In this document: piece after piece, positions 1 through 64,000 of the stretch | How the letters are laid out: every line of letters begins with the position of its first letter | Numbering within the stretch: the stretch's first letter is position 1 | Virus record (IMG/VR): IMGVR_UViG_3300008259_004660 | Span: 120,825-184,824 of that record | Source: a virus | Length of the DNA: 64,000 nucleotides | Reading direction: 5' to 3' (one strand) | Notes under the pieces: model-generated | The model's input: the letters and a program-made list of their open reading frames with translations, nothing else | What the model was told of the DNA's origin: nothing | Database searches by the model: none | Translations under genes and position numbers: made by a program

Positions 1-1756
1 CTATATTGATTATCAGTTCAAGGAATCGATGTTAGTAAATGCAGAAGAGCGCCAAAACATTATTGATGCGGCAAGATCTGTTGGTTACAAAACAAAGCCA
101 AGCACACCAAGTTTCACAAAATTGGATGTATATCAACTTATTCCTTCAAAAATAAATGAAGATGGCAGTATATCTCCAGACATGAAATATGCTCAGATTA
201 TAAAGCCGGGCATGGCGTGCAGCAGCGACTCTGGCATACCGTTTCTTACTAGTGTTCCCGTTGATTTTACTGTTGATACCAAGAATGATCCGTTGGAAAT
301 TTCCGTTTATCAAAGAAACGCTGCTGGTCAACCTGAATTTTATGTATTGAAAAAGACAGTAAGTGCATTTTCTGGTCAAATATCCACTGCCACAATTTCG
401 GTTTCTTCTCCTGTTCCATTTTTCAAAGTTACTCTTTCAGATACAAATGTTATTGAAGTTATGGATGTATATGACTCCGATGGCAACAGATGGTATGAGA
501 CAGATTATCTTGCACAAGATCTTGTTCCTATTGAAAGTGAAAACATATTCAAGAATGATTCTGCATTATCAACATATCGTGATACTGTTCCTTTCCTATT
601 AAGATATCTGAGAACACCGAAAAGATTTGTCACGGGGGTTGGTGCCGACAACACAACATTTTTGGAATTTGGATCTGGAACCAATGTTTCAGACGACGAA
701 GTTATTATTCCAAATGTGTATACAGTGAACAGAGTTTCAACTTTTAGAAATGAAACTGCCACATATGATCCATCAAATTTCTTGTCATCAAGAGCATTTG
801 GTCAAGCACCTTCAAATACTTCATTGACAGTTCGTTATGTTGTTGGTGGCGGAATAACCAGCAATGTTAACGCAAATTCAATAAAGAACGTAACAGCGGT
901 TGATTTCTTCGGTGATATAACAGAACTTCCTGTTTTTGAACAGAATTTGACCACATTGGTAAGAAAGTCCATAAAAGTCAATAATCCATCTCCAGCGACA
1001 GGTGGTCGTAACGCCGAAACAAATGATGAAATACGAAATAATGCTCTTGCTAGTGTAGCAGCACAAGGTAGAGCAGTAACACAAAAAGATTATGTTATAC
1101 GAGCATATGCGATGCCTTCAAAATTTGGATCGGTTGCAAAAGCATGGGCAGTGTCGGATGCACAATTGAATCCACAAAATATCCAAGCACAGCCGCAGTC
1201 AGATGTAACAAGTTCACTTTCTCCATCAGCAACAAATAACAAAACATTGCAGGCTGCAAACTCATTTGCGATAAATCTTTATTTGCTTGGTTATAACACA
1301 AATCAGAACTTGATTGCAACAAACGAGGCAATTCGTCAAAATCTCAAAAACTATTTGAATCAGTATCGTATGTTGACCGACAGTGTTAATCTTCTTGATG
1401 GATATATCATCAACATTGGTGTCGATTTTACGATCATTGCATACAAGAATTACAACAAGAGAGAAGTGTTGGCAAACTGCATATCACTTGTTCAGAAATT
1501 CTTTGATATCAATAATATTCAATTCTGCCAACCAATCAATTTAAGCAGACTTGAATTGGAAATTGCAAAGGTGGACGGAGTTCAGTCTGTATCATCATTG
1601 AAGATAAAGAATCTTACACTGCGTGATGGCGATTATTCTCCATATGAGTATGATATTGAAAAAGCGACTATGGACAAAGTGGTATATCCTTCCATAGATC
1701 CTAGCGTGTTTGAGGTTAAATTCCCATCAAAGGATATAGTAGGCCGCGTAAGTTGA
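1..1756 (+). CDS. gp6: Baseplate wedge subunit, T4 gp6-like (5' truncated; frame is open from position 2, upstream of the listed ATG at 29)
   Basis: Open frame YIDYQFKES-MLVNAEERQNIIDAARSVGY; gp6-type motifs YVVGGG..SN, GG.NAETNDEIR, AQGRAVTQKDY and a baseplate-J-like C-terminus. Confidence 0.85.
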   Translation, partial: YIDYQFKESMLVNAEERQNIIDAARSVGYKTKPSTPSFTKLDVYQLIPSKINEDGSISPDMKYAQIIKPGMACSSDSGIPFLTSVPVDFTVDTKNDPLEISVYQRNAAGQPEFYVLKKTVSAFSGQISTATISVSSPVPFFKVTLSDTNVIEVMDVYDSDGNRWYETDYLAQDLVPIESENIFKNDSALSTYRDTVPFLLRYLRTPKRFVTGVGADNTTFLEFGSGTNVSDDEVIIPNVYTVNRVSTFRNETATYDPSNFLSSRAFGQAPSNTSLTVRYVVGGGITSNVNANSIKNVTAVDFFGDITELPVFEQNLTTLVRKSIKVNNPSPATGGRNAETNDEIRNNALASVAAQGRAVTQKDYVIRAYAMPSKFGSVAKAWAVSDAQLNPQNIQAQPQSDVTSSLSPSATNNKTLQAANSFAINLYLLGYNTNQNLIATNEAIRQNLKNYLNQYRMLTDSVNLLDGYIINIGVDFTIIAYKNYNKREVLANCISLVQKFFDINNIQFCQPINLSRLELEIAKVDGVQSVSSLKIKNLTLRDGDYSPYEYDIEKATMDKVVYPSIDPSVFEVKFPSKDIVGRVS

Positions 1757-1767
1757 TTTATAACACC

Positions 1768-3093
1768 ATGCACTATTTCTTATATCCAACCAAAGACGCA
1801 TACATAAGCAACGACCCAGCATATATCACCAAGAATACTGGGCTGGATGAAATCTTGGAAGTTGAAAAGAGAATTTCATTCACAAGTTGTGCCAGTTTAG
1901 GTTCATATATCATAGAAGTTGGATATACCAGTTCAAGTATTGAACTTTTAAGTGGATCAATGTCATCTTCATATGACTCTGGATCAACAGATCCAAGAGT
2001 AGTATCAAGTTCATATGTGTACAAAAATTCTCCATCGGCTGGTGCAGTTTTGTCAAGAGCACTTCTTCATTTCGATCTATCAACCATTTCGGCATCACTG
2101 GCATCAAGTGATGCAAATAAGCCAGTAAATCCAAGATTTTATCTTAATCTCAAGATTTGTGAAAGTACGGAAGTACCTACCAAGTATTCATTGGCGGCAT
2201 ATCCAATATCTCAATCATGGTTGATGGGAACTGGTTACAAGTATGATGGAACAACAGCACCAGACGGTGTAACATGGAAATTTTCAGATGGATATATTGA
2301 AAAGTGGGTAAGTGGATCTTTGATTGATTGTACAGGCGGCGGAAATTGGTGGATATCATCAAGTCTAGTCAGCGGTTCTGCGGTTGGAATTGTTGGTAGT
2401 GGATCTGGCTATGTTCAACCATCATATGAAAATTGGTATTTTACATCAAGCACGGTTCCTACCACTGGATCATATGGATCGGGCCAAACCTTTGATTATG
2501 AAAGTGGAGATGTCAGAATGGATGTCTCCAATATGGTATATGCTTGGCTAAGTGGATCATTGGTTAATAACGGATTGATTCTTATGCATGGCGATGAATC
2601 AAGTTCTATTGACTATGGATCACTGAAATTCTTCAGTAAGGAAACCAATACTGTATATTCTCCATATTTGGATATGTGTTGGCATGATTCTGTATTCATT
2701 ACGGGAAGTACGGACCCGATTCAGATCAGAGATTCTGTAGTGAATATGAAAAATATGGCATCTGAATATAAGTTTGGATCTATTGTACGAATGGATGTTA
2801 CCGCAAGAAAGCGTTATCCAGTAAAAACATTCACCAACAAAGCATCGGATTATTTGTTCCCATATTACTTACCATCATCAAGCTATTATCAGATCAAGGA
2901 CGCAGAAAGCGAAGAAACAATAATTCCATATGATGATTACACCAGACTAAGCTTTGACGGTAGTGGAAATTATTTTATGTTGGACACCAGCGGTCTTCCA
3001 ATGGAAAGATATTTCAAAGTAGAAATTCGCACGGAACAAAGCGGTTCTGTTTTGACCTTTCCAGTTCCAACCGCATTCAAAGTTTCTAGATGA
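1768..3093 (+). CDS. Virion structural protein, DNRLRE-domain-like (ATG 1768 preferred over TTG 1753)
   Basis: N-terminal YPTKDAYISN, SRALLHFDLS and FFSKET motifs resemble DNRLRE-type proteins; lies within the baseplate module. Confidence 0.5.
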   Translation: MHYFLYPTKDAYISNDPAYITKNTGLDEILEVEKRISFTSCASLGSYIIEVGYTSSSIELLSGSMSSSYDSGSTDPRVVSSSYVYKNSPSAGAVLSRALLHFDLSTISASLASSDANKPVNPRFYLNLKICESTEVPTKYSLAAYPISQSWLMGTGYKYDGTTAPDGVTWKFSDGYIEKWVSGSLIDCTGGGNWWISSSLVSGSAVGIVGSGSGYVQPSYENWYFTSSTVPTTGSYGSGQTFDYESGDVRMDVSNMVYAWLSGSLVNNGLILMHGDESSSIDYGSLKFFSKETNTVYSPYLDMCWHDSVFITGSTDPIQIRDSVVNMKNMASEYKFGSIVRMDVTARKRYPVKTFTNKASDYLFPYYLPSSSYYQIKDAESEETIIPYDDYTRLSFDGSGNYFMLDTSGLPMERYFKVEIRTEQSGSVLTFPVPTAFKVSR

Positions 3094-3311
3094 ACGCCAA
3101 TCCATATCTATCAGGATATAATCAAGATGACATACAAAAGCTATATCAGAGTGGTTCAATCATTCCGAATATAGACGAGTATGGTAATTTGATCATTCAA
3201 AACGTAAAAGGCCAGCTTTATTCTTCTTCCATAACAATTCCTTTGGAAAACGTAGTATATAATCCAGTAAAAGTGGAAACAAAGTATACAGTAACATTCA
3301 GCGAACTATGA
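3090..3311 (+). CDS. Hypothetical protein, 73 aa
   Basis: ATGA overlaps with both neighbouring genes (translational coupling). Confidence 0.7.
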   Translation: MNANPYLSGYNQDDIQKLYQSGSIIPNIDEYGNLIIQNVKGQLYSSSITIPLENVVYNPVKVETKYTVTFSEL

Positions 3312-6300
3312 ACCTTGAAGACATGAAGTATATTTCGGCATCTTCCTCGTCACTCGGGGTTGGTTCCGACATGACTAAAGAAGATTTGATGTTTTTCACG
3401 GACGGACTAAAGTCTCAAAATTTTCCATTTGGCAAAACCGAGGATGACTTTATAAAGTTCAGCGTATATAACTTTGATAATACCTTGGTAACAGAGTCGA
3501 TGATATATCCGAGCGGATCATATCGTAATTACACACAGTCATATTACGATCCTACAAACAGATATATTACATATTCGTATTCAAAATTTGATGGAACGGC
3601 TCCTATATTAGTTGGTGAAACAAGCTCTTTGTTTATTGATGTTTCATCGGAAATGAGAAATCTCAATGTACCGGATGGAAATTATAGAATAACGGTAGAA
3701 TTAATGAGAAACATCGTTGGATCCAATTCTTCATCTGAAGATAAGTTGATGATATACCAGATATCAACCAACAGAGATGAAGTGGCATTGATTCCAAAAA
3801 ATTTGGCAGGATCAACCGAAAAAATAAACACGCAAGTTGATGTGTTTGGAACAAACAAGGTTTTTGTAAGTGATATTGCAGATAGTATAATAGAATCAAT
3901 AGCATCTCCTGAGATTTATAATGTATACTACACTGCAAAGAATGAAAATCCTTCTGGTGCGGAGTTGTTGAAATTCTATTATGGATTTACCAACAGAGAA
4001 AACGAAACCAATAATGATATAGATGTAATTTCATTCGTCACCGATTTGTATTATGGTGTAAGGAAAGGTGGAACCAGAAACAATGGTCAAATTGCAGTAA
4101 ATGACATCTTGGGAATATATGATCAATTTAAGAATTGGTTGTATAGCAATTATGATTCAGGGTCAACTTTTAGGGATATTCAGGATTATTACTACAGCTT
4201 GTTCAGATTTGTGATTGATCAGGAGTTGAACAGAATCACAAACAAAAAGCCAGCGGAGTATGATCAAATAGTTGCATTCTTGCAAAAAATTTATTACGAT
4301 CTTACCTTTTATCCGCAATTCTATTTTCTTCAACTGAAATACAACATCGATTTGTCTGGGTATTTCAAGAATATTTTGAATCATTCGGGTGGATACGTTT
4401 CAATTACAAATAAGAAATTGGTATTGTCCGAGGATCCTAGATACCAAAATAAGTTGGTCTTGAAACTTTCTGAGCCACTTCCACAGTCTGTTCAAAACGG
4501 AGATGATGTTTGGATAACAAACAATTTTGGATTTTTACCAATTGTTCAAAATGTATATTACTTTACTTCAAATGTAATACAGACCATACCTTTGCGTGGT
4601 CCTAATTTCTTGGTTAGAATTGAAAGTCAGGGAAATTCCACAGAAGCACTATCAATGGAGCAATTAATTGCTCAAACTGGAAGTGCATATAATGAAGTTC
4701 TTTCCAAGATTCTCACACCTTCTCAAACCGTAGTAGATAATACCAACTACAGAAGTTTTGAAAACTTCATAAACTTTTCTTCCGCTAAATTGAGAGTTGA
4801 CGCATTCACTGTAAAGAAAACAAAAATAGATGACTTGTATCAGACCATTGCAGAGTTGCAGCAGAAAATTGATGCCAATCCAAATGATCAGTTCTATATC
4901 AAGGAAAAAACAGACGCCAATACTGAAATAGATAATTTGGAAAATTCAATGGATGGTTATGAAAAATTCCTATACAACAATCCTTCTTGGTATACTGATC
5001 ATAACGCATCATCCTCATTATTTGACAGAGATAATGGTAACTCGCTGATCAACAATCTTCCACAGTTCATATTGGAGGATATGGAACAAAATCAGGACTA
5101 TATCCTATTCGTTGGAATGATAGGACACTTCTTCGATAACATATCGTTGTTGATCAGGCAGATCACAGAAAAGAACAATTATTCAAGTAGTCCAAACTAT
5201 GGAATATCTGTTGATATTGTGGAAGATATGTTGGCTTCACTTGGTTGGGATGCGGAAATATCAAAGGAAAATCTTCCATTGCTTCTTTCCAATTTTTCTC
5301 AAAATGATTTCGACACAAACAGCAACCTTTATGATCTTTCCAGAACAATTTCTGAAAAGCAAAGAAATCAGATAATATGGAAGAGAATACTAAACACTCT
5401 TCCTTACATATACAAGACCAAGGGTACAGAAGCATCACTGTCTTCACTATTAAGTTGTTTTGGCGTTCCAAAGAATATTATCAAGCTCAAGGAATATGGT
5501 GGAATACAAGACGTTCATAATCTTCAGGACACAACATTGTATGTTTTGGATGAAGTAAAATACGAACCATATTTCAGTGGAAGCGGAGAATATTTCAAGT
5601 TCAATTGGACAGGAAGCGCACAAACACTGGAACTCAATTTCTCATTCGATCCAAACAAGACAAGCACAGTTGGAAATGTGTTCAGACTTGTAAACTGCCC
5701 AAATAGTTGGGTGGTTGGAGTGTACAGAGACAAAGGCAAGGATTGGGGAAGATTATTCTTTAGCATTGATAACGGAAGTGGTAGTGTAAAAACGATAATG
5801 ACGGACAAAGCTCCGTTCTTTGATGGTAATTCATACCACGCAATGCTTCGTAGAAATGATGCCACGGTAAATTATTCAATGTATGGATTCACCGAAAGTC
5901 AAATTGACGAGTATCCTATAAAGTATGATATAATTGCACAACGTGCAGAGGATGCTAGAATCACATTTGAAGCAACCTCCAGCCAGTATTTAAGTGGAAG
6001 CTACAATACTCAATTCAGATCTGGTTCGTATGTTTATGTAGGAAATTACAATCAAAATACCGCATCATTGAATATTGACCCAGAGGCATTTTTTGGAAAC
6101 ATTGACGAAATAAAGTTGTGGGAACTTCCGTTGGACGATGGTAGATTTGAAAGTCATACATTATATCAAAATGCATATGACGGAAATTCGCCAGAAAAAA
6201 TGATAGCGGAAAATCTGGTTAGAATTTCATTTGAAAGACCAACCGATTTGCATGATTCAAGTACAAGTGCATCATTGAATAATCTTGCATTTAGAAAAGA

Positions 6301-7945
6301 CTTCCCAACATTCACAGCAGTTAATTTCCCAGAGAGTCTTGTAGCTACAGTACAAAATTCAGAATGCGACCCTTCAATGGTGGCCGGATTCCCATATCAG
6401 TTTAGTAGAAAAGACACTCGGCAAACTGTAAAACTTCCTGATTATGGATCCAGCAAGTTCAGAAGCAACAAAATCAATTATGTTGATCAGGAACTTGCCG
6501 CGCCATTATCTTCAACTGAAAGATCTTCGCTTCAATCGAGTGAACTTGTTTCCGTCGATTCAAATAGATTGGGTTTATTCTTCTCGCCGTCCGATATTCA
6601 AAACACAGAAATCATAAAGTTCTTTGGAGAATATCCACTAAGTGAACTGATTGGGGATCCTTCAACAGTGTATGAATCATCATATGCAAGATTTGAAAAG
6701 TTCAGACAGATATTCTACGATCAAGGTTTTGGAAACATAGATTATCAGTTCTTCATGAACGTTGTTCGATTCTATTTTGACAAGGCGATGTTCAAATATA
6801 TTCGTTCAATTGTACCAGCAAGAGCAACACTTGTTGATGGTATACTTGTTGAGCCTTCCATACTCGAACGTCCGAAGATTGCACTTAAACCATTGGTAAG
6901 AGAAAATATTCCACAGAAGGAAGCACCAATCGATGCCAACAGAAATATTGTGGCAACCCAATCTCCAAAATTGGAAGATTCATTGGATGTAAGAACATCG
7001 GGTAGATCAATATTGAACGATGTTAATCAAGTATTCTTCCCAACCGATGAAGACCAATATGGATTCGCCGTGTATTCAGATAATGGAATAACATACTACA
7101 ACGGAGATTATTATCGCGCCGATGTATTGACCATCAAGAAGCAATATCAAATACACAACAAATATAATCTTCCCACAAATGCCCTGAACGATTATGAAAA
7201 AAATGTAAACTTGAATGGAACCGTGCAAACGGTAACAAGTTCATACCAAAAGATAAATTTGGCAAAGCTACCTGTGCTAACAGAGTATACAGCAGATTGC
7301 TCATTGATTCAACCTCCCACTTTCAGCGGAAGTTTCAGTGGAAGTATAAGTTTTGATCCGGGTGGAGGAAATGGATTTTATTTCACAAATATATCATCAA
7401 GTCACACCATAGATGGAGTGTACATCGGAAAAATAATTGGAGATGCCGGTGAGGGTATAATACAAAATCCCGGAATAAAGATCAGAGCCACATATATTGC
7501 GGCATATCCACTTCAATACGGCGGACAATTTAGTTATCAATCTGGCACATGGTATTTCAACGGATACATTTACGGCGGTATTCCAGCCACAATCAATCTG
7601 ACCAAATTCTCAACAACATTTTACACAACAGACGGCAGTTCTGTGTTTGATTCATTCAGATACTTGACGCAAGGACCATTCTTTGGTCCATTATCATCGG
7701 CATTTAGCTACAGAAAAGCATACAGCATGCAAAATTATCCGTATAATGCAACACTGCTGAACGGATACTTCTCCAACCACTACAAATACAGCAATCAACA
7801 GTTTTCAGTAAAGGAGATAAATTCATACGATAACACCGATAGGCCGTTCAAATGGAAAAAAGGTAGCCAAAATAAAAAAACTACCGTAGATCCTCTTACT
7901 GGCCTATTGGATAACACTGAAGCGATTGAAACAAAAACGGTCTAA
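3308..7945 (+). CDS. Large baseplate wedge/structural protein (gp7 / P2 gpI-like segment plus LamG-like beta-sandwich)
   Basis: 1545-aa ORF; ILNTLPYIYKTKGTEASLSSLLSCFG tail-protein-I-like motif; FFGNIDEIKLW LamG-like motif; context. Confidence 0.6.
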   Translation: MNLEDMKYISASSSSLGVGSDMTKEDLMFFTDGLKSQNFPFGKTEDDFIKFSVYNFDNTLVTESMIYPSGSYRNYTQSYYDPTNRYITYSYSKFDGTAPILVGETSSLFIDVSSEMRNLNVPDGNYRITVELMRNIVGSNSSSEDKLMIYQISTNRDEVALIPKNLAGSTEKINTQVDVFGTNKVFVSDIADSIIESIASPEIYNVYYTAKNENPSGAELLKFYYGFTNRENETNNDIDVISFVTDLYYGVRKGGTRNNGQIAVNDILGIYDQFKNWLYSNYDSGSTFRDIQDYYYSLFRFVIDQELNRITNKKPAEYDQIVAFLQKIYYDLTFYPQFYFLQLKYNIDLSGYFKNILNHSGGYVSITNKKLVLSEDPRYQNKLVLKLSEPLPQSVQNGDDVWITNNFGFLPIVQNVYYFTSNVIQTIPLRGPNFLVRIESQGNSTEALSMEQLIAQTGSAYNEVLSKILTPSQTVVDNTNYRSFENFINFSSAKLRVDAFTVKKTKIDDLYQTIAELQQKIDANPNDQFYIKEKTDANTEIDNLENSMDGYEKFLYNNPSWYTDHNASSSLFDRDNGNSLINNLPQFILEDMEQNQDYILFVGMIGHFFDNISLLIRQITEKNNYSSSPNYGISVDIVEDMLASLGWDAEISKENLPLLLSNFSQNDFDTNSNLYDLSRTISEKQRNQIIWKRILNTLPYIYKTKGTEASLSSLLSCFGVPKNIIKLKEYGGIQDVHNLQDTTLYVLDEVKYEPYFSGSGEYFKFNWTGSAQTLELNFSFDPNKTSTVGNVFRLVNCPNSWVVGVYRDKGKDWGRLFFSIDNGSGSVKTIMTDKAPFFDGNSYHAMLRRNDATVNYSMYGFTESQIDEYPIKYDIIAQRAEDARITFEATSSQYLSGSYNTQFRSGSYVYVGNYNQNTASLNIDPEAFFGNIDEIKLWELPLDDGRFESHTLYQNAYDGNSPEKMIAENLVRISFERPTDLHDSSTSASLNNLAFRKDFPTFTAVNFPESLVATVQNSECDPSMVAGFPYQFSRKDTRQTVKLPDYGSSKFRSNKINYVDQELAAPLSSTERSSLQSSELVSVDSNRLGLFFSPSDIQNTEIIKFFGEYPLSELIGDPSTVYESSYARFEKFRQIFYDQGFGNIDYQFFMNVVRFYFDKAMFKYIRSIVPARATLVDGILVEPSILERPKIALKPLVRENIPQKEAPIDANRNIVATQSPKLEDSLDVRTSGRSILNDVNQVFFPTDEDQYGFAVYSDNGITYYNGDYYRADVLTIKKQYQIHNKYNLPTNALNDYEKNVNLNGTVQTVTSSYQKINLAKLPVLTEYTADCSLIQPPTFSGSFSGSISFDPGGGNGFYFTNISSSHTIDGVYIGKIIGDAGEGIIQNPGIKIRATYIAAYPLQYGGQFSYQSGTWYFNGYIYGGIPATINLTKFSTTFYTTDGSSVFDSFRYLTQGPFFGPLSSAFSYRKAYSMQNYPYNATLLNGYFSNHYKYSNQQFSVKEINSYDNTDRPFKWKKGSQNKKTTVDPLTGLLDNTEAIETKTV

Positions 7946-7996
7946 AAATAGTAAAAAAAGTATTTAGATATATATTTATTGAGAAAGTAACACTAT

Positions 7997-8638
7997 ATGG
8001 CGTATATCAACAATGAGATTATTACCGTGGATGCGGTGCTGACAAAAAAGGGTAGAGAACTACTCGCGGCAAATGGCGGTTTGAACATTACGTCATATGC
8101 TTTGGCTGATGACGAAATTGATTATCGCTTATATCAACCAAACCACCCACAGGGTTCTGCATATTACGACTTGGCAATTCGAAACACTCCTGTATTTGAA
8201 GCATTTACCGATGAAACTCAATTGCTGAAATACAAACTTGTTACATTACCTTCTGGTCAAACTTCTATTCCTATTATCTCTCTTGGTCAAAGTGCCATTT
8301 ATGTGGACAAGGATTATAAGGGCGAAGTTGTTATTGTTCCATCAACAAATCCAGTATATAACACAACTCTTGGATATACAGCAATATTAGCAAACAAGTC
8401 AGCTGGAACAATAATTGGCGAACAGCTACAAAACGTAAGCACTGCAACTATTCCAACATTTATTGGAGACGTATCTTCAACAACTGCACAAGTAAGCTTG
8501 GGTCTTCGTTTCCGCTTTGTTCCAAATTCATCACTAACACAAACATTGTCAACAAATCTAACAGTGGTTGGAAATGAAAGCGGTGGATCTGTCACAATTC
8601 CTGTTACTGTCACCGTAAAGGGATCAACAACGACTTAA
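7997..8638 (+). CDS. Conserved virion structural protein (baseplate/tail-collar region)
   Basis: 213 aa; LTKKGRELLA...ITSYALADDEIDY resembles tail-collar/baseplate N-termini; context. Confidence 0.55.
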   Translation: MAYINNEIITVDAVLTKKGRELLAANGGLNITSYALADDEIDYRLYQPNHPQGSAYYDLAIRNTPVFEAFTDETQLLKYKLVTLPSGQTSIPIISLGQSAIYVDKDYKGEVVIVPSTNPVYNTTLGYTAILANKSAGTIIGEQLQNVSTATIPTFIGDVSSTTAQVSLGLRFRFVPNSSLTQTLSTNLTVVGNESGGSVTIPVTVTVKGSTTT

Positions 8639-8650
8639 TAATTTAAAGCC

Positions 8651-9772
8651 ATGATTTTCAAGCAATTTGATACAACCGACATAGTGGCAGGAAGAACACA
8701 GCCAGTATCAACTGGGTTGTGGAGCGACGGTACCGCAAGCTGGGATTCCTTTTATACCAGCAGTCGTCAAGGTCAGCAGTCCTCCTCTTTATACGAGCCA
8801 CTAAACGGTTTGTATTATACCAATGTATACGACGAGCCAACAGGTTCTGCAAATTCAGATATCTATTTTTCAATATCGTATGGACATTATGCAGGATCTG
8901 GCTCTTCGGCGTTTGACACAGGCTCGTCACAAGGAAGTTTGTTGTTCCCAACTAAGGCAATTTACAATCAATACAGAAACTTGTTGCTTGCTCCGGGTGA
9001 TTCTAAATTCACCTTCGTAACATCTTCAGTATCTGGATCTGGTGTTGAGTCCGATGATATTTATGCAATTTCATTCAGAAACGCAAAATACAAGGATCGT
9101 TTAGATCCGGGACAATTTGAAATGACCCTAAGTGGATCTGGTGTTGGAGGTGTTGCAACAAGAATTACGGTAATCGACGATTCTCGTGACAATCCAGACA
9201 CCGGAGTACAAAGCGGTGGTAAGAGATATAATCTTATCGTTGGAACATTGAGCACAGGTGCGGCACAGACAAGAAATTATCAAGGAATCGGTCTAATGTA
9301 CCCAGACCTTGGTATTATTATCTTGAATCCAAAGAAAGTGCACGAACTAATTGGAAAAGTTGATGGATATTCATTATATTGGAATACATCAACAAATGAA
9401 TGGGGTGCACAATTTGCTAGAATGAATTCATTATTGTTTAAAGCAATAGAATCTGGTGCAGATTTTGCAGGAATGAAAGCCAGAGTTACAGAGTATGTGC
9501 CCGCTCGACATTTCTTTGTAAGGGTTAAGAATCAAGAGTACAATTATAGTAATAATCCTACATTTGTAATCTCTGAGAATGATAATCCATCAAATTCTCA
9601 AGATATTGGAAAATTGAGATTCACAGACTTTTACACCAATCCAAAGGTGTATATCACGACCGTTGGGCTATATAACGAAAGCAACGACCTTGTTGCTGTT
9701 GCGAAGTTAAGTCAGCCATTGCTGAAAGACTTCACCAACGAGTGCTTAATAAAGATAAAAATTGATGTTTGA
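8651..9772 (+). CDS. Virion structural protein (baseplate region)
   Basis: 373 aa; C-terminal YNYSNNPTF...YITTVGLYNESNDLVAVAKLSQP, paralogous to the C-terminus of the next gene. Confidence 0.55.
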   Translation: MIFKQFDTTDIVAGRTQPVSTGLWSDGTASWDSFYTSSRQGQQSSSLYEPLNGLYYTNVYDEPTGSANSDIYFSISYGHYAGSGSSAFDTGSSQGSLLFPTKAIYNQYRNLLLAPGDSKFTFVTSSVSGSGVESDDIYAISFRNAKYKDRLDPGQFEMTLSGSGVGGVATRITVIDDSRDNPDTGVQSGGKRYNLIVGTLSTGAAQTRNYQGIGLMYPDLGIIILNPKKVHELIGKVDGYSLYWNTSTNEWGAQFARMNSLLFKAIESGADFAGMKARVTEYVPARHFFVRVKNQEYNYSNNPTFVISENDNPSNSQDIGKLRFTDFYTNPKVYITTVGLYNESNDLVAVAKLSQPLLKDFTNECLIKIKIDV

Positions 9773-9796
9773 GTTAGCGGGTAAATCCCGCCTCAA
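9769..9796 (+). other. Intergenic stem-loop (TTGAG-tta-GCGGG / TAAAT / CCCGC-CTCAA)
   Basis: Inverted repeat with a 3-nt bulge and no U-tract; sits immediately before ATATTTATA at 9801. Confidence 0.4.
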
Positions 9797-9800
9797 TCAA

Positions 9801-9809
9801 ATATTTATA
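9801..9809 (+). promoter_or_regulatory. ATATTTATA upstream element (putative late promoter)
   Basis: 5 nt before ATG 9815; recurrent intergenic motif. Confidence 0.55.
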
Positions 9810-9814
9810 TCCAT

Positions 9815-12800
9815 ATGATTAAGCAGTTCTCTGCGGGAGATATCACAGTCAGACCTTTTAGCACGTTCAAGAATTGGACTGTGCAGAGCATTGACTCATC
9901 TTCTGTAGATAAATATGGTTTCCCCACTTATTATAATAACCGTTGTGAGGTTAACTATGGTATTAGAACAAGTGCCTCATTCTTTCCATCCGAAAGTGTA
10001 TATTGGCAAGCTAGTATAGATCCAATAAACACATCTGGAAAATATGCCAGAAATATATGGAATTTGACAGATGCAATGTTCTACAAGAACTCAAGTGAGC
10101 CAACTAAGTTGTTTGGTGTTGAATATTACACACAAGATCCAGAAACAGGAAAAAAGGAAATAAGAAAGATTGGAGATAGAATCGTCACATTAAATTTGAA
10201 GCACAATGTTTGGGGAGAAAAGATTGTTCCAAACACAGTAAGAATTGTTGATGACTCAAATCCAAATAACACGCTATATGTGTTTGATGATGGATATACA
10301 AACCTTTATGCAACAGGTGGGCATTTTCCATCGGCTGAAGAAATTGGGGCAGTAAGAGAATATTTGGCTACGCCATATTGGGTGACATCAAGTGGAGAAT
10401 TTTATGTTGTGTTTAACAATGGAACAACACAATCTGTTGATTTGACAAACGCCAAACAATATATGGCAATGGGACAACAAGTTATTTATGTTGAACCATC
10501 GAGTGGATCTTGGGCATGGGACACTTCCACTCATCAAGATATTTTCCAAGTAAGTAATGAACATTTTGGTGAAGCGGTAAGCACGTGGAGAAATTATGTG
10601 GCGGTTGGTTCAAGCATGGATGATTACAGCATGTCCGAAAAAAGAATAGGATATGCGTCCATATTCAAATATGATGAGAATACAGACTCACACAGATTGA
10701 TTAAAAAGATAAACTTCCCATTTACACAAAGCGGCGCAACACTTTTCAAAGATAGCTTTGGATCATCTGTTGCAATAAGAGATAATTTCTTGGCGGTTGG
10801 TTCGCCAACTGGCTCTGGATGCAGTGTTGATAAATATCCGGGATATGTTTGTGTATATGACAAGAATAAGGGAGGTCCGGATCATTGGGGCATCGTAAAT
10901 CTAATACGCGGACACAGTGACGGTGACAAGTTTGGAACTTCTGTTGCAGTTGATAATGATATTTTGGCGGTTGGTGCGCCGGGATACAGTGGAAGCATTG
11001 GCGCGGTGTATGTATTTAGAAAGAAAAGATACATGGATGCAGAATATCCATGTCAGAACATAAACACAGGCTCATATTGGAAACAGGTGACAAGTGTGGA
11101 AGAATTCTGCAAGGAAATGGCCACGAGTTCATACTATGCGACACAAAGTTATGTGCCAACATTTGTTTCTGGAAATTATACTTGGGAACATGAAACCACT
11201 TTAACTTCAAGTGTTGGTGCAGTGGGTGATAATTTTGGATACTGTGTGTCCGTTGACATGAACCAATTAATTGCCGGTACAAACAAGACTGGGGCTGGAT
11301 ATGCCACATTGTTTACATGCTCTTATTCATCTGCTTCCGTTGACGCTTGTCCAACGGCATCTTGGTACCAAATTCAAAGATTTTATGGAGATTCAACCAC
11401 TGGAGATTTGGACATAACAAAACCAGAATATTCAGTTGATGTAACTTCCACCATATCATCAAACAGATTTGGAAAGAGTGTATCAATCAGCAACAAAAAC
11501 TTGGTGATAGGTTGTCAATATGACAAAGCATATATTCCATATTATGGATACACAGGCAGTGCGGCTATTCTTGGTGCTGCTTATTTCTATCATTATGGAT
11601 ATGTGGCAGAATGCTTATCAAACCAATTCCATTTGGTCACAAAGACATTTGGAAACAGAGATTATTTGACAGATAATAATTTTGCCAAAGCCGTTTCTGT
11701 GGATGGTACAACCGCCGCCGTTTCATCTCTTCCAGATACACTCGCCAGAACAGTTGAATTCAGTGGATCATATATTTTGGAAAATTATTCATATGCGTCC
11801 ACTGGATCAAATGATGAAGTTCTTGGCAGAGTATTGATATACAATTACGATTATACTGGAAACAAATGGAATAAAACTGGTGAACTTCGCCGCAACAAGG
11901 AAAAGAATCATCCATACAACATTTATGGGTATTCTGTTTCGGTGTCATCTGATTTCTTGGCGGTTGGTGGACCGTTGGTAAACATCATAACGGGTTCATC
12001 ATATTCCAGCAGCATAAATGAATCATCACAGTCCTTGTATATGCCATCAACATATTCTGGTTCGGCGTATTTGTATGATCTTCGCAAGTATGAACAAAAT
12101 CCTCATATCGGAAATGTGTTCTATAAGAATGGATATTTTGTGATCACAAACACAGGATCAAACTACACAAATATGCTCATGGGAACTGGTTCACGTGGGT
12201 TTGAACTTGATTATCGCGGCACGCATACAATATTTGAACATGAATATCTTGTGTCCGTTAGACCGGGAGAATTCAACTATAGTACCAATCCATCGGCGTT
12301 GGCACAATATCCAATGGTATTTGATGTGAATGGAGATGGTGTTGTTGATACCAAGGATGTTGATCTTGTAATGCGCTATCTTCGCATGAAGAAATTCTAC
12401 GCGGAATTTGTGTATGATGTTGATGGATTGATATTGGAACAAGACACATTAACCGACTATAGTTGGTGGGCAAATGACTTATTGCAAACAGAAGCAGAGG
12501 ATGTTCTTCAACAAGAAAGCAGTTATGCCGCTTCAATGACAACATCATCATTTGATGCATTTACTAAAACTGCATATGATTATATTGAAAAGAATTTGGA
12601 CAAGACTGGAATATTGGATATTGATGGTAACGGAGAAATCAATCTGAATGACGGATACTTGTTCGCGCTATATGTATTGCAACAATTGAATCCAACCAGC
12701 ATAGCACCATATCTTGATGCTAATTCAACACGCCAGTATGTAGTGGATATTCAAAAATATTTGGACAAATATTGCGGCGTTGACACAAAGAGCACAAATC

Positions 12801-12982
12801 CAGAATTTCTAAACTATCAATATAGCTCATCATATGATGCTACAGGATCTTTCCTTGCGCCTTATATAACCACAGTGGGATTGTATCAAGACAATCAGCT
12901 TGTTGCAGTGGGCAAACTTGGTCGTCCAATCAAGAATTTAATTGATTGGCCAGTAAATATTGTCGTCCGTTTTGATACATAA
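9815..12982 (+). CDS. Structural protein with 7 FG-GAP-like repeats (beta-propeller) and two dockerin/EF-hand-like loops
   Basis: Repeats FGEAVS, FGSSVA, FGTSVA, FGYCVS, FGKSVS, FAKAVS, YGYSVS, each followed by an LAVG-like segment; DVNGDGVVDTKD and DIDGNGEINLND loops. Confidence 0.7.
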   Translation: MIKQFSAGDITVRPFSTFKNWTVQSIDSSSVDKYGFPTYYNNRCEVNYGIRTSASFFPSESVYWQASIDPINTSGKYARNIWNLTDAMFYKNSSEPTKLFGVEYYTQDPETGKKEIRKIGDRIVTLNLKHNVWGEKIVPNTVRIVDDSNPNNTLYVFDDGYTNLYATGGHFPSAEEIGAVREYLATPYWVTSSGEFYVVFNNGTTQSVDLTNAKQYMAMGQQVIYVEPSSGSWAWDTSTHQDIFQVSNEHFGEAVSTWRNYVAVGSSMDDYSMSEKRIGYASIFKYDENTDSHRLIKKINFPFTQSGATLFKDSFGSSVAIRDNFLAVGSPTGSGCSVDKYPGYVCVYDKNKGGPDHWGIVNLIRGHSDGDKFGTSVAVDNDILAVGAPGYSGSIGAVYVFRKKRYMDAEYPCQNINTGSYWKQVTSVEEFCKEMATSSYYATQSYVPTFVSGNYTWEHETTLTSSVGAVGDNFGYCVSVDMNQLIAGTNKTGAGYATLFTCSYSSASVDACPTASWYQIQRFYGDSTTGDLDITKPEYSVDVTSTISSNRFGKSVSISNKNLVIGCQYDKAYIPYYGYTGSAAILGAAYFYHYGYVAECLSNQFHLVTKTFGNRDYLTDNNFAKAVSVDGTTAAVSSLPDTLARTVEFSGSYILENYSYASTGSNDEVLGRVLIYNYDYTGNKWNKTGELRRNKEKNHPYNIYGYSVSVSSDFLAVGGPLVNIITGSSYSSSINESSQSLYMPSTYSGSAYLYDLRKYEQNPHIGNVFYKNGYFVITNTGSNYTNMLMGTGSRGFELDYRGTHTIFEHEYLVSVRPGEFNYSTNPSALAQYPMVFDVNGDGVVDTKDVDLVMRYLRMKKFYAEFVYDVDGLILEQDTLTDYSWWANDLLQTEAEDVLQQESSYAASMTTSSFDAFTKTAYDYIEKNLDKTGILDIDGNGEINLNDGYLFALYVLQQLNPTSIAPYLDANSTRQYVVDIQKYLDKYCGVDTKSTNPEFLNYQYSSSYDATGSFLAPYITTVGLYQDNQLVAVGKLGRPIKNLIDWPVNIVVRFDT

Positions 12983-12986
12983 CAGT

Positions 12987-12995
12987 ATATTTATA
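12987..12995 (+). promoter_or_regulatory. ATATTTATA upstream element
   Basis: Intergenic, before ATG 13016. Confidence 0.55.
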
Positions 12996-13015
12996 ATAAA
13001 CAATAGGAGATATAT

Positions 13016-13312
13016 ATGCCAGAACTACCATCCACTCAAAGAACATCATTAACAACAGATCTAAAGGCCAGATATGAACAGTCTGGAAAAAATTTGGCCA
13101 ATGTTGGCGGCGGCAGTGCCAAAGATGCTGGAAAATTGGCTACAAACTTGATCGATAATACCGCAGTTGGACAAGGAAGAGAATGGGCACAAAAGCAATT
13201 TGGTTTAAAAGCTTCTACTGGCGTGACCAGTTTCACACAAAATGGTCTGCAATATTCGACCAATGTCTTGAAGGTAAATACCTCAAAATACGCTCCAAGC
13301 GGTCGTCTGTAA
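13016..13312 (+). CDS. Hypothetical protein, 98 aa
   Basis: AGGAG Shine-Dalgarno at 13005-13009 and ATATTTATA element upstream. Confidence 0.7.
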   Translation: MPELPSTQRTSLTTDLKARYEQSGKNLANVGGGSAKDAGKLATNLIDNTAVGQGREWAQKQFGLKASTGVTSFTQNGLQYSTNVLKVNTSKYAPSGRL

Positions 13313-13332
13313 GTTAATTTATAAATGGTTAT

Positions 13333-13824
13333 ATGAAAGTACTTGGACTTGACTTGTCCACAACTACTTGTGGTTGGGCCATAACAGAAAACAAAATTAT
13401 ATTGGCCGCTGGCTTTGTTGATATATCCGACGTTGAGAAATATGACACAAAAGCTGATCTTATTATTAAAGCCCTAATTGGTCATACATTTGATAAAATA
13501 ATGATAGAAGAAAGTTTGTTTGGATTTGCTGGCGGCGGCACATCTCAACAAGTCATCATTAAATTGGTCAAGAACAAGGCAGTGATTGGTTATATACTTG
13601 AAAACTATTACAAAGTGGGTGTAGAGTCTATTCATGCTCAAACTGCTCGTAAAAAGGCTTTGGGAGCAGCCAGAATCAAGGGCGTAAAGCCCAAGGTATT
13701 TGTAAAAGAATCTATTGAGCGAATGTATGATATGACTCCTTGGATTATAAAAAATACCAAAGGAAATCCAGACAAGCGAATGGAAGATATGTATGATGCT
13801 ATCGTGCTTTCTCTGGCTGGTTGA
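13333..13824 (+). CDS. ruvC: RuvC-like Holliday junction resolvase
   Basis: VLGLDLSTTTCGWAI first strands, IMIEE, and C-terminal MEDMYDAI acidic residues of the RNase H fold. Confidence 0.8.
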   Translation: MKVLGLDLSTTTCGWAITENKIILAAGFVDISDVEKYDTKADLIIKALIGHTFDKIMIEESLFGFAGGGTSQQVIIKLVKNKAVIGYILENYYKVGVESIHAQTARKKALGAARIKGVKPKVFVKESIERMYDMTPWIIKNTKGNPDKRMEDMYDAIVLSLAG

Positions 13825-13860
13825 TATTTATTATTATAACTTTTAACAAAAAATACTATT

Positions 13861-14343
13861 ATGAAAAGAAGTGAACTAAAACAATTGATTAGAGAAACGA
13901 TTGAAGAAATTTCAGCAGATACAGCCAGACGAGCGGCTGATAAGGCAAAGGAGTTGGGAAGATATCAACAAGCGGGCAGATTACAACTAACTGCTCAAAA
14001 AAAGGATGTGGCGGCGTTTGGTGGAGATGTAAAAATAGAAAAGATTAAAATCGGAGAAACCGGTATACTTTCCAGTGCAGAAATGCTAAAATTGGGTAAA
14101 ACTAAAGATGGTAAACCCGGTATTTCTATCCGAGTAAAAGAACCCAACCCAGTAGCACACTATTATAAAGAAAGCGCCCCCTTCACCTACAAAATATATA
14201 ATCTGGTAGACAACGATCCACATATAACCACCGAGGATAAAACTAAAGTGAAAGTTGGTCGCCAAGATAGAATGAAGTTGATAAAAGCATTCAAATCTAT
14301 GGGCGTTGATATTAATCCCAATAAAATAAACATAATCGATTGA
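13861..14343 (+). CDS. Hypothetical protein with N-terminal LKQLIRETIEE motif (putative internal head protein)
   Basis: N-terminus MKRSELKQLIRETIEE is nearly identical to MTRNELKQIIRETIEG at 38682. Confidence 0.7.
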   Translation: MKRSELKQLIRETIEEISADTARRAADKAKELGRYQQAGRLQLTAQKKDVAAFGGDVKIEKIKIGETGILSSAEMLKLGKTKDGKPGISIRVKEPNPVAHYYKESAPFTYKIYNLVDNDPHITTEDKTKVKVGRQDRMKLIKAFKSMGVDINPNKINIID

Positions 14344-14366
14344 TTTTTATCTGATAAAATTATTGC

Positions 14367-14394
14367 AAAACCCGCCAAATACGGCGGGTTTTTT
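14367..14394 (+). terminator. Rho-independent terminator
   Basis: AAAA-CCCGCC-aaatac-GGCGGG-TTTTTT. Confidence 0.85.
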
Positions 14395-14396
14395 GT

Positions 14397-14424
14397 TTGA
14401 CTGATTTGCTATTTTCTGTATAGT
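14397..14424 (+). promoter_or_regulatory. Sigma70-like promoter for primase and Mre11-Rad50
   Basis: TTGACT (14397-14402), 16 bp spacer, TATAGT (14419-14424), directly after the terminator and 10 nt before the ATG. Confidence 0.6.
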
Positions 14425-14434
14425 GATGCGGTAA

Positions 14435-15406
14435 ATGTCATCACTAAAAGTATCAGAACTTACAAGTCTATTGAACAAATCGTTCAAGGAAACGGGTAGA
14501 CTGCGTAAGGGCAACAACTTACAATATCATTGTCCATTTTGCCATCATCACAAAATGAAGATGGAGGTATGTTTGGATGAACCAAATCAATGGCACTGTT
14601 GGGTATGTAATGCCAAGGGCAGAGGAATATATTGGCTGTTGAAAAAGATGAATGTTGGACAAGATGTTCTGACCAAAGTTGAAAACATCTTTGGTTCATC
14701 AGAACCAAAACACAGTCTTTCTGTTTTTGACGCAAAGATTCTTTCATTGACCAAAAAACAGGAAAGCGCCGAAAGCTCGGAAATGTTGAGTCTTATGCCA
14801 GAGTTCAAAAGTCTTGCTGAAAATGATGGTAGTAGAGAACACGCCATTGCTTTGAACTATGCTAAAAAGCGCAAGATTACGATGTGTGATATTATCAAAT
14901 ACAATATTGGATATTGCGCCAAGGGACCATTCTCAAACAGGCTTGTGTTTCCTTCATATGACAAGCATAACAATTTAAATTTTTACTCTTGTCGCAGCTA
15001 TTATGATGATGGCTACAAATACAAGAACAGCGAATTCAGCAAAGATATTGTTGGGTTTGAAAACCTTGTAGACTTTGATTTTCCAATTTATCTCTGTGAA
15101 GGTGCATTGGATGCCATATCATTGAAGCGTAATGCCATTCCACTCTTTGGCAAGTCAATGAGTAAGAAGCTAAAACAGGCAATCATACAAAGCAATTGTC
15201 CAGAAGTGAACATTGTATTGGACGATGACGCTTTGGAAGATTCAATTAAAATTGCAGAATATGTCCGCAGCATAGGAAAAGAGGCTAAGATTGTAAAATT
15301 GGAAGGTAAAGATCCCAATGTTCTTGGATTTGCCAAGACGATGGAACAAATCAAAAAAACAGATCTGCTTGACTTTTCGTCAATGATCAGATTAAAGTTG
15401 GAATAA
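14435..15406 (+). CDS. DNA primase (DnaG/T4 gp61-like: Zn finger plus TOPRIM)
   Basis: CPFC...HCWVC Zn-binding domain; RLVFP; CEGALDA and LDDDA TOPRIM motifs. Confidence 0.85.
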   Translation: MSSLKVSELTSLLNKSFKETGRLRKGNNLQYHCPFCHHHKMKMEVCLDEPNQWHCWVCNAKGRGIYWLLKKMNVGQDVLTKVENIFGSSEPKHSLSVFDAKILSLTKKQESAESSEMLSLMPEFKSLAENDGSREHAIALNYAKKRKITMCDIIKYNIGYCAKGPFSNRLVFPSYDKHNNLNFYSCRSYYDDGYKYKNSEFSKDIVGFENLVDFDFPIYLCEGALDAISLKRNAIPLFGKSMSKKLKQAIIQSNCPEVNIVLDDDALEDSIKIAEYVRSIGKEAKIVKLEGKDPNVLGFAKTMEQIKKTDLLDFSSMIRLKLE

Positions 15407-15412
15407 TAATTT

Positions 15413-18400
15413 ATGGTAGATACATACGAAACACTTGATATAGGCTTGGACAAAGTTGATTATGTTGTTCATGTCTCAGACATTCACATTCGCTTGACCA
15501 AACGCCATGAGGAATATCGTGAGGCATTTGCCAAACTATATAAGGAAATTGAAAATACACCAAAGAACACGGTTATCATAAACACGGGTGATACATTGCA
15601 CAGCAAGGTTGATTTGTCACCTGAAGCTGTTCAACTTACCAGTGAATTGTTTCATAATTTGGCAAATCTTCGTCCTACCATTGTTATTGCGGGAAATCAT
15701 GACTGTCTTCTTACCAATGTTACACGTTTGGACAGCATTTCTCCTATCATTGATAATCTAAAACATAAAAATCTGTTTTATATCAAAGGTACAAAATTGT
15801 TTGGCGCGGGAAATCTTCTCATCAACAACATGAGTGTGTTTGATGATCCTACCAAGTACATTCGAATGAAGAATGTGGTGAAGAAGATCAAGACAGCATT
15901 CGATACCAAGGTTGCGCTATATCATGGATCTGTGTTTAGCGCGATGACTGATGTTGGATATGAGGTTACTGACAAAACCGTATCAAACGAGTTGTTTGAT
16001 GGTCATGACATAGCGATGCTTGGTGATATTCATATGGCGCAAAATTTACAGCAATATGATGCCTCTAATGAAAAACCTATCATACGATATGCGGGATCTT
16101 TCATTCAACAAAATCACGGTGAAGCATTAAGTGGCCACGGATTTTCATTATGGGATATTAAAAACAGAGCATATAAGCATATTGAAATACCAAATGATTA
16201 TGGATATTTTACCATTGATATTGACGATGGTAAGTTGATCACAGACATAAGCGGTTTGCCAAGTAAGCCAAAGATGCGTGTAAGATGCAAAGAAACGATT
16301 GCATCGGAAGTGAAAAAGGTGATAAATGAGATCAAAAAGAACCACGAAATCACTGATATCATTTATATGCGAGTGGAAAGTGATGACGCCACCAAGGTTG
16401 CAAAAAAGCAAGCATCTGCCAATCTCACACAGATTACAAATCTTGATTATCAGAACAAACTGATGTCGGAATGTCTTAAGGTCAAATATCCTGAAATCAT
16501 GGACGATGAAACTCTTGAGACTGTATACAAAATTAACAAGGATCTTAATTCATCATTGGACGATGACGATGTTTCAAAGAATATCAGATGGAAGCCAGTT
16601 AAGTTTGAATTCAGTAATATGTTCAGTTATGGCGAGGACAATGTAGTTGATTTCACCAAGCTTGATGATGTATACGGATTGTTCGCGTCGAATGCCAGTG
16701 GTAAATCTTCCTTGATGGATGCATTATGCTTTACAGTATTTGACAAGAGTGCCAGAGCATTCAAGGCAGTACATGTTCTTAATTCGCAAAAAATGAGTTT
16801 TAGCGGAAAATTCACTTTTGAAATCAATGATATGCAGTATGTCATTGAACGAAAAGGTTCACGTGACAAGAAAAATAATGTGAAAGTTGATGTAAACTTT
16901 TATAAGATTGAAAAGAATGAAAAGATAAGCTTGAACAGCGAAGCTCGCCGCAGTACCAATGAAATCATCAGAGATTATTTGGGAGATTATGATGATTTTG
17001 TTCTTACCACACTTGCTCTACAGGGAAATCAAGGATCTTTCATTGATATGGGTCAAACAGAGCGCAAAGAACTTCTATCACAGTTCATTGGATTGAATGT
17101 GTTTGATAAGCTTGCTGCCAGTGCCAATGACAAGATCAAGGAACTTACTGGTGCCATCAAAACTTTCAACAAGGAAAACAATCAGTCAAAAATTGAAGGA
17201 ATGAAAACTGAGGTTGGATTATTGGAATCTAAACTAATTGATTTGAACGAGCAAAAGGAAAAGCACAGTGATGAATATGTGAAAATAAACGAGAAGATAA
17301 ATACCGAGCAATCCAAACTTGTTAAGTTAGATAATGTTCCAACCAATGTTGCCACCTTGAAAAAAGAAAAGGAGACGTTGGAAATAAAAATCAAACAAGC
17401 AGTTGAAAGTGTTTCAAACATAGACAAAGAAATTCAGACAAAGAAAAAAGAATATGATGAAATTATCAGTAAACTAAACGAATTTCCATCGGACTTGAAA
17501 GAAAAAGCAGATAAACATGCCAGTTTGAATAGAAACAAGCAGCGGATTGAGCAAGAGATGGAAAAACTGAAACTGGTTGTCAAGGAGAAGCTCAATAAAC
17601 TTGATCATCTATCAAAGCATGAGTATGATCCAAATTGCAAATACTGCTGTAATAATGCATTTGTCAAGGATGCTATGGCTGCAAAAAACAGTCTCAATGA
17701 TGACAAAGAGGAAGCAAGAAAACTGTCAGTTTCATTGGCTGAAATAAAATCGCAGATAGAAGAACTTGAACAGTTTGTATCACAATATCAAAATAGTTCA
17801 TCTCTGAAAGATCGTTCAAATATTCTGTCGTCATTTATTTCCAAAAAGGAACTCGAAAAAGCAACACTAAGCAATTTATTGGACAAGAGTAAAAACAGAT
17901 CAACTGAAATTGAAAACCAAATTGAAATTTATGAACGCTCAAAAGAGATCATAGAAAACAATAAAGTTATTCTTTCTGTAATAACAGAATTAAAGTCAAC
18001 TAGTAGCGATCTATCGTCCAAGCTCAAGAGCATTGAAAAGTCTCATGTTGATGCATACAGTCGAAAAGTATCAGTGTCTGATCAAATCAAAAACATCGAA
18101 GAGCAGATAAAGAAAATAGAAGATTATGAGAATGAAGTGGCCTCATATCAATATTACATTGCTGCGATTGGAAAGGACGGTGTACCATATCGCATCATAT
18201 CAGACGCAATTCCAAAAATTGAACAAGAAGTAAACAATATATTGTCACACATTGTTGAATTCACTATGGAAATGGAAACAGATGGTAAGAATGTGAATGT
18301 GTATATCAAATATGATGATCGTAAATGGCCGCTTGAACTTTGTTCTGGTATGGAAAAGTTTGTGGCTGGTTTAGCACTTCGTGTTGCACTAATCAACATC

Positions 18401-18619
18401 AGTAATCTTCCAAGACCAAATTTCCTTGTGGTAGATGAAGGATTTAGTGCATTGGATGCATCAAATATGCCAATGGTTCATGCATTGTTTGATTATTTGA
18501 AGACCAATTTTGACTTCATTGTTGTAATAAGTCATCTTGATGCCATGAGAGATATGGTCAATAAACAGCTTGAGATCAGGAAGGAAAACGGGTTCAGTAA
18601 GATAGATAACACGGTTTAA
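15413..18619 (+). CDS. Fused Mre11/SbcD (gp47-like) nuclease and Rad50/SbcC (gp46-like) ATPase
   Basis: Phosphoesterase motifs SDIH, GDTLH, GNHD, LGDIH, YAGS; then Walker A NASGKSS, coiled coil with CKYC Zn hook, CSGMEK signature, VVDEG Walker B, SALD, VISH; one open frame. Confidence 0.92.
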   Translation: MVDTYETLDIGLDKVDYVVHVSDIHIRLTKRHEEYREAFAKLYKEIENTPKNTVIINTGDTLHSKVDLSPEAVQLTSELFHNLANLRPTIVIAGNHDCLLTNVTRLDSISPIIDNLKHKNLFYIKGTKLFGAGNLLINNMSVFDDPTKYIRMKNVVKKIKTAFDTKVALYHGSVFSAMTDVGYEVTDKTVSNELFDGHDIAMLGDIHMAQNLQQYDASNEKPIIRYAGSFIQQNHGEALSGHGFSLWDIKNRAYKHIEIPNDYGYFTIDIDDGKLITDISGLPSKPKMRVRCKETIASEVKKVINEIKKNHEITDIIYMRVESDDATKVAKKQASANLTQITNLDYQNKLMSECLKVKYPEIMDDETLETVYKINKDLNSSLDDDDVSKNIRWKPVKFEFSNMFSYGEDNVVDFTKLDDVYGLFASNASGKSSLMDALCFTVFDKSARAFKAVHVLNSQKMSFSGKFTFEINDMQYVIERKGSRDKKNNVKVDVNFYKIEKNEKISLNSEARRSTNEIIRDYLGDYDDFVLTTLALQGNQGSFIDMGQTERKELLSQFIGLNVFDKLAASANDKIKELTGAIKTFNKENNQSKIEGMKTEVGLLESKLIDLNEQKEKHSDEYVKINEKINTEQSKLVKLDNVPTNVATLKKEKETLEIKIKQAVESVSNIDKEIQTKKKEYDEIISKLNEFPSDLKEKADKHASLNRNKQRIEQEMEKLKLVVKEKLNKLDHLSKHEYDPNCKYCCNNAFVKDAMAAKNSLNDDKEEARKLSVSLAEIKSQIEELEQFVSQYQNSSSLKDRSNILSSFISKKELEKATLSNLLDKSKNRSTEIENQIEIYERSKEIIENNKVILSVITELKSTSSDLSSKLKSIEKSHVDAYSRKVSVSDQIKNIEEQIKKIEDYENEVASYQYYIAAIGKDGVPYRIISDAIPKIEQEVNNILSHIVEFTMEMETDGKNVNVYIKYDDRKWPLELCSGMEKFVAGLALRVALINISNLPRPNFLVVDEGFSALDASNMPMVHALFDYLKTNFDFIVVISHLDAMRDMVNKQLEIRKENGFSKIDNTV

Positions 18620-18622
18620 GAG

Positions 18623-18631
18623 ATATTTATA
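18623..18631 (+). promoter_or_regulatory. ATATTTATA upstream element
   Basis: Intergenic, before ATG 18655. Confidence 0.55.
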
Positions 18632-18654
18632 ACCATAGGCGTATATATAAACCT

Positions 18655-20754
18655 ATGGAACAGATCACAAGCACAGACACCAACTCAAATTCCTACTTTC
18701 TTTTATCAAATTTCAATGATATACTAAAAGCGGGAAAGAATGCGTTTGTAGTAAATCCTACGCAGTTTATTGTACCAAACACCGAGATAAAAGTGTTTGC
18801 GTATGATAGTAACAACAATCCACTACCTTGTGGTAAAGTAAAACCGACAGACGCGAGATTTGCCGAACAAACCAACACCGGCGATCTTTATTATGTACTC
18901 GTTTCATCAACAATACCATCTGGTGTTGGTAGAATAGAAATAGTTGGAACAGGAATCGATGCCATAGATTATGTTGGTAAAATTGCATATTTCAACAATC
19001 AGGCATATGCAGTATCAAACACTCAAAGATTGCCGTTGACTCAAGCGCCCAATTCTTCTCCATTCAAAAAAGTGACAGTAAATTGGACTAGAAACTTGTT
19101 GATAGATACAACAAAAGCCGCTGATTGTGAAGTTAGGTTTTTTGATTCACCTTATGTGGAAATAACTCCACAGATATATTCTGCTCCATTGTTTCCAACG
19201 GATTCATACAGACTTGCATCAGGTTCATTTTCGTCCATTGCAATTGTTCCAAAACACAATGCAAATGGTGATTATGATTACCAATTTGATACTCCAATTT
19301 ACCAACTATATTTGAATACAGGCACCAAGTTCAGTTCTTCGATGGAACATGAAGAAATAAGAATAAAGAGTCCAAGTGTTAAGAATTTCATTTATACCAA
19401 CCAAACAAATAACCAAGTTACATTTGAAGGTCAATTAAATACAGATTTCACGGCAACAATACGAAAAGTAATAAATGACACCACTCTATTATTGGATATA
19501 CCATTCTCTACAGTTTCGGATATTATTGAAAAATCAAACACCGATTCTGTTTACAACAAGAACAATTTGGTAAACATAAAAGGATATAATGCATCAGATG
19601 ATGCAAATAGACAAACTGTTTATCATAAGAAAAATTTCTACATTTTAAGCATGGATAGCGGTGAGTTTGAAATTTTTCATAAAAATGTTCCCACAGAATT
19701 GCCTCGCGCCGTAATTGTCGGATCTACAACTAATAAAAAATCATTACTTAGCATAGATTGTAGTAATCTAAGATTGTTGTGTGGAAATTTGTCATCATAC
19801 AAGATATATGGAAAAAGTTTAAATTCTCCGCAAAGTAAAACACTACTTTGTGATGGTAAAATAGAGCCTAGTAATTTGATATATTCAACCAATTTCGACA
19901 ATGGGTTGTATGGCAACCCGAACAAATTTTACAACGCAATCCATCTGTCAAAATATTGGATATCGTCCAGTCTTAATATCACGTTTGAACAATCTCATAC
20001 TACTTTGATAGATGGAGCAACCATCAGCCACAGCGATAATCTATCACAAACAGACTATGTTATCTTCAAAGATAATACCACATCTGGGAGAACTTCTGCT
20101 TATATAAGTTATTCACTTGGATCTAATTCATATTGGTATGCAAAATCTCCAGCGTTTGTTAATTTTTCTGTTTATCCAACCGCCTCATACTTGGGAATAA
20201 CAAATATATCAACACTATCTGCATACGAAACCTCTCAAGAAAATTTAATATCCGGCTCGATACACGACAGCAATCCAATAAAACTTCAAGCCAACACATT
20301 GTATGAATTTTCCACATATGTAAAATCGGCGGCATCAAATACTGAAAATTCAATTTTGTATGTGTATTTCATGAGTGGAACCGACAAAATTAAAATTGCA
20401 GAAATAGATAGTACTTTTAATTTTGGTGGTAATGAAAAATACAGATATACATTTTTCAGCGAAATTGAAAGGTATGGAACGATCATATTAGTTCCCGTTT
20501 CTGGAAATTGGACTGTTTCTGATTTGGGTATATATCCATATCAAAATTTAGATTACAGTCCAGATAGTTTTAATGTCAAAGTTCCTTTGGCTGTTTCGGT
20601 TGAAAATGAATTGTATGAAGTGGAAGTTGAGTTGTATGATGAATCATCAAGATTGGCTTATGGTAGAAATTCATATACATTCACATATAATAAAAAGTTT
20701 CTTCCACTAAAAAAACAAATATTTGTAGATCCAAGCGGCATAACTATAAATTGA
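18655..20754 (+). CDS. Hypothetical protein, probably virion structural (beta-rich)
   Basis: 699-aa ORF, Asn/Ser/Thr/Tyr-rich like the baseplate proteins; ATATTTATA upstream; no catalytic motif recognised. Confidence 0.55.
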   Translation: MEQITSTDTNSNSYFLLSNFNDILKAGKNAFVVNPTQFIVPNTEIKVFAYDSNNNPLPCGKVKPTDARFAEQTNTGDLYYVLVSSTIPSGVGRIEIVGTGIDAIDYVGKIAYFNNQAYAVSNTQRLPLTQAPNSSPFKKVTVNWTRNLLIDTTKAADCEVRFFDSPYVEITPQIYSAPLFPTDSYRLASGSFSSIAIVPKHNANGDYDYQFDTPIYQLYLNTGTKFSSSMEHEEIRIKSPSVKNFIYTNQTNNQVTFEGQLNTDFTATIRKVINDTTLLLDIPFSTVSDIIEKSNTDSVYNKNNLVNIKGYNASDDANRQTVYHKKNFYILSMDSGEFEIFHKNVPTELPRAVIVGSTTNKKSLLSIDCSNLRLLCGNLSSYKIYGKSLNSPQSKTLLCDGKIEPSNLIYSTNFDNGLYGNPNKFYNAIHLSKYWISSSLNITFEQSHTTLIDGATISHSDNLSQTDYVIFKDNTTSGRTSAYISYSLGSNSYWYAKSPAFVNFSVYPTASYLGITNISTLSAYETSQENLISGSIHDSNPIKLQANTLYEFSTYVKSAASNTENSILYVYFMSGTDKIKIAEIDSTFNFGGNEKYRYTFFSEIERYGTIILVPVSGNWTVSDLGIYPYQNLDYSPDSFNVKVPLAVSVENELYEVEVELYDESSRLAYGRNSYTFTYNKKFLPLKKQIFVDPSGITIN

Positions 20755-20770
20755 AGAAGATATTATTTAT

Positions 20771-20796
20771 TTGACAGATACACAAAATGTTATAAC
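20771..20796 (+). promoter_or_regulatory. Possible sigma70-like promoter for the glycosylation cluster
   Basis: TTGACA at 20771-20776 and extended -10 TGtTATAAC at 20788-20796; the 14-bp spacer is shorter than canonical. Confidence 0.45.
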
Positions 20797-20806
20797 ATAA
20801 TCCGAT

Positions 20807-22735
20807 ATGAAAATAGTTTATATTTCTCCACACCTTTCAACGGGCGGATGTCCACAGTTTCTATTGAAGAAAATTCAAATGTTACATATGGACCACGAGG
20901 TGCATTGTATCGAATATAATGATCATGGGTGTTTTACTGTTCAAAAGAATCAGATCAAAGAAATTCTTGGTGATAGACTTTACAGAGTAAATGATCGCAA
21001 GGAGGAATTGCTGGAAATTATTGATAGAGTTCAGCCAGATGTGGTTCATTTGGAAGAAATGCCAGAATATTTCATGGACAAGAGTATTGCGATGAAATTG
21101 TATAGCAAGGATCGAAAATATAAACTCATTGAAACATCCCATGACAGCAGCTTTGATCCAAAAAACAAAGGATTTTTTCCAGATAGATTTATATTCGTCA
21201 GTAAGTTTCAGGAAGAAACCATGAAAGTTTTGGGTATTCCAAGTGAAGTTTGTGAATATCCTATTGTTATTATTCCAAGAAAGCCGCGTGAAGAAGCACT
21301 GAAAGTATTGGGGCAAGATCCAAAGAAAAAACATGTAGTTCACGTTGGGTTATTTACTCCAAGAAAAAATCAGGCCGAGATCATTGATTATGCCAAGTCT
21401 CTGATCAATTATCCAATACAATTTCACTTTGTAGGAAATCAAGCTGAAAATTTCAGATTCTATTGGGAACCGTTGATGAAAAATTTTCCAAAGAATTGCA
21501 CTTGGTGGAATGAAAGAAAAGATGTTGGCAATTTTTACCAAATGGCAGATCTATTTCTATTTCCATCAAAGGATGGTATTGGAGACAAAGAGACAAGTCC
21601 ATTGGTGATACGAGAAGCAATATCATATAACATTCCCACACTTATATACAATTCTCCTGTTTATATGGGAATGTATGATAAGTTTGATGCTGTGGAATAT
21701 TTGGATCAAAATAGCAAAGATAACAACGCGAAGAAAATATTGGAAATGCTCAGTATTGATTTGAATGATATTGTTCCGATTGAAGCAGAAAAGGACGAAG
21801 ATATCAAGATTGATTATGATCGCGCAGACAATAAGATAAATGTCTCCAGTCGTATCCAAATTGAAAATGCCCTACTATCAATTAAAGAGTTGGATAGCAA
21901 GCAAGTATTATATGCAGCGCCATACAACCCATTACACAAAGATATCAAGTATTGGATTATTCCTGTGCCCAAGGGGTTCATGGATTTTGAAACAGATAAA
22001 TACTTTGGTGGTATATTGGTTGAATTGTACAGCAATGATAAGCTCATATACACCAAGGAATTCAGAATCAAGTATCCAGATGTACTAAAACCTTCTGTGG
22101 TGTTAAAGAACAACACATCGCCTTCATACAGCAATTATATGGAATTTTTTGTACACAAGATATATGATCGTTATCTTGCCAACAAGAAATTTGACACCGT
22201 GGTTGATGTTGGTGCCAATATCGGATTATGGTCCGAATATATCAGACGCTCGTCAACTTGCCAAAAGATATACGCGGTCGAGCCTAATATCCAAGCATTG
22301 GAGATATTGACCAACTCTTTTACAAACAATGAATTTATTATTGTGGACAAAGCTCTTACAGATAAAGATGGCGAGTTGGAATTCTTCGTAGACAACAACA
22401 ATTCCACAATTGGCGCAACAACAAAACAGGGAAGTCTTCAAAACTCATACAAAGTAAAAGCGGTGTCGTTCAAGACATTCCTAAAAGAGAATGACATCAA
22501 ACATATTGACTTGTTCAAAATGGATATTGAAGGTGGTGAATATTCATTCTTTGAAAGCATGCAGAGCGAAGATTTGAACAAGATTTCCAACCTTATGATT
22601 GAATTTCATCTTGGAAACGGAAGAACGATGGAAAAAGATGTCGCGATTCTTGAAGCACTTTTCAGAGGTGCTGGGTTCAAGAGCTTTATTTCAAAGGAAC
22701 ATGACTTGGGTGGATTTATCTTTGCAACCAAATGA
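20807..22735 (+). CDS. GT4-like glycosyltransferase fused to an FkbM-family methyltransferase
   Basis: HLSTGG N-terminus, FTPRKNQ, ADLFLFPS, E.SPLVIREA (GT-B); then VVDVGANIG, AVEPN, FKMDIEGGE (FkbM). Confidence 0.85.
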   Translation: MKIVYISPHLSTGGCPQFLLKKIQMLHMDHEVHCIEYNDHGCFTVQKNQIKEILGDRLYRVNDRKEELLEIIDRVQPDVVHLEEMPEYFMDKSIAMKLYSKDRKYKLIETSHDSSFDPKNKGFFPDRFIFVSKFQEETMKVLGIPSEVCEYPIVIIPRKPREEALKVLGQDPKKKHVVHVGLFTPRKNQAEIIDYAKSLINYPIQFHFVGNQAENFRFYWEPLMKNFPKNCTWWNERKDVGNFYQMADLFLFPSKDGIGDKETSPLVIREAISYNIPTLIYNSPVYMGMYDKFDAVEYLDQNSKDNNAKKILEMLSIDLNDIVPIEAEKDEDIKIDYDRADNKINVSSRIQIENALLSIKELDSKQVLYAAPYNPLHKDIKYWIIPVPKGFMDFETDKYFGGILVELYSNDKLIYTKEFRIKYPDVLKPSVVLKNNTSPSYSNYMEFFVHKIYDRYLANKKFDTVVDVGANIGLWSEYIRRSSTCQKIYAVEPNIQALEILTNSFTNNEFIIVDKALTDKDGELEFFVDNNNSTIGATTKQGSLQNSYKVKAVSFKTFLKENDIKHIDLFKMDIEGGEYSFFESMQSEDLNKISNLMIEFHLGNGRTMEKDVAILEALFRGAGFKSFISKEHDLGGFIFATK

Positions 22736-22738
22736 TGT

Positions 22739-23386
22739 ATGGAATGGTCTGAAATTACAACAACATACCTTTCTGGGCTTGTAGGTGGAATAGATGGTGT
22801 ATTTCACGCGGGTGCTCATGATGGTGAAGAAATAACCGAGTATGTCAAATGCGGCATAAATAACATTGTTTGGGTCGAAGCCAATTACAGAACACTCAAT
22901 AAGCTGATAAACACCACATCAAAGTATGGAAGAAACCAATTTTGGTATTCACATTGCCTATCCGATGTTGATGATCAGATCAATGTGTTCAACATATCCA
23001 ACAACGATGAAAGTTCTTCCATGCTTGATTTTGGAAAAGATCATAAAGAGCTTATGTCTCATATCGTATATGTTAGCAAACAATATATGCTTACCAAGCG
23101 AATTGACACATTAGTCAAAGAACAAAAAGATTTTGATTGGAACAGCATCAATTATTTGGTAACAGATTGCCAAGGATGTGATTTGAAGGTGTTGAAAGGA
23201 TGTGGAAATTTGCTTGCTTCTCCAAATTTGAAAATAATCAAAAGTGAAGTTGATGTGAAAGAAATGTATCGTGGTGGATCAACGGAAAAAGAAATTGGAA
23301 ATCACTTATCTCAGTTTGGTTTTGAGCTTAGATTTTGGTTCAATGCAAATGGTGGTTGGGGCGAACGTTATTGGTTCAGAAATTAA
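22739..23386 (+). CDS. FkbM-like SAM-dependent methyltransferase
   Basis: VFHAGAHDGEE, WVEAN, SSSML, DCQGCDLKVLKG, IKSEV. Confidence 0.8.
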   Translation: MEWSEITTTYLSGLVGGIDGVFHAGAHDGEEITEYVKCGINNIVWVEANYRTLNKLINTTSKYGRNQFWYSHCLSDVDDQINVFNISNNDESSSMLDFGKDHKELMSHIVYVSKQYMLTKRIDTLVKEQKDFDWNSINYLVTDCQGCDLKVLKGCGNLLASPNLKIIKSEVDVKEMYRGGSTEKEIGNHLSQFGFELRFWFNANGGWGERYWFRN

Positions 23387-23388
23387 TT

Positions 23389-24699
23389 ATGGACGAAAAT
23401 ACATTCATAGACATATGGAATGAGTGCTGTGAGTTCAATATTGAACAGAAGCCAGAGGAATATAGGCAGTTACTTGAACTGTTGGAATTAAAATGTAAAA
23501 AAGGAGCAGTGTTGGAAATAGGTTCCAACTATGGCGGAACTACGGTTGGATTTTGCAGAATGTTCAACAAAGTTATAACCATTGACATAAAACACGATCC
23601 AAACTTTGACAAGTTAAAATCCAAGTATTCTGGATATCAGTATGTGTTGGGAGACTCCAAGAGTAATGACATGTTGGAGTATATCAAGAGTCTTGGCATC
23701 AAGTTTGATTTTATCTTCATAGATGGCGATCATTCATATGAAGGCGTGAAAAACGATTATGAAAAATACAAGCAGTTTCTTGCTCATGATGGTTATATGG
23801 CATTTCATGACATTGTGTATAGCCAAGAAAACGAAGCAAATAATTGCAGAGTAGATAAGCTATGGAATGAATTTGATTCGTATGGTTTGGAAAAGTATAT
23901 GTTTATTTCGTCGGCAAAAACTCATTCTTATCGTACAGACCAACTATTCTACACATTTGTCAACAATCGACCATATTCATCATGGGGAGGAATTGGTGTA
24001 TTAAAGAACACTCCTGTAGCTGTGTTCTGTCACAATTATTTGGCAAATGGATGGATTGATATTGTGCAAAGTCAATTGAGCAAATTGATCAATTCTGGAT
24101 TGTATAAGAGAGCGGACAAAATTGTATATGGAGTATTGCCAACAGATGAAATGTCTTATTCTGCATTCTTGGCTATGATAAGACTTAGGGATGTTGACAA
24201 GAAAATTGAAATATATCGTTACAGCAAAAACATGTATGAATATCCTACGCTCATACATCTTCAGAATTATTGTGCCAATAATCCAAACGCGCATGTTTTG
24301 TATTATCATGCCAAAGGTACTTCACGCAAGTATGATACCAACATAGAATCTTGGCGCGAATGTCTTGAGTATTTCAATATAGAATTGTGGAGAAAGGCTG
24401 TGAATGATCTTAATATTGGCAACCATGATGTATGTGGAGCATTGTATGTTACTTGGTTTGCTTTCTTGGACAAAGTGTTTACAAACTATTATTCTGGTAA
24501 TTTTTGGTGGTCTAGTGCAAAATATATAAACACATTGCCAAACTTGTCCGCCAAAATGATTGAATCAAAAATGGATAGAGATGTGCCAGAAAGATGGATT
24601 GGGTATGGAGCACATAGATGGGCAAACTATTATAACGAAAATGTGTCATCTTGGTATGAACATTATTTCGATCCCAATATTTATAGACAGGTAAAATAA
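23389..24699 (+). CDS. Class I SAM methyltransferase (Methyltransf_24-like) fused to a putative glycosyltransferase-like domain (ATG 23389 preferred)
   Basis: LEIGSNYGGT, DFIFIDGDHSYEGV, FHDI; C-terminal YEYPTL, VLYYHAKG, YSGNFWW, ERWIG module seen in phage glycosylation loci. Confidence 0.75.
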   Translation: MDENTFIDIWNECCEFNIEQKPEEYRQLLELLELKCKKGAVLEIGSNYGGTTVGFCRMFNKVITIDIKHDPNFDKLKSKYSGYQYVLGDSKSNDMLEYIKSLGIKFDFIFIDGDHSYEGVKNDYEKYKQFLAHDGYMAFHDIVYSQENEANNCRVDKLWNEFDSYGLEKYMFISSAKTHSYRTDQLFYTFVNNRPYSSWGGIGVLKNTPVAVFCHNYLANGWIDIVQSQLSKLINSGLYKRADKIVYGVLPTDEMSYSAFLAMIRLRDVDKKIEIYRYSKNMYEYPTLIHLQNYCANNPNAHVLYYHAKGTSRKYDTNIESWRECLEYFNIELWRKAVNDLNIGNHDVCGALYVTWFAFLDKVFTNYYSGNFWWSSAKYINTLPNLSAKMIESKMDRDVPERWIGYGAHRWANYYNENVSSWYEHYFDPNIYRQVK

Positions 24700-24702
24700 G
24701 TT

Positions 24703-25500
24703 ATGTACAAAGGTAAAAAGGTTATACTCACAACCACAGCGTGCAGACGCCCACAATTGCTGTATATGGCAATCAAGAGTTTTGGAGTATTTTGTACAGA
24801 CAAAGATGTTATAGATGAAATTTATTACTTGGACGATTCATCATCTCAAGAAGATCGTAATTTTGCCATAGAAACATATACAAAGTTTATTGGCAAACCT
24901 GTTATATTCAGATTTGTTGAGCGCGAAACATTTCCAGACAATTATAGACATGCCAGAATGCTCAATATCTGGAGAGAATGTGTTATTGAATCGAAAGCCG
25001 ATTATGTGTTTCATCTTGAAGATGATCATCGCATGTATAACATGCTTACTATAGGCCAGCCTATTGATATCATGCAAAAATATCCAGAATATGCATACAT
25101 CGGATATTGTCACAGTTGGAAACATTTTCCAAAAGGCATGGAGCCAAAAAGAGTAATTGGGGATTTTTGGGAAACTGTATATTTTGATGATCGTCCAATA
25201 AATGATCACTTGTTTATGGATGACGCTATGGCTATGCAGACTGGTCCAGAATGGTGGATGTATTATATAAATTGGCCATATTTTTCATTGAGGCCGGGCG
25301 TGCATGATGCAAAAAAACTTTTATCGGTGGGAGAATTTTCAACGACATATGACCGCGAAAAAATGAGTGTAGAACTTGAATTCGCCATCCGTTGGAAAGA
25401 TATGGGTTATAAAAGCATGATGAGCAAGAATTTTACTTCACTTCATACTGGACAAAGTCCCGAACTTAGTGCATATAAGTTGAACGCATCTGCCAGATAA
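24703..25500 (+). CDS. GT-A fold (GT2-like) glycosyltransferase
   Basis: ILTTTACRRPQLL, YLDDSS, YVFHLEDD DxD-like motif, FSLRPG, HTG. Confidence 0.7.
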   Translation: MYKGKKVILTTTACRRPQLLYMAIKSFGVFCTDKDVIDEIYYLDDSSSQEDRNFAIETYTKFIGKPVIFRFVERETFPDNYRHARMLNIWRECVIESKADYVFHLEDDHRMYNMLTIGQPIDIMQKYPEYAYIGYCHSWKHFPKGMEPKRVIGDFWETVYFDDRPINDHLFMDDAMAMQTGPEWWMYYINWPYFSLRPGVHDAKKLLSVGEFSTTYDREKMSVELEFAIRWKDMGYKSMMSKNFTSLHTGQSPELSAYKLNASAR

Positions 25501-25502
25501 AC

Positions 25503-27275
25503 ATGAGCAAACCAATCAGACTAACTGTTATAATTCCTTGTTACAACTTTGAAAAGTATGTAACACAAGCTATCGATTCTGTGTTGAATCAGAATGTGAA
25601 CTTTGGTATTGAAGTATTGATTGTGGATGATAATTCTACTGATAATACTTTCAACATCATAAATCAAAAATATGGATCAAACAATTTGGTGAAGATACAT
25701 CAGTCTCCAAAAAATCAAGGAATAACAAAGAATCTCAAGGACATGATGGATAAGGCGCTGGGCCAGTATCTGTATACAATGGACGGCGATGATTTCATCA
25801 TTGATATGAATTATCTTCAACGTGCGGTTGATTTTTTGGATAATAATCCAAAATATTCATTGGTATGTTCTGGCTACAAACTTTTATACAACGATGGAAC
25901 GATGTATCCCACAGAGGACGATCCTGCCGTATGGTCTGCTCCACGTGAAGACATATATCTCAATGATTTGCTCTCGGTGAATTATATTTCATTTGGCAGA
26001 GTATTTCGTAATTACAAGAATATCATAAAGCCTTGGATGCACGATGAACTGCATGAAGATTGGACTATCAATGCGGAAATATTGAAGAACGGCCCAGCCA
26101 GATGTGACAAGAATTATACAGGAATTTACAGAATAACAAAAGCTGGTCGCATAACTTCCATGAGCGAAGGACAGGTACACGAGAAGAACAGAAAAACTAT
26201 TGCCGCCATAAAGAGCAATCTTACACTGAAAACAATATCAATTGTTGATTCATTTGTACACAATGAAAATGTTAAAGTTAAGCTTGAGAGATGCATTAAA
26301 TTTTTGAAAGAGGATGGGCATGAAATTTTGCTGGTGTCCAATACTCCTGTGGATAAGCATATTATACAAGATGTAAAATTTTTCATGTATGATAGCAGAA
26401 ATCAACTATTCAAGCAGGAATATGAGACAAAAAACACAGTTGATTTTTGGCGTGCATTGAATGGTAATTTGGAAGTACATGATATTGTTACCGCAGTGCA
26501 AAAGCACGGTCTCAGTGTTCTTATCAATCTATTCAATGCACTACATTATGCAAAACAACAGGGATATACACATTTTCAAAGATTTGAAGTCGATGATTTG
26601 TTTGGTGAAAAATCAAGATCTTGGATCAAGCGAGTTCCAACATATGTACTTGAAGAAGATAAACGAGGATTGATATATTACAATTATGAGAATTCTCCTT
26701 CTGATATTTCGTTTCACTATTTCTTCTGTGAGATAGATTATTTTCTAAAGAAGATAAGCCGCATAACTTGTGAGGAAGATTATGTGAAGTATCTGCATGA
26801 CTATTATGGTAACAAGGAATTCAAGATTGTAGAAGTATTCATGTATGATCAATTAAAGAAGAATGGCGACAAGGAAATATTACAGAAGACTGGAAGAGAA
26901 ATGAAGATTGATTTTTTCGACACGAAATGGAACACAGAAACTTCCGTAAGTAATTTTGAAACAACATTCTTTGGCTGCACCACCAAGGTGTATGAAGCTA
27001 GAAATTGGAATTCTGTGGCCAGAGAGTTCAATAAGAGGGACGATTATGTGTTGGTAACATATTCATACAATGATACACCTATAAAACGCATAATTGATGT
27101 TGAAAAACATGATGGTACCAGAGAAACAATCGAGCAGTCTGTACATGCAGCTGGTAGTTGGGTATGGCATGTTCTGTCGCCAAATTCAAAAGCAGTTTCA
27201 GTTTATCAAGACGGTAATCTATTATACAATCAACAAATAAAAAATCTTGAATCTTGGGCTGGATTCAGAAGCTAA
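25503..27275 (+). CDS. GT2 glycosyltransferase with a second C-terminal domain
   Basis: TVIIPCYNFEKY, IVDDNSTDNT, YTMDGDDF, EDW canonical GT2 motifs. Confidence 0.85.
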   Translation: MSKPIRLTVIIPCYNFEKYVTQAIDSVLNQNVNFGIEVLIVDDNSTDNTFNIINQKYGSNNLVKIHQSPKNQGITKNLKDMMDKALGQYLYTMDGDDFIIDMNYLQRAVDFLDNNPKYSLVCSGYKLLYNDGTMYPTEDDPAVWSAPREDIYLNDLLSVNYISFGRVFRNYKNIIKPWMHDELHEDWTINAEILKNGPARCDKNYTGIYRITKAGRITSMSEGQVHEKNRKTIAAIKSNLTLKTISIVDSFVHNENVKVKLERCIKFLKEDGHEILLVSNTPVDKHIIQDVKFFMYDSRNQLFKQEYETKNTVDFWRALNGNLEVHDIVTAVQKHGLSVLINLFNALHYAKQQGYTHFQRFEVDDLFGEKSRSWIKRVPTYVLEEDKRGLIYYNYENSPSDISFHYFFCEIDYFLKKISRITCEEDYVKYLHDYYGNKEFKIVEVFMYDQLKKNGDKEILQKTGREMKIDFFDTKWNTETSVSNFETTFFGCTTKVYEARNWNSVAREFNKRDDYVLVTYSYNDTPIKRIIDVEKHDGTRETIEQSVHAAGSWVWHVLSPNSKAVSVYQDGNLLYNQQIKNLESWAGFRS

Positions 27276-27279
27276 CAAT

Positions 27280-29403
27280 ATGAAAGTAATTAATGTAAAT
27301 CCGGGCATACTTCCCATTCCACCAAATGGATGGGGCGCAATCGAAAAAATCATATGGGATTATCATCTCCAACTGCAAAAAATTGGAGTACACAGTGAGA
27401 TAAAATACCTTAACGAAATCGAATATGACGATAGCACAATTGTACACGTACATGTGGCAAATTTGGCTAACATGTTTCACGAGAAAGGTGTACCTTATAT
27501 TTTTACTATCCATGACCATCATGCATATGTTTATGGAAAAGATTCTCCAGTATTCAAAGAAAACTTAAAAGCCATAGAAAACAGTGTATTTTCATTATCA
27601 CCATGCAAATATTTGCTTCCATATTTTGGTAGCAAAAAACTAAGATATTTTAGTCATGCTGTAAATACCGATGTTTTTACATTCAATAATCGTCATAGAC
27701 ACAATCCACTGAAATTGCTTTGTGTAGCTAATAATGGATATGCATATAACCAAAGTGTGGATAGAAAGGGATTTGGAATTGCAATACAAGCAGCAAAAGA
27801 ATTAGGTCTTCCAATCACAATTGCTGGGCCAAAAAATAATGACAACTTTTTCAAGACCCTTGACCCAGAACTAAACAACTATTCCAAGCTAACAAAACTG
27901 TATGATTTGGATGAAAAATGGTTGGTAAATTTGTACAACGAAAACGATCTGTTCCTTCATTTCTCTGAATTGGAAGCTGGACATCCGAATCTAACATTAT
28001 TGGAAGCAATGGCGTGTGGTCTTCCGGTTGTTGGAACTTTTGAGGAAAAAGAGTATGATGGCATGGTAGTTTCCGAAAGAAAATTTGAAAATGCCATAGA
28101 ATCAATTAAATATGCTGATCAAAATTATGATTTATTGAGAAATCATGCATTAAGCAATGCAAATAAAAATTCATACGCTAACAGAGTACATGGTTTGGTC
28201 AAACTATACAGTGAATATAGAGAGCGTATTTTCAGCAAGCAACTTGAAGTTGCATACAGTAACACCAAGATAACATATACTGAAGCGAAAAATAGAATCA
28301 AAGTAACATTTGATGACGGTGCAAAAGTTGATATATCTGGTGCAGTTCAGAAAAAATACAGAGTAAAATTCATAGATGGTCTTACCAACATGGTTGTATA
28401 TCAAACTGATATATACAACAACATGTGGGCCACTACAAATACCAAGTACTACAACAAGTGGTTGGTAGAAGTGTTTGATATCACCGACGGCATTGAAGTG
28501 TTGGAATATTCCGAGGCAATGGATCTAAAGAATCGCACAGTAAAAGTTGTATTCGACAGTGAAAGTTTGGGAGATATTCTTGCGTGGATCGGCGCCGTCG
28601 ATGAATTTCAAAATAAACATCAATGCAAGATGTATTGTGTGATATTCAACAAGTACTTGCGTGCTTTACTTGAAAAAAATTATTCAAACATAAAATTTTT
28701 GGCTGTTGATGTTTACGCCGAAGAATATTATGCAAAGTATAAGATAGGATGTTTTGATTCAAATGGATATCATCCATATATTCCAAAGGATCCGCGCACA
28801 TTGAATTTGTGTTCAATTGCAAATTGTATTTTAGGTTTAACAGATGTTGAACATAAACCAAAGCTGAATATTGACAGAAAGAAATACAGTAAAAATAAGA
28901 AATATGTATGTATTGCTGTGCAAAGTACATGTCAGGCAAAATACTGGAACAATAAGAATGGTTGGAACAATGTGGTCAAATATCTTAAATCTCAAGGATA
29001 TGAAGTATGGTGTATAGACAGATTCAACAGCTTTGGCACCAAAGATAATATGAATTATATACCAGACGGTTGCATTGATAAGACCGGAGACTTTCCGTTG
29101 GAAGAACGCATGGCTCAGTTGGCTGGTGCAAAATTTTTCATTGGACTAAGTTCTGGTCTTTCGTGGGTGGCGTGGGCGGTAGGTGTGCCAGTTGTAATGA
29201 TTAGTGGATTTACAAAGGCATATAATGAGTTCTATACGCCGCATCGTATCATAAATGAAAATGTATGCAATGGCTGTTGGAACGACGTTAATGTGAAGTT
29301 TGACCGCTCTGATTGGTTATGGTGTCCATATAACAAGAACTTTGAATGTTCTACTCAAATATCTGTGGATAGAGTGCTGTCTGAAGTTAAAAAGTTGATA
29401 TAA
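27280..29403 (+). CDS. GT4 glycosyltransferase fused to a TibC/AAH-family (BAHT) protein O-heptosyltransferase-like domain (ATG 27280 preferred)
   Basis: PIPPNGWGAIE and EAGHPNLTLLEAMACGLPVV (GT4); SLGDILAW, YVCIAVQSTCQAKYWN, FFIGLSSGLSWVAWAVGVPVVMISGF and CNGC...C...FEC four-Cys site match recalled TibC/AAH motifs. Confidence 0.85.
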   Translation: MKVINVNPGILPIPPNGWGAIEKIIWDYHLQLQKIGVHSEIKYLNEIEYDDSTIVHVHVANLANMFHEKGVPYIFTIHDHHAYVYGKDSPVFKENLKAIENSVFSLSPCKYLLPYFGSKKLRYFSHAVNTDVFTFNNRHRHNPLKLLCVANNGYAYNQSVDRKGFGIAIQAAKELGLPITIAGPKNNDNFFKTLDPELNNYSKLTKLYDLDEKWLVNLYNENDLFLHFSELEAGHPNLTLLEAMACGLPVVGTFEEKEYDGMVVSERKFENAIESIKYADQNYDLLRNHALSNANKNSYANRVHGLVKLYSEYRERIFSKQLEVAYSNTKITYTEAKNRIKVTFDDGAKVDISGAVQKKYRVKFIDGLTNMVVYQTDIYNNMWATTNTKYYNKWLVEVFDITDGIEVLEYSEAMDLKNRTVKVVFDSESLGDILAWIGAVDEFQNKHQCKMYCVIFNKYLRALLEKNYSNIKFLAVDVYAEEYYAKYKIGCFDSNGYHPYIPKDPRTLNLCSIANCILGLTDVEHKPKLNIDRKKYSKNKKYVCIAVQSTCQAKYWNNKNGWNNVVKYLKSQGYEVWCIDRFNSFGTKDNMNYIPDGCIDKTGDFPLEERMAQLAGAKFFIGLSSGLSWVAWAVGVPVVMISGFTKAYNEFYTPHRIINENVCNGCWNDVNVKFDRSDWLWCPYNKNFECSTQISVDRVLSEVKKLI

Positions 29404-29417
29404 AAACCCATTGATAT

Positions 29418-29426
29418 ATATTTATA
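29418..29426 (+). promoter_or_regulatory. ATATTTATA upstream element
   Basis: 4 nt before the ATG of the 1300-aa protein. Confidence 0.55.
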
Positions 29427-29430
29427 TCAT

Positions 29431-32400
29431 ATGGACATTTCTATAACCAATCTCAAAAAGTATGTTTTTGAGCCTAAGACAGAGTCTTTGCGACTAAAGC
29501 GTGCCAATGAGATATTGGGGCAGGGAATGATTGCTACGGAAAAAGTGGATGGCACAAAACTTACTCTTGTTCGTACTAATCAGACTGATCCGAATGATTA
29601 TACCAAGAATTGGGTTGTAGCATATAAGGGAACTGTATTATATCCAAAAGAGTTTGCATACCTTACTCCACAGGGAAAAAAAGATATATCTCAATCATCT
29701 GTTGGTATAGGCCAATATGCTTTGATTTTTGATCATTTGGAAAAAATCAATAACAAGATTGCTAGTATTCCAAAAAGCACGGAGTTCAGTGTTGAATTTG
29801 CGCAGAACAAGGATACTCTCACAAGAACATATGTTCAGAAAGGTGGAATGTTCTTAAGAAGTTATGGTGAGGTGTCATATCGTATTGTTGGTGGTGGGTT
29901 GAATACTGTTCCGAAACAAGAGATCACAGACTATACCAACGTAAAAAGAATGGCAGATCTTTTGGAAATTAGCGCGTTTCCTATTTTCTTTCAGGGCAAA
30001 ATAACAAGAGAAAATGTAGCAAAATATCCATCAATTGCGCCAAAAATGATGAGCGCCGATTGGAATAATCCATTGGATGTGTTAACCAAGTTTTCTGATG
30101 CTATGCTGTCTATACCATCTACTCTTGGTGGTACAACGGAGGGCGTGGTACTGAAACTTGATAATGGAAGCTTTTACAAAATTGTTCAAGCTGACCAATA
30201 TAGCTCTGATGTAAGAGGTGCTAAGAAAGATTTGTATAAACTTGAGCCAGAAGCGGCCACATCATATTTCCAACAGATCAGAGCACTTATTCAAAAAGTA
30301 TTTGATACCATTGGCACGGATGGAAAGACAGAAGAAGATATCATATCCGACACAAACTTTTACATTGCCAAAAATGAAAAAAGCTTGGCTAAATTTTTTG
30401 ATGCATTGCAGAAGATTGCTGGAAACAAAAAGAACCTCGTACAGATCAAGGATGATATTCACGACACTGTTCGTCTTATGACTTCAAAGCAGGAACTCCT
30501 TGGGTCAAAAACAAAATCAATCGCGCTTCTTCCTATTGCTGGCAAACCACTACACATTGGACATTGGAAACTGATTGAAAAGGCGGCAAATGAAAATGAT
30601 AATGTTGTGGTCTATACATCAACAACCGACCGTGTGCGTAAAGGAGAATTTCCGATATATGGCGATGATTTTGTGCAGATATGGAGTGATATGCTCATTC
30701 CATCATTGCCAAAGAATGTAAAAGTGAAATTTGTTGATTCTCCATTAAGATCTGTCATGCATGAACTTGGATGGTTTGAACAAAGACTTACTCAAGACGC
30801 TGCAAATGTACCAGTCATTAATCTATATTCAGACAAAGAGGATATTGAAACAAATTTCAAGCAAGAAGATCTGAACAAGTATCCAGAATTATTGAAAGCT
30901 GGAAAGATCAATAAAGTTGGCGTAGAAAGAACAAGTACGGTCAATGTCAGCGGCACAAAGATGAGAGAATTCTTGCAGAACAATGACAAGGACTCCTTCA
31001 TGAAATATTTACCTCCTATATCAACCAAGGATAAAGAACAAATATGGAATATTCTTTCATCTCGCAGACCAAGTGATCTTGCTGAAATAAATCCATACGC
31101 TGTATTGGCTGAAAAACTGATTAATGAAGTTGCAAATGAAATATTGAATGAAGGCGGATGGAGAAATCCAGAGACACAAGAATGGGAAGTTACACCAAAG
31201 ATGGTGGCAAAGATCGTGGAAGACACTAACAAATTTTTGAATGATTTCAATGCATGGTCTGGATTATCCAAGTTGTCAACCAAAGGTCCGACAGGAAGTG
31301 GAAAATATTACAAGAACGACTTGAATGATCCAAGTATAACTTATGGAGATATTGATATTCAACTTGTATTGCCCGTTGAAAGCAATGAAAGAAAAAATCA
31401 ATTAGAAGCCAATAAAATTTTTGGAGACAAGATCCGTGAGTTCATAAAGACCAAAAAACCAAGCTATATTCACGACGCAACAAATGATCCAGATTTTGGA
31501 ATTGGATACTTGATATTCAATGTGGATGGTAAAAAAGTTCAAGTTGATCTTGTACTATCATATACTGTTTCAGCTGATTGGACGAGTGTAAGAACAACGC
31601 CAGAAAAAGGATTGAAGGGATTTGTCACAGGAATGATGTTAAGTGCATTGAGTGACACATTGAATGTTGTTCTTGGGTCAAGCACCAATCCGTATATCAA
31701 CACTGTTGATGGAAAGGTTGTATCATCCTCAATCAAGAAAGATGCTGTGCAAAAATTCCTAAAGCCAAATGAAGTATTTGCCGAGATTGTACGATTTTAT
31801 GGTGAAATGGCGGACATTGAAAACCCAGACTTATCTTTATTGGTTGGTTATATGGGCCTTGATGCCAACGACCCTTCATTAAAAAAGAAATGCCAAACCG
31901 TGGTTGCTTTGGCAAATACACTTGAAAAGAATGGAATATTTGACGCTGGAGTCATAACCTCCAAGGATGGTATAACAATCAAAAGCAGAAAACAATTTGT
32001 TGATCGCGTAAGAACCACATACATCGATATGATGCAGCGAGCAAAAACAGCCAAAAAACTTGAAAAAGCACAAACACCAAGCGCCATGAGAACAATAGAA
32101 AAAATAAAAAATCATGCTGATCTGGGAATACAGATGGCAAACGAACTTATCAAAGAACATTATACACTTCTGATGGAATCTGGTAAATCCATAGCCGCCG
32201 TGGACCCAAAAACGCCAAAGATGGTAAATGGTCAGCCAGCACAGGCAACAACCAAATTAAGAATTGTTGATCCGCAGGGCAAGGATGTGCATTCAGCAGT
32301 GTCAAAGGACATCAAGGAACTTGTGTATGTATTGAATGCCAAGGTCGGTTTTTGGAAAAAGAATAATCCGTACATTGAAAATGGATTTATATTCAATGGT

Positions 32401-33333
32401 AGTTCACAATTTCTAATGGATCCAAACAAGTTTGGTGTGTTGAGCAAATACAAAGATTCTTTTGGTGACATAGATGTTATCATTCCAAAATCAAAATTGG
32501 ATGCTTTGACATCATTTTTGGACAGCATTGATGACAATAAAGCTGATTGGAATCCGACAACTCAAAACAGATTGTCTAGTAAGTTTTATTATGTTGGACG
32601 CACGAAGAGTTATGCATCCATTCCAGATCAACTTGTAACACTTTGGTATTATGATCCAATGAAGCAAGTTGTTCAAGTGGACTTTGAAGGTGATGAAATG
32701 TTTCTTGATCCGCAAGGATATGAAAAGCCAAGCGAGTGGACAAAATTCAGCAAAGATTCTCCGTGGGAAGATTTGACCGTAGGTATCAAGGGATTGGCTG
32801 GGGCATTAATGCTTCGCTCATTAGCAAGAGCAACAACAGTATTACCAAATGCAGTTGTGTTGACGCCGGGCGCAGTCAAGAAAGTTCAGTCTGGTGCAGT
32901 CAAGGAACTTACCGATAAGGAAGTTACTAAAGCAGCACAGCACAGTATTCCATCTGCATACACATTAAATACTGGCGGTGGTGGTACTGGTATACGTAAG
33001 GCATACGAATTAGTAAAGACAATGCCATATAATGGGAAGATGGTTGATGCATATAGATTTGTGGAAGCCAAAGAAACAAAACCAGAAGACAGAATCACGG
33101 ATGTTGGCAGAATATTTGAAATATTGTTCAAAAAGAAAGCATCGCCTGAAGAAAGAGCTGAATTTCGCAGCTATCAGGGACTGTTAAGACTAATGAAGAA
33201 ATATTTGGACAAGAAAACCATCGACATTGCTATGAATAGATTCACGGAAGTTTTGGCTGGCGAAGGTTTAAATCCAAAGGAATATGCTTCTGTGCAAAAG
33301 GCTACGAAAGATATTCTTGGATTGTCTATATAA
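29431..33333 (+). CDS. 1300-aa multidomain protein: ligase-type nucleotidyltransferase + HIGH-type nucleotidyltransferase + two Pol-beta-superfamily nucleotidyltransferases
   Basis: ATEKVDGTK (KxDG) with EGVVLK and YKIV; AGKPLHIGH (HxGH); TGSG...YGDIDIQ...VQVDL; NGSS...FGDIDVI...VQVDF. Confidence 0.75.
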   Translation: MDISITNLKKYVFEPKTESLRLKRANEILGQGMIATEKVDGTKLTLVRTNQTDPNDYTKNWVVAYKGTVLYPKEFAYLTPQGKKDISQSSVGIGQYALIFDHLEKINNKIASIPKSTEFSVEFAQNKDTLTRTYVQKGGMFLRSYGEVSYRIVGGGLNTVPKQEITDYTNVKRMADLLEISAFPIFFQGKITRENVAKYPSIAPKMMSADWNNPLDVLTKFSDAMLSIPSTLGGTTEGVVLKLDNGSFYKIVQADQYSSDVRGAKKDLYKLEPEAATSYFQQIRALIQKVFDTIGTDGKTEEDIISDTNFYIAKNEKSLAKFFDALQKIAGNKKNLVQIKDDIHDTVRLMTSKQELLGSKTKSIALLPIAGKPLHIGHWKLIEKAANENDNVVVYTSTTDRVRKGEFPIYGDDFVQIWSDMLIPSLPKNVKVKFVDSPLRSVMHELGWFEQRLTQDAANVPVINLYSDKEDIETNFKQEDLNKYPELLKAGKINKVGVERTSTVNVSGTKMREFLQNNDKDSFMKYLPPISTKDKEQIWNILSSRRPSDLAEINPYAVLAEKLINEVANEILNEGGWRNPETQEWEVTPKMVAKIVEDTNKFLNDFNAWSGLSKLSTKGPTGSGKYYKNDLNDPSITYGDIDIQLVLPVESNERKNQLEANKIFGDKIREFIKTKKPSYIHDATNDPDFGIGYLIFNVDGKKVQVDLVLSYTVSADWTSVRTTPEKGLKGFVTGMMLSALSDTLNVVLGSSTNPYINTVDGKVVSSSIKKDAVQKFLKPNEVFAEIVRFYGEMADIENPDLSLLVGYMGLDANDPSLKKKCQTVVALANTLEKNGIFDAGVITSKDGITIKSRKQFVDRVRTTYIDMMQRAKTAKKLEKAQTPSAMRTIEKIKNHADLGIQMANELIKEHYTLLMESGKSIAAVDPKTPKMVNGQPAQATTKLRIVDPQGKDVHSAVSKDIKELVYVLNAKVGFWKKNNPYIENGFIFNGSSQFLMDPNKFGVLSKYKDSFGDIDVIIPKSKLDALTSFLDSIDDNKADWNPTTQNRLSSKFYYVGRTKSYASIPDQLVTLWYYDPMKQVVQVDFEGDEMFLDPQGYEKPSEWTKFSKDSPWEDLTVGIKGLAGALMLRSLARATTVLPNAVVLTPGAVKKVQSGAVKELTDKEVTKAAQHSIPSAYTLNTGGGGTGIRKAYELVKTMPYNGKMVDAYRFVEAKETKPEDRITDVGRIFEILFKKKASPEERAEFRSYQGLLRLMKKYLDKKTIDIAMNRFTEVLAGEGLNPKEYASVQKATKDILGLSI

Positions 33334-33341
33334 TAAAATAC

Positions 33342-33368
33342 GCGGCAACCTATTATGAACTTTGCCGC
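33342..33368 (+). other. Intergenic inverted repeat GCGGCAA-N13-TTGCCGC (possible terminator or operator)
   Basis: 7-bp perfect inverted repeat 9 nt after the polyprotein stop; no clear U-tract. Confidence 0.4.
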
Positions 33369-33393
33369 ATATATATCTTAAAGGTTTTATAAT

Positions 33394-34017
33394 ATGAAGA
33401 AAAATATAGATATTGTCAGAGATTATTTGAACGGTGAACGCCCTGTGATACAGGTTGGATATCGTGGTGATATGGACAAATATATCATCAGAAAAGTTGG
33501 AGAACGTTGGACTGATTCCAGTGGAAAAGAATGGGAACAAAAAGATTATGGACCCGTTGCCGTGACGAGAGTTTCGGATATTATCCGCGAGGAAATGAAT
33601 GATAAATGTGTATGTTGTAAGAAAGAAATAAGATGGGGAACAAGACAAGATCGTAAAATGTATTATCGTACAAAGAAATGTTTGGATTGTGTTGTGGAAG
33701 AAGAAACTCAATTAAAAATCAAAGGAAAATACAAATTGTACGAAACCAAGAAACTGCTTGAGAATGAACTATCGTATTTAAATGATATTCGACAGAAGCT
33801 AAAAGAGAGCAAGGATTATCTTGAAAGTGAAGATTCAAAGACCCTTACATGGGCAAATTCAACAGGTATGGTTGAAGAATGGAGTAATGAAGCAAGAGGA
33901 GAATTACTTGAAAACGTCAAAAAAGATTTTGTGACTTGTTTGAAAAAAATAAAAGCGGCTGAAAAGGAGTTGAAGAAAGTAGATGGAGAAATTAGCAAAG
34001 TTCTTACCCCAAGCTGA
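33394..34017 (+). CDS. Hypothetical protein with CxxC...CxxC and a C-terminal coiled coil
   Basis: CVCC and CLDC pairs; 207 aa; two genes upstream of the large terminase. Confidence 0.7.
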   Translation: MKKNIDIVRDYLNGERPVIQVGYRGDMDKYIIRKVGERWTDSSGKEWEQKDYGPVAVTRVSDIIREEMNDKCVCCKKEIRWGTRQDRKMYYRTKKCLDCVVEEETQLKIKGKYKLYETKKLLENELSYLNDIRQKLKESKDYLESEDSKTLTWANSTGMVEEWSNEARGELLENVKKDFVTCLKKIKAAEKELKKVDGEISKVLTPS

Positions 34018-34372
34018 TGTAATTGATGCATTGGCTCATAGGGTGAAATCAAGATTTTCATCGTCCGATGGGAAATGTGAATACATGGCCCAAGAACTTG
34101 TAAAGGAACTAAGAAGCAGAGGAATAAGAGCGGAGCATGTGATGGGGATATTCACATTGGATGAACCGGGAGCATGGAAATATAGATCGGATGAAGATGA
34201 AAATTTGGATGAATATCAAGTCAATCACGATTGGGTAAATGTTGAAGGAAAAATATTGGATATATCAGCGGACCAATTCAAGAAATATGTTTATGTGAAC
34301 ATACCTGATGTGGTGTATATAAGTTACTCTGATCCATTATACAGATATTACGAGGAACTTGGACATGTCTGA
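33983..34372 (+). CDS. Small protein with a transglutaminase/papain-like Cys-His-Asp arrangement
   Basis: GKCEYMAQEL helix, VNHDWVNV strand, ILDISADQF; start codon uncertain (35-nt overlap upstream). Confidence 0.55.
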   Translation: MEKLAKFLPQADVIDALAHRVKSRFSSSDGKCEYMAQELVKELRSRGIRAEHVMGIFTLDEPGAWKYRSDEDENLDEYQVNHDWVNVEGKILDISADQFKKYVYVNIPDVVYISYSDPLYRYYEELGHV

Positions 34373-36011
34373 GGGTAAGACTAAAAATCTCAAAGATGTA
34401 ATCAGAGAAGAATACATCAAGTGCGCCAAAGATCCAATATACTTCATGAAGAAGTATGTGAAAATCCAACATCCTACACGCGGCACTTTGCCATTTATCA
34501 CATACCCATTTCAGGATAAAGCATTGGAAAACTTTGTTCATCATAACCAAAATATTATTCTTAAAAGCCGCCAAATGGGAATTACAACATTGGTAGCGGG
34601 ATATAGCATATGGTTGATGACGTTTCATAATGACAAACAGATACTTTGCTTGAGTATTACACAAGAAACATCCAAGGCAATTGTAACCAAAGTAAGATTT
34701 GCAAACGATAATTTACCAAGTTGGTTGAAAGTACCAGCAGTTGAAGATAACAGACTATCACTGAAACTAAAGAATGGATCCGAAATTAAAGCAGCAAGTA
34801 GTGCTGGTACATCTGGTCGTTCAAGTGCATTGTCATTGCTCGTAGTAGACGAAGCTGCGTTTATTGATAACATAGAAGAAATTTGGTTATCATCCCAATA
34901 CACATTATCAACGGGTGGTAAAGCAATTATCCTATCAACTCCGAATGGCGTAGGTAATTGGTTCCATAAGATGTGGACAGAATCCGAGGAAGGATTGAAC
35001 AGTATGAATAGAATCAGTCTTCCTTGGCATCTTCATCCAGAGCGAGATCAAAAATGGAGAGATGAACAAACCAAACTCTCTGGAGAAAGAGGAGCCGCCC
35101 AAGAATGTGATTGTGAATTCAGCACATCTGGTAACACTGTAATTGAAATTCCAATACTTGAATGGTACAGCAAGAATCAAGTAACAGAACCAATTGAAAA
35201 ACGGGGAATGGATAGAGGCTATTGGATATTTAAATATCCAGAAGCTGGAAAATCATATATGGTGAGCGCCGACGTAGCCCGTGGTGATGCATCAGATTAT
35301 AGCGCCGCTCAAATATTAGATATTGAAACAATGGAGCAAGTGGCAGAATATAAAGGAAAATTGCCAACCAAAGAATATGCTCGTGCGCTAATCACAATGG
35401 CAACAGAATACAATAATGCACTGCTTGTGATAGAAAACGCAAATGTTGGTTGGGCAGTCATACAGGAAGTATTGGACAACAGTTATCCAAATTTGTTTTA
35501 TAGTTCATCGGATCTTCAATATGTTGATGTCGAAAATCAAATGACCAACAAGATAAATGCGCAAGAAAAGAAGATGACTCCGGGGTTCACCACTTCAAAC
35601 AAGTCTAAGCCTCTTCTAATATCAAAGCTTGAAAGCTATTTCAGAAATAAGGAAGTTATTATTCATAGTAAAAGATTGGTTGAAGAATTACAAGTGTTTA
35701 TATGGAAGAGTGGTGCTGTGTCATCAAAGGCAGAAGCAATGGATGGATATAATGATGACCTTGTTATGTCTTTGGGAATTGGACTTTGGATAAGAGATGT
35801 CGCGCTAAGATTAAGAAAAGACTCAGAAACTATAACAAGAACCATACTTGATAGAATAGGGTCTACTTCAAATGACCAAGTAAAAGGCAACATGCAATCC
35901 TTGTATAGAAATACAAATCCATTTGGAACGCAGCCAAACCCGTGGCAAATGAAGGTTGGTGGTCATGGCTCAAGTCAGCAACCAATCGACTTAACATGGT
36001 TATTAAAATGA
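34359..36011 (+). CDS. terL: Terminase large subunit (T4 gp17-like)
   Basis: LKSRQMGITT Walker A, LLVVDEAAF Walker B, LSTPNG coupling motif, SADVARG RNase H nuclease, NDDLVM. Confidence 0.96.
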   Translation: MDMSEGKTKNLKDVIREEYIKCAKDPIYFMKKYVKIQHPTRGTLPFITYPFQDKALENFVHHNQNIILKSRQMGITTLVAGYSIWLMTFHNDKQILCLSITQETSKAIVTKVRFANDNLPSWLKVPAVEDNRLSLKLKNGSEIKAASSAGTSGRSSALSLLVVDEAAFIDNIEEIWLSSQYTLSTGGKAIILSTPNGVGNWFHKMWTESEEGLNSMNRISLPWHLHPERDQKWRDEQTKLSGERGAAQECDCEFSTSGNTVIEIPILEWYSKNQVTEPIEKRGMDRGYWIFKYPEAGKSYMVSADVARGDASDYSAAQILDIETMEQVAEYKGKLPTKEYARALITMATEYNNALLVIENANVGWAVIQEVLDNSYPNLFYSSSDLQYVDVENQMTNKINAQEKKMTPGFTTSNKSKPLLISKLESYFRNKEVIIHSKRLVEELQVFIWKSGAVSSKAEAMDGYNDDLVMSLGIGLWIRDVALRLRKDSETITRTILDRIGSTSNDQVKGNMQSLYRNTNPFGTQPNPWQMKVGGHGSSQQPIDLTWLLK

Positions 36012-36037
36012 TTATCTTATAAAAATATAACGAGTAT

Positions 36038-36046
36038 ATATTTATA
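36038..36046 (+). promoter_or_regulatory. ATATTTATA upstream element
   Basis: Intergenic, before the portal gene. Confidence 0.55.
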
Positions 36047-36075
36047 CTTTAGGCGCTCATATATATACAATACTT

Positions 36076-37989
36076 ATGGCTGATCAAAAAGACTTATTTA
36101 GTAGACTGAAAAAGATGTTCTCTACGGACGTTATTGTTCGTAATGTGGGCGGAAAGAAAATCAAAGTTGTAGACACAGATGAAATACAATACGCAACAGA
36201 CAGAAATAGTTTGCGCGACCGTTTTAATCGCTTAAGAAGTTCAACATATAATCTTCATAATCGCGATTTGAGCATGGCATATCAGTCAAGCCGTCTTGAG
36301 TTATTCAGAGATTATGATGTAATGGACATGGATCCTATCATTGCATCTGCATTGGATATTTATAGCGATGAATGCCTTGTACCAAGTGAGTTTGGTAATG
36401 TTCTTACTATTCGATCCAAGAATGAAAATATCAAGCGCATTCTTCATAATTTGTTTTATGACATAATGAATGTTGAGTTCAACATGTGGAGTTGGACTCG
36501 TAACATGTGCAAATATGGAGATTTCTTTTTGCGCATGGAAATATCTCCCGAGTATGGTGTGTATCTTGTTCATCCAATCAGTCCATATGAAATCACACGC
36601 ATAGAAGGTAGTGATCCAAAGAACATCAATTATGTAAAATACCAACATGATGGTGTTGGCGGCGGAATGGAATATGAAAATTTTGAAATCGCACACTTTA
36701 GACTTTTGAGCGACAGCAATTTTCTTCCATATGGAAAATCGATGGTTGAACCAGCACGCCGTGTATGGAAGCAATTGAGCTTAATGGAAGATGCCATGCT
36801 TATTCATCGTATCATGCGTGCACCAGAAAAGAGAATATTCTCAATTGACGTTGGCAATATTCCTCCTGCTGATATTGACACGGCGATGCAAAAAATCATC
36901 AGCCAAGTCAAGAAAGTTCCATACATTGATGAGAAAACAGGAGATTATAATCTAAGATTCAATCTTAACAACATGATTGAAGACTTTTATCTGCCTGTTC
37001 GTGGCAGTGACAGTGGAACAAAGATCGATACGTTGCCGGGAATGGAATTCACTGGTATTGATGATCTTGAGTATATTAGAAACAAAATGATGGCCGCACT
37101 CAAGATTCCAAAGGCGTTTCTTGGATATGAAGAAGGATTAAGTGGCAAAGCGACACTTGCGGCGGAAGATGTAAGATTTGCTCGTACTATTGGGCGCATT
37201 CAGCGCATTCTTATTTCCGAATTAACCAAAATTGCAATTGTTCATTTGTATGTTCAAGGATATCAAGATGCATCTCTTGTTGACTTTGAATTGGAACTAA
37301 GTAATCCAAGCACAATCTTTGAACAAGAAAAATTGGAAATTTGGCAAAATAAAATCAATCTTGCATCGGATATGAAAGATAGCAATATGTTTAGCAAGAC
37401 ATGGATGTATAACAATATATTCAATATGTCAGATGTTGACATTGAAACATTGCAGAATGAGGTTGTTGGTGATAAAAAAGAAGAATGGAGACTGCAACAA
37501 ATTACTGATGAGGGCAGCGATCCTGCGTTTGCAACTGGTGGAGGTGAAGGTGCTACTGGTGGAGGTGGTGCAGCACCTGAACTTGGTGGCGGTGAAGGCG
37601 GTGGGGCGGAGGCTGGTGGAGAAGCTGGTGGATTGCCTCCGCTTGAAGAAGAACAGAAAGCCGACGAAGCCATTATTGACGAAGAAACAAGAAAAGATCG
37701 TGAACGTGGAAATCGCGATCAAACAGGAAACAAGGAAAAATATACATCTTCGCACACCAAAAACTTTGGGGAAGATCCTCTTGGTAACAAAGAAAACAAA
37801 GAAAAATCAAAAACAGAACGCAGAACTCGTCATATATACAGAAGCTCTGGATTGTCTTTAGAAGAAGATTTGAAGAATATAAAAAACTCCTTGAAAAGCA
37901 AGCATGTTAATAAACAAAGAAAGGTAATTGTAGAAGGAAAATCCATATTAGATGAATCCAATATCATTGAAGAGGATAAACCTCTCTAA
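36076..37989 (+). CDS. gp20: Portal protein (T4 gp20-like) with a low-complexity C-terminal extension
   Basis: IASALDIYSDE, AMLIHRIMRAPEKRIF.IDVGN, EDFYLPVRG..SGTKIDTLPG, ALKIPKAFL. Confidence 0.95.
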   Translation: MADQKDLFSRLKKMFSTDVIVRNVGGKKIKVVDTDEIQYATDRNSLRDRFNRLRSSTYNLHNRDLSMAYQSSRLELFRDYDVMDMDPIIASALDIYSDECLVPSEFGNVLTIRSKNENIKRILHNLFYDIMNVEFNMWSWTRNMCKYGDFFLRMEISPEYGVYLVHPISPYEITRIEGSDPKNINYVKYQHDGVGGGMEYENFEIAHFRLLSDSNFLPYGKSMVEPARRVWKQLSLMEDAMLIHRIMRAPEKRIFSIDVGNIPPADIDTAMQKIISQVKKVPYIDEKTGDYNLRFNLNNMIEDFYLPVRGSDSGTKIDTLPGMEFTGIDDLEYIRNKMMAALKIPKAFLGYEEGLSGKATLAAEDVRFARTIGRIQRILISELTKIAIVHLYVQGYQDASLVDFELELSNPSTIFEQEKLEIWQNKINLASDMKDSNMFSKTWMYNNIFNMSDVDIETLQNEVVGDKKEEWRLQQITDEGSDPAFATGGGEGATGGGGAAPELGGGEGGGAEAGGEAGGLPPLEEEQKADEAIIDEETRKDRERGNRDQTGNKEKYTSSHTKNFGEDPLGNKENKEKSKTERRTRHIYRSSGLSLEEDLKNIKNSLKSKHVNKQRKVIVEGKSILDESNIIEEDKPL

Positions 37990-38015
37990 AATTGGGGTTT
38001 TTATCAACCATGCTC

Positions 38016-38024
38016 ATATTTATA
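38016..38024 (+). promoter_or_regulatory. ATATTTATA upstream element
   Basis: Intergenic, before ATG 38039. Confidence 0.55.
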
Positions 38025-38038
38025 AATAATAAAATTGT

Positions 38039-38674
38039 ATGAAGAAGCTGAAACACTCTAAGTATAAGAATGCAGGTATATTATTCGAATTGTTGGTGCG
38101 TCAAGTTACTGCCGACATTCTTAACGGCCAAGAGGACTCTAAAGCAAATGGAATTCTTCGTAAGTATTTCAGCGAGTCAACAGAACTTGGTAGAGAAAAT
38201 AGATTGTATAGAATCATTTTGGAAGAAAAAGCCAAGGATACATCAGCCGCCGACAGACTTCTTGAAACAATATTGCGCACCAGAAAAAAGCTTGATGAAA
38301 AAGCACTTAATGTTCAAAAATATAATTTGGTAAAAGAGATCAGTCGTCTTCTTGCATACAAGCTTCTTGTTGATTCATTCAATGAAAAGTACAAGGGATT
38401 GGACGATAAACAAAAAGTTCTTATTCGCGAATATATCAATAATGTAAGCAACACAAATTCATTGCGTGAATATATCAATGCCGAAGTTCCATTTGTTCGT
38501 GCGCAGATAATGGAATTGAAGAGTAAGGTTGATAATGATGTTATCAAGATCAAGCTTGATGAAACACTCAATCAATTGGACAAGATCACCAAGGGAACAC
38601 TTGTGAAGGAAAATCAAATCATGGCAATGCTACTCAGCTATGAACTTATTAAAGAATTAAAAAACCTAAAATAA
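38039..38674 (+). CDS. Conserved helical head-region protein (possibly internally shortened)
   Basis: MKKLKHSKYKNAGILFELLVRQ N-terminus; located between portal and protease; ATATTTATA upstream. Confidence 0.6.
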   Translation: MKKLKHSKYKNAGILFELLVRQVTADILNGQEDSKANGILRKYFSESTELGRENRLYRIILEEKAKDTSAADRLLETILRTRKKLDEKALNVQKYNLVKEISRLLAYKLLVDSFNEKYKGLDDKQKVLIREYINNVSNTNSLREYINAEVPFVRAQIMELKSKVDNDVIKIKLDETLNQLDKITKGTLVKENQIMAMLLSYELIKELKNLK

Positions 38675-38681
38675 TACACAT

Positions 38682-38999
38682 ATGACACGCAACGAACTCA
38701 AACAAATCATTAGAGAAACAATTGAAGGTGTTCAGGCAGAAGCTGCCAAAGTTTCACCGTCTGGTACAACATATACTTTCAATCAACTTAACAAATTGCT
38801 AAGAGCAAACAAAATCATTGTATTTATTAAGTCCACGTATGATCAAGGACTCATTCAGATTGATAATGAAGACGGATTTTTCATGGACGAAGGTGATGAT
38901 GGTGATCAAGCAGTACATGCTGCTGGGGGAGGTTACAAGTATGAATTTGGTGCAGACTTTGAAGAAGTATATGTTGCTCAAAAAGTGAATCTTAAATAA
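38682..38999 (+). CDS. Hypothetical protein with LKQIIRETIE N-terminal motif
   Basis: Tight packing; shared N-terminal motif. Confidence 0.7.
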   Translation: MTRNELKQIIRETIEGVQAEAAKVSPSGTTYTFNQLNKLLRANKIIVFIKSTYDQGLIQIDNEDGFFMDEGDDGDQAVHAAGGGYKYEFGADFEEVYVAQKVNLK

Positions 39000-39490
39000 T
39001 GAAAGATACCAAACAAATCATTCGTGAACTTGTTGAAGAAGTCATAGAAGAAATGACAGCAACTGGTGCTGTTGCTGGTTATATGACTCCAGCGGCATTT
39101 CGTGGTCACAAGAGCAAAAAGAAGTCAGCTGAAAAATCAATGCCGGGAGGCAAAGTTGTTGGTAAAGAAGATACGGATGATACCACAGTAGGTGAAGGTG
39201 AAACACTTACACTTCGTCGTGATGCACACATAATGGAAGCTCGCAGTCGCTATCGCAATTTCAAAGAAAGCGACATGATGAAAAATCATGCCAAGATTTC
39301 ATACGGTATTAATCAAGCCAAGAAAATGCTTGGTGAAGTTGAATATCTGGTTGGAATCTGTGAAAGATTGAAGACAGAATGTGGATATAGCACAAATAAT
39401 TTGTGGGCACGTACTCAACCAGACATGAAAGAAATCCACAATCGTCTGAAGGAAATCGCCAAACGAATCAACAGAATGGGAAAACAATAA
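38999..39490 (+). CDS. Hypothetical protein with KQIIRELVEEVIEE motif (putative prohead core protein)
   Basis: TAATG overlap with the previous gene; EEMTATGAVAGY.TP.AF segment; C-terminal coiled coil. Confidence 0.7.
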   Translation: MKDTKQIIRELVEEVIEEMTATGAVAGYMTPAAFRGHKSKKKSAEKSMPGGKVVGKEDTDDTTVGEGETLTLRRDAHIMEARSRYRNFKESDMMKNHAKISYGINQAKKMLGEVEYLVGICERLKTECGYSTNNLWARTQPDMKEIHNRLKEIAKRINRMGKQ

Positions 39491-39494
39491 GACT

Positions 39495-40010
39495 ATGAAT
39501 CTAACCGACATTGCCAAGAAAATAATCAATGAAGACAGTTGGGGCACATTTCCATCTGCTGGTGGAAGCATGGCACCCGGTCGTTCTCCTACCGCAGTGT
39601 CTCCGGGACCAACCGCCAAAAGAGTTGACATTTCAAATCTTTACAAGAATTTCAAACTTGAGTTGGAAAAGCAAGAAGATGCACTCATTCAAAAATTTGA
39701 AGCTGATCTTAAAAAGAGCTTTTTGAAGAAAGTTGTAACTGTAAAAGCATCCAAGGGATCTGTTGGCCAAATTGAAAAGGAATATAATGTTACTGTCAAC
39801 AACATTGATGTTCGTTATATGAAAGACAAATATTATGTTGTGTTCACTGGTAAAGAAGGTAACGCATCTGAAAGTGAATATTACTTGGACGATTCTATCA
39901 TAACTGTGGATGATTCACCTGCTTCAATTTCAACCGTTGGAAGAACAGGTGGCATGTCAGTCCCAGAAGATGGCACCGCTGGAAAGAAAAACATCTTACC
40001 TCAAGGATAA
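39495..40010 (+). CDS. Hypothetical protein (MNLTDIAKKIINE N-terminus)
   Basis: 171-aa ORF tightly packed in the head operon. Confidence 0.7.
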   Translation: MNLTDIAKKIINEDSWGTFPSAGGSMAPGRSPTAVSPGPTAKRVDISNLYKNFKLELEKQEDALIQKFEADLKKSFLKKVVTVKASKGSVGQIEKEYNVTVNNIDVRYMKDKYYVVFTGKEGNASESEYYLDDSIITVDDSPASISTVGRTGGMSVPEDGTAGKKNILPQG

Positions 40011-40019
40011 TACAAACAT

Positions 40020-40646
40020 ATGAGCAAGCAACTACTAGTCGATTTTATTCCATTTGAGATTTCTCCTCAATTGTTAAGTGAAGCCAAAGCAAATCCAAAT
40101 GCACCATTGGTATTAAAGGGACCATTGCAGAAGGCTGGAGAAAAGAACCATAACGGTCGTGTATATCCACGCGAAGTATTGGAACGTGAAGTTGAAAAGT
40201 ATCAGCAAATCATCAAGGAACGTCGCGCACTTGGTGAACTTGATCACCCAGACAGTTCAGTCATCAATCTTAAGAATGTATGTCACAATGTAACAGAGTG
40301 CCATTGGGAAGGCGATACTGTTGTTGGTACAATTGAAATTCTTACTACACCAAGCGGTAACATTGCTCGCGATCTTATTCGTAACAATATCCGCATTGGT
40401 ATCAGCAGTCGTGGATTGGGCAGTGTTCGTCAAATGAACGAAAATACAGTTGAGGTTCAAGATGACTTTGAACTACTTTGCTTTGACCTTGTATCTTCGC
40501 CTTCAACACGCGGTGCATATATGAATCTTGCCGAAGGAATCAATCGTGACAAACAATTGATTGGTGGTACACAAGATCGTAAAGACATCAACAAGTATTT
40601 GAACATTGAAAATATCATTCGTGATATTCTTTCGGAAACACGTTGA
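40020..40646 (+). CDS. gp21: Prohead core protease (T4 gp21-like)
   Basis: N.NGRVYP, LGELDHP (His), GISSRGLGS (Ser), FDLVSSPST (Asp). Confidence 0.95.
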   Translation: MSKQLLVDFIPFEISPQLLSEAKANPNAPLVLKGPLQKAGEKNHNGRVYPREVLEREVEKYQQIIKERRALGELDHPDSSVINLKNVCHNVTECHWEGDTVVGTIEILTTPSGNIARDLIRNNIRIGISSRGLGSVRQMNENTVEVQDDFELLCFDLVSSPSTRGAYMNLAEGINRDKQLIGGTQDRKDINKYLNIENIIRDILSETR

Positions 40647-40650
40647 CATT

Positions 40651-40914
40651 ATGAAAATCAAACTAAGCGAAATTGCAAAGAAAGTAATGGAAACAAACAG
40701 ACCTGCACCAATCATGCTGAATGGAAAGCAAGTTGAAATGGGCTCAATCGAACTTGCGGACGTTGATCCAAGAGATTTTCCAGATTTTTCAGATGCGTAT
40801 ATCTCACACGCCGAGTATGTTGATGGAACTCCATTGACAGCTCAGGAAATTGAGCAGTTGGAAAAAGAAAATTATGGGTTGGTCAATGATCTGGCTCACG
40901 GTAACATTTTCTAA
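40651..40914 (+). CDS. Hypothetical protein (ATG 40651 preferred; MKIKLSEIAKKVME)
   Basis: ATG follows the protease stop by 4 nt; VDPRDFPDFSDAYISHAEYVDG core. Confidence 0.65.
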   Translation: MKIKLSEIAKKVMETNRPAPIMLNGKQVEMGSIELADVDPRDFPDFSDAYISHAEYVDGTPLTAQEIEQLEKENYGLVNDLAHGNIF

Positions 40915-40925
40915 CAAGTTGATAT

Positions 40926-40934
40926 ATATTTATA
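40926..40934 (+). promoter_or_regulatory. ATATTTATA upstream element
   Basis: 4 nt before ATG 40939. Confidence 0.55.
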
Positions 40935-40938
40935 AAAC

Positions 40939-41577
40939 ATGAACAACAAGATAACCAATCCACTTCTTAAGCAACTTATTTCTGAAATTGCTAGTAAAGC
41001 AAATGAAGGAAGATTTGGATACAATCTTGTAAAGGAAGCAGACGCTAAGAAAGAAGATCCATTGGGTGATATACTTGGTGGAGAAGGTGGCGGTGAAGGC
41101 GAAAAGCAAGCGGTACCATCAGCCGCTCCATCAGCTGCACCAAAGGCACAGGCAAGTAAAGACGCTGCAACTGCTCCTTCGACGGATGCTGCTGCCGATG
41201 AAGCTGGTGCAGAAGATCCAAAAGAACTAGAAGCCGACGCCGCTAAGAAAAAAGCAGAGGTTGAAAAAGCAAAAGCTGATCTTAAAAAGGCAGAAGATGA
41301 GCTTGAACAAAATGCATATATCAAATTGAAGTCAGACAGCGGCGTCAAATATATGATTGGAAAAATTATTGGACAATCATTCAAAACAAATACCATAGAT
41401 GCGTTGGCATCTGAAATGGCGCAAAAATTGAAAATAACAACTCCAAATGATGCAGATTTGTTTGAAAAAGATATGGCATTGTATAAAAGCATTCCCGGAA
41501 TGGTTGAACTAATTGCAGCCATAAAAGAATTGGCCGTGGAAGAACCAAAATCTTCAGAAGAAAAATCTCCAGAATAA
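40939..41577 (+). CDS. Ala/Glu/Lys-rich putative prohead core or internal protein
   Basis: LLKQLISE N-terminal motif, low-complexity linker, ATATTTATA 4 nt upstream. Confidence 0.65.
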   Translation: MNNKITNPLLKQLISEIASKANEGRFGYNLVKEADAKKEDPLGDILGGEGGGEGEKQAVPSAAPSAAPKAQASKDAATAPSTDAAADEAGAEDPKELEADAAKKKAEVEKAKADLKKAEDELEQNAYIKLKSDSGVKYMIGKIIGQSFKTNTIDALASEMAQKLKITTPNDADLFEKDMALYKSIPGMVELIAAIKELAVEEPKSSEEKSPE

Positions 41578-41588
41578 AATATCAATTT

Positions 41589-42041
41589 ATGAATACATTG
41601 AAACTAAGACCACTTATCGAAAATTTTCAAGCTCCTTCAGAAGCTCCAAAAAAAGAATGGACCAGTGAATTAAAGAAAGCTGCATTGGAAAATATTGGTT
41701 GTTACAATGAATATGCTCAACATCTTCATCGCGAACAAAGTTTAATGGAAATATCACATAAGCTTTCTGAAATTGTAAAGAATGCCGAAGAACTTGCATT
41801 GCACGAAACAGAAAAATCATCTACCGACGGTAAACATTGGTTTGATGAGCAAACAGTAAGAAAAAATTTCGCAAACATGACCAAGGCTATTCAAGAATTC
41901 AACAAGTATGCAAAAGAAGCACACATTCTTGAACAAAGAATGCAAGCAACATACGAAGATATTGGTCATTTACTCGAACGTTATTACGAAGTAAAGAACC
42001 TTCAAGAAGGTCAGTCCGCAGTTAGCAAAATAGCAAAATAA
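41589..42041 (+). CDS. Helical hypothetical protein (LKLRPLIE N-terminus)
   Basis: 150-aa ORF in the head operon. Confidence 0.65.
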   Translation: MNTLKLRPLIENFQAPSEAPKKEWTSELKKAALENIGCYNEYAQHLHREQSLMEISHKLSEIVKNAEELALHETEKSSTDGKHWFDEQTVRKNFANMTKAIQEFNKYAKEAHILEQRMQATYEDIGHLLERYYEVKNLQEGQSAVSKIAK

Positions 42042-42183
42042 TAAAAATATAAAATATTTTGTATTTTTCGTAAATACATATATATTTATTTATTATAAAA
42101 TGCATCATTATTTGATGCTTAGTCGGAATAAAACAATTTCTTGAAACTCTTAATAGTTTCATCAACAAAAGGATAAAACTATT

Positions 42184-43431
42184 ATGTCAGATCTACTAAA
42201 ACAAGCAATTGCCGACGCTAAAGCCGTCCGCGCAACTGCACTATCAAATGCAAAAGCTGCTCTAGAAGAGCACTTTGCACCAAAACTACAAAGCATGCTA
42301 TCTGAAAAACTAGCTGCTGAGATGGCAGAAGAAGAAGCTGCTGCTCCAGAAGCTGTTGCTGCTCCAGAAGCAACACCAGCCGATGCCGCAGTTGCTCCTG
42401 CTCCAGAAGCTGCTCCTGCTCCAGAAGCTGCTCCTGCTCCAGCAGCAGAAGCTCCAGTTGAAGAACCAGCACCTGCACTAGAAGAAGAAGAAATTGAAGA
42501 ATATCAAACTCTAGGCTCAGGACATCCTGACCCAGTTGAGAAGAGTGCTGCATTGGAAGAAGCAAAGAAAGCATCTTCAAATTACAAGGCAAAAACCAAG
42601 GGACACAAGACCGAAGATCATGGTCAAGAAGTTGTTGACGCAACAAAGTTGTCAACCGCAGGTGAACCAAAGGCAGCTGCCGACAGCCACAAAGCATCAC
42701 CTGATTATACAAAGGTGACCGCTGGACACAAAACAGAAGATCCTCAAGGCGCTTCAAATGAAGTTGTCAAATTGGAAGAATCCGATGAAATTACAGAAGA
42801 ATCATTGGATGAAATCCTAAAGGAACTTGAAAATTCAGTCAATGAAGTTGGTGGTATGGAAGAAATGGCCGCTCCTATGGAAGCAGCCGCTCCAGAAGCC
42901 AAAGAAGAAGTTGACGAAGTAATCAACCTAGATGAACTTCTATCCGAAGAAAAGGAAGAAGGCAAAAAGGAAGAAAAAGAAGAAGACGAAAAGGAAGAAG
43001 CCAACGAGTCCATCGTCAAAGAAAATCTTTCGTTGAAGAAGGAAATTGAAGAATACCGTAGCGGAATTGAATTTCTACGGAACCAGATCAATGAAATTAA
43101 CCTGCTCAATGCCAAGTTGCTCTACACGAACAAGCTGTTCAAGGGAGCTAACCTAAGCAATGAACAGAAACTGAAAGTAATCGAATCATTTGACCTCACA
43201 AAGTCCGTTCGTGAAGCCAAACTCGTTTATGCTACACTAGCAGAATCCATCAATAGCGGTGCTAAGAAAGTTGAAACTCCTGTAAAGAAGTCTTCAACCG
43301 TCAAAAACATCACCGAGGGATTGGCCAGTAAGCCAGTTGCATCGACAAAACCAACAACAGCCGCTGTTCTTACAGAAGGTGCCGACATGGCAAACCGCTT
43401 TAAGAAATTGGCCGGTATTCGTAGCAAGTAA
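42184..43431 (+). CDS. Prohead scaffold/core protein (T4 gp22-like)
   Basis: Very acidic, APEA repeats, C-terminal coiled coil ending RFKKLAGI; directly upstream of the major capsid protein. Confidence 0.85.
   Translation: MSDLLKQAIADAKAVRATALSNAKAALEEHFAPKLQSMLSEKLAAEMAEEEAAAPEAVAAPEATPADAAVAPAPEAAPAPEAAPAPAAEAPVEEPAPALEEEEIEEYQTLGSGHPDPVEKSAALEEAKKASSNYKAKTKGHKTEDHGQEVVDATKLSTAGEPKAAADSHKASPDYTKVTAGHKTEDPQGASNEVVKLEESDEITEESLDEILKELENSVNEVGGMEEMAAPMEAAAPEAKEEVDEVINLDELLSEEKEEGKKEEKEEDEKEEANESIVKENLSLKKEIEEYRSGIEFLRNQINEINLLNAKLLYTNKLFKGANLSNEQKLKVIESFDLTKSVREAKLVYATLAESINSGAKKVETPVKKSSTVKNITEGLASKPVASTKPTTAAVLTEGADMANRFKKLAGIRSK
42394..42441 (+). repeat. 18-bp tandem repeat GCTCCTGCTCCAGAAGCT (x2.7) encoding APAPEA
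   Basis: Read directly from the sequence. Confidence 0.85.
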
Positions 43432-43463
43432 AAATCAACAATCAACCTTAACAAGGAAAAAAT

Positions 43464-45080
43464 ATGTCAGACATCAAATCACTACTAACTGAGACAACCA
43501 ATCCAATGGTTAAGCTCATGAGCGAAACCCGTGGACTAGTGTCCAAATGGGAAAAGACTGGTCTTCTAGAAGGAATTAAGACCGACATGGAAAAATCACA
43601 CATGTCGATTCTTTTGGAAAACCAAGCAAAGCAACTAATCGACGAAGCTACCCGCACTGGTACTTCAGCTAACTCCGAACAATGGGCAGGCGTTGCTCTT
43701 CCATTGGTTCGCCGTGTTTTCGCTGAAATCGCCGCTAAGGAATTCGTCAGCGTTCAGCCAATGAACCTACCATCAGGTCTAGTATTCTATCTAGACTTCA
43801 AGTATGGTACCAACCAAGCTGGAAAACCAGCATTCGTAAACCAAAGCTTGTTCGGTGGAACAGGAACAAAGTTGGGTTCAACCGACAGCGCAGTCAATGG
43901 TCTATATGGCCAAGGCCGCTTCGGTTACACCATCAATGACGTTTCTGGAAGCTCAAACTTCACAGGAACAGCCACAACTGGTTCATGGTTGGATGCAAAG
44001 TTCGTTCCAGAACTATCATCATCAATCGTTGCTACCGAAATCATCAAGATCACCGTTGACATGGATCCAGACACATATGGAACCGATCTAAATGGTGCTC
44101 GCGCATTCACGATCTCTGGATCTGGAATCGTTGATTTCTACCCAGCATTCACAAGCGTTTCTGGAAACAATGTTTCGTTCATCGTTTCTGGTTCCGCAAT
44201 TGGTGCATCCCCATCCGTAAAGATCGTTTATCACAAGCAACCAGCACCAACAAGCCGTGGCGACTTCGAAGATCTCGGCGCAGGATTGCCAAATCAAACA
44301 GGTGTTGCCAATGACGTTGGAATTCCAGAAGTCAACCTAGAGTTGAAGTCCGAAGCCATCGTTGCAAAGACACGCAAGTTGAAAGCCGTCTGGACACCAG
44401 AATTGGCTCAAGACTTGAACGCATATCACTCAATCGACGCAGAAGCAGAATTGACTGCTCTATTGAGCGAATACGTTTCGATGGAAATCGACCTAGAAAT
44501 CCTCGACATGTTGGTAACAGCCGCTCCAACAGCAACAACCGAATACTGGTCAGCACGTATCGGTGACGAATATGACACAACACAAAACAAGTTCGTCGCA
44601 ACTGCTGCTAACCGTACAGCATACGTAAAGAGCACATGGTTCCAAACATTGGGCAACAAGATCCAAAAGGTCTCCAACAAGATCCACCAGTTGACACTAC
44701 GTGGTGGAGCAAACTTCCTAGTTTGCAGCCCAGACGTTGCAACCATCATCGAATCCATCCCTGGCTTCACAACCAACACAGATGGTGACCAAGCAAAGTT
44801 CGCAATGGGCGTTGCCAAGGTCGGTGCTCTAAGCAACCGTTGGACAGTATACAAGAACCCATACATGACCGACAACGTCATGTTGGTTGGTTTCCGTGGA
44901 AGCAACTTCCTAGAAACCGGCGCTGTATACGCTCCATACATCCCACTGATCCAAACACCATTGGTGTACGATCCAGTGAACTTCACACCACGCCGTGGTG
45001 TGATGACACGTTATGCAAAGAAGATGATCCGCCCAGAATTCTACGGCAAGATCGTCATCGGTGCATTGAACGAAGTCTAA
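43464..45080 (+). CDS. gp23: Major capsid protein (T4 gp23-like)
   Basis: LLENQAK, LPLVRR, VSVQPMNLPSGLVFYLDF, KTRKLKAVWTPELAQDL.AYH.IDAE.EL, YAPYIPL, GVMTRYA. Confidence 0.98.
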   Translation: MSDIKSLLTETTNPMVKLMSETRGLVSKWEKTGLLEGIKTDMEKSHMSILLENQAKQLIDEATRTGTSANSEQWAGVALPLVRRVFAEIAAKEFVSVQPMNLPSGLVFYLDFKYGTNQAGKPAFVNQSLFGGTGTKLGSTDSAVNGLYGQGRFGYTINDVSGSSNFTGTATTGSWLDAKFVPELSSSIVATEIIKITVDMDPDTYGTDLNGARAFTISGSGIVDFYPAFTSVSGNNVSFIVSGSAIGASPSVKIVYHKQPAPTSRGDFEDLGAGLPNQTGVANDVGIPEVNLELKSEAIVAKTRKLKAVWTPELAQDLNAYHSIDAEAELTALLSEYVSMEIDLEILDMLVTAAPTATTEYWSARIGDEYDTTQNKFVATAANRTAYVKSTWFQTLGNKIQKVSNKIHQLTLRGGANFLVCSPDVATIIESIPGFTTNTDGDQAKFAMGVAKVGALSNRWTVYKNPYMTDNVMLVGFRGSNFLETGAVYAPYIPLIQTPLVYDPVNFTPRRGVMTRYAKKMIRPEFYGKIVIGALNEV

Positions 45081-45106
45081 TTCTTAATAGAGTTAAACTC
45101 CTAAAC

Positions 45107-45136
45107 AAAAAGACCCGCAGAAATGCGGGTCTTTTT
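45107..45136 (+). terminator. Strong (bidirectional-type) Rho-independent terminator after the capsid gene
   Basis: AAAAAGACCCGCA-gaaa-TGCGGGTCTTTTT, 13-bp stem with GAAA tetraloop. Confidence 0.92.
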
Positions 45137-45174
45137 TATTGTATATATCATATGTATTTTTCGTACAAAATATT

Positions 45175-45966
45175 ATGAAGAAACTAAAATATTTATTGTT
45201 AAGTTTGTTAACATTGGTATCCATTTTGGTCGCCAATCCTATTGATGACAAGGCATCAAAATTTGTTTTAAATGGTGCGCCAATTAGCAAAATTACAAAA
45301 GATAATCAATATTTGATCAAAAAAGTATATGCTATTCATTACAGATATGACAAGAAAACAGCAGAGTATGTAGTAGAGCGTCCTACAAAAGAAGATATAC
45401 TTGGTGGAGCAAAAAGGCAGGATGATTTCAGACCAGATCCAGAAATACCAGAAAAGCATCAGTCAAAATTAAGCGACTATGCTGGTAATCCATATGATCG
45501 TGGTCATATGGTTCCTGCTGGAAATTCAACAAAGAATGCGGACACAATGAGTGAAAGCTTTTTTCTTTCAAACATGGTACCACAAGTTCCAAATCATAAT
45601 CGCGGAATATGGAAGCAATTGGAAACATGTGTAAGAAATTGGGTGGTTGATGAGGGTAAGGATTTATATGTTATTAGTGGTACAGCATATAATCCAGATC
45701 ATAAAACAATTGGTGAAAACAAAGTTGGGGTACCAGATTATCTTTGGAAAATTGTGATTGACGCAAAAACAAATACTTCTATATCATTTTTGTTTCCAAA
45801 TACTTCATTACCTGTTGAAGATTTACCAAAGTATATTGTTAGTATTTCAGAAATAGAAACAAAAACAGGAATTGATTTTAATCCAAAAATGCCATCAAAG
45901 CAGCAAAAGGAATTTGAAGCCAGTAAAGCGGATCAAAAGAATTGGACTGGGCTGATCAAGAAATAA
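45175..45966 (+). CDS. DNA/RNA non-specific endonuclease (Serratia-type, beta-beta-alpha-Me) with a signal peptide (ATG 45175 preferred)
   Basis: RQDDFRPDP, YDRGHMVPA, SESFFLSNMVPQ...NRGIWKQLE, VPDYLWKIV; MKKLKY-LLLSLLTLVSILVA-NP leader. Confidence 0.92.
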   Translation: MKKLKYLLLSLLTLVSILVANPIDDKASKFVLNGAPISKITKDNQYLIKKVYAIHYRYDKKTAEYVVERPTKEDILGGAKRQDDFRPDPEIPEKHQSKLSDYAGNPYDRGHMVPAGNSTKNADTMSESFFLSNMVPQVPNHNRGIWKQLETCVRNWVVDEGKDLYVISGTAYNPDHKTIGENKVGVPDYLWKIVIDAKTNTSISFLFPNTSLPVEDLPKYIVSISEIETKTGIDFNPKMPSKQQKEFEASKADQKNWTGLIKK

Positions 45967-45971
45967 AAATA

Positions 45972-46646
45972 TCAGCCACCTGATTTAAACACAGAAGCAT
46001 TCCAATTCATTCTTTTCTTAACACCCTGATTGGTTGTTGTCTTATATTCTTTATGGTTTAAATATTCCTTGGCTGCGTCTTGGAATTTATATTGGTCCAA
46101 TAGCTTCATTGTTTCTGGACCAAGATCTCCTTTTTTTCCAAACCCTCTGAATCCCGCATTTATAATTGCGATTTTGATTGTAAGAGGAAATGTATCAAAT
46201 TTCTTCATGAGTCTTTTGGCAGTATCAATTGTTCTATTAATGTCTTTGTTCAACAATTTAATAGCTTCATCATCAGTAAGTCCTTTACTGAAATCTTCGC
46301 CTTGTTGTATTTTGTGACCATATGCAATAGTATCACTGCCACCTTCTAAACTTTTATGCGGAAACCATTTTTTCAATTGCTTGTTATATCCACCTCTTGG
46401 ATTATCTTTGCTGTTTTCAAATTTCATGATTACGTTGGCCGCTTTTGATGCAACATCTTCTACCTTGGCCGTACCACTAAAATCAATATCGGGCTGCGTA
46501 TAAGGCTTTCCAGCGGCACTTGACGCTGGTTGTGCATATGCGTGTTGCGCAGGAGGCATCACAAACTTTACTGGTGGTAAATCTGCCACAGGAGCTTCAA
46601 TCAATTTTTGTTCTTTTAGTAAATCTTTTAGTTTGATGATACTCAT
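45972..46646 (-). CDS. Lysozyme-like (GH24-related) muramidase with an LKDLLKE N-terminal motif
   Basis: KFE...DTIAYGH...LTDDEAIKLLNKDI...AIINAGF...AAKEYL...R lysozyme-like pattern; the only minus-strand gene; own ATATTTATA on the minus strand. Confidence 0.7.
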   Translation of the reverse strand: MSIIKLKDLLKEQKLIEAPVADLPPVKFVMPPAQHAYAQPASSAAGKPYTQPDIDFSGTAKVEDVASKAANVIMKFENSKDNPRGGYNKQLKKWFPHKSLEGGSDTIAYGHKIQQGEDFSKGLTDDEAIKLLNKDINRTIDTAKRLMKKFDTFPLTIKIAIINAGFRGFGKKGDLGPETMKLLDQYKFQDAAKEYLNHKEYKTTTNQGVKKRMNWNASVFKSGG

Positions 46647-46652
46647 ATATAT

Positions 46653-46661
46653 TATAAATAT
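46653..46661 (-). promoter_or_regulatory. ATATTTATA upstream element on the minus strand
   Basis: Plus strand reads TATAAATAT; 6 nt before the ATG of the minus-strand lysozyme gene. Confidence 0.55.
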
Positions 46662-46723
46662 GAAGATGACCGAGTATTATGTCTCGCATAATAAATATTG
46701 CGATATAAACACGGACCATAACC

Positions 46724-46732
46724 ATATTTATA
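46724..46732 (+). promoter_or_regulatory. ATATTTATA upstream element
   Basis: 4 nt before the ATG of the neck gene. Confidence 0.55.
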
Positions 46733-46736
46733 TAAT

Positions 46737-47963
46737 ATGGCAGACACATCGATAAATTACACCGTAGATCAGGATCGCGTGAGATGGCCGGGGTCTGGTT
46801 CCGCAATCACACCCGGAAGCGGCTCAACTCCTTTTGGATTTTACGATGGTGATGCAGTTTTTCAGTTGGACGCGCCGAATGCAGCAAAATGGGCGGCAAC
46901 AAGATTGGGCTATCCAATCACCGACATTGAAATGATTGACAAAAATTTTTATGCATGTTTTGAAGAAGCATGTTTTGAATATAGCGCACAAGTAAATCAG
47001 TTTAATATTCGCAACAACATGGGTGTGTTGCAAGGAAGTTCAGCCAATGTTAATTTGACCCAAACAAATGTTGCAGCAAGTGGACTGCCACAATTGATCA
47101 GATTGGCTGAAGGATATGGAACAGAGTTTGGTGTTGGTGGAAAAGTAGATTGGAAAAAAGGATTTATACATGTTGAAGCAAAAAAGCAAACATATGATCT
47201 TCAGGCTTTGTGGGGAAATGTAAGTGAAAGTTTTGATCGTATTGAAATTCGCAGAATTTTTCATCAGATGCCACCCGCTGCTGCAAGAATTTATGATCCA
47301 TTCAGCATGACTGGTATGAGCTATAGCAATGTATTGAATGAAATGGGATTTGCTGGGTATTCTCCTGCCACACAATTTTTGATGACGCCAATCTTTGAAG
47401 ACTTGCTAAGAATGCAGGCAATTGAATTTAATGACCTTGTTAGAAAATCGGCATGGAGTTTTGAATTGGTAAACAACAAATTGAAATTATTCCCAATTCC
47501 AACATATGATTTCACGATGTATTTTGAATATCTGCTTGTGAAAGATCGCGACAGTCAGGGCATATACAATTCTGGTTCATTCTATGTTTCTGGCAGCAAC
47601 ACTGTTGTTTCATCATCTGTGATTGGAGATTATAGCAATGTGCCTTACAACAATATTCCATACACCACCATAAACAGTGTAGGTAAACAATGGATAAGAA
47701 AATATTTCCTCGCGCTTTGTAAAGAAGTGCTTGGAAGCATTCGCCAAAAGTATCAAACCATTCCAATTCCCGGAGCAGAAGTCACACTTGATGGTGGAGA
47801 ATTGCGTCAAGAAGCATCGTCTGAAAAAGAAGCATTGATTACTCAGCTAAGAGAAAATCTTGAAGCCACTGGCAGAAAAGCTCAAATGGAACTAAGAGAA
47901 GCCGAGGCACAACAACTTCAAGCAACACTCCAAAAAGTTCCGATGGGAATTTATATTGGATGA
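46737..47963 (+). CDS. Neck protein (T4 gp13-like head-tail adaptor)
   Basis: RLGYPITDIEM...CFEEA, WIRKYFLALCKE.LG..R.KY..IP.PG.EVTLDG.ELRQEA. Confidence 0.8.
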   Translation: MADTSINYTVDQDRVRWPGSGSAITPGSGSTPFGFYDGDAVFQLDAPNAAKWAATRLGYPITDIEMIDKNFYACFEEACFEYSAQVNQFNIRNNMGVLQGSSANVNLTQTNVAASGLPQLIRLAEGYGTEFGVGGKVDWKKGFIHVEAKKQTYDLQALWGNVSESFDRIEIRRIFHQMPPAAARIYDPFSMTGMSYSNVLNEMGFAGYSPATQFLMTPIFEDLLRMQAIEFNDLVRKSAWSFELVNNKLKLFPIPTYDFTMYFEYLLVKDRDSQGIYNSGSFYVSGSNTVVSSSVIGDYSNVPYNNIPYTTINSVGKQWIRKYFLALCKEVLGSIRQKYQTIPIPGAEVTLDGGELRQEASSEKEALITQLRENLEATGRKAQMELREAEAQQLQATLQKVPMGIYIG

Positions 47964-48367
47964 AACCTTTCTCGTTACTAGATCAAGTATTGTCCGAGAG
48001 TGAAAGAAAAAGAATGAAATTTGTCGGACTAAAAAGAACTCTCAAACCGAGAGGCAAGTTCACATCATTGGAAAGAAAATATTATCTCATGCTGAAGAAC
48101 TTGGATGTCTATTATGTTCCGCAATATCCGATGGGAGGAAGATATTACGACGCATATCTGCCAGATCAAAACATACTATTTGAATTTGATGGTTCATTTT
48201 GGCATCCAAAGAATGAAGATGATGCAAAATATGATTTTCAGAAAAAAGCATTTAAGGTTGATGAACTGAAAAACAAGATGGCTGAAAAGAAAGGAATGAA
48301 GATCATTCGCATTCGTGAAGATGAACCAATCACATTGGAACAGATGAAAAAATTGATCTTCTCATAA
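47960..48367 (+). CDS. DUF559/Vsr-like PD-(D/E)xK endonuclease
   Basis: TSLE, QYPMGG.YYDAYL...ILFEFDGSFWH, KN...G..IIRI.E. Confidence 0.75.
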   Translation: MKPFSLLDQVLSESERKRMKFVGLKRTLKPRGKFTSLERKYYLMLKNLDVYYVPQYPMGGRYYDAYLPDQNILFEFDGSFWHPKNEDDAKYDFQKKAFKVDELKNKMAEKKGMKIIRIREDEPITLEQMKKLIFS

Positions 48368-48370
48368 GTT

Positions 48371-50347
48371 ATGCCAATCAAGTATATAAATAAAAATACA
48401 ATTTCTACAACATCCACTTCACTTGGAAGTTTTGTTGGAAGGTCTGCGTCTGAAGCCAGCGGTTGGAGAGGTATTACATATGGAAATGGTTTATTTGTTG
48501 CAACGGCATATTCTTCAGGAACAAACAGAGTAATGACATCTCCAAATGGAATAACTTGGACATCTAGGTCAGATGCTCTTAATCCTCAATATGGATCAGA
48601 TAATTGGTTTAGTGTTACATACGGAAACGGATTATTCGTGGCTGTTTCTAGTACCTCTGGAGGATCGTCTGGAAAGGTAATGACATCTCCCGATGGAATA
48701 ACTTGGACAACTAGAAATGCAAATCCTGTAGCCAATACTTGGTATAGTGTTACATACGGAAACGGATTATTTGTGGCCGTTGCAGGTAGCGGAACAAACC
48801 GAGTAATGACTTCAACAGATGGAATAACTTGGACAGCAAGATCCGCTGCGGAAAATAATACTTGGCGAGATGTTACATATGGAGGCGGATTATTTGTAGC
48901 CCTTGCACAAGACGGAACAAACCGAGTCATGACTTCAACAGACGGAATAACTTGGACAGCGAGATCTGCGGCTGAAGCCAATAGTTGGTCTGGTGCAGTA
49001 TACGGAAACGGATTATTTGTGGCCGTTGCACAAGACGGAACAAACCGAGTCATGACTTCAACAGACGGAATAACTTGGACAGCGAGATCTGCGGCTGAAG
49101 CCAATAGTTGGCAAAAAATATCATATGGAAATGGTATGTTTGTGGCAGTGGCCTCAGATGGAACAAATAGAATCATGTCCTCAACAGACGGAATAACTTG
49201 GACATCAAGGTCTGCGCCAGAACAAACTCAATGGGTAAATATAACGTATGCCAGTGGATCTTTTGTTGGAATTGCACAAAGCGGAACTAATAGAGTTATG
49301 ACCGCAGATTTGACTACAAATGTACTTGTTTCCGGTGGAATGAAATTTATAAACAGAAACAATAATACTTCTAATAGAAGAATGGGATTCATAATACCGC
49401 CCGGCCCTGTTGTTTATAGTCCAACTCAAAGAGCAATATTTGGGTATGGTGAAGCTGGAAGTTATCAATCAATCACGAATTTGGTAAGTAATACAGGAGT
49501 TCTTGCCAATGATGTTGCCGGTGTTGGTACTGCAAGAGCATATTTAGGTGCTGCTGGGTATGGAGGAGACAAAGCTATATTTGCGTATGGAGTCGTAGCC
49601 GGAACGACTAATATAAAAAACCTTGTCAGCAACACCGGCGTTGTGGCTGCTGATTCGTCTGGAGTAGGAACATCTAGAAATAAGCTCGGTGCGGTAAGTT
49701 ATGGAATAGATAAAGCGATATTTGGATATGGATCAACGGTTTACGGCACTCCTTCTTCCAGTGAAAGAGTATCAATGACAAATCTAGTTAGTAACACGGG
49801 AGTTGTGGCTACTGATACAACAGGTGTTGGTTCAAGTAGATACAACCTTGCTGCGACTGGCTATGGCGGTGATAAAGCTATGTTTGTATATGGTCAATTA
49901 GATGGTAACAACAACGGATTGTTAACAGTCAATCTTGTGAGCAACACTGGAGTTGTTGCGTCTGATACAAGCGCCGCCGCTGGCACTGCAAAGACACAAG
50001 GCGCGGGAGCAAATTACGGAGGAGATAAGGGTATAATTGGATTTGGAATATCCGGCGGCTCATATACGAGAGAAACCAATTTAGTTTCTAACACAGGAGT
50101 AATTGCATCGAACACCGCTAACTATTATGGTTACATAGGTGGGGTGAACGATGTTCTAGAAAGAGGTTGGTTGGCCGCTGCTGGATATGGTGGTGATAAA
50201 GCCATATTTGGATTTGGGGCATTGAATGCAAGTAGATATAGTTATACAAATCTTGTCAGTAATACAGGTGTGGTCGCGTCAAATACATATAATTCCAATC
50301 CAACTACAAGATATGGACTGGCCGCAGCAGGATACTCTTTAACATAA
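48371..50347 (+). CDS. Putative receptor-binding/adhesin protein with two repeat families (BNR-like 41-aa repeats and Kelch-like repeats)
   Basis: About 7 copies of YGNGLFVAVA..GTNRVMTS.DGITWT.R, then about 7 copies of TNLVSNTGVVA.D....G..R...AA.GYGGDKAIFG. Confidence 0.7.
   Translation: MPIKYINKNTISTTSTSLGSFVGRSASEASGWRGITYGNGLFVATAYSSGTNRVMTSPNGITWTSRSDALNPQYGSDNWFSVTYGNGLFVAVSSTSGGSSGKVMTSPDGITWTTRNANPVANTWYSVTYGNGLFVAVAGSGTNRVMTSTDGITWTARSAAENNTWRDVTYGGGLFVALAQDGTNRVMTSTDGITWTARSAAEANSWSGAVYGNGLFVAVAQDGTNRVMTSTDGITWTARSAAEANSWQKISYGNGMFVAVASDGTNRIMSSTDGITWTSRSAPEQTQWVNITYASGSFVGIAQSGTNRVMTADLTTNVLVSGGMKFINRNNNTSNRRMGFIIPPGPVVYSPTQRAIFGYGEAGSYQSITNLVSNTGVLANDVAGVGTARAYLGAAGYGGDKAIFAYGVVAGTTNIKNLVSNTGVVAADSSGVGTSRNKLGAVSYGIDKAIFGYGSTVYGTPSSSERVSMTNLVSNTGVVATDTTGVGSSRYNLAATGYGGDKAMFVYGQLDGNNNGLLTVNLVSNTGVVASDTSAAAGTAKTQGAGANYGGDKGIIGFGISGGSYTRETNLVSNTGVIASNTANYYGYIGGVNDVLERGWLAAAGYGGDKAIFGFGALNASRYSYTNLVSNTGVVASNTYNSNPTTRYGLAAAGYSLT
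48903..49111 (+). repeat. 86-bp perfect direct repeat (48903-48988 and 49026-49111) at the 123-bp repeat period
   Basis: Both copies read TTGCACAAGACGGAAC...GCCAATAGTTGG. Confidence 0.85.
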
Positions 50348-50386
50348 ACAATTTTCAGATAAACAACAACAGTTATATAAAATATT

Positions 50387-51022
50387 ATGGCATCAAATCT
50401 AAATTCAGAATTCAACTATAGATACCAAGTAATTGGTTCTACTCCTTGGGAAAAACTCAAGACTCTAAAAGGGTTTTTGGTTGGTCGCAAACGTGCTGCT
50501 GCATTGGAAAAATGCGCAGAATTAAAATACAAAGCAAAGTTGGAAGAATATAAACATCTTAAAACAGTTCCTGCATTACCGCATATATTGCTTAATCTTG
50601 AAGCAGAAATCATAGAACTTGAATCTCACTTGGATGATCAAAAGCATGCATTTGAACTTAATCGTAAAGAAATTGAGATACTTGAAAAATTGATTGCAGA
50701 GCTTTATGAAATTTGTGAGCCAACCAGAATTCCCGGCTACACAGACGATCAAATGTTTGAAGCTAATGCAAATTATGAATTCACTGTTACTGTTGGTAGA
50801 GAATTACAATCAGAAATCATTGCCAATGGTCGTCCAAGTCCAGCCAAACTATTGAATGCTATGAGCAATCCGCAAACAATGCAGATGCTACAATCCATTG
50901 GATTGGTTCCAGAAGGCACTCAATTGCTTGGTGGAGAATATGGCGATGATCTGCTTAAATTGTATTCTGAAGTAAAAACCGCACAACTCACAGACAATAA
51001 CAAGTTGATCGCTAATACTTAA
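50387..51022 (+). CDS. Helical hypothetical protein, possible fibre/adhesin assembly chaperone
   Basis: 211 aa, coiled-coil pattern, directly follows the repeat protein. Confidence 0.5.
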   Translation: MASNLNSEFNYRYQVIGSTPWEKLKTLKGFLVGRKRAAALEKCAELKYKAKLEEYKHLKTVPALPHILLNLEAEIIELESHLDDQKHAFELNRKEIEILEKLIAELYEICEPTRIPGYTDDQMFEANANYEFTVTVGRELQSEIIANGRPSPAKLLNAMSNPQTMQMLQSIGLVPEGTQLLGGEYGDDLLKLYSEVKTAQLTDNNKLIANT

Positions 51023-51026
51023 TTAT

Positions 51027-51500
51027 ATGGGATTAAAAGGCAGATATTTTTCAGCACGTGACCTAAAAATGGTAGCTCAGTTCAATGCTGAACTGATGGG
51101 TGACATTATTGAGAATATCATTCAGATATACAAGATCTGCCCCAATGAAACAAAAACCAATATATATGGAGAAACTTCATCCGAGTCTGGCAAGTGGTAT
51201 CTGCCAGCCATTCAAATTTCAGCACTTATTGAACGCAGTGATATGGAAGCTGAATATGATGACTTTGGTCCAAACAGAAGACAGGATTATGTATTTAAGA
51301 TGCGCGAAGAAATGTTGAAGAAGCTTGAATTTTATCCAGAAATTGGTGATGTGGTTTTCTTCAATGACCGTTACTATGAAATAGATAATGTGGTGCAGGA
51401 ACAATTGCTTGGTGGTCAACCAGACAAATCACACAGCATCATCTGCAACGCACATTACACGAAGTATACTTCGTTGAATATAATGGAAAGGAATGACTGA
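51027..51500 (+). CDS. Head closure/neck protein (gp14-like)
   Basis: TNIYGE, YPEIGDVVFFNDRYYEIDNV head-closure-like pattern; lies between gp13-like and gp15-like genes. Confidence 0.65.
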   Translation: MGLKGRYFSARDLKMVAQFNAELMGDIIENIIQIYKICPNETKTNIYGETSSESGKWYLPAIQISALIERSDMEAEYDDFGPNRRQDYVFKMREEMLKKLEFYPEIGDVVFFNDRYYEIDNVVQEQLLGGQPDKSHSIICNAHYTKYTSLNIMERND

Positions 51501-51502
51501 TT

Positions 51503-52903
51503 ATGGCATGGCGCGGACCAACTCAAAGACCAACGGTCAATAAGCCTGTTCCAAATCCAATAAATTATGGACCAGAGATGTCTGACTCAAAAAAGCCTGT
51601 ATCTCAGGCCGTGGCTGGTCCTGAATACAAGCCAAACAGAGCATTTGATGTTCGTCGCGATACTGATAAACAGAAGAACTTTTCTGTTAAACTAGTTGAC
51701 GTTGATTCGACCATATTGAGTTATCTTGACACCGTCATTAGTCCTACAATCGTTGACTCAGGAAGACAAATCAAAGTACCAATCAATTATGCTTCACCAG
51801 AAAGATGGAAAGCTATAAGAAAAGATGGAGCATTGCGTGACAAAAATGGAAAAGTGCAAACTCCTGCCATTGCATTTCGTCGCAGCACAATGCAAAGAAA
51901 TGATCAGCTGATAACTCTAAACAGATATTTGCAATATCCTGTGCAGAAGAAATTCAGCGAAAAGAACAAATATGACAAATTTAGTGTCATGCATGGATTT
52001 GCGCCAACAAAGGAAATATACAGTGTGGCGATGCCAGATCATGTTATTGTGAATTATGAATTCATCGTGTGGACTGAACTTGTCGAGCAAGGTAATGCCA
52101 TAGTCGAAGCAATCAATTTTTCTACCGAGGATTATTGGGGCGACAAGAAAAGATTCAAATTCAGAACAAGTATCAGCGACTATAGTTTTGAAACCGCCAC
52201 AGACGCTGGTAATGATAGACTCGTAAGAAGCACATTCACATTATTGTGTTATGCATATCTGCTTCCGGATAAATATGAAAATTACAAGAGTGTAGTGCAA
52301 AAAGCGTTCACACCAAGAAAAATACTTTTCACCACAGAAGTTGTTACAGAAAATTTAAATGCAAGAACAACCGAACTTGGTTCAGCAACACCTGTTCAAA
52401 TGAAATCGCCCGCTGCTTCATCTGGTGTGTTTGGTGGATTCCCGGGCATTACTCAAATCGCTAACTACGCAAATGCAGCAGGAACAGCAAATACAGCAAA
52501 TTATGCAACAACTGCAAGCTATGTAAACTTCTCTGAAATAAATGGAAATTTCAATGGTATCACTATCAACGGAGAATCTGGTGCAACAGGATCAATCAAC
52601 ACAAATGTCACAGTTAATGTTACACCAGATTCTGGTTCTGTATATATCGACAGTATACCAATCTCAAGTGGAAATACAGCAAAATGGCTGATATCCATTA
52701 ATGATGGTGTTAATAATTTCAAGGCTAGCGAAATGGTAGCAAGTTGGAACAATACTATGGTCAAATATTACAACACAGAAGTAAGTGAAATAGGAAGCGT
52801 GCCAGTAACACTCTCGGTGGATAACACTGGCGGCAATATAAATCTACTTGCGACGGCGTTCAGCGGCAATTGGACAATAAAAATGATACGCATGGTTGTT
52901 TGA
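51503..52903 (+). CDS. Tail terminator/sheath stabiliser (gp15-like) with a C-terminal extension
   Basis: IKVPINYASPERW, PAIAFRRS.M.R, PDHVIVNYEFIVWTE...N.IVE gp15-like core; extra ~170-aa C-terminal region. Confidence 0.65.
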   Translation: MAWRGPTQRPTVNKPVPNPINYGPEMSDSKKPVSQAVAGPEYKPNRAFDVRRDTDKQKNFSVKLVDVDSTILSYLDTVISPTIVDSGRQIKVPINYASPERWKAIRKDGALRDKNGKVQTPAIAFRRSTMQRNDQLITLNRYLQYPVQKKFSEKNKYDKFSVMHGFAPTKEIYSVAMPDHVIVNYEFIVWTELVEQGNAIVEAINFSTEDYWGDKKRFKFRTSISDYSFETATDAGNDRLVRSTFTLLCYAYLLPDKYENYKSVVQKAFTPRKILFTTEVVTENLNARTTELGSATPVQMKSPAASSGVFGGFPGITQIANYANAAGTANTANYATTASYVNFSEINGNFNGITINGESGATGSINTNVTVNVTPDSGSVYIDSIPISSGNTAKWLISINDGVNNFKASEMVASWNNTMVKYYNTEVSEIGSVPVTLSVDNTGGNINLLATAFSGNWTIKMIRMVV

Positions 52904-52943
52904 TTTTTCAAACATGCGTCTCTTGATCATATCTCATATAAAA

Positions 52944-52959
52944 ACGGGATTCTTCCCGT
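52944..52959 (+). other. Intergenic hairpin ACGGGA-ttct-TCCCGT
   Basis: 6-bp GC-rich stem before the ATATTTATA element of the giant gene. Confidence 0.4.
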
Positions 52960-52988
52960 ATATAAAAAGATATTTCCAGAGGCAGTAT

Positions 52989-52997
52989 ATATTTATA
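52989..52997 (+). promoter_or_regulatory. ATATTTATA upstream element
   Basis: Intergenic, before the giant fibre gene. Confidence 0.55.
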
Positions 52998-53017
52998 ATA
53001 TATTCGCATAAATCTTT

Positions 53018-56000
53018 ATGAGTAACGAACTAATTGTCAGAAATGGCTTGATTGTATCTGGTACATCCAGCTTTTCTGGCAGCGTATTCATAAATGGAAA
53101 TACTGTTGTAACAGGTTCTATCATCAGTAATCAAGTTGCATACTTAACAGCAAGCCAAGCTTTGACAGCTTCACATGTTCTTGGATTGCCAGATACATCA
53201 AGTTGGGCTCTTAATGCTGTATCTGCTGCCTTTTCAGAATATGCAGTAAGTGCATCATATGTTATTGGCGCACCTGATACAGCAAGTTGGGCATTAAATG
53301 CTGTTTCATCTTCATACGCATTATCATCTTCATATGCTGTTTCGTCATCTTATTCATTATCGGGGTCGTATGTTGATACTGCTTCATATTCAAATTATGC
53401 AGTAAGTGCGTCATATGTTATTGGTGCTCCAGATACTGCTTCATGGGCATTGAATGCTGTTACAGCTTCTTATGTTGAATATACAAATGTAGATAAGATA
53501 ACATCAACATCACAATTTGCTGGAACAGCAAGTTATGCTCAAAGAGCAAACAGCATCAAAAGTGGAATTGACATTGATGTAACTTCAATAACAGCATCAG
53601 CAATACGTGTTGATAATCTACATGTTGTTACCATAACAAGTAGTGTAAATTTTGTTTCTGGTAGCACAGACTTTGGAACAAGTATAACTGATACACATGT
53701 TTTCACAGGCAGTCTTTTTGTTCAAGGAAACATAAATGTTGAAGATGGTTATGGTATACAAGGAACTTCGTCGTATGCTGTAACAGCAAGTTATGCTTTT
53801 AACACCAGTACATCTGGTACTAGTGGCACAAGCGGAAGTAGTGGAAGCAGTGGCAGTAGCGGAACAAGTGGTAGTAGTGGAAGTGCTGGTACAAGTGGTA
53901 GCAGTGGCACAAGTGGCACCGATGGATCAAGTGGTAGTAGTGGAACGGGAGGAAGTAGTGGTAGTAGTGGAACAAGTGGTAGTAGTGGTAGTAGTGGCAG
54001 CAGTGGATCAAGCGGATCATCTGGTACAAGTGGATCATCTGGTACAAGTGGATCAAGTGGAACAACGGGTACGAGTGGTAGTAGTGGAAGCGGTGGTACA
54101 AGTGGAACCAGCGGTTCGTCTGGAACAAGCGGAACGAGTGGAAGTAGTGGTACAAGTGGAACAGACGGATCGTCTGGATCTAGCGGCAGTAGTGGATCTT
54201 CTGGTACAAGTGGAAGTAGTGGTACAAGTGGAACTGGTGGATCGTCTGGTTCGAGTGGAAGTAGCGGTTCTTCGGGAACAAGTGGATCAAGTGGAACTTC
54301 TGGCTCAAGCGGTACTTCTGGATCAAGTGGTAGCAGCGGTAGTAGTGGTAGTAGTGGAACAAGTGGAAGCAGTGGAACAAGTGGTAGTAGTGGTAGTAGC
54401 GGCACTAGCGGCAGCAGCGGAACAACAGGAACAAGTGGTAGCAGTGGATCTTCTGGTACAACTGGAACGAGTGGAAGCAGTGGAAGTGCTGGTACCAGCG
54501 GAAGTAGTGGAACCAGTGGTACAGATGGTTCAAGTGGAAGTAGTGGCAGTGCCGGTACAAGTGGCAGTAGCGGCAGTAGTGGAACCAGCGGTTCAAGTGG
54601 TAGCAGCGGTACAAGTGCAACATCGGGATCAAGTGGTACTAGCGGAAGCAGTGGTAGTAGTGGATCTTCTGGTACAAGCGGAAGCGGAGGAACAAGCGGC
54701 AGTAGCGGAAGTAGTGGTACTACTGGAACAAGCGGTAGTAGCGGTACCAGTGGAACAGATGGTAGCTCTGGGTCAAGTGGAAGTGCTGGAACAAGTGGTT
54801 CTAGTGGATCTAGTGGAAGTAGTGGTACGAGTGGATCAAGTGGAAGTAGTGGAACTAGTGGCAGCAGCGGCAGCAGCGGAACAAGTGCAACTTCTGGATC
54901 TTCTGGAACAAGCGGTAGTAGTGGCAGCAGTGGAAGTAGTGGAACCAGTGGCTCGTCTGGATCGGCAGGTACAAGTGGATCTAGTGGAAGTGCTGGTACA
55001 AGTGGTAGCAGTGGCACAAGTGGTACCGATGGTTCCAGTGGTAGCAGCGGAAGCAGCGGATCGTCTGGTTCTTCTGGTACCAGTGGAAGTAGCGGAACCA
55101 GTGGGTCTTCTGGTACAAGTGGAAGTAGCGGTACCAGCGGTAGTAGTGGAACAAGCGGAAGCAGCGGTAGCAGTGGTAGTAGTGGAACCAGTGGTAGCAG
55201 TGGAAGCAGCGGCAGTAGTGGAAGCAGTGGTAGTAGTGGAACAGCAGGTTCTTCTGGTAGCAGTGGATCAAGTGGATACACACCAGAAAACATGGTTACA
55301 AGTTCTTTCCAACTTTCAAACGATGGCGGTCTTGCATTCAGCAGTGCAAACAATGTTACATTTGGTCAAATCACCGCTTCTATTATCACTGTATCAACAT
55401 TATATGTTCAAAACATAACAAGCAGTACAGAACTTGTAACTGGAAGTTTTGTTGTAAGTGGATCCTTTGATGCAATCGGTGGAGTAACAGGAAGTCTTCT
55501 TGGTACAGCAAGTTATGCTCTACAAGCTCTGACCGCTTCATATGCACTTAATGCTGAAGGATCAAATAAAACACAACTTACTGCTTCAACAATATTATTT
55601 ACAGGAAGCGCGACAAATCTTTCACTAAATGTTTCATCGTCGGGTGATGTTGCCATAACTGGCATAAATAATGGAGATATTGTTGTAATATCAGATTCAA
55701 CAAGTTCAACTCCATTATTTGGAATTGAAAGTGTAAACAATCCTTTATTCAGTGTATATAATAGCGGAAATGCATATTTGAGTGGAAGCTTGTCTGCTTC
55801 ATTATATGGTACAGCAAGTTGGGCAGTTACAGCAAGCTATGCTTTAAGCTACAGTGGAACATCTGGTAGTAGTGGCACAAGCGGAACATCTGGTTCAAGT
55901 GGCAGTGCTGGTACAAGTGGTAGTAGTGGAACAAGTGGAACAGACGGTAGTTCGGGTTCGTCTGGAACTGGTGGATCAAGTGGATCTTCAGGTAGCTCTG

Positions 56001-59000
56001 GTACGTCTGCAACTTCTGGAACTGGTGGATCAAGTGGAAGTTCTGGAACTAGTGGAAGTAGTGGAACAGGAGGTTCTTCTGGAAGCAGTGGAACAAGTGG
56101 AAGTAGTGGTAGCGGTGGAAGTAGTGGTTCAAGTGGAACTTCTGGTTCATCAGGAACCAGTGGAAGCAGCGGAACTTCTGGTACAGATGGTAGTAGTGGA
56201 AGTGCTGGTACCAGTGGCAGTGCAGGTACTAGTGGTACAGACGGATCAAGTGGTACCAGTGGTAGTGCAGGTACGAGTGGAAGTAGTGGTACCAGCGGTA
56301 GCAGTGGTACAAGTGGAACTGCTGGATCAAGCGGAACGTCTGGGTCAAGTGGTTCTTCTGGTACAACTGGAACTTCTGGAAGCAGCGGAACTGCTGGTTC
56401 AAGTGGAAGTGCAGGAACATCGGGAAGTGCTGGATCTTCTGGTTCGGCTGGAACAAGTGGTAGTAGTGCAAGTGCCGGTACCAGTGGCACAAGCGGCACA
56501 GATGGATCAAGTGGTAGCAGTGGTTCTGGTGGATCAAGCGGAAGTAGTGGCACAGCTGGTAGCAGTGGAAGTAGTGGTACAAGCGGTAGCAGTGGTTCGA
56601 GTGGAACCAGTGCAACCAGTGGAAGTAGCGGTACATCTGGTACCAGTGGAAGTAGCGGTACATCTGGTTCAAGTGGAACAAGCGGTACTGATGGTAGCAG
56701 CGGAAGTAGTGGTAGTAGTGGATCTTCGGGATCAAGTGGTACTGGTGGAACAAGTGGTAGCAGTGGTACCACAGGAAGTAGTGGTAGTAGTGGTAGCGCA
56801 GGAAGTAGTGGTAGTAGTGGTTCATCTGGATCAAGTGGTACAGGAGGAAGTTCAGGAACAAGTGGAACCAGTGGTAGCAGTGGAACGGGTGGTAGTAGCG
56901 GATCAAGTGGTACTAGCGGAACAGATGGTAGCAGTGGTAGCAGCGGCAGTGGAGGAAGTTCTGGAACAAGCGGTACAGATGGTACCAGTGGTAGCAGTGG
57001 AACTTCAGGTACTTCTGGTTCAAGTGGAAGTGCAGGAACTAGTGGCAGCAGCGGAAGTAGTGGCACTACTGGAACAAGCGGTAGTAGCGGTACCAGTGGA
57101 ACAGATGGTAGTAGCGGTAGTAGTGGAACAAGTGGGTCTACTGGTACAAGTGGTAGCAGCGGATCAAGTGGTAGTAGTGGTAGTAGTGGAACAACAGGAA
57201 CAAGTGGTAGTAGTGGTACAAGTGGAACATCTGGTTCGGCTGGCTCTGCCGGATCAAGCGGTAGCAGCGGTAGTAGTGGAGCAGGAACAATTTCTGGTGG
57301 AACAAGCAACTATGTGGCAAAATTTAGCAATGCCACAACACTGACTACAAGTTCAATCTTTGATGGTGGATCTGGAGTTGGTATAAATAAATCTACAGCA
57401 AATTCCACACTTGATGTAAATGGTAATACAATAATCACTGGATCATTGACTGTTACCCAGAACGTAACCGCTTCAAACATTGTTGTTACAAATCTTTATG
57501 TACAAAACATAACTGCTTCCACGGAAATTGTAACAGGAAGTACTCAGTTTGGAACATTGCTTTCAAACAAGCATATGTTCACTGGAAGTGTTGAAATAAC
57601 AAGTTCATTAAAGGTAAATGGTGATTTTTCAGTAAATGGAAATACAGGCAGCTTGGCTTTCTCAAGCAACGCAGATACTTTGGAAATAACTGGTTCATTA
57701 TTATTAAGTGGATCAATGTTTGTTACAGGAAGTATCTCTGTAAATGGTAGTATAACTGGTTCACTTTTTGGCACGGCTTCGTATGCATTAAACGCACTTA
57801 CTGCTTCATACGCTTTAAGTTATAGTGGTACGAGCGGTAGCAGTGGAACCAGTGGGTCTTCTGGTACGTCTGGTACAAATGGAACCAGTGGATCAAGCGG
57901 AACTGGCGGAACCAGTGGAAGCAGTGGTACAGGTGGATCTTCTGGAAGTAGCGGAACGAGTGGTAGTAGTGGAAGTTCTGGTACAAGTGGTACGAGTGGT
58001 AGTAGTGGAACATCTGGAACAGATGGTAGTTCTGGATCAAGCGGTTCAAGTGGCTCCAGTGGATCATCTGGTACTTCTGGTAGCGCAGGAACATCGGGAT
58101 CTGCTGGATCGGCTGGAAGTAGCGGTAGCAGTGGAAGTGCTGGTACAAGTGGTACGAGTGGTAGTAGTGGAACATCTGGCACGGACGGAAGTAGTGGAAG
58201 TTCTGGTAGTAGTGGTACCGCTGGTACTTCTGGTAGTGCAGGTACTAGTGGAAGTAGTGGTTCGAGTGGAACATCTGGAACAGATGGAAGCAGTGGTAGT
58301 AGTGGTACTTCTGGTAGTGCCGGTACTGGTGGTTCAAGTGGAAGCAGTGGTTCATCTGGAACGAGTGGGGAAGGCGGAAGTGCAGGAACATCTGGTACAA
58401 GCGGCAGTGCTGGTACGAGTGGAACGAGTGGTAGTGCTGGAACTGCTGGATCCAGTGGTAGTGCGGGAACATCAGGTTCTGCTGGATCAGCTGGAACAAG
58501 TGGTAGTAGTGGAAGTGCTGGTACAAGTGGTACCAGCGGTTCAAGCGGAACATCTGGAACCAGTGGAAGTAGTGGATCCAGTGGAAGCAGCGGATCTTCT
58601 GGAACGAGTGGTAGTGCTGGTACTTCTGGTAGTAGTGGAACAGCTGGAACAAGTGGATCGGCCGGTTCAAGTGGTTCTTCTGGAAGTGGAGGAAGTTCTG
58701 GATCGGCTGGAACATCTGGTACAAGCGGCAGTTCTGGTACAAGTGGTACAAATGGCTCAAGTGGTACTTCTGGTACTAGCGGATCTTCTGGAACGGGTGG
58801 AACTAGTGGTAGTAGTGGAAGTGCTGGCAGTGCAGGTAGTGCAGGATCAAGCGGCACAAGTCCAATAATAACTGGAACAAACTTCACGCTTGCATTGTTC
58901 AGCGGAAGTAATGGATTGAGTAGCAGTGTGTTAAGTCAATATGATAATGGATTATATTTGACTGGATCGTTGAATGTAAGTGGATCAACTCTACAAGTTG

Positions 59001-62000
59001 GTAATAACACATTACTTGGTAACACATCACTTAGTGGTAGTTTAACAATTTCTGGTGCATTTGCCACAGCAACACCAAGTGTAAATATTTTCGGAGATAT
59101 TTCACAGACTGGATATCTCAGATTTAACCCAGTTAATACAAATATAAATCAAAGCATTTCCGCTTCATACATTTATGTCTCTGGTAGTACAAATGATTTA
59201 TATTTTGCTCAGAATGGAAGTGGATACAGTAACAATACTCGTCTTCGTTGGTTGGAAGGAGTATTATATACTGGATTGCTAAATGGTGGATTGGTATCAA
59301 GCACAGTTGGTTCTACTACTTTCAATATATCTTCTGGTAGTGGTATAATTGTAAGTTTAAATGCTAGTTTAAGCACAGATCCATTTCCAACTGTAAAATA
59401 TGTAAATTGGGGAAATTACAATAATCAACCAATAACATACTCTGGCTCCGCCAAGTTGACATATGTTGGTATTGATTCGAATGGGGCAGTTGTTCAACAA
59501 GTTGAGCCTTGGGGTTCAACAAACATAGATCAATTTGACAGCCAAATATTACTTGGTATTGTGTTGCATTTGAGTGGAAGTATTTCATCGGGAGTATTTA
59601 ATTCACCACAAACAGCATATGGTAATTCTCAAAAATCAGACGACTTTTTCAGATCGTTTGGTCCATTAAAAGTAAGTGGGCATACATTGCAAACCAGTGG
59701 GTCTTCGCTTGGCCTTACAAAGGCTGGTGGTACAGCATACAGAGATGGTGCAAATTATGTTACCAACCCAAATCACCCATCAACGGTCGTTGAAAATTCT
59801 ATAACAACAAGTAAAATTTACAGATATTATGTGTCTGGATCAACGCCTATAATTGATACTGGTGTTGGTGCATCAGGTTATACCGCAATAGATCCAAATA
59901 ATTACAACAATAATGGAGTACTTACTTCTGTTCCTTCAAACAATTATACTATTCAGAGAGTATTTTGGACTCCAAATTCTCCAACTAATGCATTTGTAGT
60001 TTATTATGGAACTGCAACATATTCCAATTTGTTGACCGCAGTCAATGCCAAGGATAGTGAACCATTTTCAGAAGCTCCAGATACAGCCACCGATGCAATC
60101 TTCTTAGGTCATATTGTTGTAAAAGAAGGAACTACAAACCTAACTGTTGCAAATGATTGCACGATAATTCAAGGCGGACTATTTAGAAATATTGCAGGTG
60201 TTGGATCAAGTGGAACTGCTGCTCCTGTTGTAAATCTTTCTGGTTTGGGTGACGTTTTAATATCCGTACCAACAGACGGTCAACCTCTTGTATATGATTC
60301 AACAGCATTGAAGTGGAGAAACTTGTCTGCCATAACCGCTTCGTTGTATGGTAATGCATCAACGGCAACAAGTGCTTCGTATGCTACCACAGCAAGCTAT
60401 GCTTTCAGTTATAGCGGAACGTCTGGTAGCAGCGGCACAAGCGGAACTTCTGGTACAGCAGGATCTGCTGGAACTTCTGGTACAAGCGGAAGTAGTGGCA
60501 CAAGTGGAACAAATGGATCTTCTGGTACAAGTGGAACTAGTGGATCAAGCGGAACAAGCGCATCCGCTGGAAGTAGTGGTTCAAGTGGAAGCGCAGGAAC
60601 TGCTGGATCTAGTGGTAGTGCTGGAACAAGTGGCAGCAGCGGAACGTCTGGTACTGGCGGTAGCAGTGGAACATCTGGTAGTAGTGGATCTGGCGGTAGC
60701 AGTGGTTCAGCTGGATCGTCTGGATCAAGTGGCAGTGCTGGAACAAGTGGAAGTGCAGGAACATCTGGGTCAACAGGTTCGAGTGGAAGCAGTGGAAGTG
60801 CAGGTAGTGCGGGAACATCTGGATCAAGTGGTAGTGCTGGAACTGCTGGTAGTGCTGGTTCGGCTGGTACAAGTGGAACGAGTGGATCTTCTGGAAGCAG
60901 TGGAAGTTCTGGATCAAGTGGTACAAGTGGAACTTCTGGATCAAGTGGAACTTCTGGATCAAGTGGTAGTAGTGGAACAAGTGCTTCATCTGGAAGCAGT
61001 GGCACAAGCGGAGCAACGGGTGCATCTGGGTCAAGTGGTACAAGTGGAACTTCTGGCTCCGCAGGTTCTGCTGGATCAAGTGGTAGTAGTGGAAGCAGCG
61101 GTGCTGGAACAATATCAGGCGGTACAGCAAATTATGTAACAAAGTTTAGCAATGCGACTACATTGACCACGAGTTCAATATTTGATGGTGGTTCTGGTGT
61201 TGGCGTAAACAAATCATATGCTAATTCGACGCTCGATGTAAATGGAAACACAATCATCACAGGTTCGTTGAATGTTACTCAAAATGTGACTGCGTCAAAT
61301 ATTTTGGTGACAAATCTTTATGTCCAAAATATTACCGCTTCAACTGAAATTGTAACGGGTAGCACGCAGTTTGGTTCATTGCTTACCAACAAACATATGT
61401 TTACAGGCAGCGTTGAAATAACAAATTCATTGAGTGTATCTGGTCAGATATATGGAACATCTTCATATGCATTGACTGCATCATACGCGATGAATGCAGC
61501 GGGTTCAAATAATTCTGTACTAACTGCTTCAGCAATACTCTTTACAGGTAGTACAACAAATGTTTCACTTTATGTTTCTGCCTCCGGCGATGTTGTATTC
61601 ACGGGAACAAACAATGGAGATATATTTGTAATATCCGACTCATCAACCGCTGGTGATCCATTGTTCAGAGTTGATGATGGTGGAGTGACATTGTTTCAAG
61701 TTTATCAAGGTGGCAATGCATATTTGAGTGGAAGTTTAACCGCATCACTTAATGGAACTGCAAGTTATGCTGTTACTGCAAGCTATGCGTTGAGTTATAG
61801 TGGAACAAGCGGTAGTAGTGGTACAAGCGGAACAGGTGGCAGCGCAGGATCAAGCGGCTCTTCTGGATCAAGTGGCAGTAGTGGAACTACTGGTACAAGT
61901 GGCAGCAGTGGTACAAGCGGAGCTACAGGTGCATCTGGATCAAGTGGAACAAGTGGTACGAGTGGAAGTAGTGGTACTTCTGGTACAGGTGGTAGTAGTG

Positions 62001-63241
62001 GAAGTTCTGGAAGCAGTGGCAGTAGTGGAAGTTCTGGTACAAGTGGAAGTGCAGGTACAAGCGGAAGTGCAGGAACAGGAGGATCGTCGGGTAGTAGTGG
62101 TAGTAGTGGATCTTCTGGAAGCGCGGGAACAAGCGGTAGTAGCGGTAGTGCTGGAACAAGCGGAACCAGTGGTAGTGCTGGCACAGGTGGTACAAGTGGT
62201 TCGTCTGGTAGCAGCGGTAGCAGTGGCAGTAGCGGTAGTGCTGGAACAAGCGGAACCAGTGGCAGTTCTGGAACAACAGGATCAAGCGGATCATCTGGCA
62301 CAAGTGGTACAAGTGGCTCGTCTGGTACAAGTGGAAGCTCTGGTACAAGTGGCAGCAGTGGTACAAGCGGCGCAACTGGTGCGTCGGGTTCAAGTGGCAC
62401 AAGTGGTACGGGTGGAAGCAGTGGAACCAGTGGTGCAACTGGAGCATCAGGTTCTAGTGGAACAAGTGGTACCAGTGGATCATCTGGAACGTCTGGTTCG
62501 GCTGGATCAAGCGGCAGTAGTGGAAGCAGCGGTGCTGGAACAATTTCTGGCGGTACAACGAGTTATGTTGCCAAGTATCTAAATTCAACAACGCTGACAA
62601 CTGGTTCATTATTTGATGATGGTACAAATGTAAGTGTTGGCAAAACAACATCCGCGTCCGCCAAACTTGATGTAAATGGAAATGTACTTATCACAGGTTC
62701 ACTTAATGTTACTCAGAATGTAACTGCATCAAACATTGTTGTCACAAATCTTTATGTTCAGACGATTACTGGTTCTGTTGAATTTATAACTGGTAGTACA
62801 CAATTTGGATCATTACTAACCAACAAACATCAATTTACTGGTAGTGTTGAAATGACTGGATCTGGTTTGGATGTTATGGGCAGTGTTGGTATAGGAACAT
62901 ACACTCCAAATGAAAAACTTGAAGTTGTTGGAAATATCAGACTTACTGCCGGTGCATACATTGACTATATATCAGAATTAAGATATGTTGGCTCGGCATG
63001 GTTAACATACAATACTAGTACTGGTAAGATAACGATAAAGAATGCATCGGGAAATGGTGTGGCAATAGATGGTGGAAATGTTACCGTCGGAAAACAATCG
63101 GCAGCAAATGCTTTATTTGATATAGCCGGCAATACTATTATATCAGGTTCACTCAATATAACCTCTGGTGTAACAGGATCATTGCTTGGAACATCAAGTT
63201 ATACACTTACGGCGAGCTATATAGATGGAGGAACGTTCTAA
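53018..63241 (+). CDS. Giant tail fibre/appendage protein, 3407 aa, with five Ser/Thr-rich Gly-X-Y segments and repeated beta-rich modules
   Basis: Single open frame; (G-S/T-S)n tracts; TASYA motifs; ends IDGGTF. Confidence 0.8.
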   Translation: MSNELIVRNGLIVSGTSSFSGSVFINGNTVVTGSIISNQVAYLTASQALTASHVLGLPDTSSWALNAVSAAFSEYAVSASYVIGAPDTASWALNAVSSSYALSSSYAVSSSYSLSGSYVDTASYSNYAVSASYVIGAPDTASWALNAVTASYVEYTNVDKITSTSQFAGTASYAQRANSIKSGIDIDVTSITASAIRVDNLHVVTITSSVNFVSGSTDFGTSITDTHVFTGSLFVQGNINVEDGYGIQGTSSYAVTASYAFNTSTSGTSGTSGSSGSSGSSGTSGSSGSAGTSGSSGTSGTDGSSGSSGTGGSSGSSGTSGSSGSSGSSGSSGSSGTSGSSGTSGSSGTTGTSGSSGSGGTSGTSGSSGTSGTSGSSGTSGTDGSSGSSGSSGSSGTSGSSGTSGTGGSSGSSGSSGSSGTSGSSGTSGSSGTSGSSGSSGSSGSSGTSGSSGTSGSSGSSGTSGSSGTTGTSGSSGSSGTTGTSGSSGSAGTSGSSGTSGTDGSSGSSGSAGTSGSSGSSGTSGSSGSSGTSATSGSSGTSGSSGSSGSSGTSGSGGTSGSSGSSGTTGTSGSSGTSGTDGSSGSSGSAGTSGSSGSSGSSGTSGSSGSSGTSGSSGSSGTSATSGSSGTSGSSGSSGSSGTSGSSGSAGTSGSSGSAGTSGSSGTSGTDGSSGSSGSSGSSGSSGTSGSSGTSGSSGTSGSSGTSGSSGTSGSSGSSGSSGTSGSSGSSGSSGSSGSSGTAGSSGSSGSSGYTPENMVTSSFQLSNDGGLAFSSANNVTFGQITASIITVSTLYVQNITSSTELVTGSFVVSGSFDAIGGVTGSLLGTASYALQALTASYALNAEGSNKTQLTASTILFTGSATNLSLNVSSSGDVAITGINNGDIVVISDSTSSTPLFGIESVNNPLFSVYNSGNAYLSGSLSASLYGTASWAVTASYALSYSGTSGSSGTSGTSGSSGSAGTSGSSGTSGTDGSSGSSGTGGSSGSSGSSGTSATSGTGGSSGSSGTSGSSGTGGSSGSSGTSGSSGSGGSSGSSGTSGSSGTSGSSGTSGTDGSSGSAGTSGSAGTSGTDGSSGTSGSAGTSGSSGTSGSSGTSGTAGSSGTSGSSGSSGTTGTSGSSGTAGSSGSAGTSGSAGSSGSAGTSGSSASAGTSGTSGTDGSSGSSGSGGSSGSSGTAGSSGSSGTSGSSGSSGTSATSGSSGTSGTSGSSGTSGSSGTSGTDGSSGSSGSSGSSGSSGTGGTSGSSGTTGSSGSSGSAGSSGSSGSSGSSGTGGSSGTSGTSGSSGTGGSSGSSGTSGTDGSSGSSGSGGSSGTSGTDGTSGSSGTSGTSGSSGSAGTSGSSGSSGTTGTSGSSGTSGTDGSSGSSGTSGSTGTSGSSGSSGSSGSSGTTGTSGSSGTSGTSGSAGSAGSSGSSGSSGAGTISGGTSNYVAKFSNATTLTTSSIFDGGSGVGINKSTANSTLDVNGNTIITGSLTVTQNVTASNIVVTNLYVQNITASTEIVTGSTQFGTLLSNKHMFTGSVEITSSLKVNGDFSVNGNTGSLAFSSNADTLEITGSLLLSGSMFVTGSISVNGSITGSLFGTASYALNALTASYALSYSGTSGSSGTSGSSGTSGTNGTSGSSGTGGTSGSSGTGGSSGSSGTSGSSGSSGTSGTSGSSGTSGTDGSSGSSGSSGSSGSSGTSGSAGTSGSAGSAGSSGSSGSAGTSGTSGSSGTSGTDGSSGSSGSSGTAGTSGSAGTSGSSGSSGTSGTDGSSGSSGTSGSAGTGGSSGSSGSSGTSGEGGSAGTSGTSGSAGTSGTSGSAGTAGSSGSAGTSGSAGSAGTSGSSGSAGTSGTSGSSGTSGTSGSSGSSGSSGSSGTSGSAGTSGSSGTAGTSGSAGSSGSSGSGGSSGSAGTSGTSGSSGTSGTNGSSGTSGTSGSSGTGGTSGSSGSAGSAGSAGSSGTSPIITGTNFTLALFSGSNGLSSSVLSQYDNGLYLTGSLNVSGSTLQVGNNTLLGNTSLSGSLTISGAFATATPSVNIFGDISQTGYLRFNPVNTNINQSISASYIYVSGSTNDLYFAQNGSGYSNNTRLRWLEGVLYTGLLNGGLVSSTVGSTTFNISSGSGIIVSLNASLSTDPFPTVKYVNWGNYNNQPITYSGSAKLTYVGIDSNGAVVQQVEPWGSTNIDQFDSQILLGIVLHLSGSISSGVFNSPQTAYGNSQKSDDFFRSFGPLKVSGHTLQTSGSSLGLTKAGGTAYRDGANYVTNPNHPSTVVENSITTSKIYRYYVSGSTPIIDTGVGASGYTAIDPNNYNNNGVLTSVPSNNYTIQRVFWTPNSPTNAFVVYYGTATYSNLLTAVNAKDSEPFSEAPDTATDAIFLGHIVVKEGTTNLTVANDCTIIQGGLFRNIAGVGSSGTAAPVVNLSGLGDVLISVPTDGQPLVYDSTALKWRNLSAITASLYGNASTATSASYATTASYAFSYSGTSGSSGTSGTSGTAGSAGTSGTSGSSGTSGTNGSSGTSGTSGSSGTSASAGSSGSSGSAGTAGSSGSAGTSGSSGTSGTGGSSGTSGSSGSGGSSGSAGSSGSSGSAGTSGSAGTSGSTGSSGSSGSAGSAGTSGSSGSAGTAGSAGSAGTSGTSGSSGSSGSSGSSGTSGTSGSSGTSGSSGSSGTSASSGSSGTSGATGASGSSGTSGTSGSAGSAGSSGSSGSSGAGTISGGTANYVTKFSNATTLTTSSIFDGGSGVGVNKSYANSTLDVNGNTIITGSLNVTQNVTASNILVTNLYVQNITASTEIVTGSTQFGSLLTNKHMFTGSVEITNSLSVSGQIYGTSSYALTASYAMNAAGSNNSVLTASAILFTGSTTNVSLYVSASGDVVFTGTNNGDIFVISDSSTAGDPLFRVDDGGVTLFQVYQGGNAYLSGSLTASLNGTASYAVTASYALSYSGTSGSSGTSGTGGSAGSSGSSGSSGSSGTTGTSGSSGTSGATGASGSSGTSGTSGSSGTSGTGGSSGSSGSSGSSGSSGTSGSAGTSGSAGTGGSSGSSGSSGSSGSAGTSGSSGSAGTSGTSGSAGTGGTSGSSGSSGSSGSSGSAGTSGTSGSSGTTGSSGSSGTSGTSGSSGTSGSSGTSGSSGTSGATGASGSSGTSGTGGSSGTSGATGASGSSGTSGTSGSSGTSGSAGSSGSSGSSGAGTISGGTTSYVAKYLNSTTLTTGSLFDDGTNVSVGKTTSASAKLDVNGNVLITGSLNVTQNVTASNIVVTNLYVQTITGSVEFITGSTQFGSLLTNKHQFTGSVEMTGSGLDVMGSVGIGTYTPNEKLEVVGNIRLTAGAYIDYISELRYVGSAWLTYNTSTGKITIKNASGNGVAIDGGNVTVGKQSAANALFDIAGNTIISGSLNITSGVTGSLLGTSSYTLTASYIDGGTF
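53810..55275 (+). repeat. Gly-X-Y (9-bp period) tract 1, about 160 triplets
   Basis: SGTSGSSGS... with Gly every third residue; boundaries approximate. Confidence 0.9.
55851..57290 (+). repeat. Gly-X-Y tract 2, about 160 triplets
   Basis: Same pattern; boundaries approximate. Confidence 0.9.
57822..58860 (+). repeat. Gly-X-Y tract 3, about 115 triplets
   Basis: Same pattern; boundaries approximate. Confidence 0.9.
60411..61105 (+). repeat. Gly-X-Y tract 4, about 77 triplets
   Basis: Same pattern; boundaries approximate. Confidence 0.9.
61797..62540 (+). repeat. Gly-X-Y tract 5, about 82 triplets
   Basis: Same pattern; boundaries approximate. Confidence 0.9.
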
Positions 63242-63283
63242 TATGAAAATCAAAATCTATAAGGTTGCCTGATATATATATTT

Positions 63284-64000
63284 ATGCCAGATAGAATATT
63301 ACATAAAAGAAATACAACAATTGGAGCAGTTCCATCAACATCATCATTGATTGTTGGTGAATTGGCAATAAATGTTGCAGATGGAAAATTGTTTACTAGA
63401 AAATCTGGCAGTAGTTCCGATGTCGTTGTTTCATATCTTGGATCTGATGTATCAAATACAGGAAGTTATACCATTTCTGGTTCTCTTATAGTATCTGGTA
63501 ATTTCTTAGCAACTGGAAACACTGGTAGTATTGCATTTTCAAGTAATGCGGACACTTTGGAAATAACTGGTTCTTTACTATTAAGTGGCTCAATGGTTGC
63601 CACGGGCAGTATATCAGTAAATGGTAGTGTAACCGCATCACTTCTTGGTACAGCTTCTTATGCATTAAATTCACTAACAGCGTCTTATGCTTTCAGTTAC
63701 AGTGGAACGTCTGGAAGCAGTGGTACCGCTGGGTCAAGCGGAAGCAGTGGTAGTAGTGGAAGTGGTGGATCTTCTGGTTCAAGTGGAACGGGTGGATCAA
63801 GTGGCAGTAGTGGGACTGGTGGATCAAGTGGCAGTAGCGGTACTAGCGGTGCTGCTGGTACTTCGGGTTCAAGCGGCACGAGTGGAACTGGTGGTAGCAG
63901 CGGAACAAGTGGTGCGACAGGTGCATCTGGTTCAAGTGGAACCAGTGGAACTGGTGGTAGCAGCGGAACAAGTGGTGCAACTGGCGCGTCTGGTTCAAGT
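63284..64000 (+). CDS. Second Gly-X-Y fibre protein (3' truncated; absent from the ORF track)
   Basis: ATG 63284 opens MPDRILHKRNTTIGAVPSTSSLIVGELAINVADGKLF (typical tail-fibre N-terminus), then TASYA and an SGT tract from about 63700 to the window end with no stop. Confidence 0.85.
   Translation, partial: MPDRILHKRNTTIGAVPSTSSLIVGELAINVADGKLFTRKSGSSSDVVVSYLGSDVSNTGSYTISGSLIVSGNFLATGNTGSIAFSSNADTLEITGSLLLSGSMVATGSISVNGSVTASLLGTASYALNSLTASYAFSYSGTSGSSGTAGSSGSSGSSGSGGSSGSSGTGGSSGSSGTGGSSGSSGTSGAAGTSGSSGTSGTGGSSGTSGATGASGSSGTSGTGGSSGTSGATGASGSS

Follow-up and report, generated by a model that had tools for sequence, protein, structure and literature searches.

A TibC/Aah-family enzyme that travels with collagen-like Gly-Ser/Thr-Ser fibres in phages, and a putative pathway for fibre O-glycosylation

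Enzymes of the TibC/Aah family (BAHT enzymes; TIGR04414; PDB 4RAP and 4RB4) combine a beta-barrel, a GT-B core with a catalytic Asp and ADP-heptose contacts, and an iron finger made up of four Cys. They are cytoplasmic and suited to the modification of Ser at many sites in a repetitive Ser/Gly-rich structural protein. The substrates of TibC are beta-helical autotransporter passengers, which are read as strand-loop-strand motifs, and TibC modifies Ser, not Thr. Mutation of TibC Asp110, Thr226, Lys230, Arg286, Trp305 or Cys339/342/358/370 kills activity or iron binding, and Phe265 and Val266, at the tip of a beta-hairpin thumb, are required for the dodecamer. The residue at position 300 sets the choice of heptose epimer, and Aah, which has Ser there, accepts both epimers.

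O-glycosylated collagens are also known, namely BclA of the Bacillus anthracis/cereus exosporium and the Thr-galactosylated cuticle collagen of Riftia. In both, Gly-X-Y repeats free of Hyp carry an O-glycosylated hydroxy amino acid at Y, and the glycan, which in BclA also includes methylated sugars, is credited with stabilizing or hydrating the helix. However, these repeats are GPT, with Pro and with Thr at Y, the enzymes that glycosylate them have no relation to the TibC family, and neither system is viral. Galactosylation converts (Gly-Pro-Thr)10 from a random coil to a triple helix; if, and under which conditions, O-glycosylation makes Pro-poor triple helices fold is still debated for collagens (PMC11923368). 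Among viruses, mycobacteriophages use their own glycosyltransferases to modify their own structural proteins (Freeman et al. 2023, cited in PMC12619734). As that system is outlined in PMC12619734, the glycans are carried C-terminally by capsid and tail-tube subunits and are added by other enzymes, with neither collagen-like tracts nor a TibC-family enzyme. Phage and prophage tail fibres of the collagen-like kind (Pfam Collagen with a Peptidase_S74 chaperone) also have Gly-X-Y tracts in trimeric fibre proteins, typically Pro-rich and with charged triplets such as KGD.

The DNA analysed here, a window of 64,000 nucleotides, belongs to a viral record of 184,824 bp from a large, T4-like phage. ORF calling in the window recovered the contiguous cluster of the initial annotation as six adjoining ORFs (20807-29403), all on the + strand:

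20807..22735, + strand: gene 1, 642 aa; GT1/GT4-type GT-B glycosyltransferase fused to an FkbM-family methyltransferase
22739..23386, + strand: gene 2, 215 aa; FkbM-family methyltransferase (PF05050, E 4.9e-10)
23335..24699, + strand: gene 3, 454 aa; N-terminal Methyltransf_24/CmcI-type (rhamnosyl O-methyltransferase-like) domain
24703..25500, + strand: gene 4, 265 aa; without family match
25503..27275, + strand: gene 5, 590 aa; N-terminal GT2 (GT-A) glycosyltransferase domain (PF00535, E 3.4e-25)
27247..29403, + strand: gene 6, 718 aa; GT4-like GT-B domain fused to a TibC/Aah-family (BAHT) domain

Gene 1 includes a glycosyltransferase domain at residues 161-316 (PF00534, E 1.5e-16) and an FkbM domain at residues 464-625 (PF05050, E 1.3e-17; TIGR01444, E 1.6e-24, 87 bits relative to a cut-off of 37.7), and has weak similarity to V. 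cholerae RfbT. The PF05050 score of gene 2 was 40.2 (cut-off 22.7), and gene 3 matched PF13578 (E 3.9e-14; 53.9, cut-off 26.3) and PF04989 (E 1.1e-6; 28.9, cut-off 23.2). The three methyltransferase domains originally listed are thus those of genes 1, 2 and 3, all above the Pfam/TIGRFAM cut-off; their methyl acceptor is putative. For the C-terminal part of gene 3 (approximately 275 aa) and of gene 5 (approximately 440 aa), there was no credible match in Pfam (E up to 1) or PHROGs, and single-sequence AlphaFold2 models of these C-terminal halves had pLDDT values of only 36 and 35, respectively. Gene 4 matched nothing in Pfam (E up to 1), NCBIfam or PHROG. An ESM Atlas feature search linked it, at a score of 0.98, with viral clusters whose members include PF00535 in 20-69 % of cases, and it is probably a divergent GT-A (GT2-like) glycosyltransferase, a lead only. 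Glycosyltransferase domains therefore number four firm (Pfam, NCBIfam) and, with gene 4 (ESM Atlas), one probable, short of the 'about six' first claimed. No genes for a flippase, polymerase or undecaprenyl-phosphate transferase were seen within the cluster using Pfam and NCBIfam.

In gene 6, the GT4-like domain (a GT1-like match) covers about residues 12-308 and the TibC/Aah domain residues 343-717. The latter spans profile positions 4-374 of the 374 in TIGR04414 (hepto_Aah_TibC; 377.6 bits, cut-off 200, E 6e-113), and a six-frame search of the record gave 379.7 bits. The alignment to TibC in PDB 4RAP (E 5e-78) spans TibC residues 23-379 and so includes residues 23-97 of the N-terminal beta-barrel region; PF21129 (TibC_1st) matched below its cut-off (E 0.0013). 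Models for LPS heptosyltransferases, to which gene 6 might otherwise have been assigned, reached E 1e-5 or worse. The motifs LGDILAW, QSTCQAKYWN and GLSSGLSW and the four-Cys site reported in the initial annotation were all found. Asp443, a candidate catalytic base, aligns with TibC Asp110; Thr561, Lys565, Arg621 and Trp640 align with the donor contacts Thr226, Lys230, Arg286 and Trp305; and Cys674/677/693/701, a predicted 1Fe-0S iron finger, align with Cys339/342/358/370. Judged by the curated HMM and this alignment to the solved TibC structure, the C-terminal domain of gene 6 is a member of the TibC/Aah family with the predicted active-site and iron-finger residues intact.

Unlike TibC and Aah, gene 6 is encoded by a phage and has a GT4 domain fused on. 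This fusion is found almost everywhere in other phages that have the TibC domain; some lineages also have FkbM or a second domain of GT9 type fused to it, and more than 1000 fused GT4-TibC proteins were found in metagenomes. A scan of genome contigs identified one distant homologue, on a Paceibacteria MAG contig without tracts of the kind described below, which offered no hint of the host. The Asp, Thr, Lys, Trp and four Cys are invariant among 19 phage homologues. The thumb tip also differs from that of TibC, as Asp and Asn replace Phe265 and Val266 in gene 6, and this counts against the fibre-glycosylation reading; the N-terminal GT4 fusion may alter the oligomeric state of the protein.

Position 300 (TibC numbering) is Ser635 in gene 6, as in Aah, but Arg286 and residue 300 are variable across other phage lineages, and the donor may therefore not be heptose throughout the family. 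TibC and Aah differ from gene 6 in that ADP-heptose pathway genes do not accompany it: gmhA and HldE-type genes were found neither in the source phage nor in 21 of the 22 other TibC-bearing phages, and the rfaE-domain-II model had no match in the 184.8-kb record. Downstream of the cluster, a 1300-aa protein with a nucleotidyltransferase domain (29431-33333) was considered as an ADP-heptose maker and rejected, as it gave only weak generic HIGH-motif matches. Our default guess is that the sugar would be heptose, drawn from host ADP-heptose. Relatives have Microcystis and Flavobacterium as hosts, and heptose supply in these is doubtful.

No autotransporter partner was found in the window or in the whole 184.8-kb record, which further distinguishes gene 6 from TibC and Aah. 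The genes associated with the TibC-type gene in the source phage encode phage fibres and are located in the window beyond a gap of 24 kb from the enzyme cluster:

51503-52903: gp15-like tail-completion gene (weak Pfam match, under cut-off), directly before the giant fibre gene
53018..63241, + strand: giant fibre gene, 3407 aa; 12 Pro-free Gly-[Ser/Thr]-[Ser/Ala] tracts
53816..55282, + strand: tract block 1; 89 + 29 + 43 triplets
55856..57286, + strand: tract block 2; 17 + 50 + 15 + 74 triplets
57827..58861, + strand: tract block 3; 115 triplets
60416..61108, + strand: tract block 4; 16 + 46 + 13 triplets
61802..62539, + strand: tract block 5; 82 triplets
63284..64000, + strand: second fibre gene, truncated at its 3' end where the viral record stops

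The giant fibre protein contains 1059 Ser, 786 Gly, 461 Thr and 29 Pro. Collagen-like tracts, defined as uninterrupted runs of at least six Gly-X-Y triplets, number 12 and together hold 589 triplets (among them 271 GSS, 182 GTS and 57 GSA). In shuffled versions of the protein, such triplets averaged 1.9 and never exceeded 19. Within the tracts, X is Ser or Thr and Y mostly Ser, with zero Pro and almost no charged residues. The stabilizers of collagen, Pro/Hyp and charged pairs, are hence absent, and trimerization is putative. At near-pure Ser/Thr/Ala and about 590 triplets per chain, these tracts are unlike typical viral collagen-like tracts; they are Hyp-free, as are BclA and Riftia collagen, but have no Pro and have Ser, not Thr, at Y. 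Among the 1758 in-frame 27-mers of tract DNA, 1729 are distinct, compared with only 108 distinct 9-residue peptides, and the Y-position Ser codons are drawn from both the AGY and TCN families. This combination of many DNA versions, few peptides and mixed Ser codons is evidence for peptide-level selection on the tracts.

Between the tracts are Ser/Thr-rich non-collagen modules and a central 518-aa domain. The modules had no credible match in Pfam (E up to 1) or PHROGs; they show repeated TGS/SGS turns and a weak match to bactofilin (beta-helix). The second tract gene, also noted initially, has a tail-fibre-like N-terminus, then a pre-tract module as in the giant fibre, then a Gly-Ser/Thr-Ser tract, and exceeds the cut-off for Pfam Collagen (PF01391; 37.8 bits, E 1.6e-9), as do the fibres of other lineages. 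Relatives carry the Peptidase_S74 intramolecular chaperone found in collagen-like tail fibres. Across lineages, the flanking modules differ, whereas the tract rule (X = Thr/Ser, Y = Ser in 70-78 %) is constant. A separate second glycosylation cassette in the same genome adjoins Pro/Thr-tract proteins, and therefore not every glycosyltransferase of this phage need serve the Gly-X-Y fibres.

The co-occurrence of enzyme and tracts, proposed as a check in the initial annotation, was positive in both directions, and also with lineage-matched controls and gene adjacency. The sample consists mostly of fragmentary records, and related records are not independent. Runs of at least five G-[ST]-[ST] triplets were found in 10 of 25 TibC-bearing viral records, with the reversed pattern, used as control, in 0. 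When only TibC-bearing records estimated to be at least 50 % complete are counted, this becomes 6 of 7, including two complete 65-kb genomes. In phage LR756501 (735 kb), the pattern was matched 1278 times; LR756504 and some fragments have the enzyme and no tracts. Conversely, of the 72 viral records picked solely by their tracts, 22 carry the TibC family (20 above cut-off); among those with a completeness of at least 90 %, it is present in 6 of 9. In the phage catalogue, the family was matched by 4 of 50,697 records. The enzyme is missing from roughly half of the near-complete phages that have tracts.

Within the capsid clade of the source phage, three records at least 43 % complete have both features, seven have neither and none is discordant (p = 0.008). 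Where capsid relatives are without the enzyme, tracts and gene island are missing too: the SbcCD-to-TerL gap is 4.6-4.8 kb in TibC-less relatives and 15.7-16.5 kb where the island is present. Over all phages with both enzyme and tracts, capsid identity ranges from 84 % down to 23 %, and some have no gp23-type capsid. A tract gene is at most 10 kb from the TibC gene in Mel-JY01, LR756501 and loci L018/19, L023, L027, L028 and L029. In two tract-negative loci, L021 and L007, the TibC gene still adjoins a Ser/Gly-rich fibre with a Peptidase_S74 chaperone. Comparative genomics thus links the enzyme to the fibres across several phage lineages.

As the enzyme travels with Gly-Ser/Thr-Ser fibres in many unrelated phages, such phages probably give their fibres a coat of sugar. 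For the source phage, we consider it reasonably probable that there is a cytoplasmic O-glycosylation pathway, initiated by the TibC/Aah domain of gene 6, with the phage's own fibres as the likeliest substrates. This domain would place the first sugar on the putatively trimeric fibre proteins, chiefly on Y-position Ser in the Pro-free Gly-[Ser/Thr]-Ser tracts. Extension of that sugar would fall to the GT4 domain of gene 6 and to the GT4, GT2 and GT2-like enzymes encoded nearby, and the FkbM- and CmcI-type methyltransferases would cap the glycan by O-methylation. Besides the thumb tip, several points count against this pathway: collagen is not among the known substrates of TibC, heptose genes are missing and host supply is doubtful, some phages have the enzyme or the tracts but not both, 24 kb separate the cluster from the fibre genes, and the genome has its second cassette. 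Of the initiated, extended and methylated fibre glycan initially envisaged, co-occurrence and the recurrent TibC-GT4 (often FkbM) fusions speak for a part; beyond this we infer the glycosylation itself, the acceptor residue, the sugar and the purpose of the glycan, that genes 1-5 would work on the same glycan as gene 6, and that the Gly-X-Y tract, not other fibre parts, would be the acceptor. The preference of TibC for Ser may be counted in favour of the tract, in which Y is mostly Ser. A dense glycan might replace the hydroxyproline or glycosylated Thr of other collagens, making a helix of approximately 0.5 µm possible, and could additionally shield the fibre. That Y-position Ser is hyper-glycosylated and that the glycan, rather than hydroxyproline or charge pairs, folds and stabilizes triple helices of up to this length is a proposal that we make tentatively.

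The enzyme might instead glycosylate Ser in beta-strand-loop-strand, beta-helix-like modules between the tracts, much as happens with autotransporters, leaving the tracts as unmodified spacers or as substrate of another enzyme. The strand-loop-strand motif is the recognition element after which NCBIfam names the TibC/Aah family, and both the TGS/SGS turns with the weak bactofilin match and the tract-free Ser/Gly-rich fibres at L021 and L007 would suit such a target. However, it is the tract rule that stays constant while the flanking modules vary between lineages, and co-occurrence was scored on the tract pattern itself, so we regard an inter-tract acceptor as unlikely.

It is more improbable still that the cluster modifies host LPS, surface polysaccharide or phage DNA, the link to the fibres then reflecting hitch-hiking in a mobile structural module. 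Admittedly, GT2, GT4, GT9-like and FkbM enzymes are what a polysaccharide pathway typically contains, phage glycosyltransferases often act on DNA or host O-antigen, and half of the near-complete tract-bearing phages do without TibC. However, what gene 6 matches is the protein-specific TibC/Aah subfamily, with beta-barrel and iron finger, and this match far exceeds that to LPS models; none of the flippase, polymerase and transferase genes named above was seen in the cluster with Pfam and NCBIfam; and the association persists over unrelated capsid lineages and differing genome positions. We give very little credence to a mainly non-catalytic role for the TibC-like domain, for example in fibre assembly or targeting. 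Partner-binding BAHT-family members have been described, such as Burkholderia BimC, for which an assembly/targeting-type role with the autotransporter partner BimA is proposed, and the dodecamer thumb-tip residues are not kept in gene 6. Against this, the catalytic base and donor contacts are invariant over the 19 divergent phage homologues, and fusion to further glycosyltransferase or methyltransferase domains argues for chemistry.

Searches of the literature on TibC or heptosyltransferases together with phages or collagen-like proteins, and on Mel-JY01, found nothing relevant. It is conceivable, though we would not assume it, that an enzyme family so far known only from bacterial (virulence) adhesins serves a widespread and undescribed phage system. 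If fibre glycosylation is correct, the TibC/Aah family would move from a niche enteric virulence trait to a common tool of environmental phages, and the glycosylation of phage virions would gain a second case with a different mechanism. One enzyme and one repeat would then offer a compact genetic test system for the folding of Pro-poor triple helices, and glycan-coated fibres of half a micrometre would bear on host recognition and on how proteases and grazing are withstood. Many phage genes annotated as 'hypothetical' would be affected as well. One example is Microcystis phage Mel-JY01, whose fibre gene is at present annotated as antisense ORFs.

The window forms the final 64 kb of a 184,824-bp IMG/VR record (completeness estimated by CheckV at 78 %), and the source phage is a distant T4-like myovirus. 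PHROG matches in the window include a baseplate wedge protein, a primase, a fused SbcC-SbcD nuclease, the large terminase, the portal, the prohead protease and a gp23-type major head protein; a gp15-like tail-completion match was weak and under the Pfam cut-off. The closest catalogued capsids belong to Microcystis phage Mel-JY01 (58 %), Flavobacterium phage immuto (56 %) and the huge phage LR756508. In the nuclease, the SbcD-like and SbcC-like (gp47/gp46) subunits are joined in one 1068-aa protein (15413-18619), and an HNH homing-endonuclease-like gene (47960-48367) is inserted 3' of the head-tail adaptor gene.

Six genes on the + strand lie back to back at 20807-29403. Their domains, assigned using Pfam and NCBIfam, are listed below.

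Domains encoded by the six-gene cluster
Gene 1, 20807-22735, + strand: GT4-type GT-B and FkbM methyltransferase
Gene 2, 22739-23386, + strand: FkbM methyltransferase
Gene 3, 23335-24699, + strand: Methyltransf_24/CmcI-like O-methyltransferase; C-terminal half without assignment
Gene 4, 24703-25500, + strand: no Pfam or NCBIfam match; resembles viral GT2 clusters (ESM Atlas, 0.98)
Gene 5, 25503-27275, + strand: GT2; C-terminal half without assignment
Gene 6, 27247-29403, + strand: GT4-like domain and TibC/Aah-family domain

The count of three methyltransferase domains in the initial annotation agrees with both databases. However, of the 'about six' glycosyltransferase domains, four are firm and one (gene 4) is a lead, which falls short of the full six. 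Directly 3' of gene 6 is a 1300-aa multidomain protein (29431-33333) with a weakly RNA-ligase-like N-terminus, matches to two PHROGs of unknown function and a HIGH-motif nucleotidyltransferase domain (PHROG cytidyltransferase, E 2e-7). A 1311-aa ORF occupies the matching position at locus L004, and in Mel-JY01 the TibC gene is followed ~2.8 kb downstream by a 'cytidylyltransferase like protein'.

Residues 343-717 of gene 6 match TIGR04414 with 377.6 bits (curated cut-off 200) and the TibC structure 4RAP with an E value of 5e-78, covering TibC residues 23-379, and at the sequence level gene 6 is a member of the BAHT family. The catalytic base of TibC (Asp110), its ADP-heptose contacts (Thr226, Lys230, Arg286 and Trp305) and its iron-finger cysteines (Cys339/342/358/370) (PMC4358343) are all kept, as Asp443, Thr561, Lys565, Arg621, Trp640 and Cys674/677/693/701. 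Position 300 of TibC, which decides between D,D- and L,D-heptose (PMC4358343), is Ser, as in Aah. However, the thumb-tip residues that hold the TibC dodecamer, Phe265/Val266 (PMC4358343), are not conserved but replaced by Asp-Asn, and a TibC-like dodecamer is therefore not assured. A further difference from known BAHT systems is that there is no autotransporter partner here. Comparison of 19 phage homologues shows no change at the Asp, Thr, Lys, Trp and four Cys, and variation at Arg286 and position 300, a hint that the donor sugar may not be the same in every lineage. In nearly every case the TibC domain forms a fusion with a GT4 domain, and in some lineages FkbM, a second GT9 domain or DUF3431 is fused to it as well; these recurrent fusions argue that initiation, extension and methylation are steps of a single pathway. 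More than 1000 metagenomic proteins belong to the fusion family, nearly all of them without a name or with an automatic label as autotransporter heptosyltransferases, and the TibC-like domain has no family in PHROGs v4.

The fibre ORF at 53018-63241 encodes 3407 aa (Ser 1059, Gly 786, Thr 461, Pro 29). Its 12 tracts total 589 Gly-X-Y triplets, compared with at most 19 (mean 1.9) in shuffled sequences, and contain no Pro. The X position is Ser (337) or Thr (239), and Y is mainly Ser (457), with Ala (67) and Gly (29). In TibA, Ser is modified by TibC and Thr is not (PMC4358343). The tract DNA does not consist of simple tandem repeats, as 1729 of 1758 in-frame 27-mers are distinct. However, only 108 distinct 9-residue peptides are encoded, and Y-position Ser is specified by AGY as well as TCN codons; selection thus maintains the pattern at the peptide level. 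Assuming a triple helix with 0.286 nm per residue, the tracts would extend ~505 nm. The next gene (63284-64000), truncated by the contig end, has the same design and a Pfam Collagen match. Domain searches and tract counts thus bear out both the enzyme cluster and the tract fibres described in the initial annotation.

That the two belong together, as had been proposed, is supported by co-occurrence across phages in both directions. A close TibC homologue is encoded at 27 IMG/VR loci. When whole records were scanned for at least 5 consecutive Gly-[ST]-[ST] triplets, 10 of 25 TibC-bearing records were positive, including six of the seven with an estimated completeness of at least 50 % (among them two complete 65-kb genomes), and the reversed-pattern control gave 0. 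At L018/L019, scored as negative, a 535-aa collagen-like Gly-Thr-[Ser/Asn] protein adjoins the TibC gene. The 735-kb phage LR756501 has a full-length GT4-TibC fusion and 1278 pattern matches, with one tract gene 3.6 kb from the enzyme gene. Conversely, among the matches listed, 72 viral records were chosen solely for at least 7 Gly-[ST]-[ST] triplets, and the TIGR04414 family was found in 22 of these (20 over the cut-off), including six of the nine that are at least 90 % complete; in the phage catalogue, just 4 of 50,697 records match the domain. The enzyme is missing from about half of the near-complete phages with tracts. When contigs of at least 60 kb were taken without regard to TibC, the enzyme was present in 16 of 26 with tracts and in 1 of 10 without (p = 0.008; p-values are indicative only, as the records include many fragments and related entries do not count as independent).

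The pairing also holds within a lineage. In the phage's own capsid clade, restricted to complete genomes or records at least 43 % complete, three members (the record of the window, Mel-JY01 and a 297-kb genome) have both TibC and tracts, seven (four IMG/VR records, immuto, LR756508 and RM378) have neither, and none is discordant (p = 0.008, again indicative only). The interval from SbcCD to the terminase is 4.6-4.8 kb in two TibC-negative relatives and 15.7-16.5 kb in phages with the cluster, which thus behaves as an island, gained or lost along with the tract fibres. Capsid identity among phages with TibC and tracts spans 84 % to 23 %, and several complete or near-complete genomes of this type have no gp23-type capsid; the TibC-tract pairing therefore recurs in unrelated phages.

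Tract proteins neighbouring TibC genes exceed the Pfam Collagen cut-off, and one has at its C-terminus a Peptidase_S74 intramolecular chaperone, which is characteristic of trimeric tail fibres. On this comparative evidence, the phage fibres are probably, though by no means surely, the substrate of the enzyme. Within the fibres, the acceptor could be the beta-rich modules between the tracts and not the tracts themselves. Tract-flanking modules vary between lineages, while X = Thr/Ser and Y = Ser (70-78 %) are constant; at two tract-negative TibC loci the neighbour is nonetheless a Ser/Gly-rich fibre with S74.

We are less confident that heptose is the sugar transferred. A gmhA or HldE-type gene is absent from the record of the window and from 21 of 22 further phages with TibC. 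The one that differs is LR756504.1, a 636-kb huge phage in which a bona fide gmhA (251 bits) and a divergent TibC-like gene that stands alone (30 % identity) are 27 kb apart, at 430182-430640 and 457178-458227. It has no Gly-[ST]-[ST] tracts and may represent a different, heptose-committed use of the TibC family. Small nucleotidyltransferases (137-161 aa) matching the HldE adenylyltransferase domain model under the cut-off are found in 7 of 22 TibC-bearing phage records (G010, G013, G018, G021, G025, G031 and G067) and 0 of 25 TibC-negative ones (p = 0.003, likewise indicative), and none of them adjoins a TibC gene.

The role of genes 1-5 is also less certain. The same record (G000) carries a second glycosylation cassette, L275 (C1:101009-110800), ~10-20 kb upstream of the window start, so genes 1-5 are assigned to the fibres without certainty. 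This cassette encodes a GT60-type GlcNAc transferase (PF11397, E 1.8e-59), a GT11 (E 3.9e-26) and a UDP-galactopyranose mutase (E 1.1e-70), with weaker matches to two GT1-like genes and one GT25. It lies directly 3' of an 838-aa protein with Pro/Thr runs, which supports a general theme of virion-protein glycosylation. Further proteins with such runs are encoded at 42077-46513 and 92852-97614 of the record.

The system is best classed as combining known kinds, namely BAHT protein glycosylation, glycosylated collagen-like proteins and phage virion glycosylation. The closest functional analogues of the tract fibres are the O-glycosylated collagen-like BclA and Riftia cuticle collagen, and galactosylation turns a (Gly-Pro-Thr)10 coil into a triple helix. 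Virion glycosylation is known in mycobacteriophages, where the enzymes and sites differ from the candidates here. No papers linking TibC-family enzymes with phages or collagen-like proteins were found in a search that left most subscription journals outside.

Two further proteins encoded amid the structural genes, one of 1055 aa with FG-GAP repeats (E 1.6e-27) and a dockerin-like segment (9815-12982) and one of 658 aa with DUF6242/EPTP beta-propeller-like matches (48371-50347), may be adhesin-like virion proteins.

Within the fibre gene (53791-62447, both strands) there are many long antisense or out-of-frame ORFs (up to 541 aa). These are a by-product of Gly-Ser/Thr codon periodicity, and mis-calling by automatic annotation is likely. 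In Mel-JY01 (PP395634.1, locus L001), a + strand ORF at 2-3049, open at the record start, encodes 202 Gly-X-Y triplets. However, GenBank lists two minus-strand 'hypothetical proteins' there (1-651 and 739-2298), and the fibre gene is probably mis-annotated. Downstream of it, a 1226-aa fusion running from GT4 to TibC carries the sole label 'methyltransferase FkbM'.

Follow-up and report, generated by a model that had tools for sequence, protein, structure and literature searches.

We found that a single open reading frame at positions 29431-33333 (+) of the window, by which we mean the whole 64,000-nucleotide stretch of viral DNA analysed, encodes protein P0001 of a T4-like freshwater phage, a chain of nucleotidyltransferase-type enzymes 1300 aa long. 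On balance, we favour reading it as a cargo polyprotein that would be expressed late, loaded into the head, cut by an S77 protease to three enzymes and co-injected with the DNA, likely as an RNA repair kit. The observations behind this reading are the folds, the intact catalytic motifs, the flexible joints, a cleavage-type motif, the behaviour of N-terminal tags in relatives and head-gene synteny; from these we infer packaging, cleavage, injection and an RNA substrate of the enzymes. In the proposed course of events, the polyprotein would be made late and built into the prohead alongside the core proteins, and the S77 (gp21-type) protease would cut after Glu574 (ILNE/GGWR, the slash marking the proposed cut) and after Glu916 (LLME/SGKS), perhaps at LIKE909 as well. 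The first enzyme released would be a 65-kDa RNA-ligase/NMNAT-like adenylyltransferase unit (D1+D2), and the others two family-X-polymerase-like nucleotidyltransferases (NTases) of ~38 and ~43 kDa (D3 and D4). All three would remain in the head until injected along with the DNA into a new host, where they would most likely mend broken RNA as a fill-and-seal kit, the probable substrate being tRNA that host defence nucleases have cleaved.

No alternative upstream start was found for the P0001 reading frame, a stop lying 10 codons upstream, and 37 full-length homologues share 53-94% identity. A megablast search of phages did not find a near relative among them, a PDB sequence search with the polyprotein matched nothing useful, and our literature searches did not find a description of enzyme cargo polyproteins of such build.

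The gene lies at the head of a module of virion genes, all on the + strand. It is followed by two small conserved genes (33394-34372; 207 aa, zinc-ribbon-like, and 129 aa), the large terminase subunit (34359-36011; assigned by reading its translation, and adjoining the portal gene in related loci), the portal protein (36076-37989; PHROG 213, E = 3.7e-63), a prohead protease of the T4 gp21 family that is the proposed processing enzyme (40020-40646), and the major capsid protein (43464-45080; PHROG 138, E = 2.6e-73). The original prediction had placed the gene near terminase and portal, as these coordinates bear out, and had named a gp21-like protease at 40020, which matches both Pfam Peptidase_S77 (PF03420; E = 2.8e-25, 89 bits, cut-off 27) and PHROG 207 (E = 1.5e-53). 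Several hydrophobic-x-E sites, including LIDE59/A, occur in the N-terminal propeptide of the major capsid protein. Synteny is conserved in ~35 related loci, where the polyprotein gene stands directly upstream of p207-(p129)-TerL-portal-head core-protease and the two small genes are always found between it and the terminase gene. The polyprotein gene also has in common with the portal and head-core genes the motif ATATTTATA, which is found at 29418-29426 (+), 4 nt before the polyprotein ATG, and which precedes head and other late-looking genes. The window contains 12 copies against 1.7 expected, 11 of the 12 on the + strand and most of them directly before gene starts, portal and head-core genes among them; the motif that had been taken for a late-type signal of this gene is present.

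Every motif originally listed for four domains is in the translation, with catalytic residues invariant in 27 full-length homologues, and the domain assignments (a ligase, a HIGH nucleotidyltransferase and two pol-beta-type NTases) were upheld. D1 (residues 1-262; 29431-30216, +) is, by the fold of its model and its motifs, an Rnl2/Rnl5/Trl1-like RNA ligase. It carries KVDG at 38-41, EGVVLK at 237-242 and YKIV at 249-252, and covers ligase motifs I (KxDG), III, IIIa, IV (EGxVxK) and V (K); without exception, 40 homologues keep K38-x-D40-G41, E122-F123, F141-L142, E237-G238-x-V240 and K250. Its VIA Z-scores were 11.7 to Naegleria RNA ligase (NgrRnl) and T4 Rnl2 (185-187 aa, 3.7-4.0 A) and 10.4 to REL1, compared with 8-8.6 for DNA ligases, and Foldseek matched T4 Rnl2 at 2.5e-8. 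P0001 scored 17.3 bits against Pfam RNA_ligase (PF09414), below the gathering threshold of 27; some homologues have a precomputed PF09414 match. A helical region (residues 263-357; 30217-30501, +; model helices 259-357) bridges D1 to D2, and the alignments with Trl1 ligase and archaeal Rnl3 run on into it as far as model residues 336-354.

D2 (residues 361-547; 30511-31071, +) is a HIGH-type adenylyltransferase-like domain by its structural matches and invariant motifs. HxGH and ISxTxxR-type motifs are present on a Rossmann fold, HIGH lies at 375-378, and H375-x-G377-H378 and S507-G-T-x-M-R512 are invariant in homologues; VIA Z-scores were 12.1 to NaMNAT, 11.8 to NadM and 11.6 to PPAT. The domain matches cytidyltransferase PHROGs and fell below the cut-off for Pfam CTP_transf_like; an NCBIfam search gave sub-threshold HIGH-motif matches and nothing more. 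In the predicted structure D1 and D2 fold as one compact body (pTM 0.84) with no joint between them. Of the four independent domains first proposed, D3 and D4 are indeed separate, and the whole comprises three folded units.

D3 (residues 575-916; 31153-32178, +), identified by structural matches and motifs, has TGSG at 621-624, GDIDI at 639-643 and VQVD at 703-706, with G622-S623, D640, D642 and D706 invariant in the 27 full-length homologues. Its model most resembles family X polymerases in their palm and thumb, with Z ~10 to those parts of pol beta (pol beta residues 142-335; 180 aa, 3.6 A) and 8.7 to PolX of African swine fever virus (ASFV; 162/176 aa aligned). Only the palm and thumb part aligned, the 8-kDa dRP-lyase and helix-hairpin-helix fingers domains having no counterpart in D3 or in D4; ASFV PolX likewise has neither. 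D4 (residues 917-1300; 32179-33330, +) is a second NTase of the same family, recognised from a profile match, PHROG 19290 and stand-alone homologues, with NGSS at 989-992, GDIDV at 1012-1016, VQVD at 1081-1084 and the catalytic set G990-S991, D1013, D1015 and D1084. By profile-profile comparison D3 and D4 are distant paralogues (probability 82.5%, E = 9.8e-6; direct BLASTP non-significant at E = 0.11). D4 is given this fold only tentatively, by its paralogy with D3, its motifs and a single low-scoring structural match (ANT(2''), Z 5.5). Neither P0001 nor 17 D4 homologues matched the PolX Pfam families, and those 17 match no Pfam family. The two domains may define an uncharacterised phage family of family-X-like NTases that is always partnered by a ligase.

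These matches bear on a reading that we regard as very unlikely, in which the enzymes, instead of repairing nucleic acid, would restore or use up nucleotide cofactors or signals, for example NAD+ by way of the NMNAT-like domain or defence second messengers by way of the NTases. It would account for the best matches of D2 being NaMN/NMN adenylyltransferases (Z ~12) and for an NTase core common to cGAS, OAS and CD-NTases (Z 6-7.4 to D3). However, CD-NTases and OAS matched D3 over ~110-125 core residues only, whereas the polymerase matches span palm and thumb; moreover, D2 forms a rigid unit with an RNA ligase, a NAMPT or Nudix partner is absent, and gene neighbourhoods indicate RNA repair.

The enzymes are connected by two joints. 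Linker 1 (residues 548-574; 31072-31152, +) is a variable amphipathic helix ending ILNE574, with candidate site E574/G575. Linker 2 (residues 887-916; 32089-32178, +) corresponds to the C-terminal helix of D3 (883-915), ending LLME916, with candidate sites after LIKE909 and at LLME916/S917; the linker strings first given were residues 551-577 and 903-918. Between well-folded domains, pLDDT dropped below 50 only at 567-575 and 909-920, segments that coincide with ILNE574/GGWR and LLME916/SGKS. Both candidate cut sites lie in flexible sequence. Conservation across the 27 full-length homologues is lowest in the linkers, at 53% (linker 1) and 65% (linker 2) column identity; E574-G-G-W-R and E916-S-G are invariant, and E909 is kept in 25/27. 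P3 is L/F/V/I in 26 of 27 rows at joint 1, the remaining row being an alignment gap, and hydrophobic wherever aligned (25/27) at joint 2. Hydrophobic-x-E is a short and common motif; at least 90% of sequences share only six such sites, of which three are in folded D2 and three in the linkers. The linkers had also been likened to the N-terminal tags of the small head proteins, a resemblance that rises weakly above shuffles in Smith-Waterman comparisons (best z 4.6; p = 0.002 before correction for 26 comparisons).

P0001 itself has no N-terminal leader of ~10 residues, and it and its closest clade start MDISI. Head targeting would therefore have to use the internal helices, for which we know of no precedent as a T4-type capsid-targeting sequence (CTS). 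The missing leader fits a rather unlikely reading in which P0001, a multidomain repair enzyme of late infection, stays uncleaved in the cytoplasm, its joints serving only as hinges and E-G-G/E-S-G as a cap at the N-terminus of the NTase module or as a peptide that binds substrate. Flexible linkers are common in multidomain repair enzymes, untagged homologues work without a packaging signal, and the P' side of the joints is conserved too (EGGWR and ESG..A....K..K), consistent with a function within the domain.

Junctions in relatives support cleavage, and several features of these relatives argue against an uncleaved enzyme. Our family set comprised 192 proteins with ~140 distinct junctions, whose counts, the sequences being related, are of non-independent events; ~95% of them have P1 Glu and a hydrophobic P3, while P2 is free to vary. 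Among 55 distinct D3 junctions P1 is Glu in 54 and P3 hydrophobic in 54, and among 85 distinct D4 junctions P1 is Glu in 80 and P3 L/I/V in 82; P1 is Gln in P0114, a stand-alone D3. As a sequence pattern this is the T4 gp21 rule, L/I-x-E. Untagged stand-alone D4 proteins (L044-L049, Vibrio phage Va1, P0112) start MGGN..., exactly at the proposed cut, and because these forms begin M-GGN without the P1 Glu and hydrophobic P3, the NTase domain needs neither. In tagged stand-alone D4 proteins the leader ends in hydrophobic-x-E right before GGN or SG, as in MKSFNQFITENKILNE/GGN (L043) and MKNYTQLFWDSVKSLIKE/SG (L054-L069); there are stand-alone D4 genes with an 18-aa leader ending LIKE/SG, and fused forms read VIKE/GGN and VVNE/GGN. 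Split D1D2(D3) genes have their own leader ending hydrophobic-x-E, and leaders in relatives are 11-35 aa long. The expectation that relatives would encode the domains as separate genes, each led by a tag, was thus confirmed for D4 and D1D2(D3). The same P3/P1 rule holds in the N-terminal leaders of D1, a domain unrelated to the NTase module, which also speaks against an uncleaved enzyme. So does the co-variation of tags between partner genes: loci in which D4 and D1D2 occupy genes of their own carry tags on both (L043, L056-58, L066, L068, L069) or on neither (L045/46, L048, L049, L051, Va1), with no mixed pairs among the separate-gene loci examined. A further point against it is the position of the gene strictly within the head module.

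Modules are lost (D1D2-D4 forms), split (D1D2D3 / D4, stop and start 1 nt apart) and reordered (P0081, D1D2-D4-x-D3) exactly at the joints. Taken across relatives, the comparative support for cleavage at both joints is strong, and P0001 probably enters the capsid, is processed to three enzymes and accompanies the DNA into the host. In cultured relatives, which are phages of Vibrio and Campylobacter, all forms are untagged. The S77 protease and T4 portal were not found in the L043, L050 and L052 records, which contain tagged stand-alone forms; as these records are 17-68% complete, the absence carries no weight. CP220 gp027, an annotated virion structural protein adjoining a D1D2 homologue, was rejected as a D3/D4 relative, being unrelated.

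What the enzymes would repair is suggested by the neighbours of untagged relatives. One locus (L049) reads D1D2, CCA-adding enzyme, metallophosphoesterase, D4; in another (L051) Pnkp lies 3 kb upstream; and Vibrio phages have a tRNA nucleotidyltransferase and a hydrolase nearby. Because untagged relatives adjoin CCA-adding enzyme, Pnkp and phosphoesterase genes, the gene content suggests a role in RNA (tRNA) repair. The polyprotein contains no end-healing kinase or phosphatase module. We think it fairly improbable that P0001 is cut and packaged as proposed and acts on DNA, by PolX-plus-ligase gap-filling and nick-sealing of the injected or packaged genome, as in ASFV. Family X DNA polymerases are the best structural matches of D3 (pol beta Z ~10, ASFV PolX Z 8.7), DNA ligases do match D1 (Z 8-8.6), and in P0082 NTase modules of the D3/D4 type are linked to another KxDG ligase-like domain (DUF6267). 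However, D1 is nearer to RNA ligases (Z 11.7 vs ~8.5) and has a Trl1/Rnl3-like helical extension in place of an OB domain, D3 and D4 are without the 8-kDa and fingers domains, and the adjoining genes of untagged relatives are those of RNA repair.

To our knowledge, the only T4 proteins known to undergo capsid targeting and gp21 processing are Alt and single small proteins. Confirmation of a packaged, processed P0001 would mean that T4-like phages stock their heads with variable sets of enzymes on the principle of a viral polyprotein. RNA repair could then arrive ready-made rather than being expressed after entry, early counter-defence would be viewed differently, and the packaging of foreign enzymes into phage heads would gain a natural design rule. 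More tentatively, and with the odds against it, T4-like phages may preload a complete fill-and-seal RNA repair kit as a polyprotein cut by the head protease, with D3/D4 a new class of RNA gap-filling polymerase. If preloading were true, tRNAs or mRNAs cut by host abortive-infection nucleases would be mended from the first second of infection, and further cargo could be plugged in generally by way of hydrophobic-x-E joints.

The closest parallel is the internal cargo of T4. T4 gp21 cuts after L/I-X-E, N-terminal capsid-targeting sequences being removed this way (PMC9026906), and the T4 CTS is MKTYQEFIAE (PMC8442874). As with IPI, IPII, IPIII and Alt, an S77-family protease is encoded by the phage, the L/I-x-E rule is followed by a small P1' residue, and the gene is in the head module with the head genes' upstream motif ATATTTATA; leaders in relatives (MKSFNQFITE...) resemble the T4 CTS, and the proposed cargo is, like Alt, enzymatic. 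T4 cargo, however, consists of single proteins led by one N-terminal leader, with an additional C-terminal cut in Alt, whereas P0001 has no such leader and chains nucleic-acid repair enzymes with internal joints as putative cut sites. In the giant phages phiKZ, 201phi2-1 and SPN3US, many head proteins are cleaved next to a Glu that ends a short motif, some at multiple sites, by a prohead protease related to gp21, and a virion RNA polymerase is delivered with the DNA (PMC5694885, PMC10052503). Those proteases belong to family S80 and recognise S/A/G-x-E, in contrast to S77 and L/I-x-E here, and we found no reports from these phages of unrelated enzyme chains released at module joints. As for the enzymes, P0001 can be set beside T4 tRNA repair by Pnkp and Rnl1 and the Rnl2/Rnl5/Trl1 RNA ligases: D1 shows the fold of these ligases together with KxDG, EGxVxK and a lysine in motif V, and Pnkp, CCA-adding enzyme and phosphoesterase genes lie beside untagged relatives; but T4 Pnkp and Rnl1 are made after infection and unpackaged, whereas the polyprotein is without kinase or phosphatase and fuses its ligase to an NMNAT-like domain. 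PolX/ligase pairs differ in that P0001 has two paralogous NTases, outside the PolX Pfam families and without 8-kDa or fingers domains. What it has in common with them is a minimal palm and thumb NTase with GS...DxD...D beside a ligase, and with ASFV PolX and ASFV ligase, pol beta and ligase III, and the kinetoplastid editosome (TUTase and REL1) it shares the logic of filling and then sealing.

The window is part of an IMG/VR record, 184.8 kb long, from an uncultured T4-like phage, and the predicted polyprotein P0001 is encoded in it by a single ORF of 1300 residues (29431-33333, + strand). A stop codon lies 10 codons 5' of the ATG, with no other start codon in that interval. All motifs quoted in the original prediction were found in the translation. 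Across 27 aligned full-length homologues, the catalytic residues were invariant in the RNA-ligase-like domain D1 (K38/D40/G41, E237/G238, K250), the HIGH adenylyltransferase-like domain D2 (H375/G377/H378) and the two family-X-like nucleotidyltransferase (NTase) domains D3 (G622/S623/D640/D642/D706) and D4 (G990/S991/D1013/D1015/D1084), and all four catalytic centres look intact. Library searches were weak on their own: P0001 scored under the cut-offs of the Pfam RNA_ligase and HIGH-type families, and the PHROG families that matched it either had no known function or bore a cytidyltransferase annotation.

AlphaFold, given family alignments as input, yielded two confident models. The model of residues 1-580 (pLDDT 89.5) has a pTM of 0.84, so that D1 and D2 make up a single compact body; that of residues 540-1300 (pLDDT 88.6) has a pTM of only 0.53, so that D3 and D4 are separate bodies. 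Rather than the four enzymes originally envisaged, the models thus indicate three units. For D2 (361-547) the matches were PPAT and the adenylyltransferases of NaMN/NMN, with Z about 12, and the helical stretch following D1 aligned with the C-terminal helical part of the Trl1 and Rnl3 ligases. D3 resembled family X polymerases over palm and thumb (pol beta, Z about 10, 180 aa, 3.6 A; pol mu, 9.8; pol lambda, 9.1; TdT, 8.9); OAS, TENT and CD-NTase reached Z 6-7.4, over a common core of about 110-125 residues only. Profile-profile comparison of D3 with D4 (probability 82.5%, E 9.8e-6) spanned 142 columns including GS, DxD, QVD and a G-[IL]-K-G helix; D4, which the structure searches barely sampled, is by this measure a distant paralogue of D3. 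The Pfam scan found no family membership for either NTase domain, and their Atlas and BFVD neighbours were viral proteins, uncharacterised or only automatically named.

Between the folded parts, pLDDT fell below 50 only at residues 567-575 (ANEILNEGG) and 909-920 (EHYTLLMESGKS), which hold the candidate cut sites ILNE574/GGWR (D2-D3, site 1) and LLME916/SGKS (D3-D4, site 2). The linkers are the least conserved parts of the 27-sequence alignment (column identity 53% and 65%, versus 72-79% in the domains), and despite this variability E574-G-G-W-R and E916-S-G are invariant. The third residue before the proposed cut (P3) is hydrophobic wherever aligned (26/27 at site 1, 25/27 at site 2, the remaining rows being alignment gaps), and P2, between it and the Glu at P1, varies at both joints. 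No more than six hydrophobic-x-E sites reach 90% conservation across these sequences: three within folded D2 and the others at 574, 909 and 916. The T4 prohead protease gp21 cleaves after L/I-X-E (PMC9026906), and the joints of P0001 obey the same rule. A gp21-family protease is encoded at 40020-40646 (PF03420, E 2.8e-25). Leaders of the same kind begin the phage's capsid protein (...LIDE59/ATRTG) and small head-module proteins (e.g. MNLTDIAKKIINE/D). The proposed likeness of the linkers to these head-protein tags is statistically weak. Short amphipathic leaders ending L/I-x-E (e.g. MSIIKLKDLLKEQKLIE/A) also occur on a lone minus-strand lysozyme-like gene (45972-46646) and on small head-module proteins (38682-40010, 40939-42041 and 47960-48367, all +), which are candidates for further capsid-targeted proteins.

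Relatives of P0001 combine the same modules in several ways: D1D2-D3-D4 (about 1300 aa); D1D2-D4 (about 950-1030 aa); D1D2-D3 (about 910 aa), with a separate D4 gene starting 1 nt later; D1D2 and D4 as two genes overlapping by ATGA; a permuted D1D2-D4-x-D3 (P0081); and D3 or D4 after other modules (P0082-P0084). Every module boundary coincides with the joints. Counting distinct junctions in 192 family proteins, we found P1 to be Glu at 54 of 55 D3 starts, with P3 hydrophobic at 54, and at 80 of 85 D4 starts, with L/I/V at P3 in 82; P2 was variable at both. One stand-alone D3, P0114, has Gln at P1. In P0082 the same NTase modules are attached through VNE/GG joints to another ligase-like domain, with KxDG/EGYVL motifs (DUF6267). 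P0083 (873 aa) and P0084 (1096 aa), from other phages, are chains of an MNT-like NTase, an unknown module and D3; relative to P0083, P0084 has whole extra modules, one annotated as ParB/sulfiredoxin-like, placed exactly at hydrophobic-x-E joints (VNE/AA, LLE/GGW). In cyanophages, Lak phages and Pseudomonas/Dickeya jumbo phages these modules are encoded individually.

One check proposed originally was for relatives that carry the domains as separate genes, each beginning with the tag; both tagged D4 and tagged D1D2 genes were found. Untagged stand-alone D4 starts MGGN[A/V]... (L044-L049, Vibrio phage Va1, P0112), and in tagged forms a leader ending hydrophobic-x-E immediately precedes GGN or SG: MKSFNQFITENKILNE/GGN in L043, ...LIEE/GGN in L050, ...VLLQE/GGN in L052 and MKNYTQLFWDSVKSLIKE/SG in L054-L069. 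With these two classes, the proposed cut recreates the N-terminus that untagged enzymes have naturally, and the D4 domain itself does not need the P1 Glu or the P3 hydrophobic residue. The first ten residues of the L043 leader resemble the T4 capsid targeting sequence (CTS) MKTYQEFIAE (PMC8442874). D1, a domain unrelated to D4, behaves alike: untagged forms start M-LDISIK, and tagged forms carry 11-35-aa leaders ending hydrophobic-x-E one to seven residues ahead of LD[IV]SI. In loci that encode D4 and D1D2 by separate genes, both are tagged (L043, L056-58, L066, L068, L069) or both untagged (L045/46, L048, L049, L051, Vibrio Va1), and none of these loci is mixed; the pattern is clean, though the tagged loci fall into at least two lineages and so amount to few independent events. 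No tagged homologues from cultured phages were found. The clade of P0001 has lost the N-terminal leader, which four-domain forms further removed from it, P0041 among them, retain. Head targeting of P0001, if it occurs, would have to proceed via internal amphipathic helices, a route that to our knowledge is not established for T4.

The gene order of the window recurs in about 35 related IMG/VR loci: immediately 3' of the polyprotein gene come the 207-aa and 129-aa genes, and after them the genes for terminase, portal, head core and S77 protease. ATATTTATA lies 4 nt 5' of the P0001 ATG and also just 5' of portal, head-core, baseplate-like and fibre genes; it is sevenfold enriched in the window and strand-specific, with copies at 9801, 12987, 18623, 24677, 29418, 36038, 38016, 40926, 46724 and 52989 (+) and at 46661 (-). 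Together, this motif and the head-module synteny make late co-expression with the head genes plausible. The motif, on the gene strand the reverse complement of the T4 late box TATAAATA, sits 2-30 nt, often just 4-6 nt, ahead of the start codon, with no Shine-Dalgarno sequence in the interval; such transcripts may be leaderless, or the motif could serve as a late promoter or translation signal of an unusual type. The 207-aa protein (33394-34017) has a CxxC...CxxC zinc-ribbon-like cluster and the 129-aa protein (33983-34372) a weak papain-like Tox-PLDMTX match (E 0.008). In relatives the two genes always separate the polyprotein gene from the terminase gene, and their products could include a small terminase subunit or packaging accessory, or could be linked to the cargo. 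Portal genes in four close relatives encode 937-1077 aa rather than the usual ~640 (L028:4204-7437, L031:13932-17018, L033:10788-13805, L038:13565-16378), which suggests an inserted element, e.g. an intein or extra domain.

D4 and D1D2 genes, most of them untagged, adjoin in several distant phages (L043, L045, L048, L051, Vibrio Va1), which argues that the ligase unit acts jointly with the family-X-like NTase. Along L049, D1D2 is followed by a CCA-adding enzyme (PolyA_pol head plus HD), then a metallophosphoesterase and finally D4; a T4-type Pnkp lies 3 kb upstream in L051, and Vibrio phages have a tRNA nucleotidyltransferase and a hydrolase nearby. These neighbours of untagged relatives point to RNA repair. 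L049 also carries an IMP dehydrogenase/GMP reductase-like gene (13226-14077) with a Hint (intein-type) domain match at its end. From the repair-gene neighbours and the P0082 ligase-like/NTase fusion, we propose that the P0001 enzymes would mend broken RNA, most likely tRNA, in a fill-and-seal manner. The main alternative is repair of nicks or gaps in DNA, after the style of the ASFV PolX/ligase pair; D3 aligned with ASFV PolX at Z 8.7 (162/176 residues). The closest structures to D1 (1-262) are RNA ligases (Naegleria RNA ligase and T4 Rnl2, both Z 11.7; REL1, 10.4), and DNA ligases scored lower, at about Z 8-8.6.

The original observation is borne out as a whole. Its interpretation, a polyprotein cut into separate enzymes, gains partial support from the joints and the tags of relatives, with three units in place of four. 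Our literature search found no description of enzyme polyproteins joined at prohead-protease sites. The nearest known system is that of the CTS-tagged, gp21-processed internal proteins of T4 together with Alt (PMC9026906), and a second parallel is provided by the ejection proteins of giant phages, which are cut by S80 proteases (PMC5694885).

Follow-up and report, generated by a model that had tools for sequence, protein, structure and literature searches.

What would a protein build that holds glycine at every third position over long stretches and has no proline in them? The question is raised by a gene in a 64,000-nucleotide stretch of viral DNA (the window), where 53018-63241 on the plus strand is a single open frame of 3,407 amino acids, exactly as the preliminary description had placed it. 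We propose that its product is a trimeric collagen-like virion fibre, a rod of ~0.5 µm that is probably O-glycosylated, and we give this reading a probability of about 0.6. The triple-helical conformation, the glycosylation, the place of attachment (baseplate or neck) and a function in capture are what we infer for it.

Composition, selection and assembly of the tracts

Five Gly-X-Y tracts were counted by script in the protein, 596 triplets in total and all on the plus strand: tract 1 (aa 267-755, 53816..55282) has 163 triplets, tract 2 (aa 947-1423, 55856..57286) 159, tract 3 (aa 1604-1948, 57827..58861) 115, tract 4 (aa 2467-2697, 60416..61108) 77 and tract 5 (aa 2929-3174, 61802..62539) 82. 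The Gly site is occupied by Gly in 589 triplets and by Ala in the other seven (ATS four times, ASA twice, ASS once). The X site is Ser 340 times, Thr 243 times and Ala 11 times, and the Y site is mostly Ser (462, 78%), followed by Ala (69), Gly (29), Thr (17), Asp (16) and Asn (3). No phase-breaking insertion, deletion or shift was found by the script inside the tracts, and the longest perfect run in the protein is 115 triplets. Proline, lysine and arginine are absent from the 1788 tract residues, and Asp and Glu together occur 17 times; the tracts thus have neither the high Pro/Hyp content nor the abundant charged X/Y pairs of the collagen family. The residue counts of all five tracts bear out the preliminary description of proline-free tracts with Gly at every third residue, occasional Ala in its place, Ser or Thr at X and mostly Ser at Y, and the collagen-type nature that it had suggested is supported by the match of the protein to Pfam Collagen PF01391 (633 bits, cut-off 27.2, E 2e-195).

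The Gly periodicity is held by purifying selection at the protein level. Gly codons in the tract region are GGA (294), GGT (256), GGC (60) and GGG (8), and all six Ser codons are used in the tracts, with an AGY share of 71% vs ~35% in the other genes of the window. In protein-guided codon alignments, Gly-site changes with respect to the orthologue L005 were 166 synonymous and 1 non-synonymous, and with respect to the orthologue L007 258 synonymous and 7 non-synonymous, whereas the X and Y sites vary between orthologues. The claim that synonymous codons are well mixed and that the periodicity is maintained in the protein therefore holds on both the codon counts and these ratios.

Short-read assembly could have collapsed, expanded or wrongly joined the tracts, and indeed many related contigs break off inside the gene and the source contig stops inside the next collagen-like gene. 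Yet no exact DNA repeat in the region is longer than 47 nt, the units detected by TRF match at just 60-85%, one frame passes through all the unique modules, and the same architecture is present in two other metagenome assemblies. L005 and L007 are independent assemblies from other metagenomes, and their first three tracts have 164/159/113 and 167/164/137 triplets, respectively, against 163/159/115 here, that is within 1-2 (L005, with tract 2 of equal length) and 4-22 (L007) triplets. Because independent assemblies give similar tract lengths, collapse or a chimeric assembly is unlikely, and we regard an artefact as extremely improbable.

Genomic position and non-collagen modules

A distant, uncultured T4-like freshwater phage carries the gene in its late structural module, where the terminase, portal, major capsid, adaptor (gp13-like) and gp15-like genes all lie upstream. 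The gp15-like tail-completion gene (51503..52903, plus strand) lies immediately upstream and has a weak match to Pfam T4-gp15_tss (E 2.8e-4) and homologues in immuto and Mel-JY01. Used as a synteny anchor, it collected 68 related viral loci, of which ~50 have a proline-free Gly-[ST]-[SN] giant ORF in the same position; a full-length homologue search returned at least 13 giant proteins among the matches listed. At the DNA level, the upstream structural genes had no match in the phage collection, and no sheath, tube or baseplate gene was found in the contig. The next ORF (63284..64000, plus strand) is a second collagen-like fibre gene, incomplete as the end of the window is also the end of the contig; its N-terminus matches tail-fibre PHROGs and it has the same cap and Gly-Ser/Thr-Ser triplets. 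The orthologues L064 and L047 finish in Peptidase_S74, a trimerising intramolecular chaperone, the C-terminus of L064 matches tail-fibre PHROGs, and L047 carries 340 uninterrupted triplets (1020 residues).

The tracts are separated by modules that are related to each other, all on the plus strand. The N-terminal non-collagen domain (aa 1-266, 53018..53815), presumed to be the virion-attachment end, has repeated [ST]ASY[AV] motifs; its start is conserved in L005, L007 and L012, its residues 149-262 and the spacer modules are paralogues, and its Atlas neighbours are all viral. A conserved cap, ...TASYA[LF]SYS, precedes each of the five tracts, and the motif TISGGT.NYV.KF... follows three of them. 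Spacer module ID1 (191 aa, 55283..55855) closes with the pre-tract cap in the form ...TASYALSYS and is 60% identical to ID4 (231 aa, 61109..61801), while ID2 (180 aa, 57287..57826) opens with the post-tract motif and has paralogues in ID4 (56%) and the C-terminal domain (58%); it also shares 78% identity with the N-terminal part of the next ORF. The C-terminal domain (233 aa and the stop codon, 62540..63241), presumed to be the distal end, is paralogous to ID2 and ID4 over its first ~140 aa. Sequence searches gave no match for the N-terminal domain in Pfam, PHROGs or the PDB, none for the C-terminal domain in Pfam, PHROGs, the PDB or the phage database, and none for either domain against phages by tblastn with the low-complexity filter. 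The spacer modules gave nothing above noise against Pfam and PHROGs, and the three non-collagen domains nothing meaningful against the PDB. No known trimerisation family such as Peptidase_S74 scores in the window protein itself (Pfam, PHROGs).

The central module (518 aa, 58862..60415) is different in having both homology and fold matches. By tblastn it matches genes annotated as tailspike or tail fibre in phages of Streptomyces, Stenotrophomonas and Flavobacterium, and it has more than 477 homologues of 50-76% identity in metagenome proteins of 600-900 aa, a few of them with Peptidase_S74. Its AF2 model (pLDDT 68) gave no match in the PDB at E <= 1e-3 with Foldseek. The exhaustive VIA search was the sole structure search that gave a coherent set: the top 11 hits of VIA-align were all 'shoulder' domains of phage receptor-binding proteins (RBPs) or TssK (Z 5.0-7.9), with the rest at <=3.4. 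The nearest structural counterparts of the central module, as modelled, are trimeric RBP/TssK shoulder domains. The position in the late module together with these fibre-type modules, homologous to domains of known fibre and RBP proteins, supports the earlier view that this phage gene encodes a virion fibre.

Where the fibre would be fixed is a separate matter. The same collagen-like fibre may be anchored at the neck or collar, as a whisker or fibritin analogue, or at the head, rather than at the baseplate, an arrangement that is compatible with the main explanation and that we hold as a tentative option. The adaptor (gp13-like) and gp15-like genes lie directly ahead of the fibre gene, the T4 whisker gene wac neighbours neck genes, and in the relatives without the fibre the sheath gene comes directly after the gp15-like gene. 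Against this placement are the tail-fibre/RBP matches of the central module, of the C-terminus in L064 and of the adjacent ORFs, and informative homologues of the N-terminal attachment domain were not found.

Conformation of the tracts

In the collagen-like fibre that we favour, five triple-helical rods would alternate with paralogous trimeric spacer modules, and the receptor-binding-protein-like module would occupy the middle of the fibre. Taking 0.286 nm per residue, we predict rod lengths of ~140, 136, 99, 66 and 70 nm, ~511 nm summed. The conserved caps may set the register of the chains and nucleate folding, and the stability of the rods would probably come from hydration of Ser/Thr and dense O-glycosylation, with the phage's own TibC/Aah-type heptosyltransferase glycosylating the rods and the neighbouring transferases extending and methylating the sugars. 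Such a long, thin, hydrated and protease-resistant line could widen the reach of the phage for hosts in dilute water.

Phage collagen fibres are already known, Smith et al. 1998 reportedly having written of 'bacteriophage collagen', and a proline-free giant form would be an unusual way of holding collagen together. In EPclA, a fibre protein of an E. coli prophage, trimerisation modules enclose a collagen triple helix that has been proven (PMC3368898), and Gly-X-Y makes up 49% of orf028 of the Prochlorococcus phage P-SSM2, where Pro, Ser and Thr are common (PMC1079782). EPclA-D and P-SSM2 orf028 are like the window protein in having Gly-X-Y tracts within a phage fibre protein and trimerisation or capping modules on either side of them. 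EPclA is, however, a protein of ~47 kDa with one short Pro- and charge-rich tract and no glycosylation, whereas the window protein, 3407 aa long, has 596 triplets in five tracts with zero Pro and almost no charge, and a linked protein glycosyltransferase. In composition the tracts resemble Burkholderia Bucl3 and related GTS-repeat proteins, which are proline-free and mostly made of GTS/GSS triplets (PMC4565658). Bucl3 differs in being a bacterial surface protein of 38-63 triplets, outside any phage context, whose triple helix has not been shown; the tracts here are ~10x longer.

In the main rival reading, which we consider unlikely, the tracts tether the trimeric fibre nodes as flexible, mucin-like bottle-brush linkers with heavy O-glycosylation, and Gly-Ser/Thr-Ser is merely a spacer that is soluble and can be glycosylated. 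Sequences rich in Gly and Ser are well known as flexible linkers, proline and charges are absent or almost so from the tracts (17 Asp/Glu), and the phage encodes glycosylation genes. Tract 4 with its caps, modelled by AF2 as a single chain from a single sequence, shows no fold (pLDDT 32), which agrees with disorder and is weak evidence. A fixed register would be superfluous in a disordered linker, yet the three-residue spacing of Gly is kept over 596 triplets here and over 340 consecutive ones in L047, and the Gly sites have accumulated hundreds of synonymous and almost no non-synonymous changes. The phase that is unbroken inside the tracts, the conserved caps at their ends and the C-terminal trimerising chaperone of the orthologues likewise argue for an ordered trimer over a flexible tether.

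The preliminary description had also offered a polyglycine-II (PGII) bundle that possibly binds ice or polysaccharide. In such a bundle, each tract would fold back on itself into antiparallel PGII helices. The Gly-X-X periodicity is compatible with PGII helices, and a PGII sandwich is present in the phage fibre adhesin gp38 (PMC12032242). Snow-flea antifreeze protein and the gp38 sandwich of S16/T2-like phages share the three-residue Gly periodicity with the tracts, but they are small compact monomers of far higher Gly content with loops between short strands, features that are not seen in the phage tracts. Known PGII bundles contain roughly 45% Gly or more; the tracts contain ~35% (589 residues at the first position and 29 at Y, of 1788), which is too low. 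No periodic turns could be detected either, as the autocorrelation of X=Thr and of Y other than Ser was <=~0.3 without a common period and Y=Asp likewise showed none, so that a pattern of short strands and turns is lacking. With lengths of 231-489 residues here and 1020 in L047, the unbroken tracts would amount to dozens of strands without loop sequences, the single-sequence AF2 run on tract 4 with its caps, which is weak evidence, predicted no monomeric fold, and the flanking modules are of the trimeric fibre type. This proposal thus did not survive the analysis and is very unlikely to be correct. Ice binding was dropped as a candidate function, the PGII evidence being absent.

Candidate glycosylation and the stability of a proposed proline-free helix

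A candidate modifier of the fibre is encoded at 27247..29403 (plus strand), where a GT4 domain is fused to a TibC/Aah-type protein O-heptosyltransferase (BAHT). Judged by its sequence, the phage BAHT is intact and a bona fide member of the family: it matches TibC (PDB 4rap) at E 5e-78, scores 377.6 bits against the NCBIfam equivalog TIGR04414 (cut-off 200) and retains the catalytic Asp110, the sugar-binding Thr226, Lys230, Arg286 and Trp305 and the iron-finger Cys339/342/358/370. The stretch 20807..27275 on the same strand holds genes for a GT4+FkbM protein, an FkbM protein, a CmcI-like methyltransferase, a 265-aa ORF without a family match and a GT2 (Pfam, NCBIfam), and their link to the fibre is suggested by position alone. 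Homologues of BAHT are rare, occurring in 4 of 50,697 phage records, and Gly-[ST]-S proteins were found in every BAHT-positive phage lineage tested but one. The two genes are adjacent (0.2-3 kb) in L107/108, L112 and L116-118, and three related phages without BAHT have no collagen-like gene. The exception, LR756504, has a weak BAHT homologue of 30% identity and no collagen gene.

The acceptor that these associations point to is of a different kind from the established ones, since known BAHT acceptors are Ser residues in beta-helical autotransporter repeats and not collagen (PMC4358343). In the TibC-TibA and Aah-AIDA-I pairs, the BAHT acts in the cytoplasm and hyper-glycosylates Ser residues of a repeat-rich adhesin, and the phage enzyme is an equivalog-level match. 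The repeats modified by TibC and Aah are, however, 19-residue beta-helix autotransporter repeats, whereas the phage BAHT is fused to GT4 and accompanies collagen-like repeats; no autotransporter domain was found by Pfam in the candidate acceptor, which is a collagen-like fibre and not a Ser-rich beta-helical autotransporter repeat. As the known acceptors are autotransporter repeats, the enzyme could instead act on the Ser-rich spacer modules or on a different protein. GmhA of the ADP-heptose pathway was not found in the contig, which is 78% complete. The dependence on glycosylation that had been proposed for the tracts finds circumstantial support in a BAHT that lies within a glycosyltransferase/methyltransferase cluster and co-occurs with proline-free Gly-Ser/Thr-Ser proteins across many lineages of phages, and the fibre tracts are probably O-glycosylated.

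Glycosylation of virion proteins and of collagens has precedents. Mycobacteriophage glycosyltransferases are said to O-glycosylate the phage's own virion proteins (Freeman et al. 2023, as cited in PMC11256854 and PMC12582341); the enzymes and hosts are others, the acceptors are C-termini of capsid and tail-tube proteins, and no collagen-like fibre is involved. Riftia cuticle collagen is reportedly a Thr-glycosylated triple helix without hydroxyproline (Bann et al. 2000). BclA of the Bacillus exosporium is a glycosylated bacterial collagen with O-linked sugars on Thr, which are thought to aid stability and hydration (PMC8968730). BclA and the Riftia collagen differ from the phage protein in having GPT-type triplets with Pro at X and glycosyltransferases unrelated to BAHT, and glycosylation of the phage protein is a candidate modification.

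In the accepted view of collagen biophysics, a stable triple helix requires imino acids, charge pairs or hydroxylation. One observation that speaks against the main reading is that the rods are without proline and charge pairs, the two usual stabilisers of bacterial collagens. On the host-guest peptide scales of Persikov et al. 2000, Ser at Y and Ser or Thr at X are reportedly below-average helix formers, and an unmodified helix could therefore be marginal. That a collagen helix free of proline and charge pairs is stabilised essentially by dense O-heptosylation of Ser/Thr through the phage TibC-type enzyme is a possibility that we put forward with some doubt. A natural, widespread and strongly selected family has none of the known stabilisers, at tract lengths equal to or greater than those of animal fibrillar collagen, and the question of what else holds a triple helix therefore becomes testable with a defined candidate enzyme. 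If true, sugar-based stabilisation would be a third way to hold a collagen triple helix, and T4-like freshwater phages would bear glycan-coated capture fibres ~0.5 µm long, several times the capsid length as predicted. A second kind of phage-encoded virion glycosylation is also predicted, by an enzyme family so far known from bacterial adhesins, and both predictions are relevant to host encounter in dilute waters and to host range. Proline-free, glycosylatable and E. coli-compatible collagen modules with built-in caps may also be of interest as biomaterials.

In Mel-JY01, a cultured Microcystis phage that is related and has a homologue of the gp15-like gene, a frame of 1788 codons containing 202 triplets is located 1.7 kb upstream of the BAHT gene. 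The deposited annotation of this phage places ORFs on the opposite strand over the tracts. Gene callers mis-annotate tracts of this kind, and the family is therefore under-reported.

The giant frame and its glycine register

The source contig is linear, viral and 184,824 bp long, with a CheckV completeness of 78%, and the window is its final 64 kb. On the forward strand, positions 53018-63241 form one uninterrupted 3407-codon frame that contains five Gly-X-Y tracts of 163, 159, 115, 77 and 82 triplets (596 by script count) and matches Pfam Collagen with 633 bits. The glycine site is occupied by Gly in 589 of the triplets and by Ala in the other 7 (script count). Position X is mainly Ser (340) or Thr (243), position Y is Ser in 462/596 triplets, followed by Ala, Gly, Thr and Asp, and Pro, Lys and Arg are absent from all five tracts.

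Synonymous codons are mixed within the tracts, TRF detects repeat units with no more than 60-85% matching, and exact repeats reach 47 nt at most. Protein-guided codon alignment of the giant ORF with two orthologues from other metagenomes, L005 and L007, gave 166 synonymous and 1 non-synonymous differences at Gly sites for L005, and 258 and 7 for L007, while 28-105 replacements were tolerated at the X and Y sites; aligning such low-complexity tracts involves some forcing, but the difference between Gly and X/Y sites is nevertheless large. Both orthologous assemblies have the same architecture, their first tracts being 164/159/113 and 167/164/137 triplets long. The Gly-X-Y periodicity is thus beyond chance and is no artefact, and the proline-free Ser/Thr triplets in strict register, with well-mixed codons, that the preliminary description had read from the sequence were borne out in every detail by the script count, the codon mix, the orthologue codon comparison and the independent assemblies.

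Several reading frames on both strands stay open across the tracts (53791-62582), giving spurious ORFs as long as 541 aa. Such other long ORFs, in other frames or on the other strand, are by-products of the repeat, and gene callers may choose the wrong strand here. Between the gp15-like gene (51503-52903, +) and the giant ORF, positions 52944-53017 hold a small GC-rich hairpin (GGGATTCTTCCC) and, after it, A/T-rich sequence; together they could be a terminator plus late promoter.

Fibre modules, relatives and the proposed triple helix

With 56-60% identity among them, the spacer modules form a paralogous set, to which the start of a second fibre ORF is related as well (78%). A conserved cap ending in TASYA[LF]SYS precedes all five tracts, and the motif TISGGT.NYV.KF follows three of them. 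The central module (518 aa, between tracts 3 and 4) matches annotated tail fibre and tailspike genes; its homologues, at 50-76% identity, number more than 477 among metagenome proteins of ordinary size (600-900 aa), some with Peptidase_S74. Modelled by AF2 from 41 sequences, it reached a pLDDT of 68, and Foldseek returned no match to the model below 1e-3. In an exhaustive VIA search the best eleven matches were all shoulder domains of phage receptor-binding proteins (RBPs) or TssK (Z 5.0-7.9; the rest at most 3.4), including the cyanophage A-1(L) tail fibre, the HFTV1 fibre, the lactococcal 1358 and p2 RBPs and Mtd; the scores themselves are modest, and the weight lies in the coherence of the set.

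With the gp15-like protein as anchor, 68 viral loci were fetched, and a proline-free Gly-[ST]-[SN] giant ORF lies directly 3' of the gp15-like gene in about 50 of them, with many contigs breaking within it. A more distant clade (L042, L047, L064 and others), whose complete genes encode 1910-2060 aa, has an N-terminus unlike that of the window protein and essentially a single tract, which in L047 comprises 340 perfect consecutive triplets, one ESS and 148 more. The C-terminal domain of this clade matched many tail-fibre C-termini and Pfam Peptidase_S74 (E 5.5e-11), an intramolecular chaperone that trimerises phage fibres and spikes, and a further tail-fibre gene lies downstream. In the isolated phage Mel-JY01 (PP395634.1; L082 and L080), a frame of 1788 codons that includes 202 Gly-[ST]-S triplets spans the ends of the linear record (its end and start, with bases 1-3049); the deposited annotation calls two opposite-strand ORFs there instead (1-651 and 739-2298), and its collagen-like fibre gene is therefore unannotated. 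The same composition occurs in the metagenome giants P0124-P0127, P0131 and P0133 and in a 3488-aa ORF of the 735-kb phage LR756501. This uncultured phage (LR756501.1) has at least five giant collagen-like frames of 1665-3488 aa (L086-L090, ~400-418 kb, and ~103-124 kb), some being GTS-type and proline-free, others rich in GPQ/GPT.

We consider it reasonably likely, at about 60%, that the giant ORF encodes a trimeric virion fibre whose tracts would form collagen-type triple helices, probably O-glycosylated on Ser/Thr, with the caps and spacer modules setting the register of the helices. As a rod, its 1788 tract residues at 0.286 nm per residue would extend ~511 nm, and the fibre may be anchored at either the baseplate or the neck. 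The absence of both usual collagen stabilisers counts against a triple helix. However, such a helix agrees with the strict, selected Gly register, with the unbroken phase, with the caps, with the orthologues' trimerising chaperone and with the RBP-type modules, and a disordered linker, which has no need of any of these, appears rather improbable. The polyglycine-II bundle that had been suggested alongside a collagen-like fibre has a phage precedent in the gp38 fibre, but is unlikely here, since Gly makes up just ~35% of tract residues, turn periodicity was not seen in the tracts and single-chain prediction gave no fold; of the two earlier interpretations, the collagen-like fibre is the one retained.

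Phage collagen fibres are established, EPclA being a proven triple helix (PMC3368898) and P-SSM2 orf028 a further example (PMC1079782). Burkholderia Bucl3 has proline-free GTS/GSS collagen-like regions of 38-63 triplets (PMC4565658), and BclA is a glycosylated Thr-rich collagen (PMC8968730). Compared with these, the window fibre is new in its scale, its complete lack of proline and near-absence of charge, its modular build of five rods and its link to a bacterial autotransporter O-heptosyltransferase (BAHT).

An O-heptosyltransferase and its association with the fibres

A forward-strand cluster of sugar enzymes (20807-29403) encodes a GT4 fused to FkbM, an FkbM, a CmcI-like methyltransferase, a GT2 and a GT4 fused to a GT9-like domain. 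Judged by its sequence, the GT9-like half of the last product (27247-29403) is a BAHT of the TibC/Aah type, matching PDB 4rap (E 5e-78) and the NCBIfam equivalog TIGR04414 (377.6 bits, cut-off 200). In the alignment it keeps all residues essential in TibC, namely catalytic Asp110, sugar-binding Thr226, Lys230, Arg286 and Trp305, and iron-finger Cys339/342/358/370 (PMC4358343), and Pro300, the stereoselectivity determinant in TibC, is Ser as in Aah. GmhA was not found in the contig, so the donor sugar would have to be supplied by the host or by the part of the genome that the contig lacks. Just 3' of the BAHT gene, 29431-33333 encodes a 1300-aa protein whose aa 344-543 resemble a cytidylyl/adenylyl-transferase; in Mel-JY01 the same relative position is taken by a "cytidylyltransferase like protein".

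BAHT homologues are rare in phages (4/50,697 records). Proline-free Gly-[ST]-S proteins accompany them in the window's genome and G005, in G001-3 and G007, in Mel-JY01, in LR756501, in G008-G011 and in L107/108, L112 and L116-118. The two genes are 0.2-3 kb apart in this last group, and in Mel-JY01 1.7 kb separate the end of the collagen gene from the BAHT-containing gene downstream; LR756501.1 has a 699-aa Gly-[TS]-S frame ~5 kb from its BAHT homologue. LR756504, whose homologue is only 30% identical, is the exception among BAHT-positive lineages in having no such partner. Three relatives lacking the enzyme, immuto (complete genome), G004 and LR756508 (484 kb), have no collagen-like gene. The lineages are not all independent and the count has no background rate, and what links BAHT to the Gly-[ST]-S fibres is a strong association that falls short of proof. 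No description of this pairing was found in the literature searched. In G003, the enzyme gene lies directly upstream of the tail sheath gene.

Neighbouring genes

Microcystis phage Mel-JY01 and Flavobacterium phage immuto, two distant T4-like myoviruses, have major capsid proteins that share 56-58% identity with the one encoded here. From the terminase gene the series runs through portal, major capsid protein, gp13-like adaptor, an HNH gene and three genes that are small or of unknown function to the gp15-like gene (assigned from a weak Pfam match) and then the giant ORF. In relatives the sheath gene comes next after the gp15-like gene; sheath and tube homologues were not found in the contig, and no baseplate module was seen in the one upstream 20-kb region scanned (84-104 kb of the contig). 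The second collagen-like fibre ORF (63284-64000, +), 3' of the giant ORF, is interrupted by the contig end, and its N-terminus carries a tail-fibre motif, ILHKRN...GELAINVADGKLF, matching tail-fibre PHROGs.

The HNH/homing-endonuclease-like gene (47960-48367) separates the adaptor gene from the subsequent structural genes, and a 658-aa protein among the neck genes (48371-50347) has DUF6242 and EPTP (beta-propeller-type) matches. Further upstream, the 1055-aa product of 9815-12982 is, unusually for a phage, an FG-GAP repeat protein (E 1.6e-27) that also weakly resembles dockerins, and the single 1068-aa ORF at 15413-18619 matches an SbcD-like nuclease subunit over aa 18-354 and an SbcC-like one over aa 295-1066 and is apparently an SbcD/SbcC fusion.
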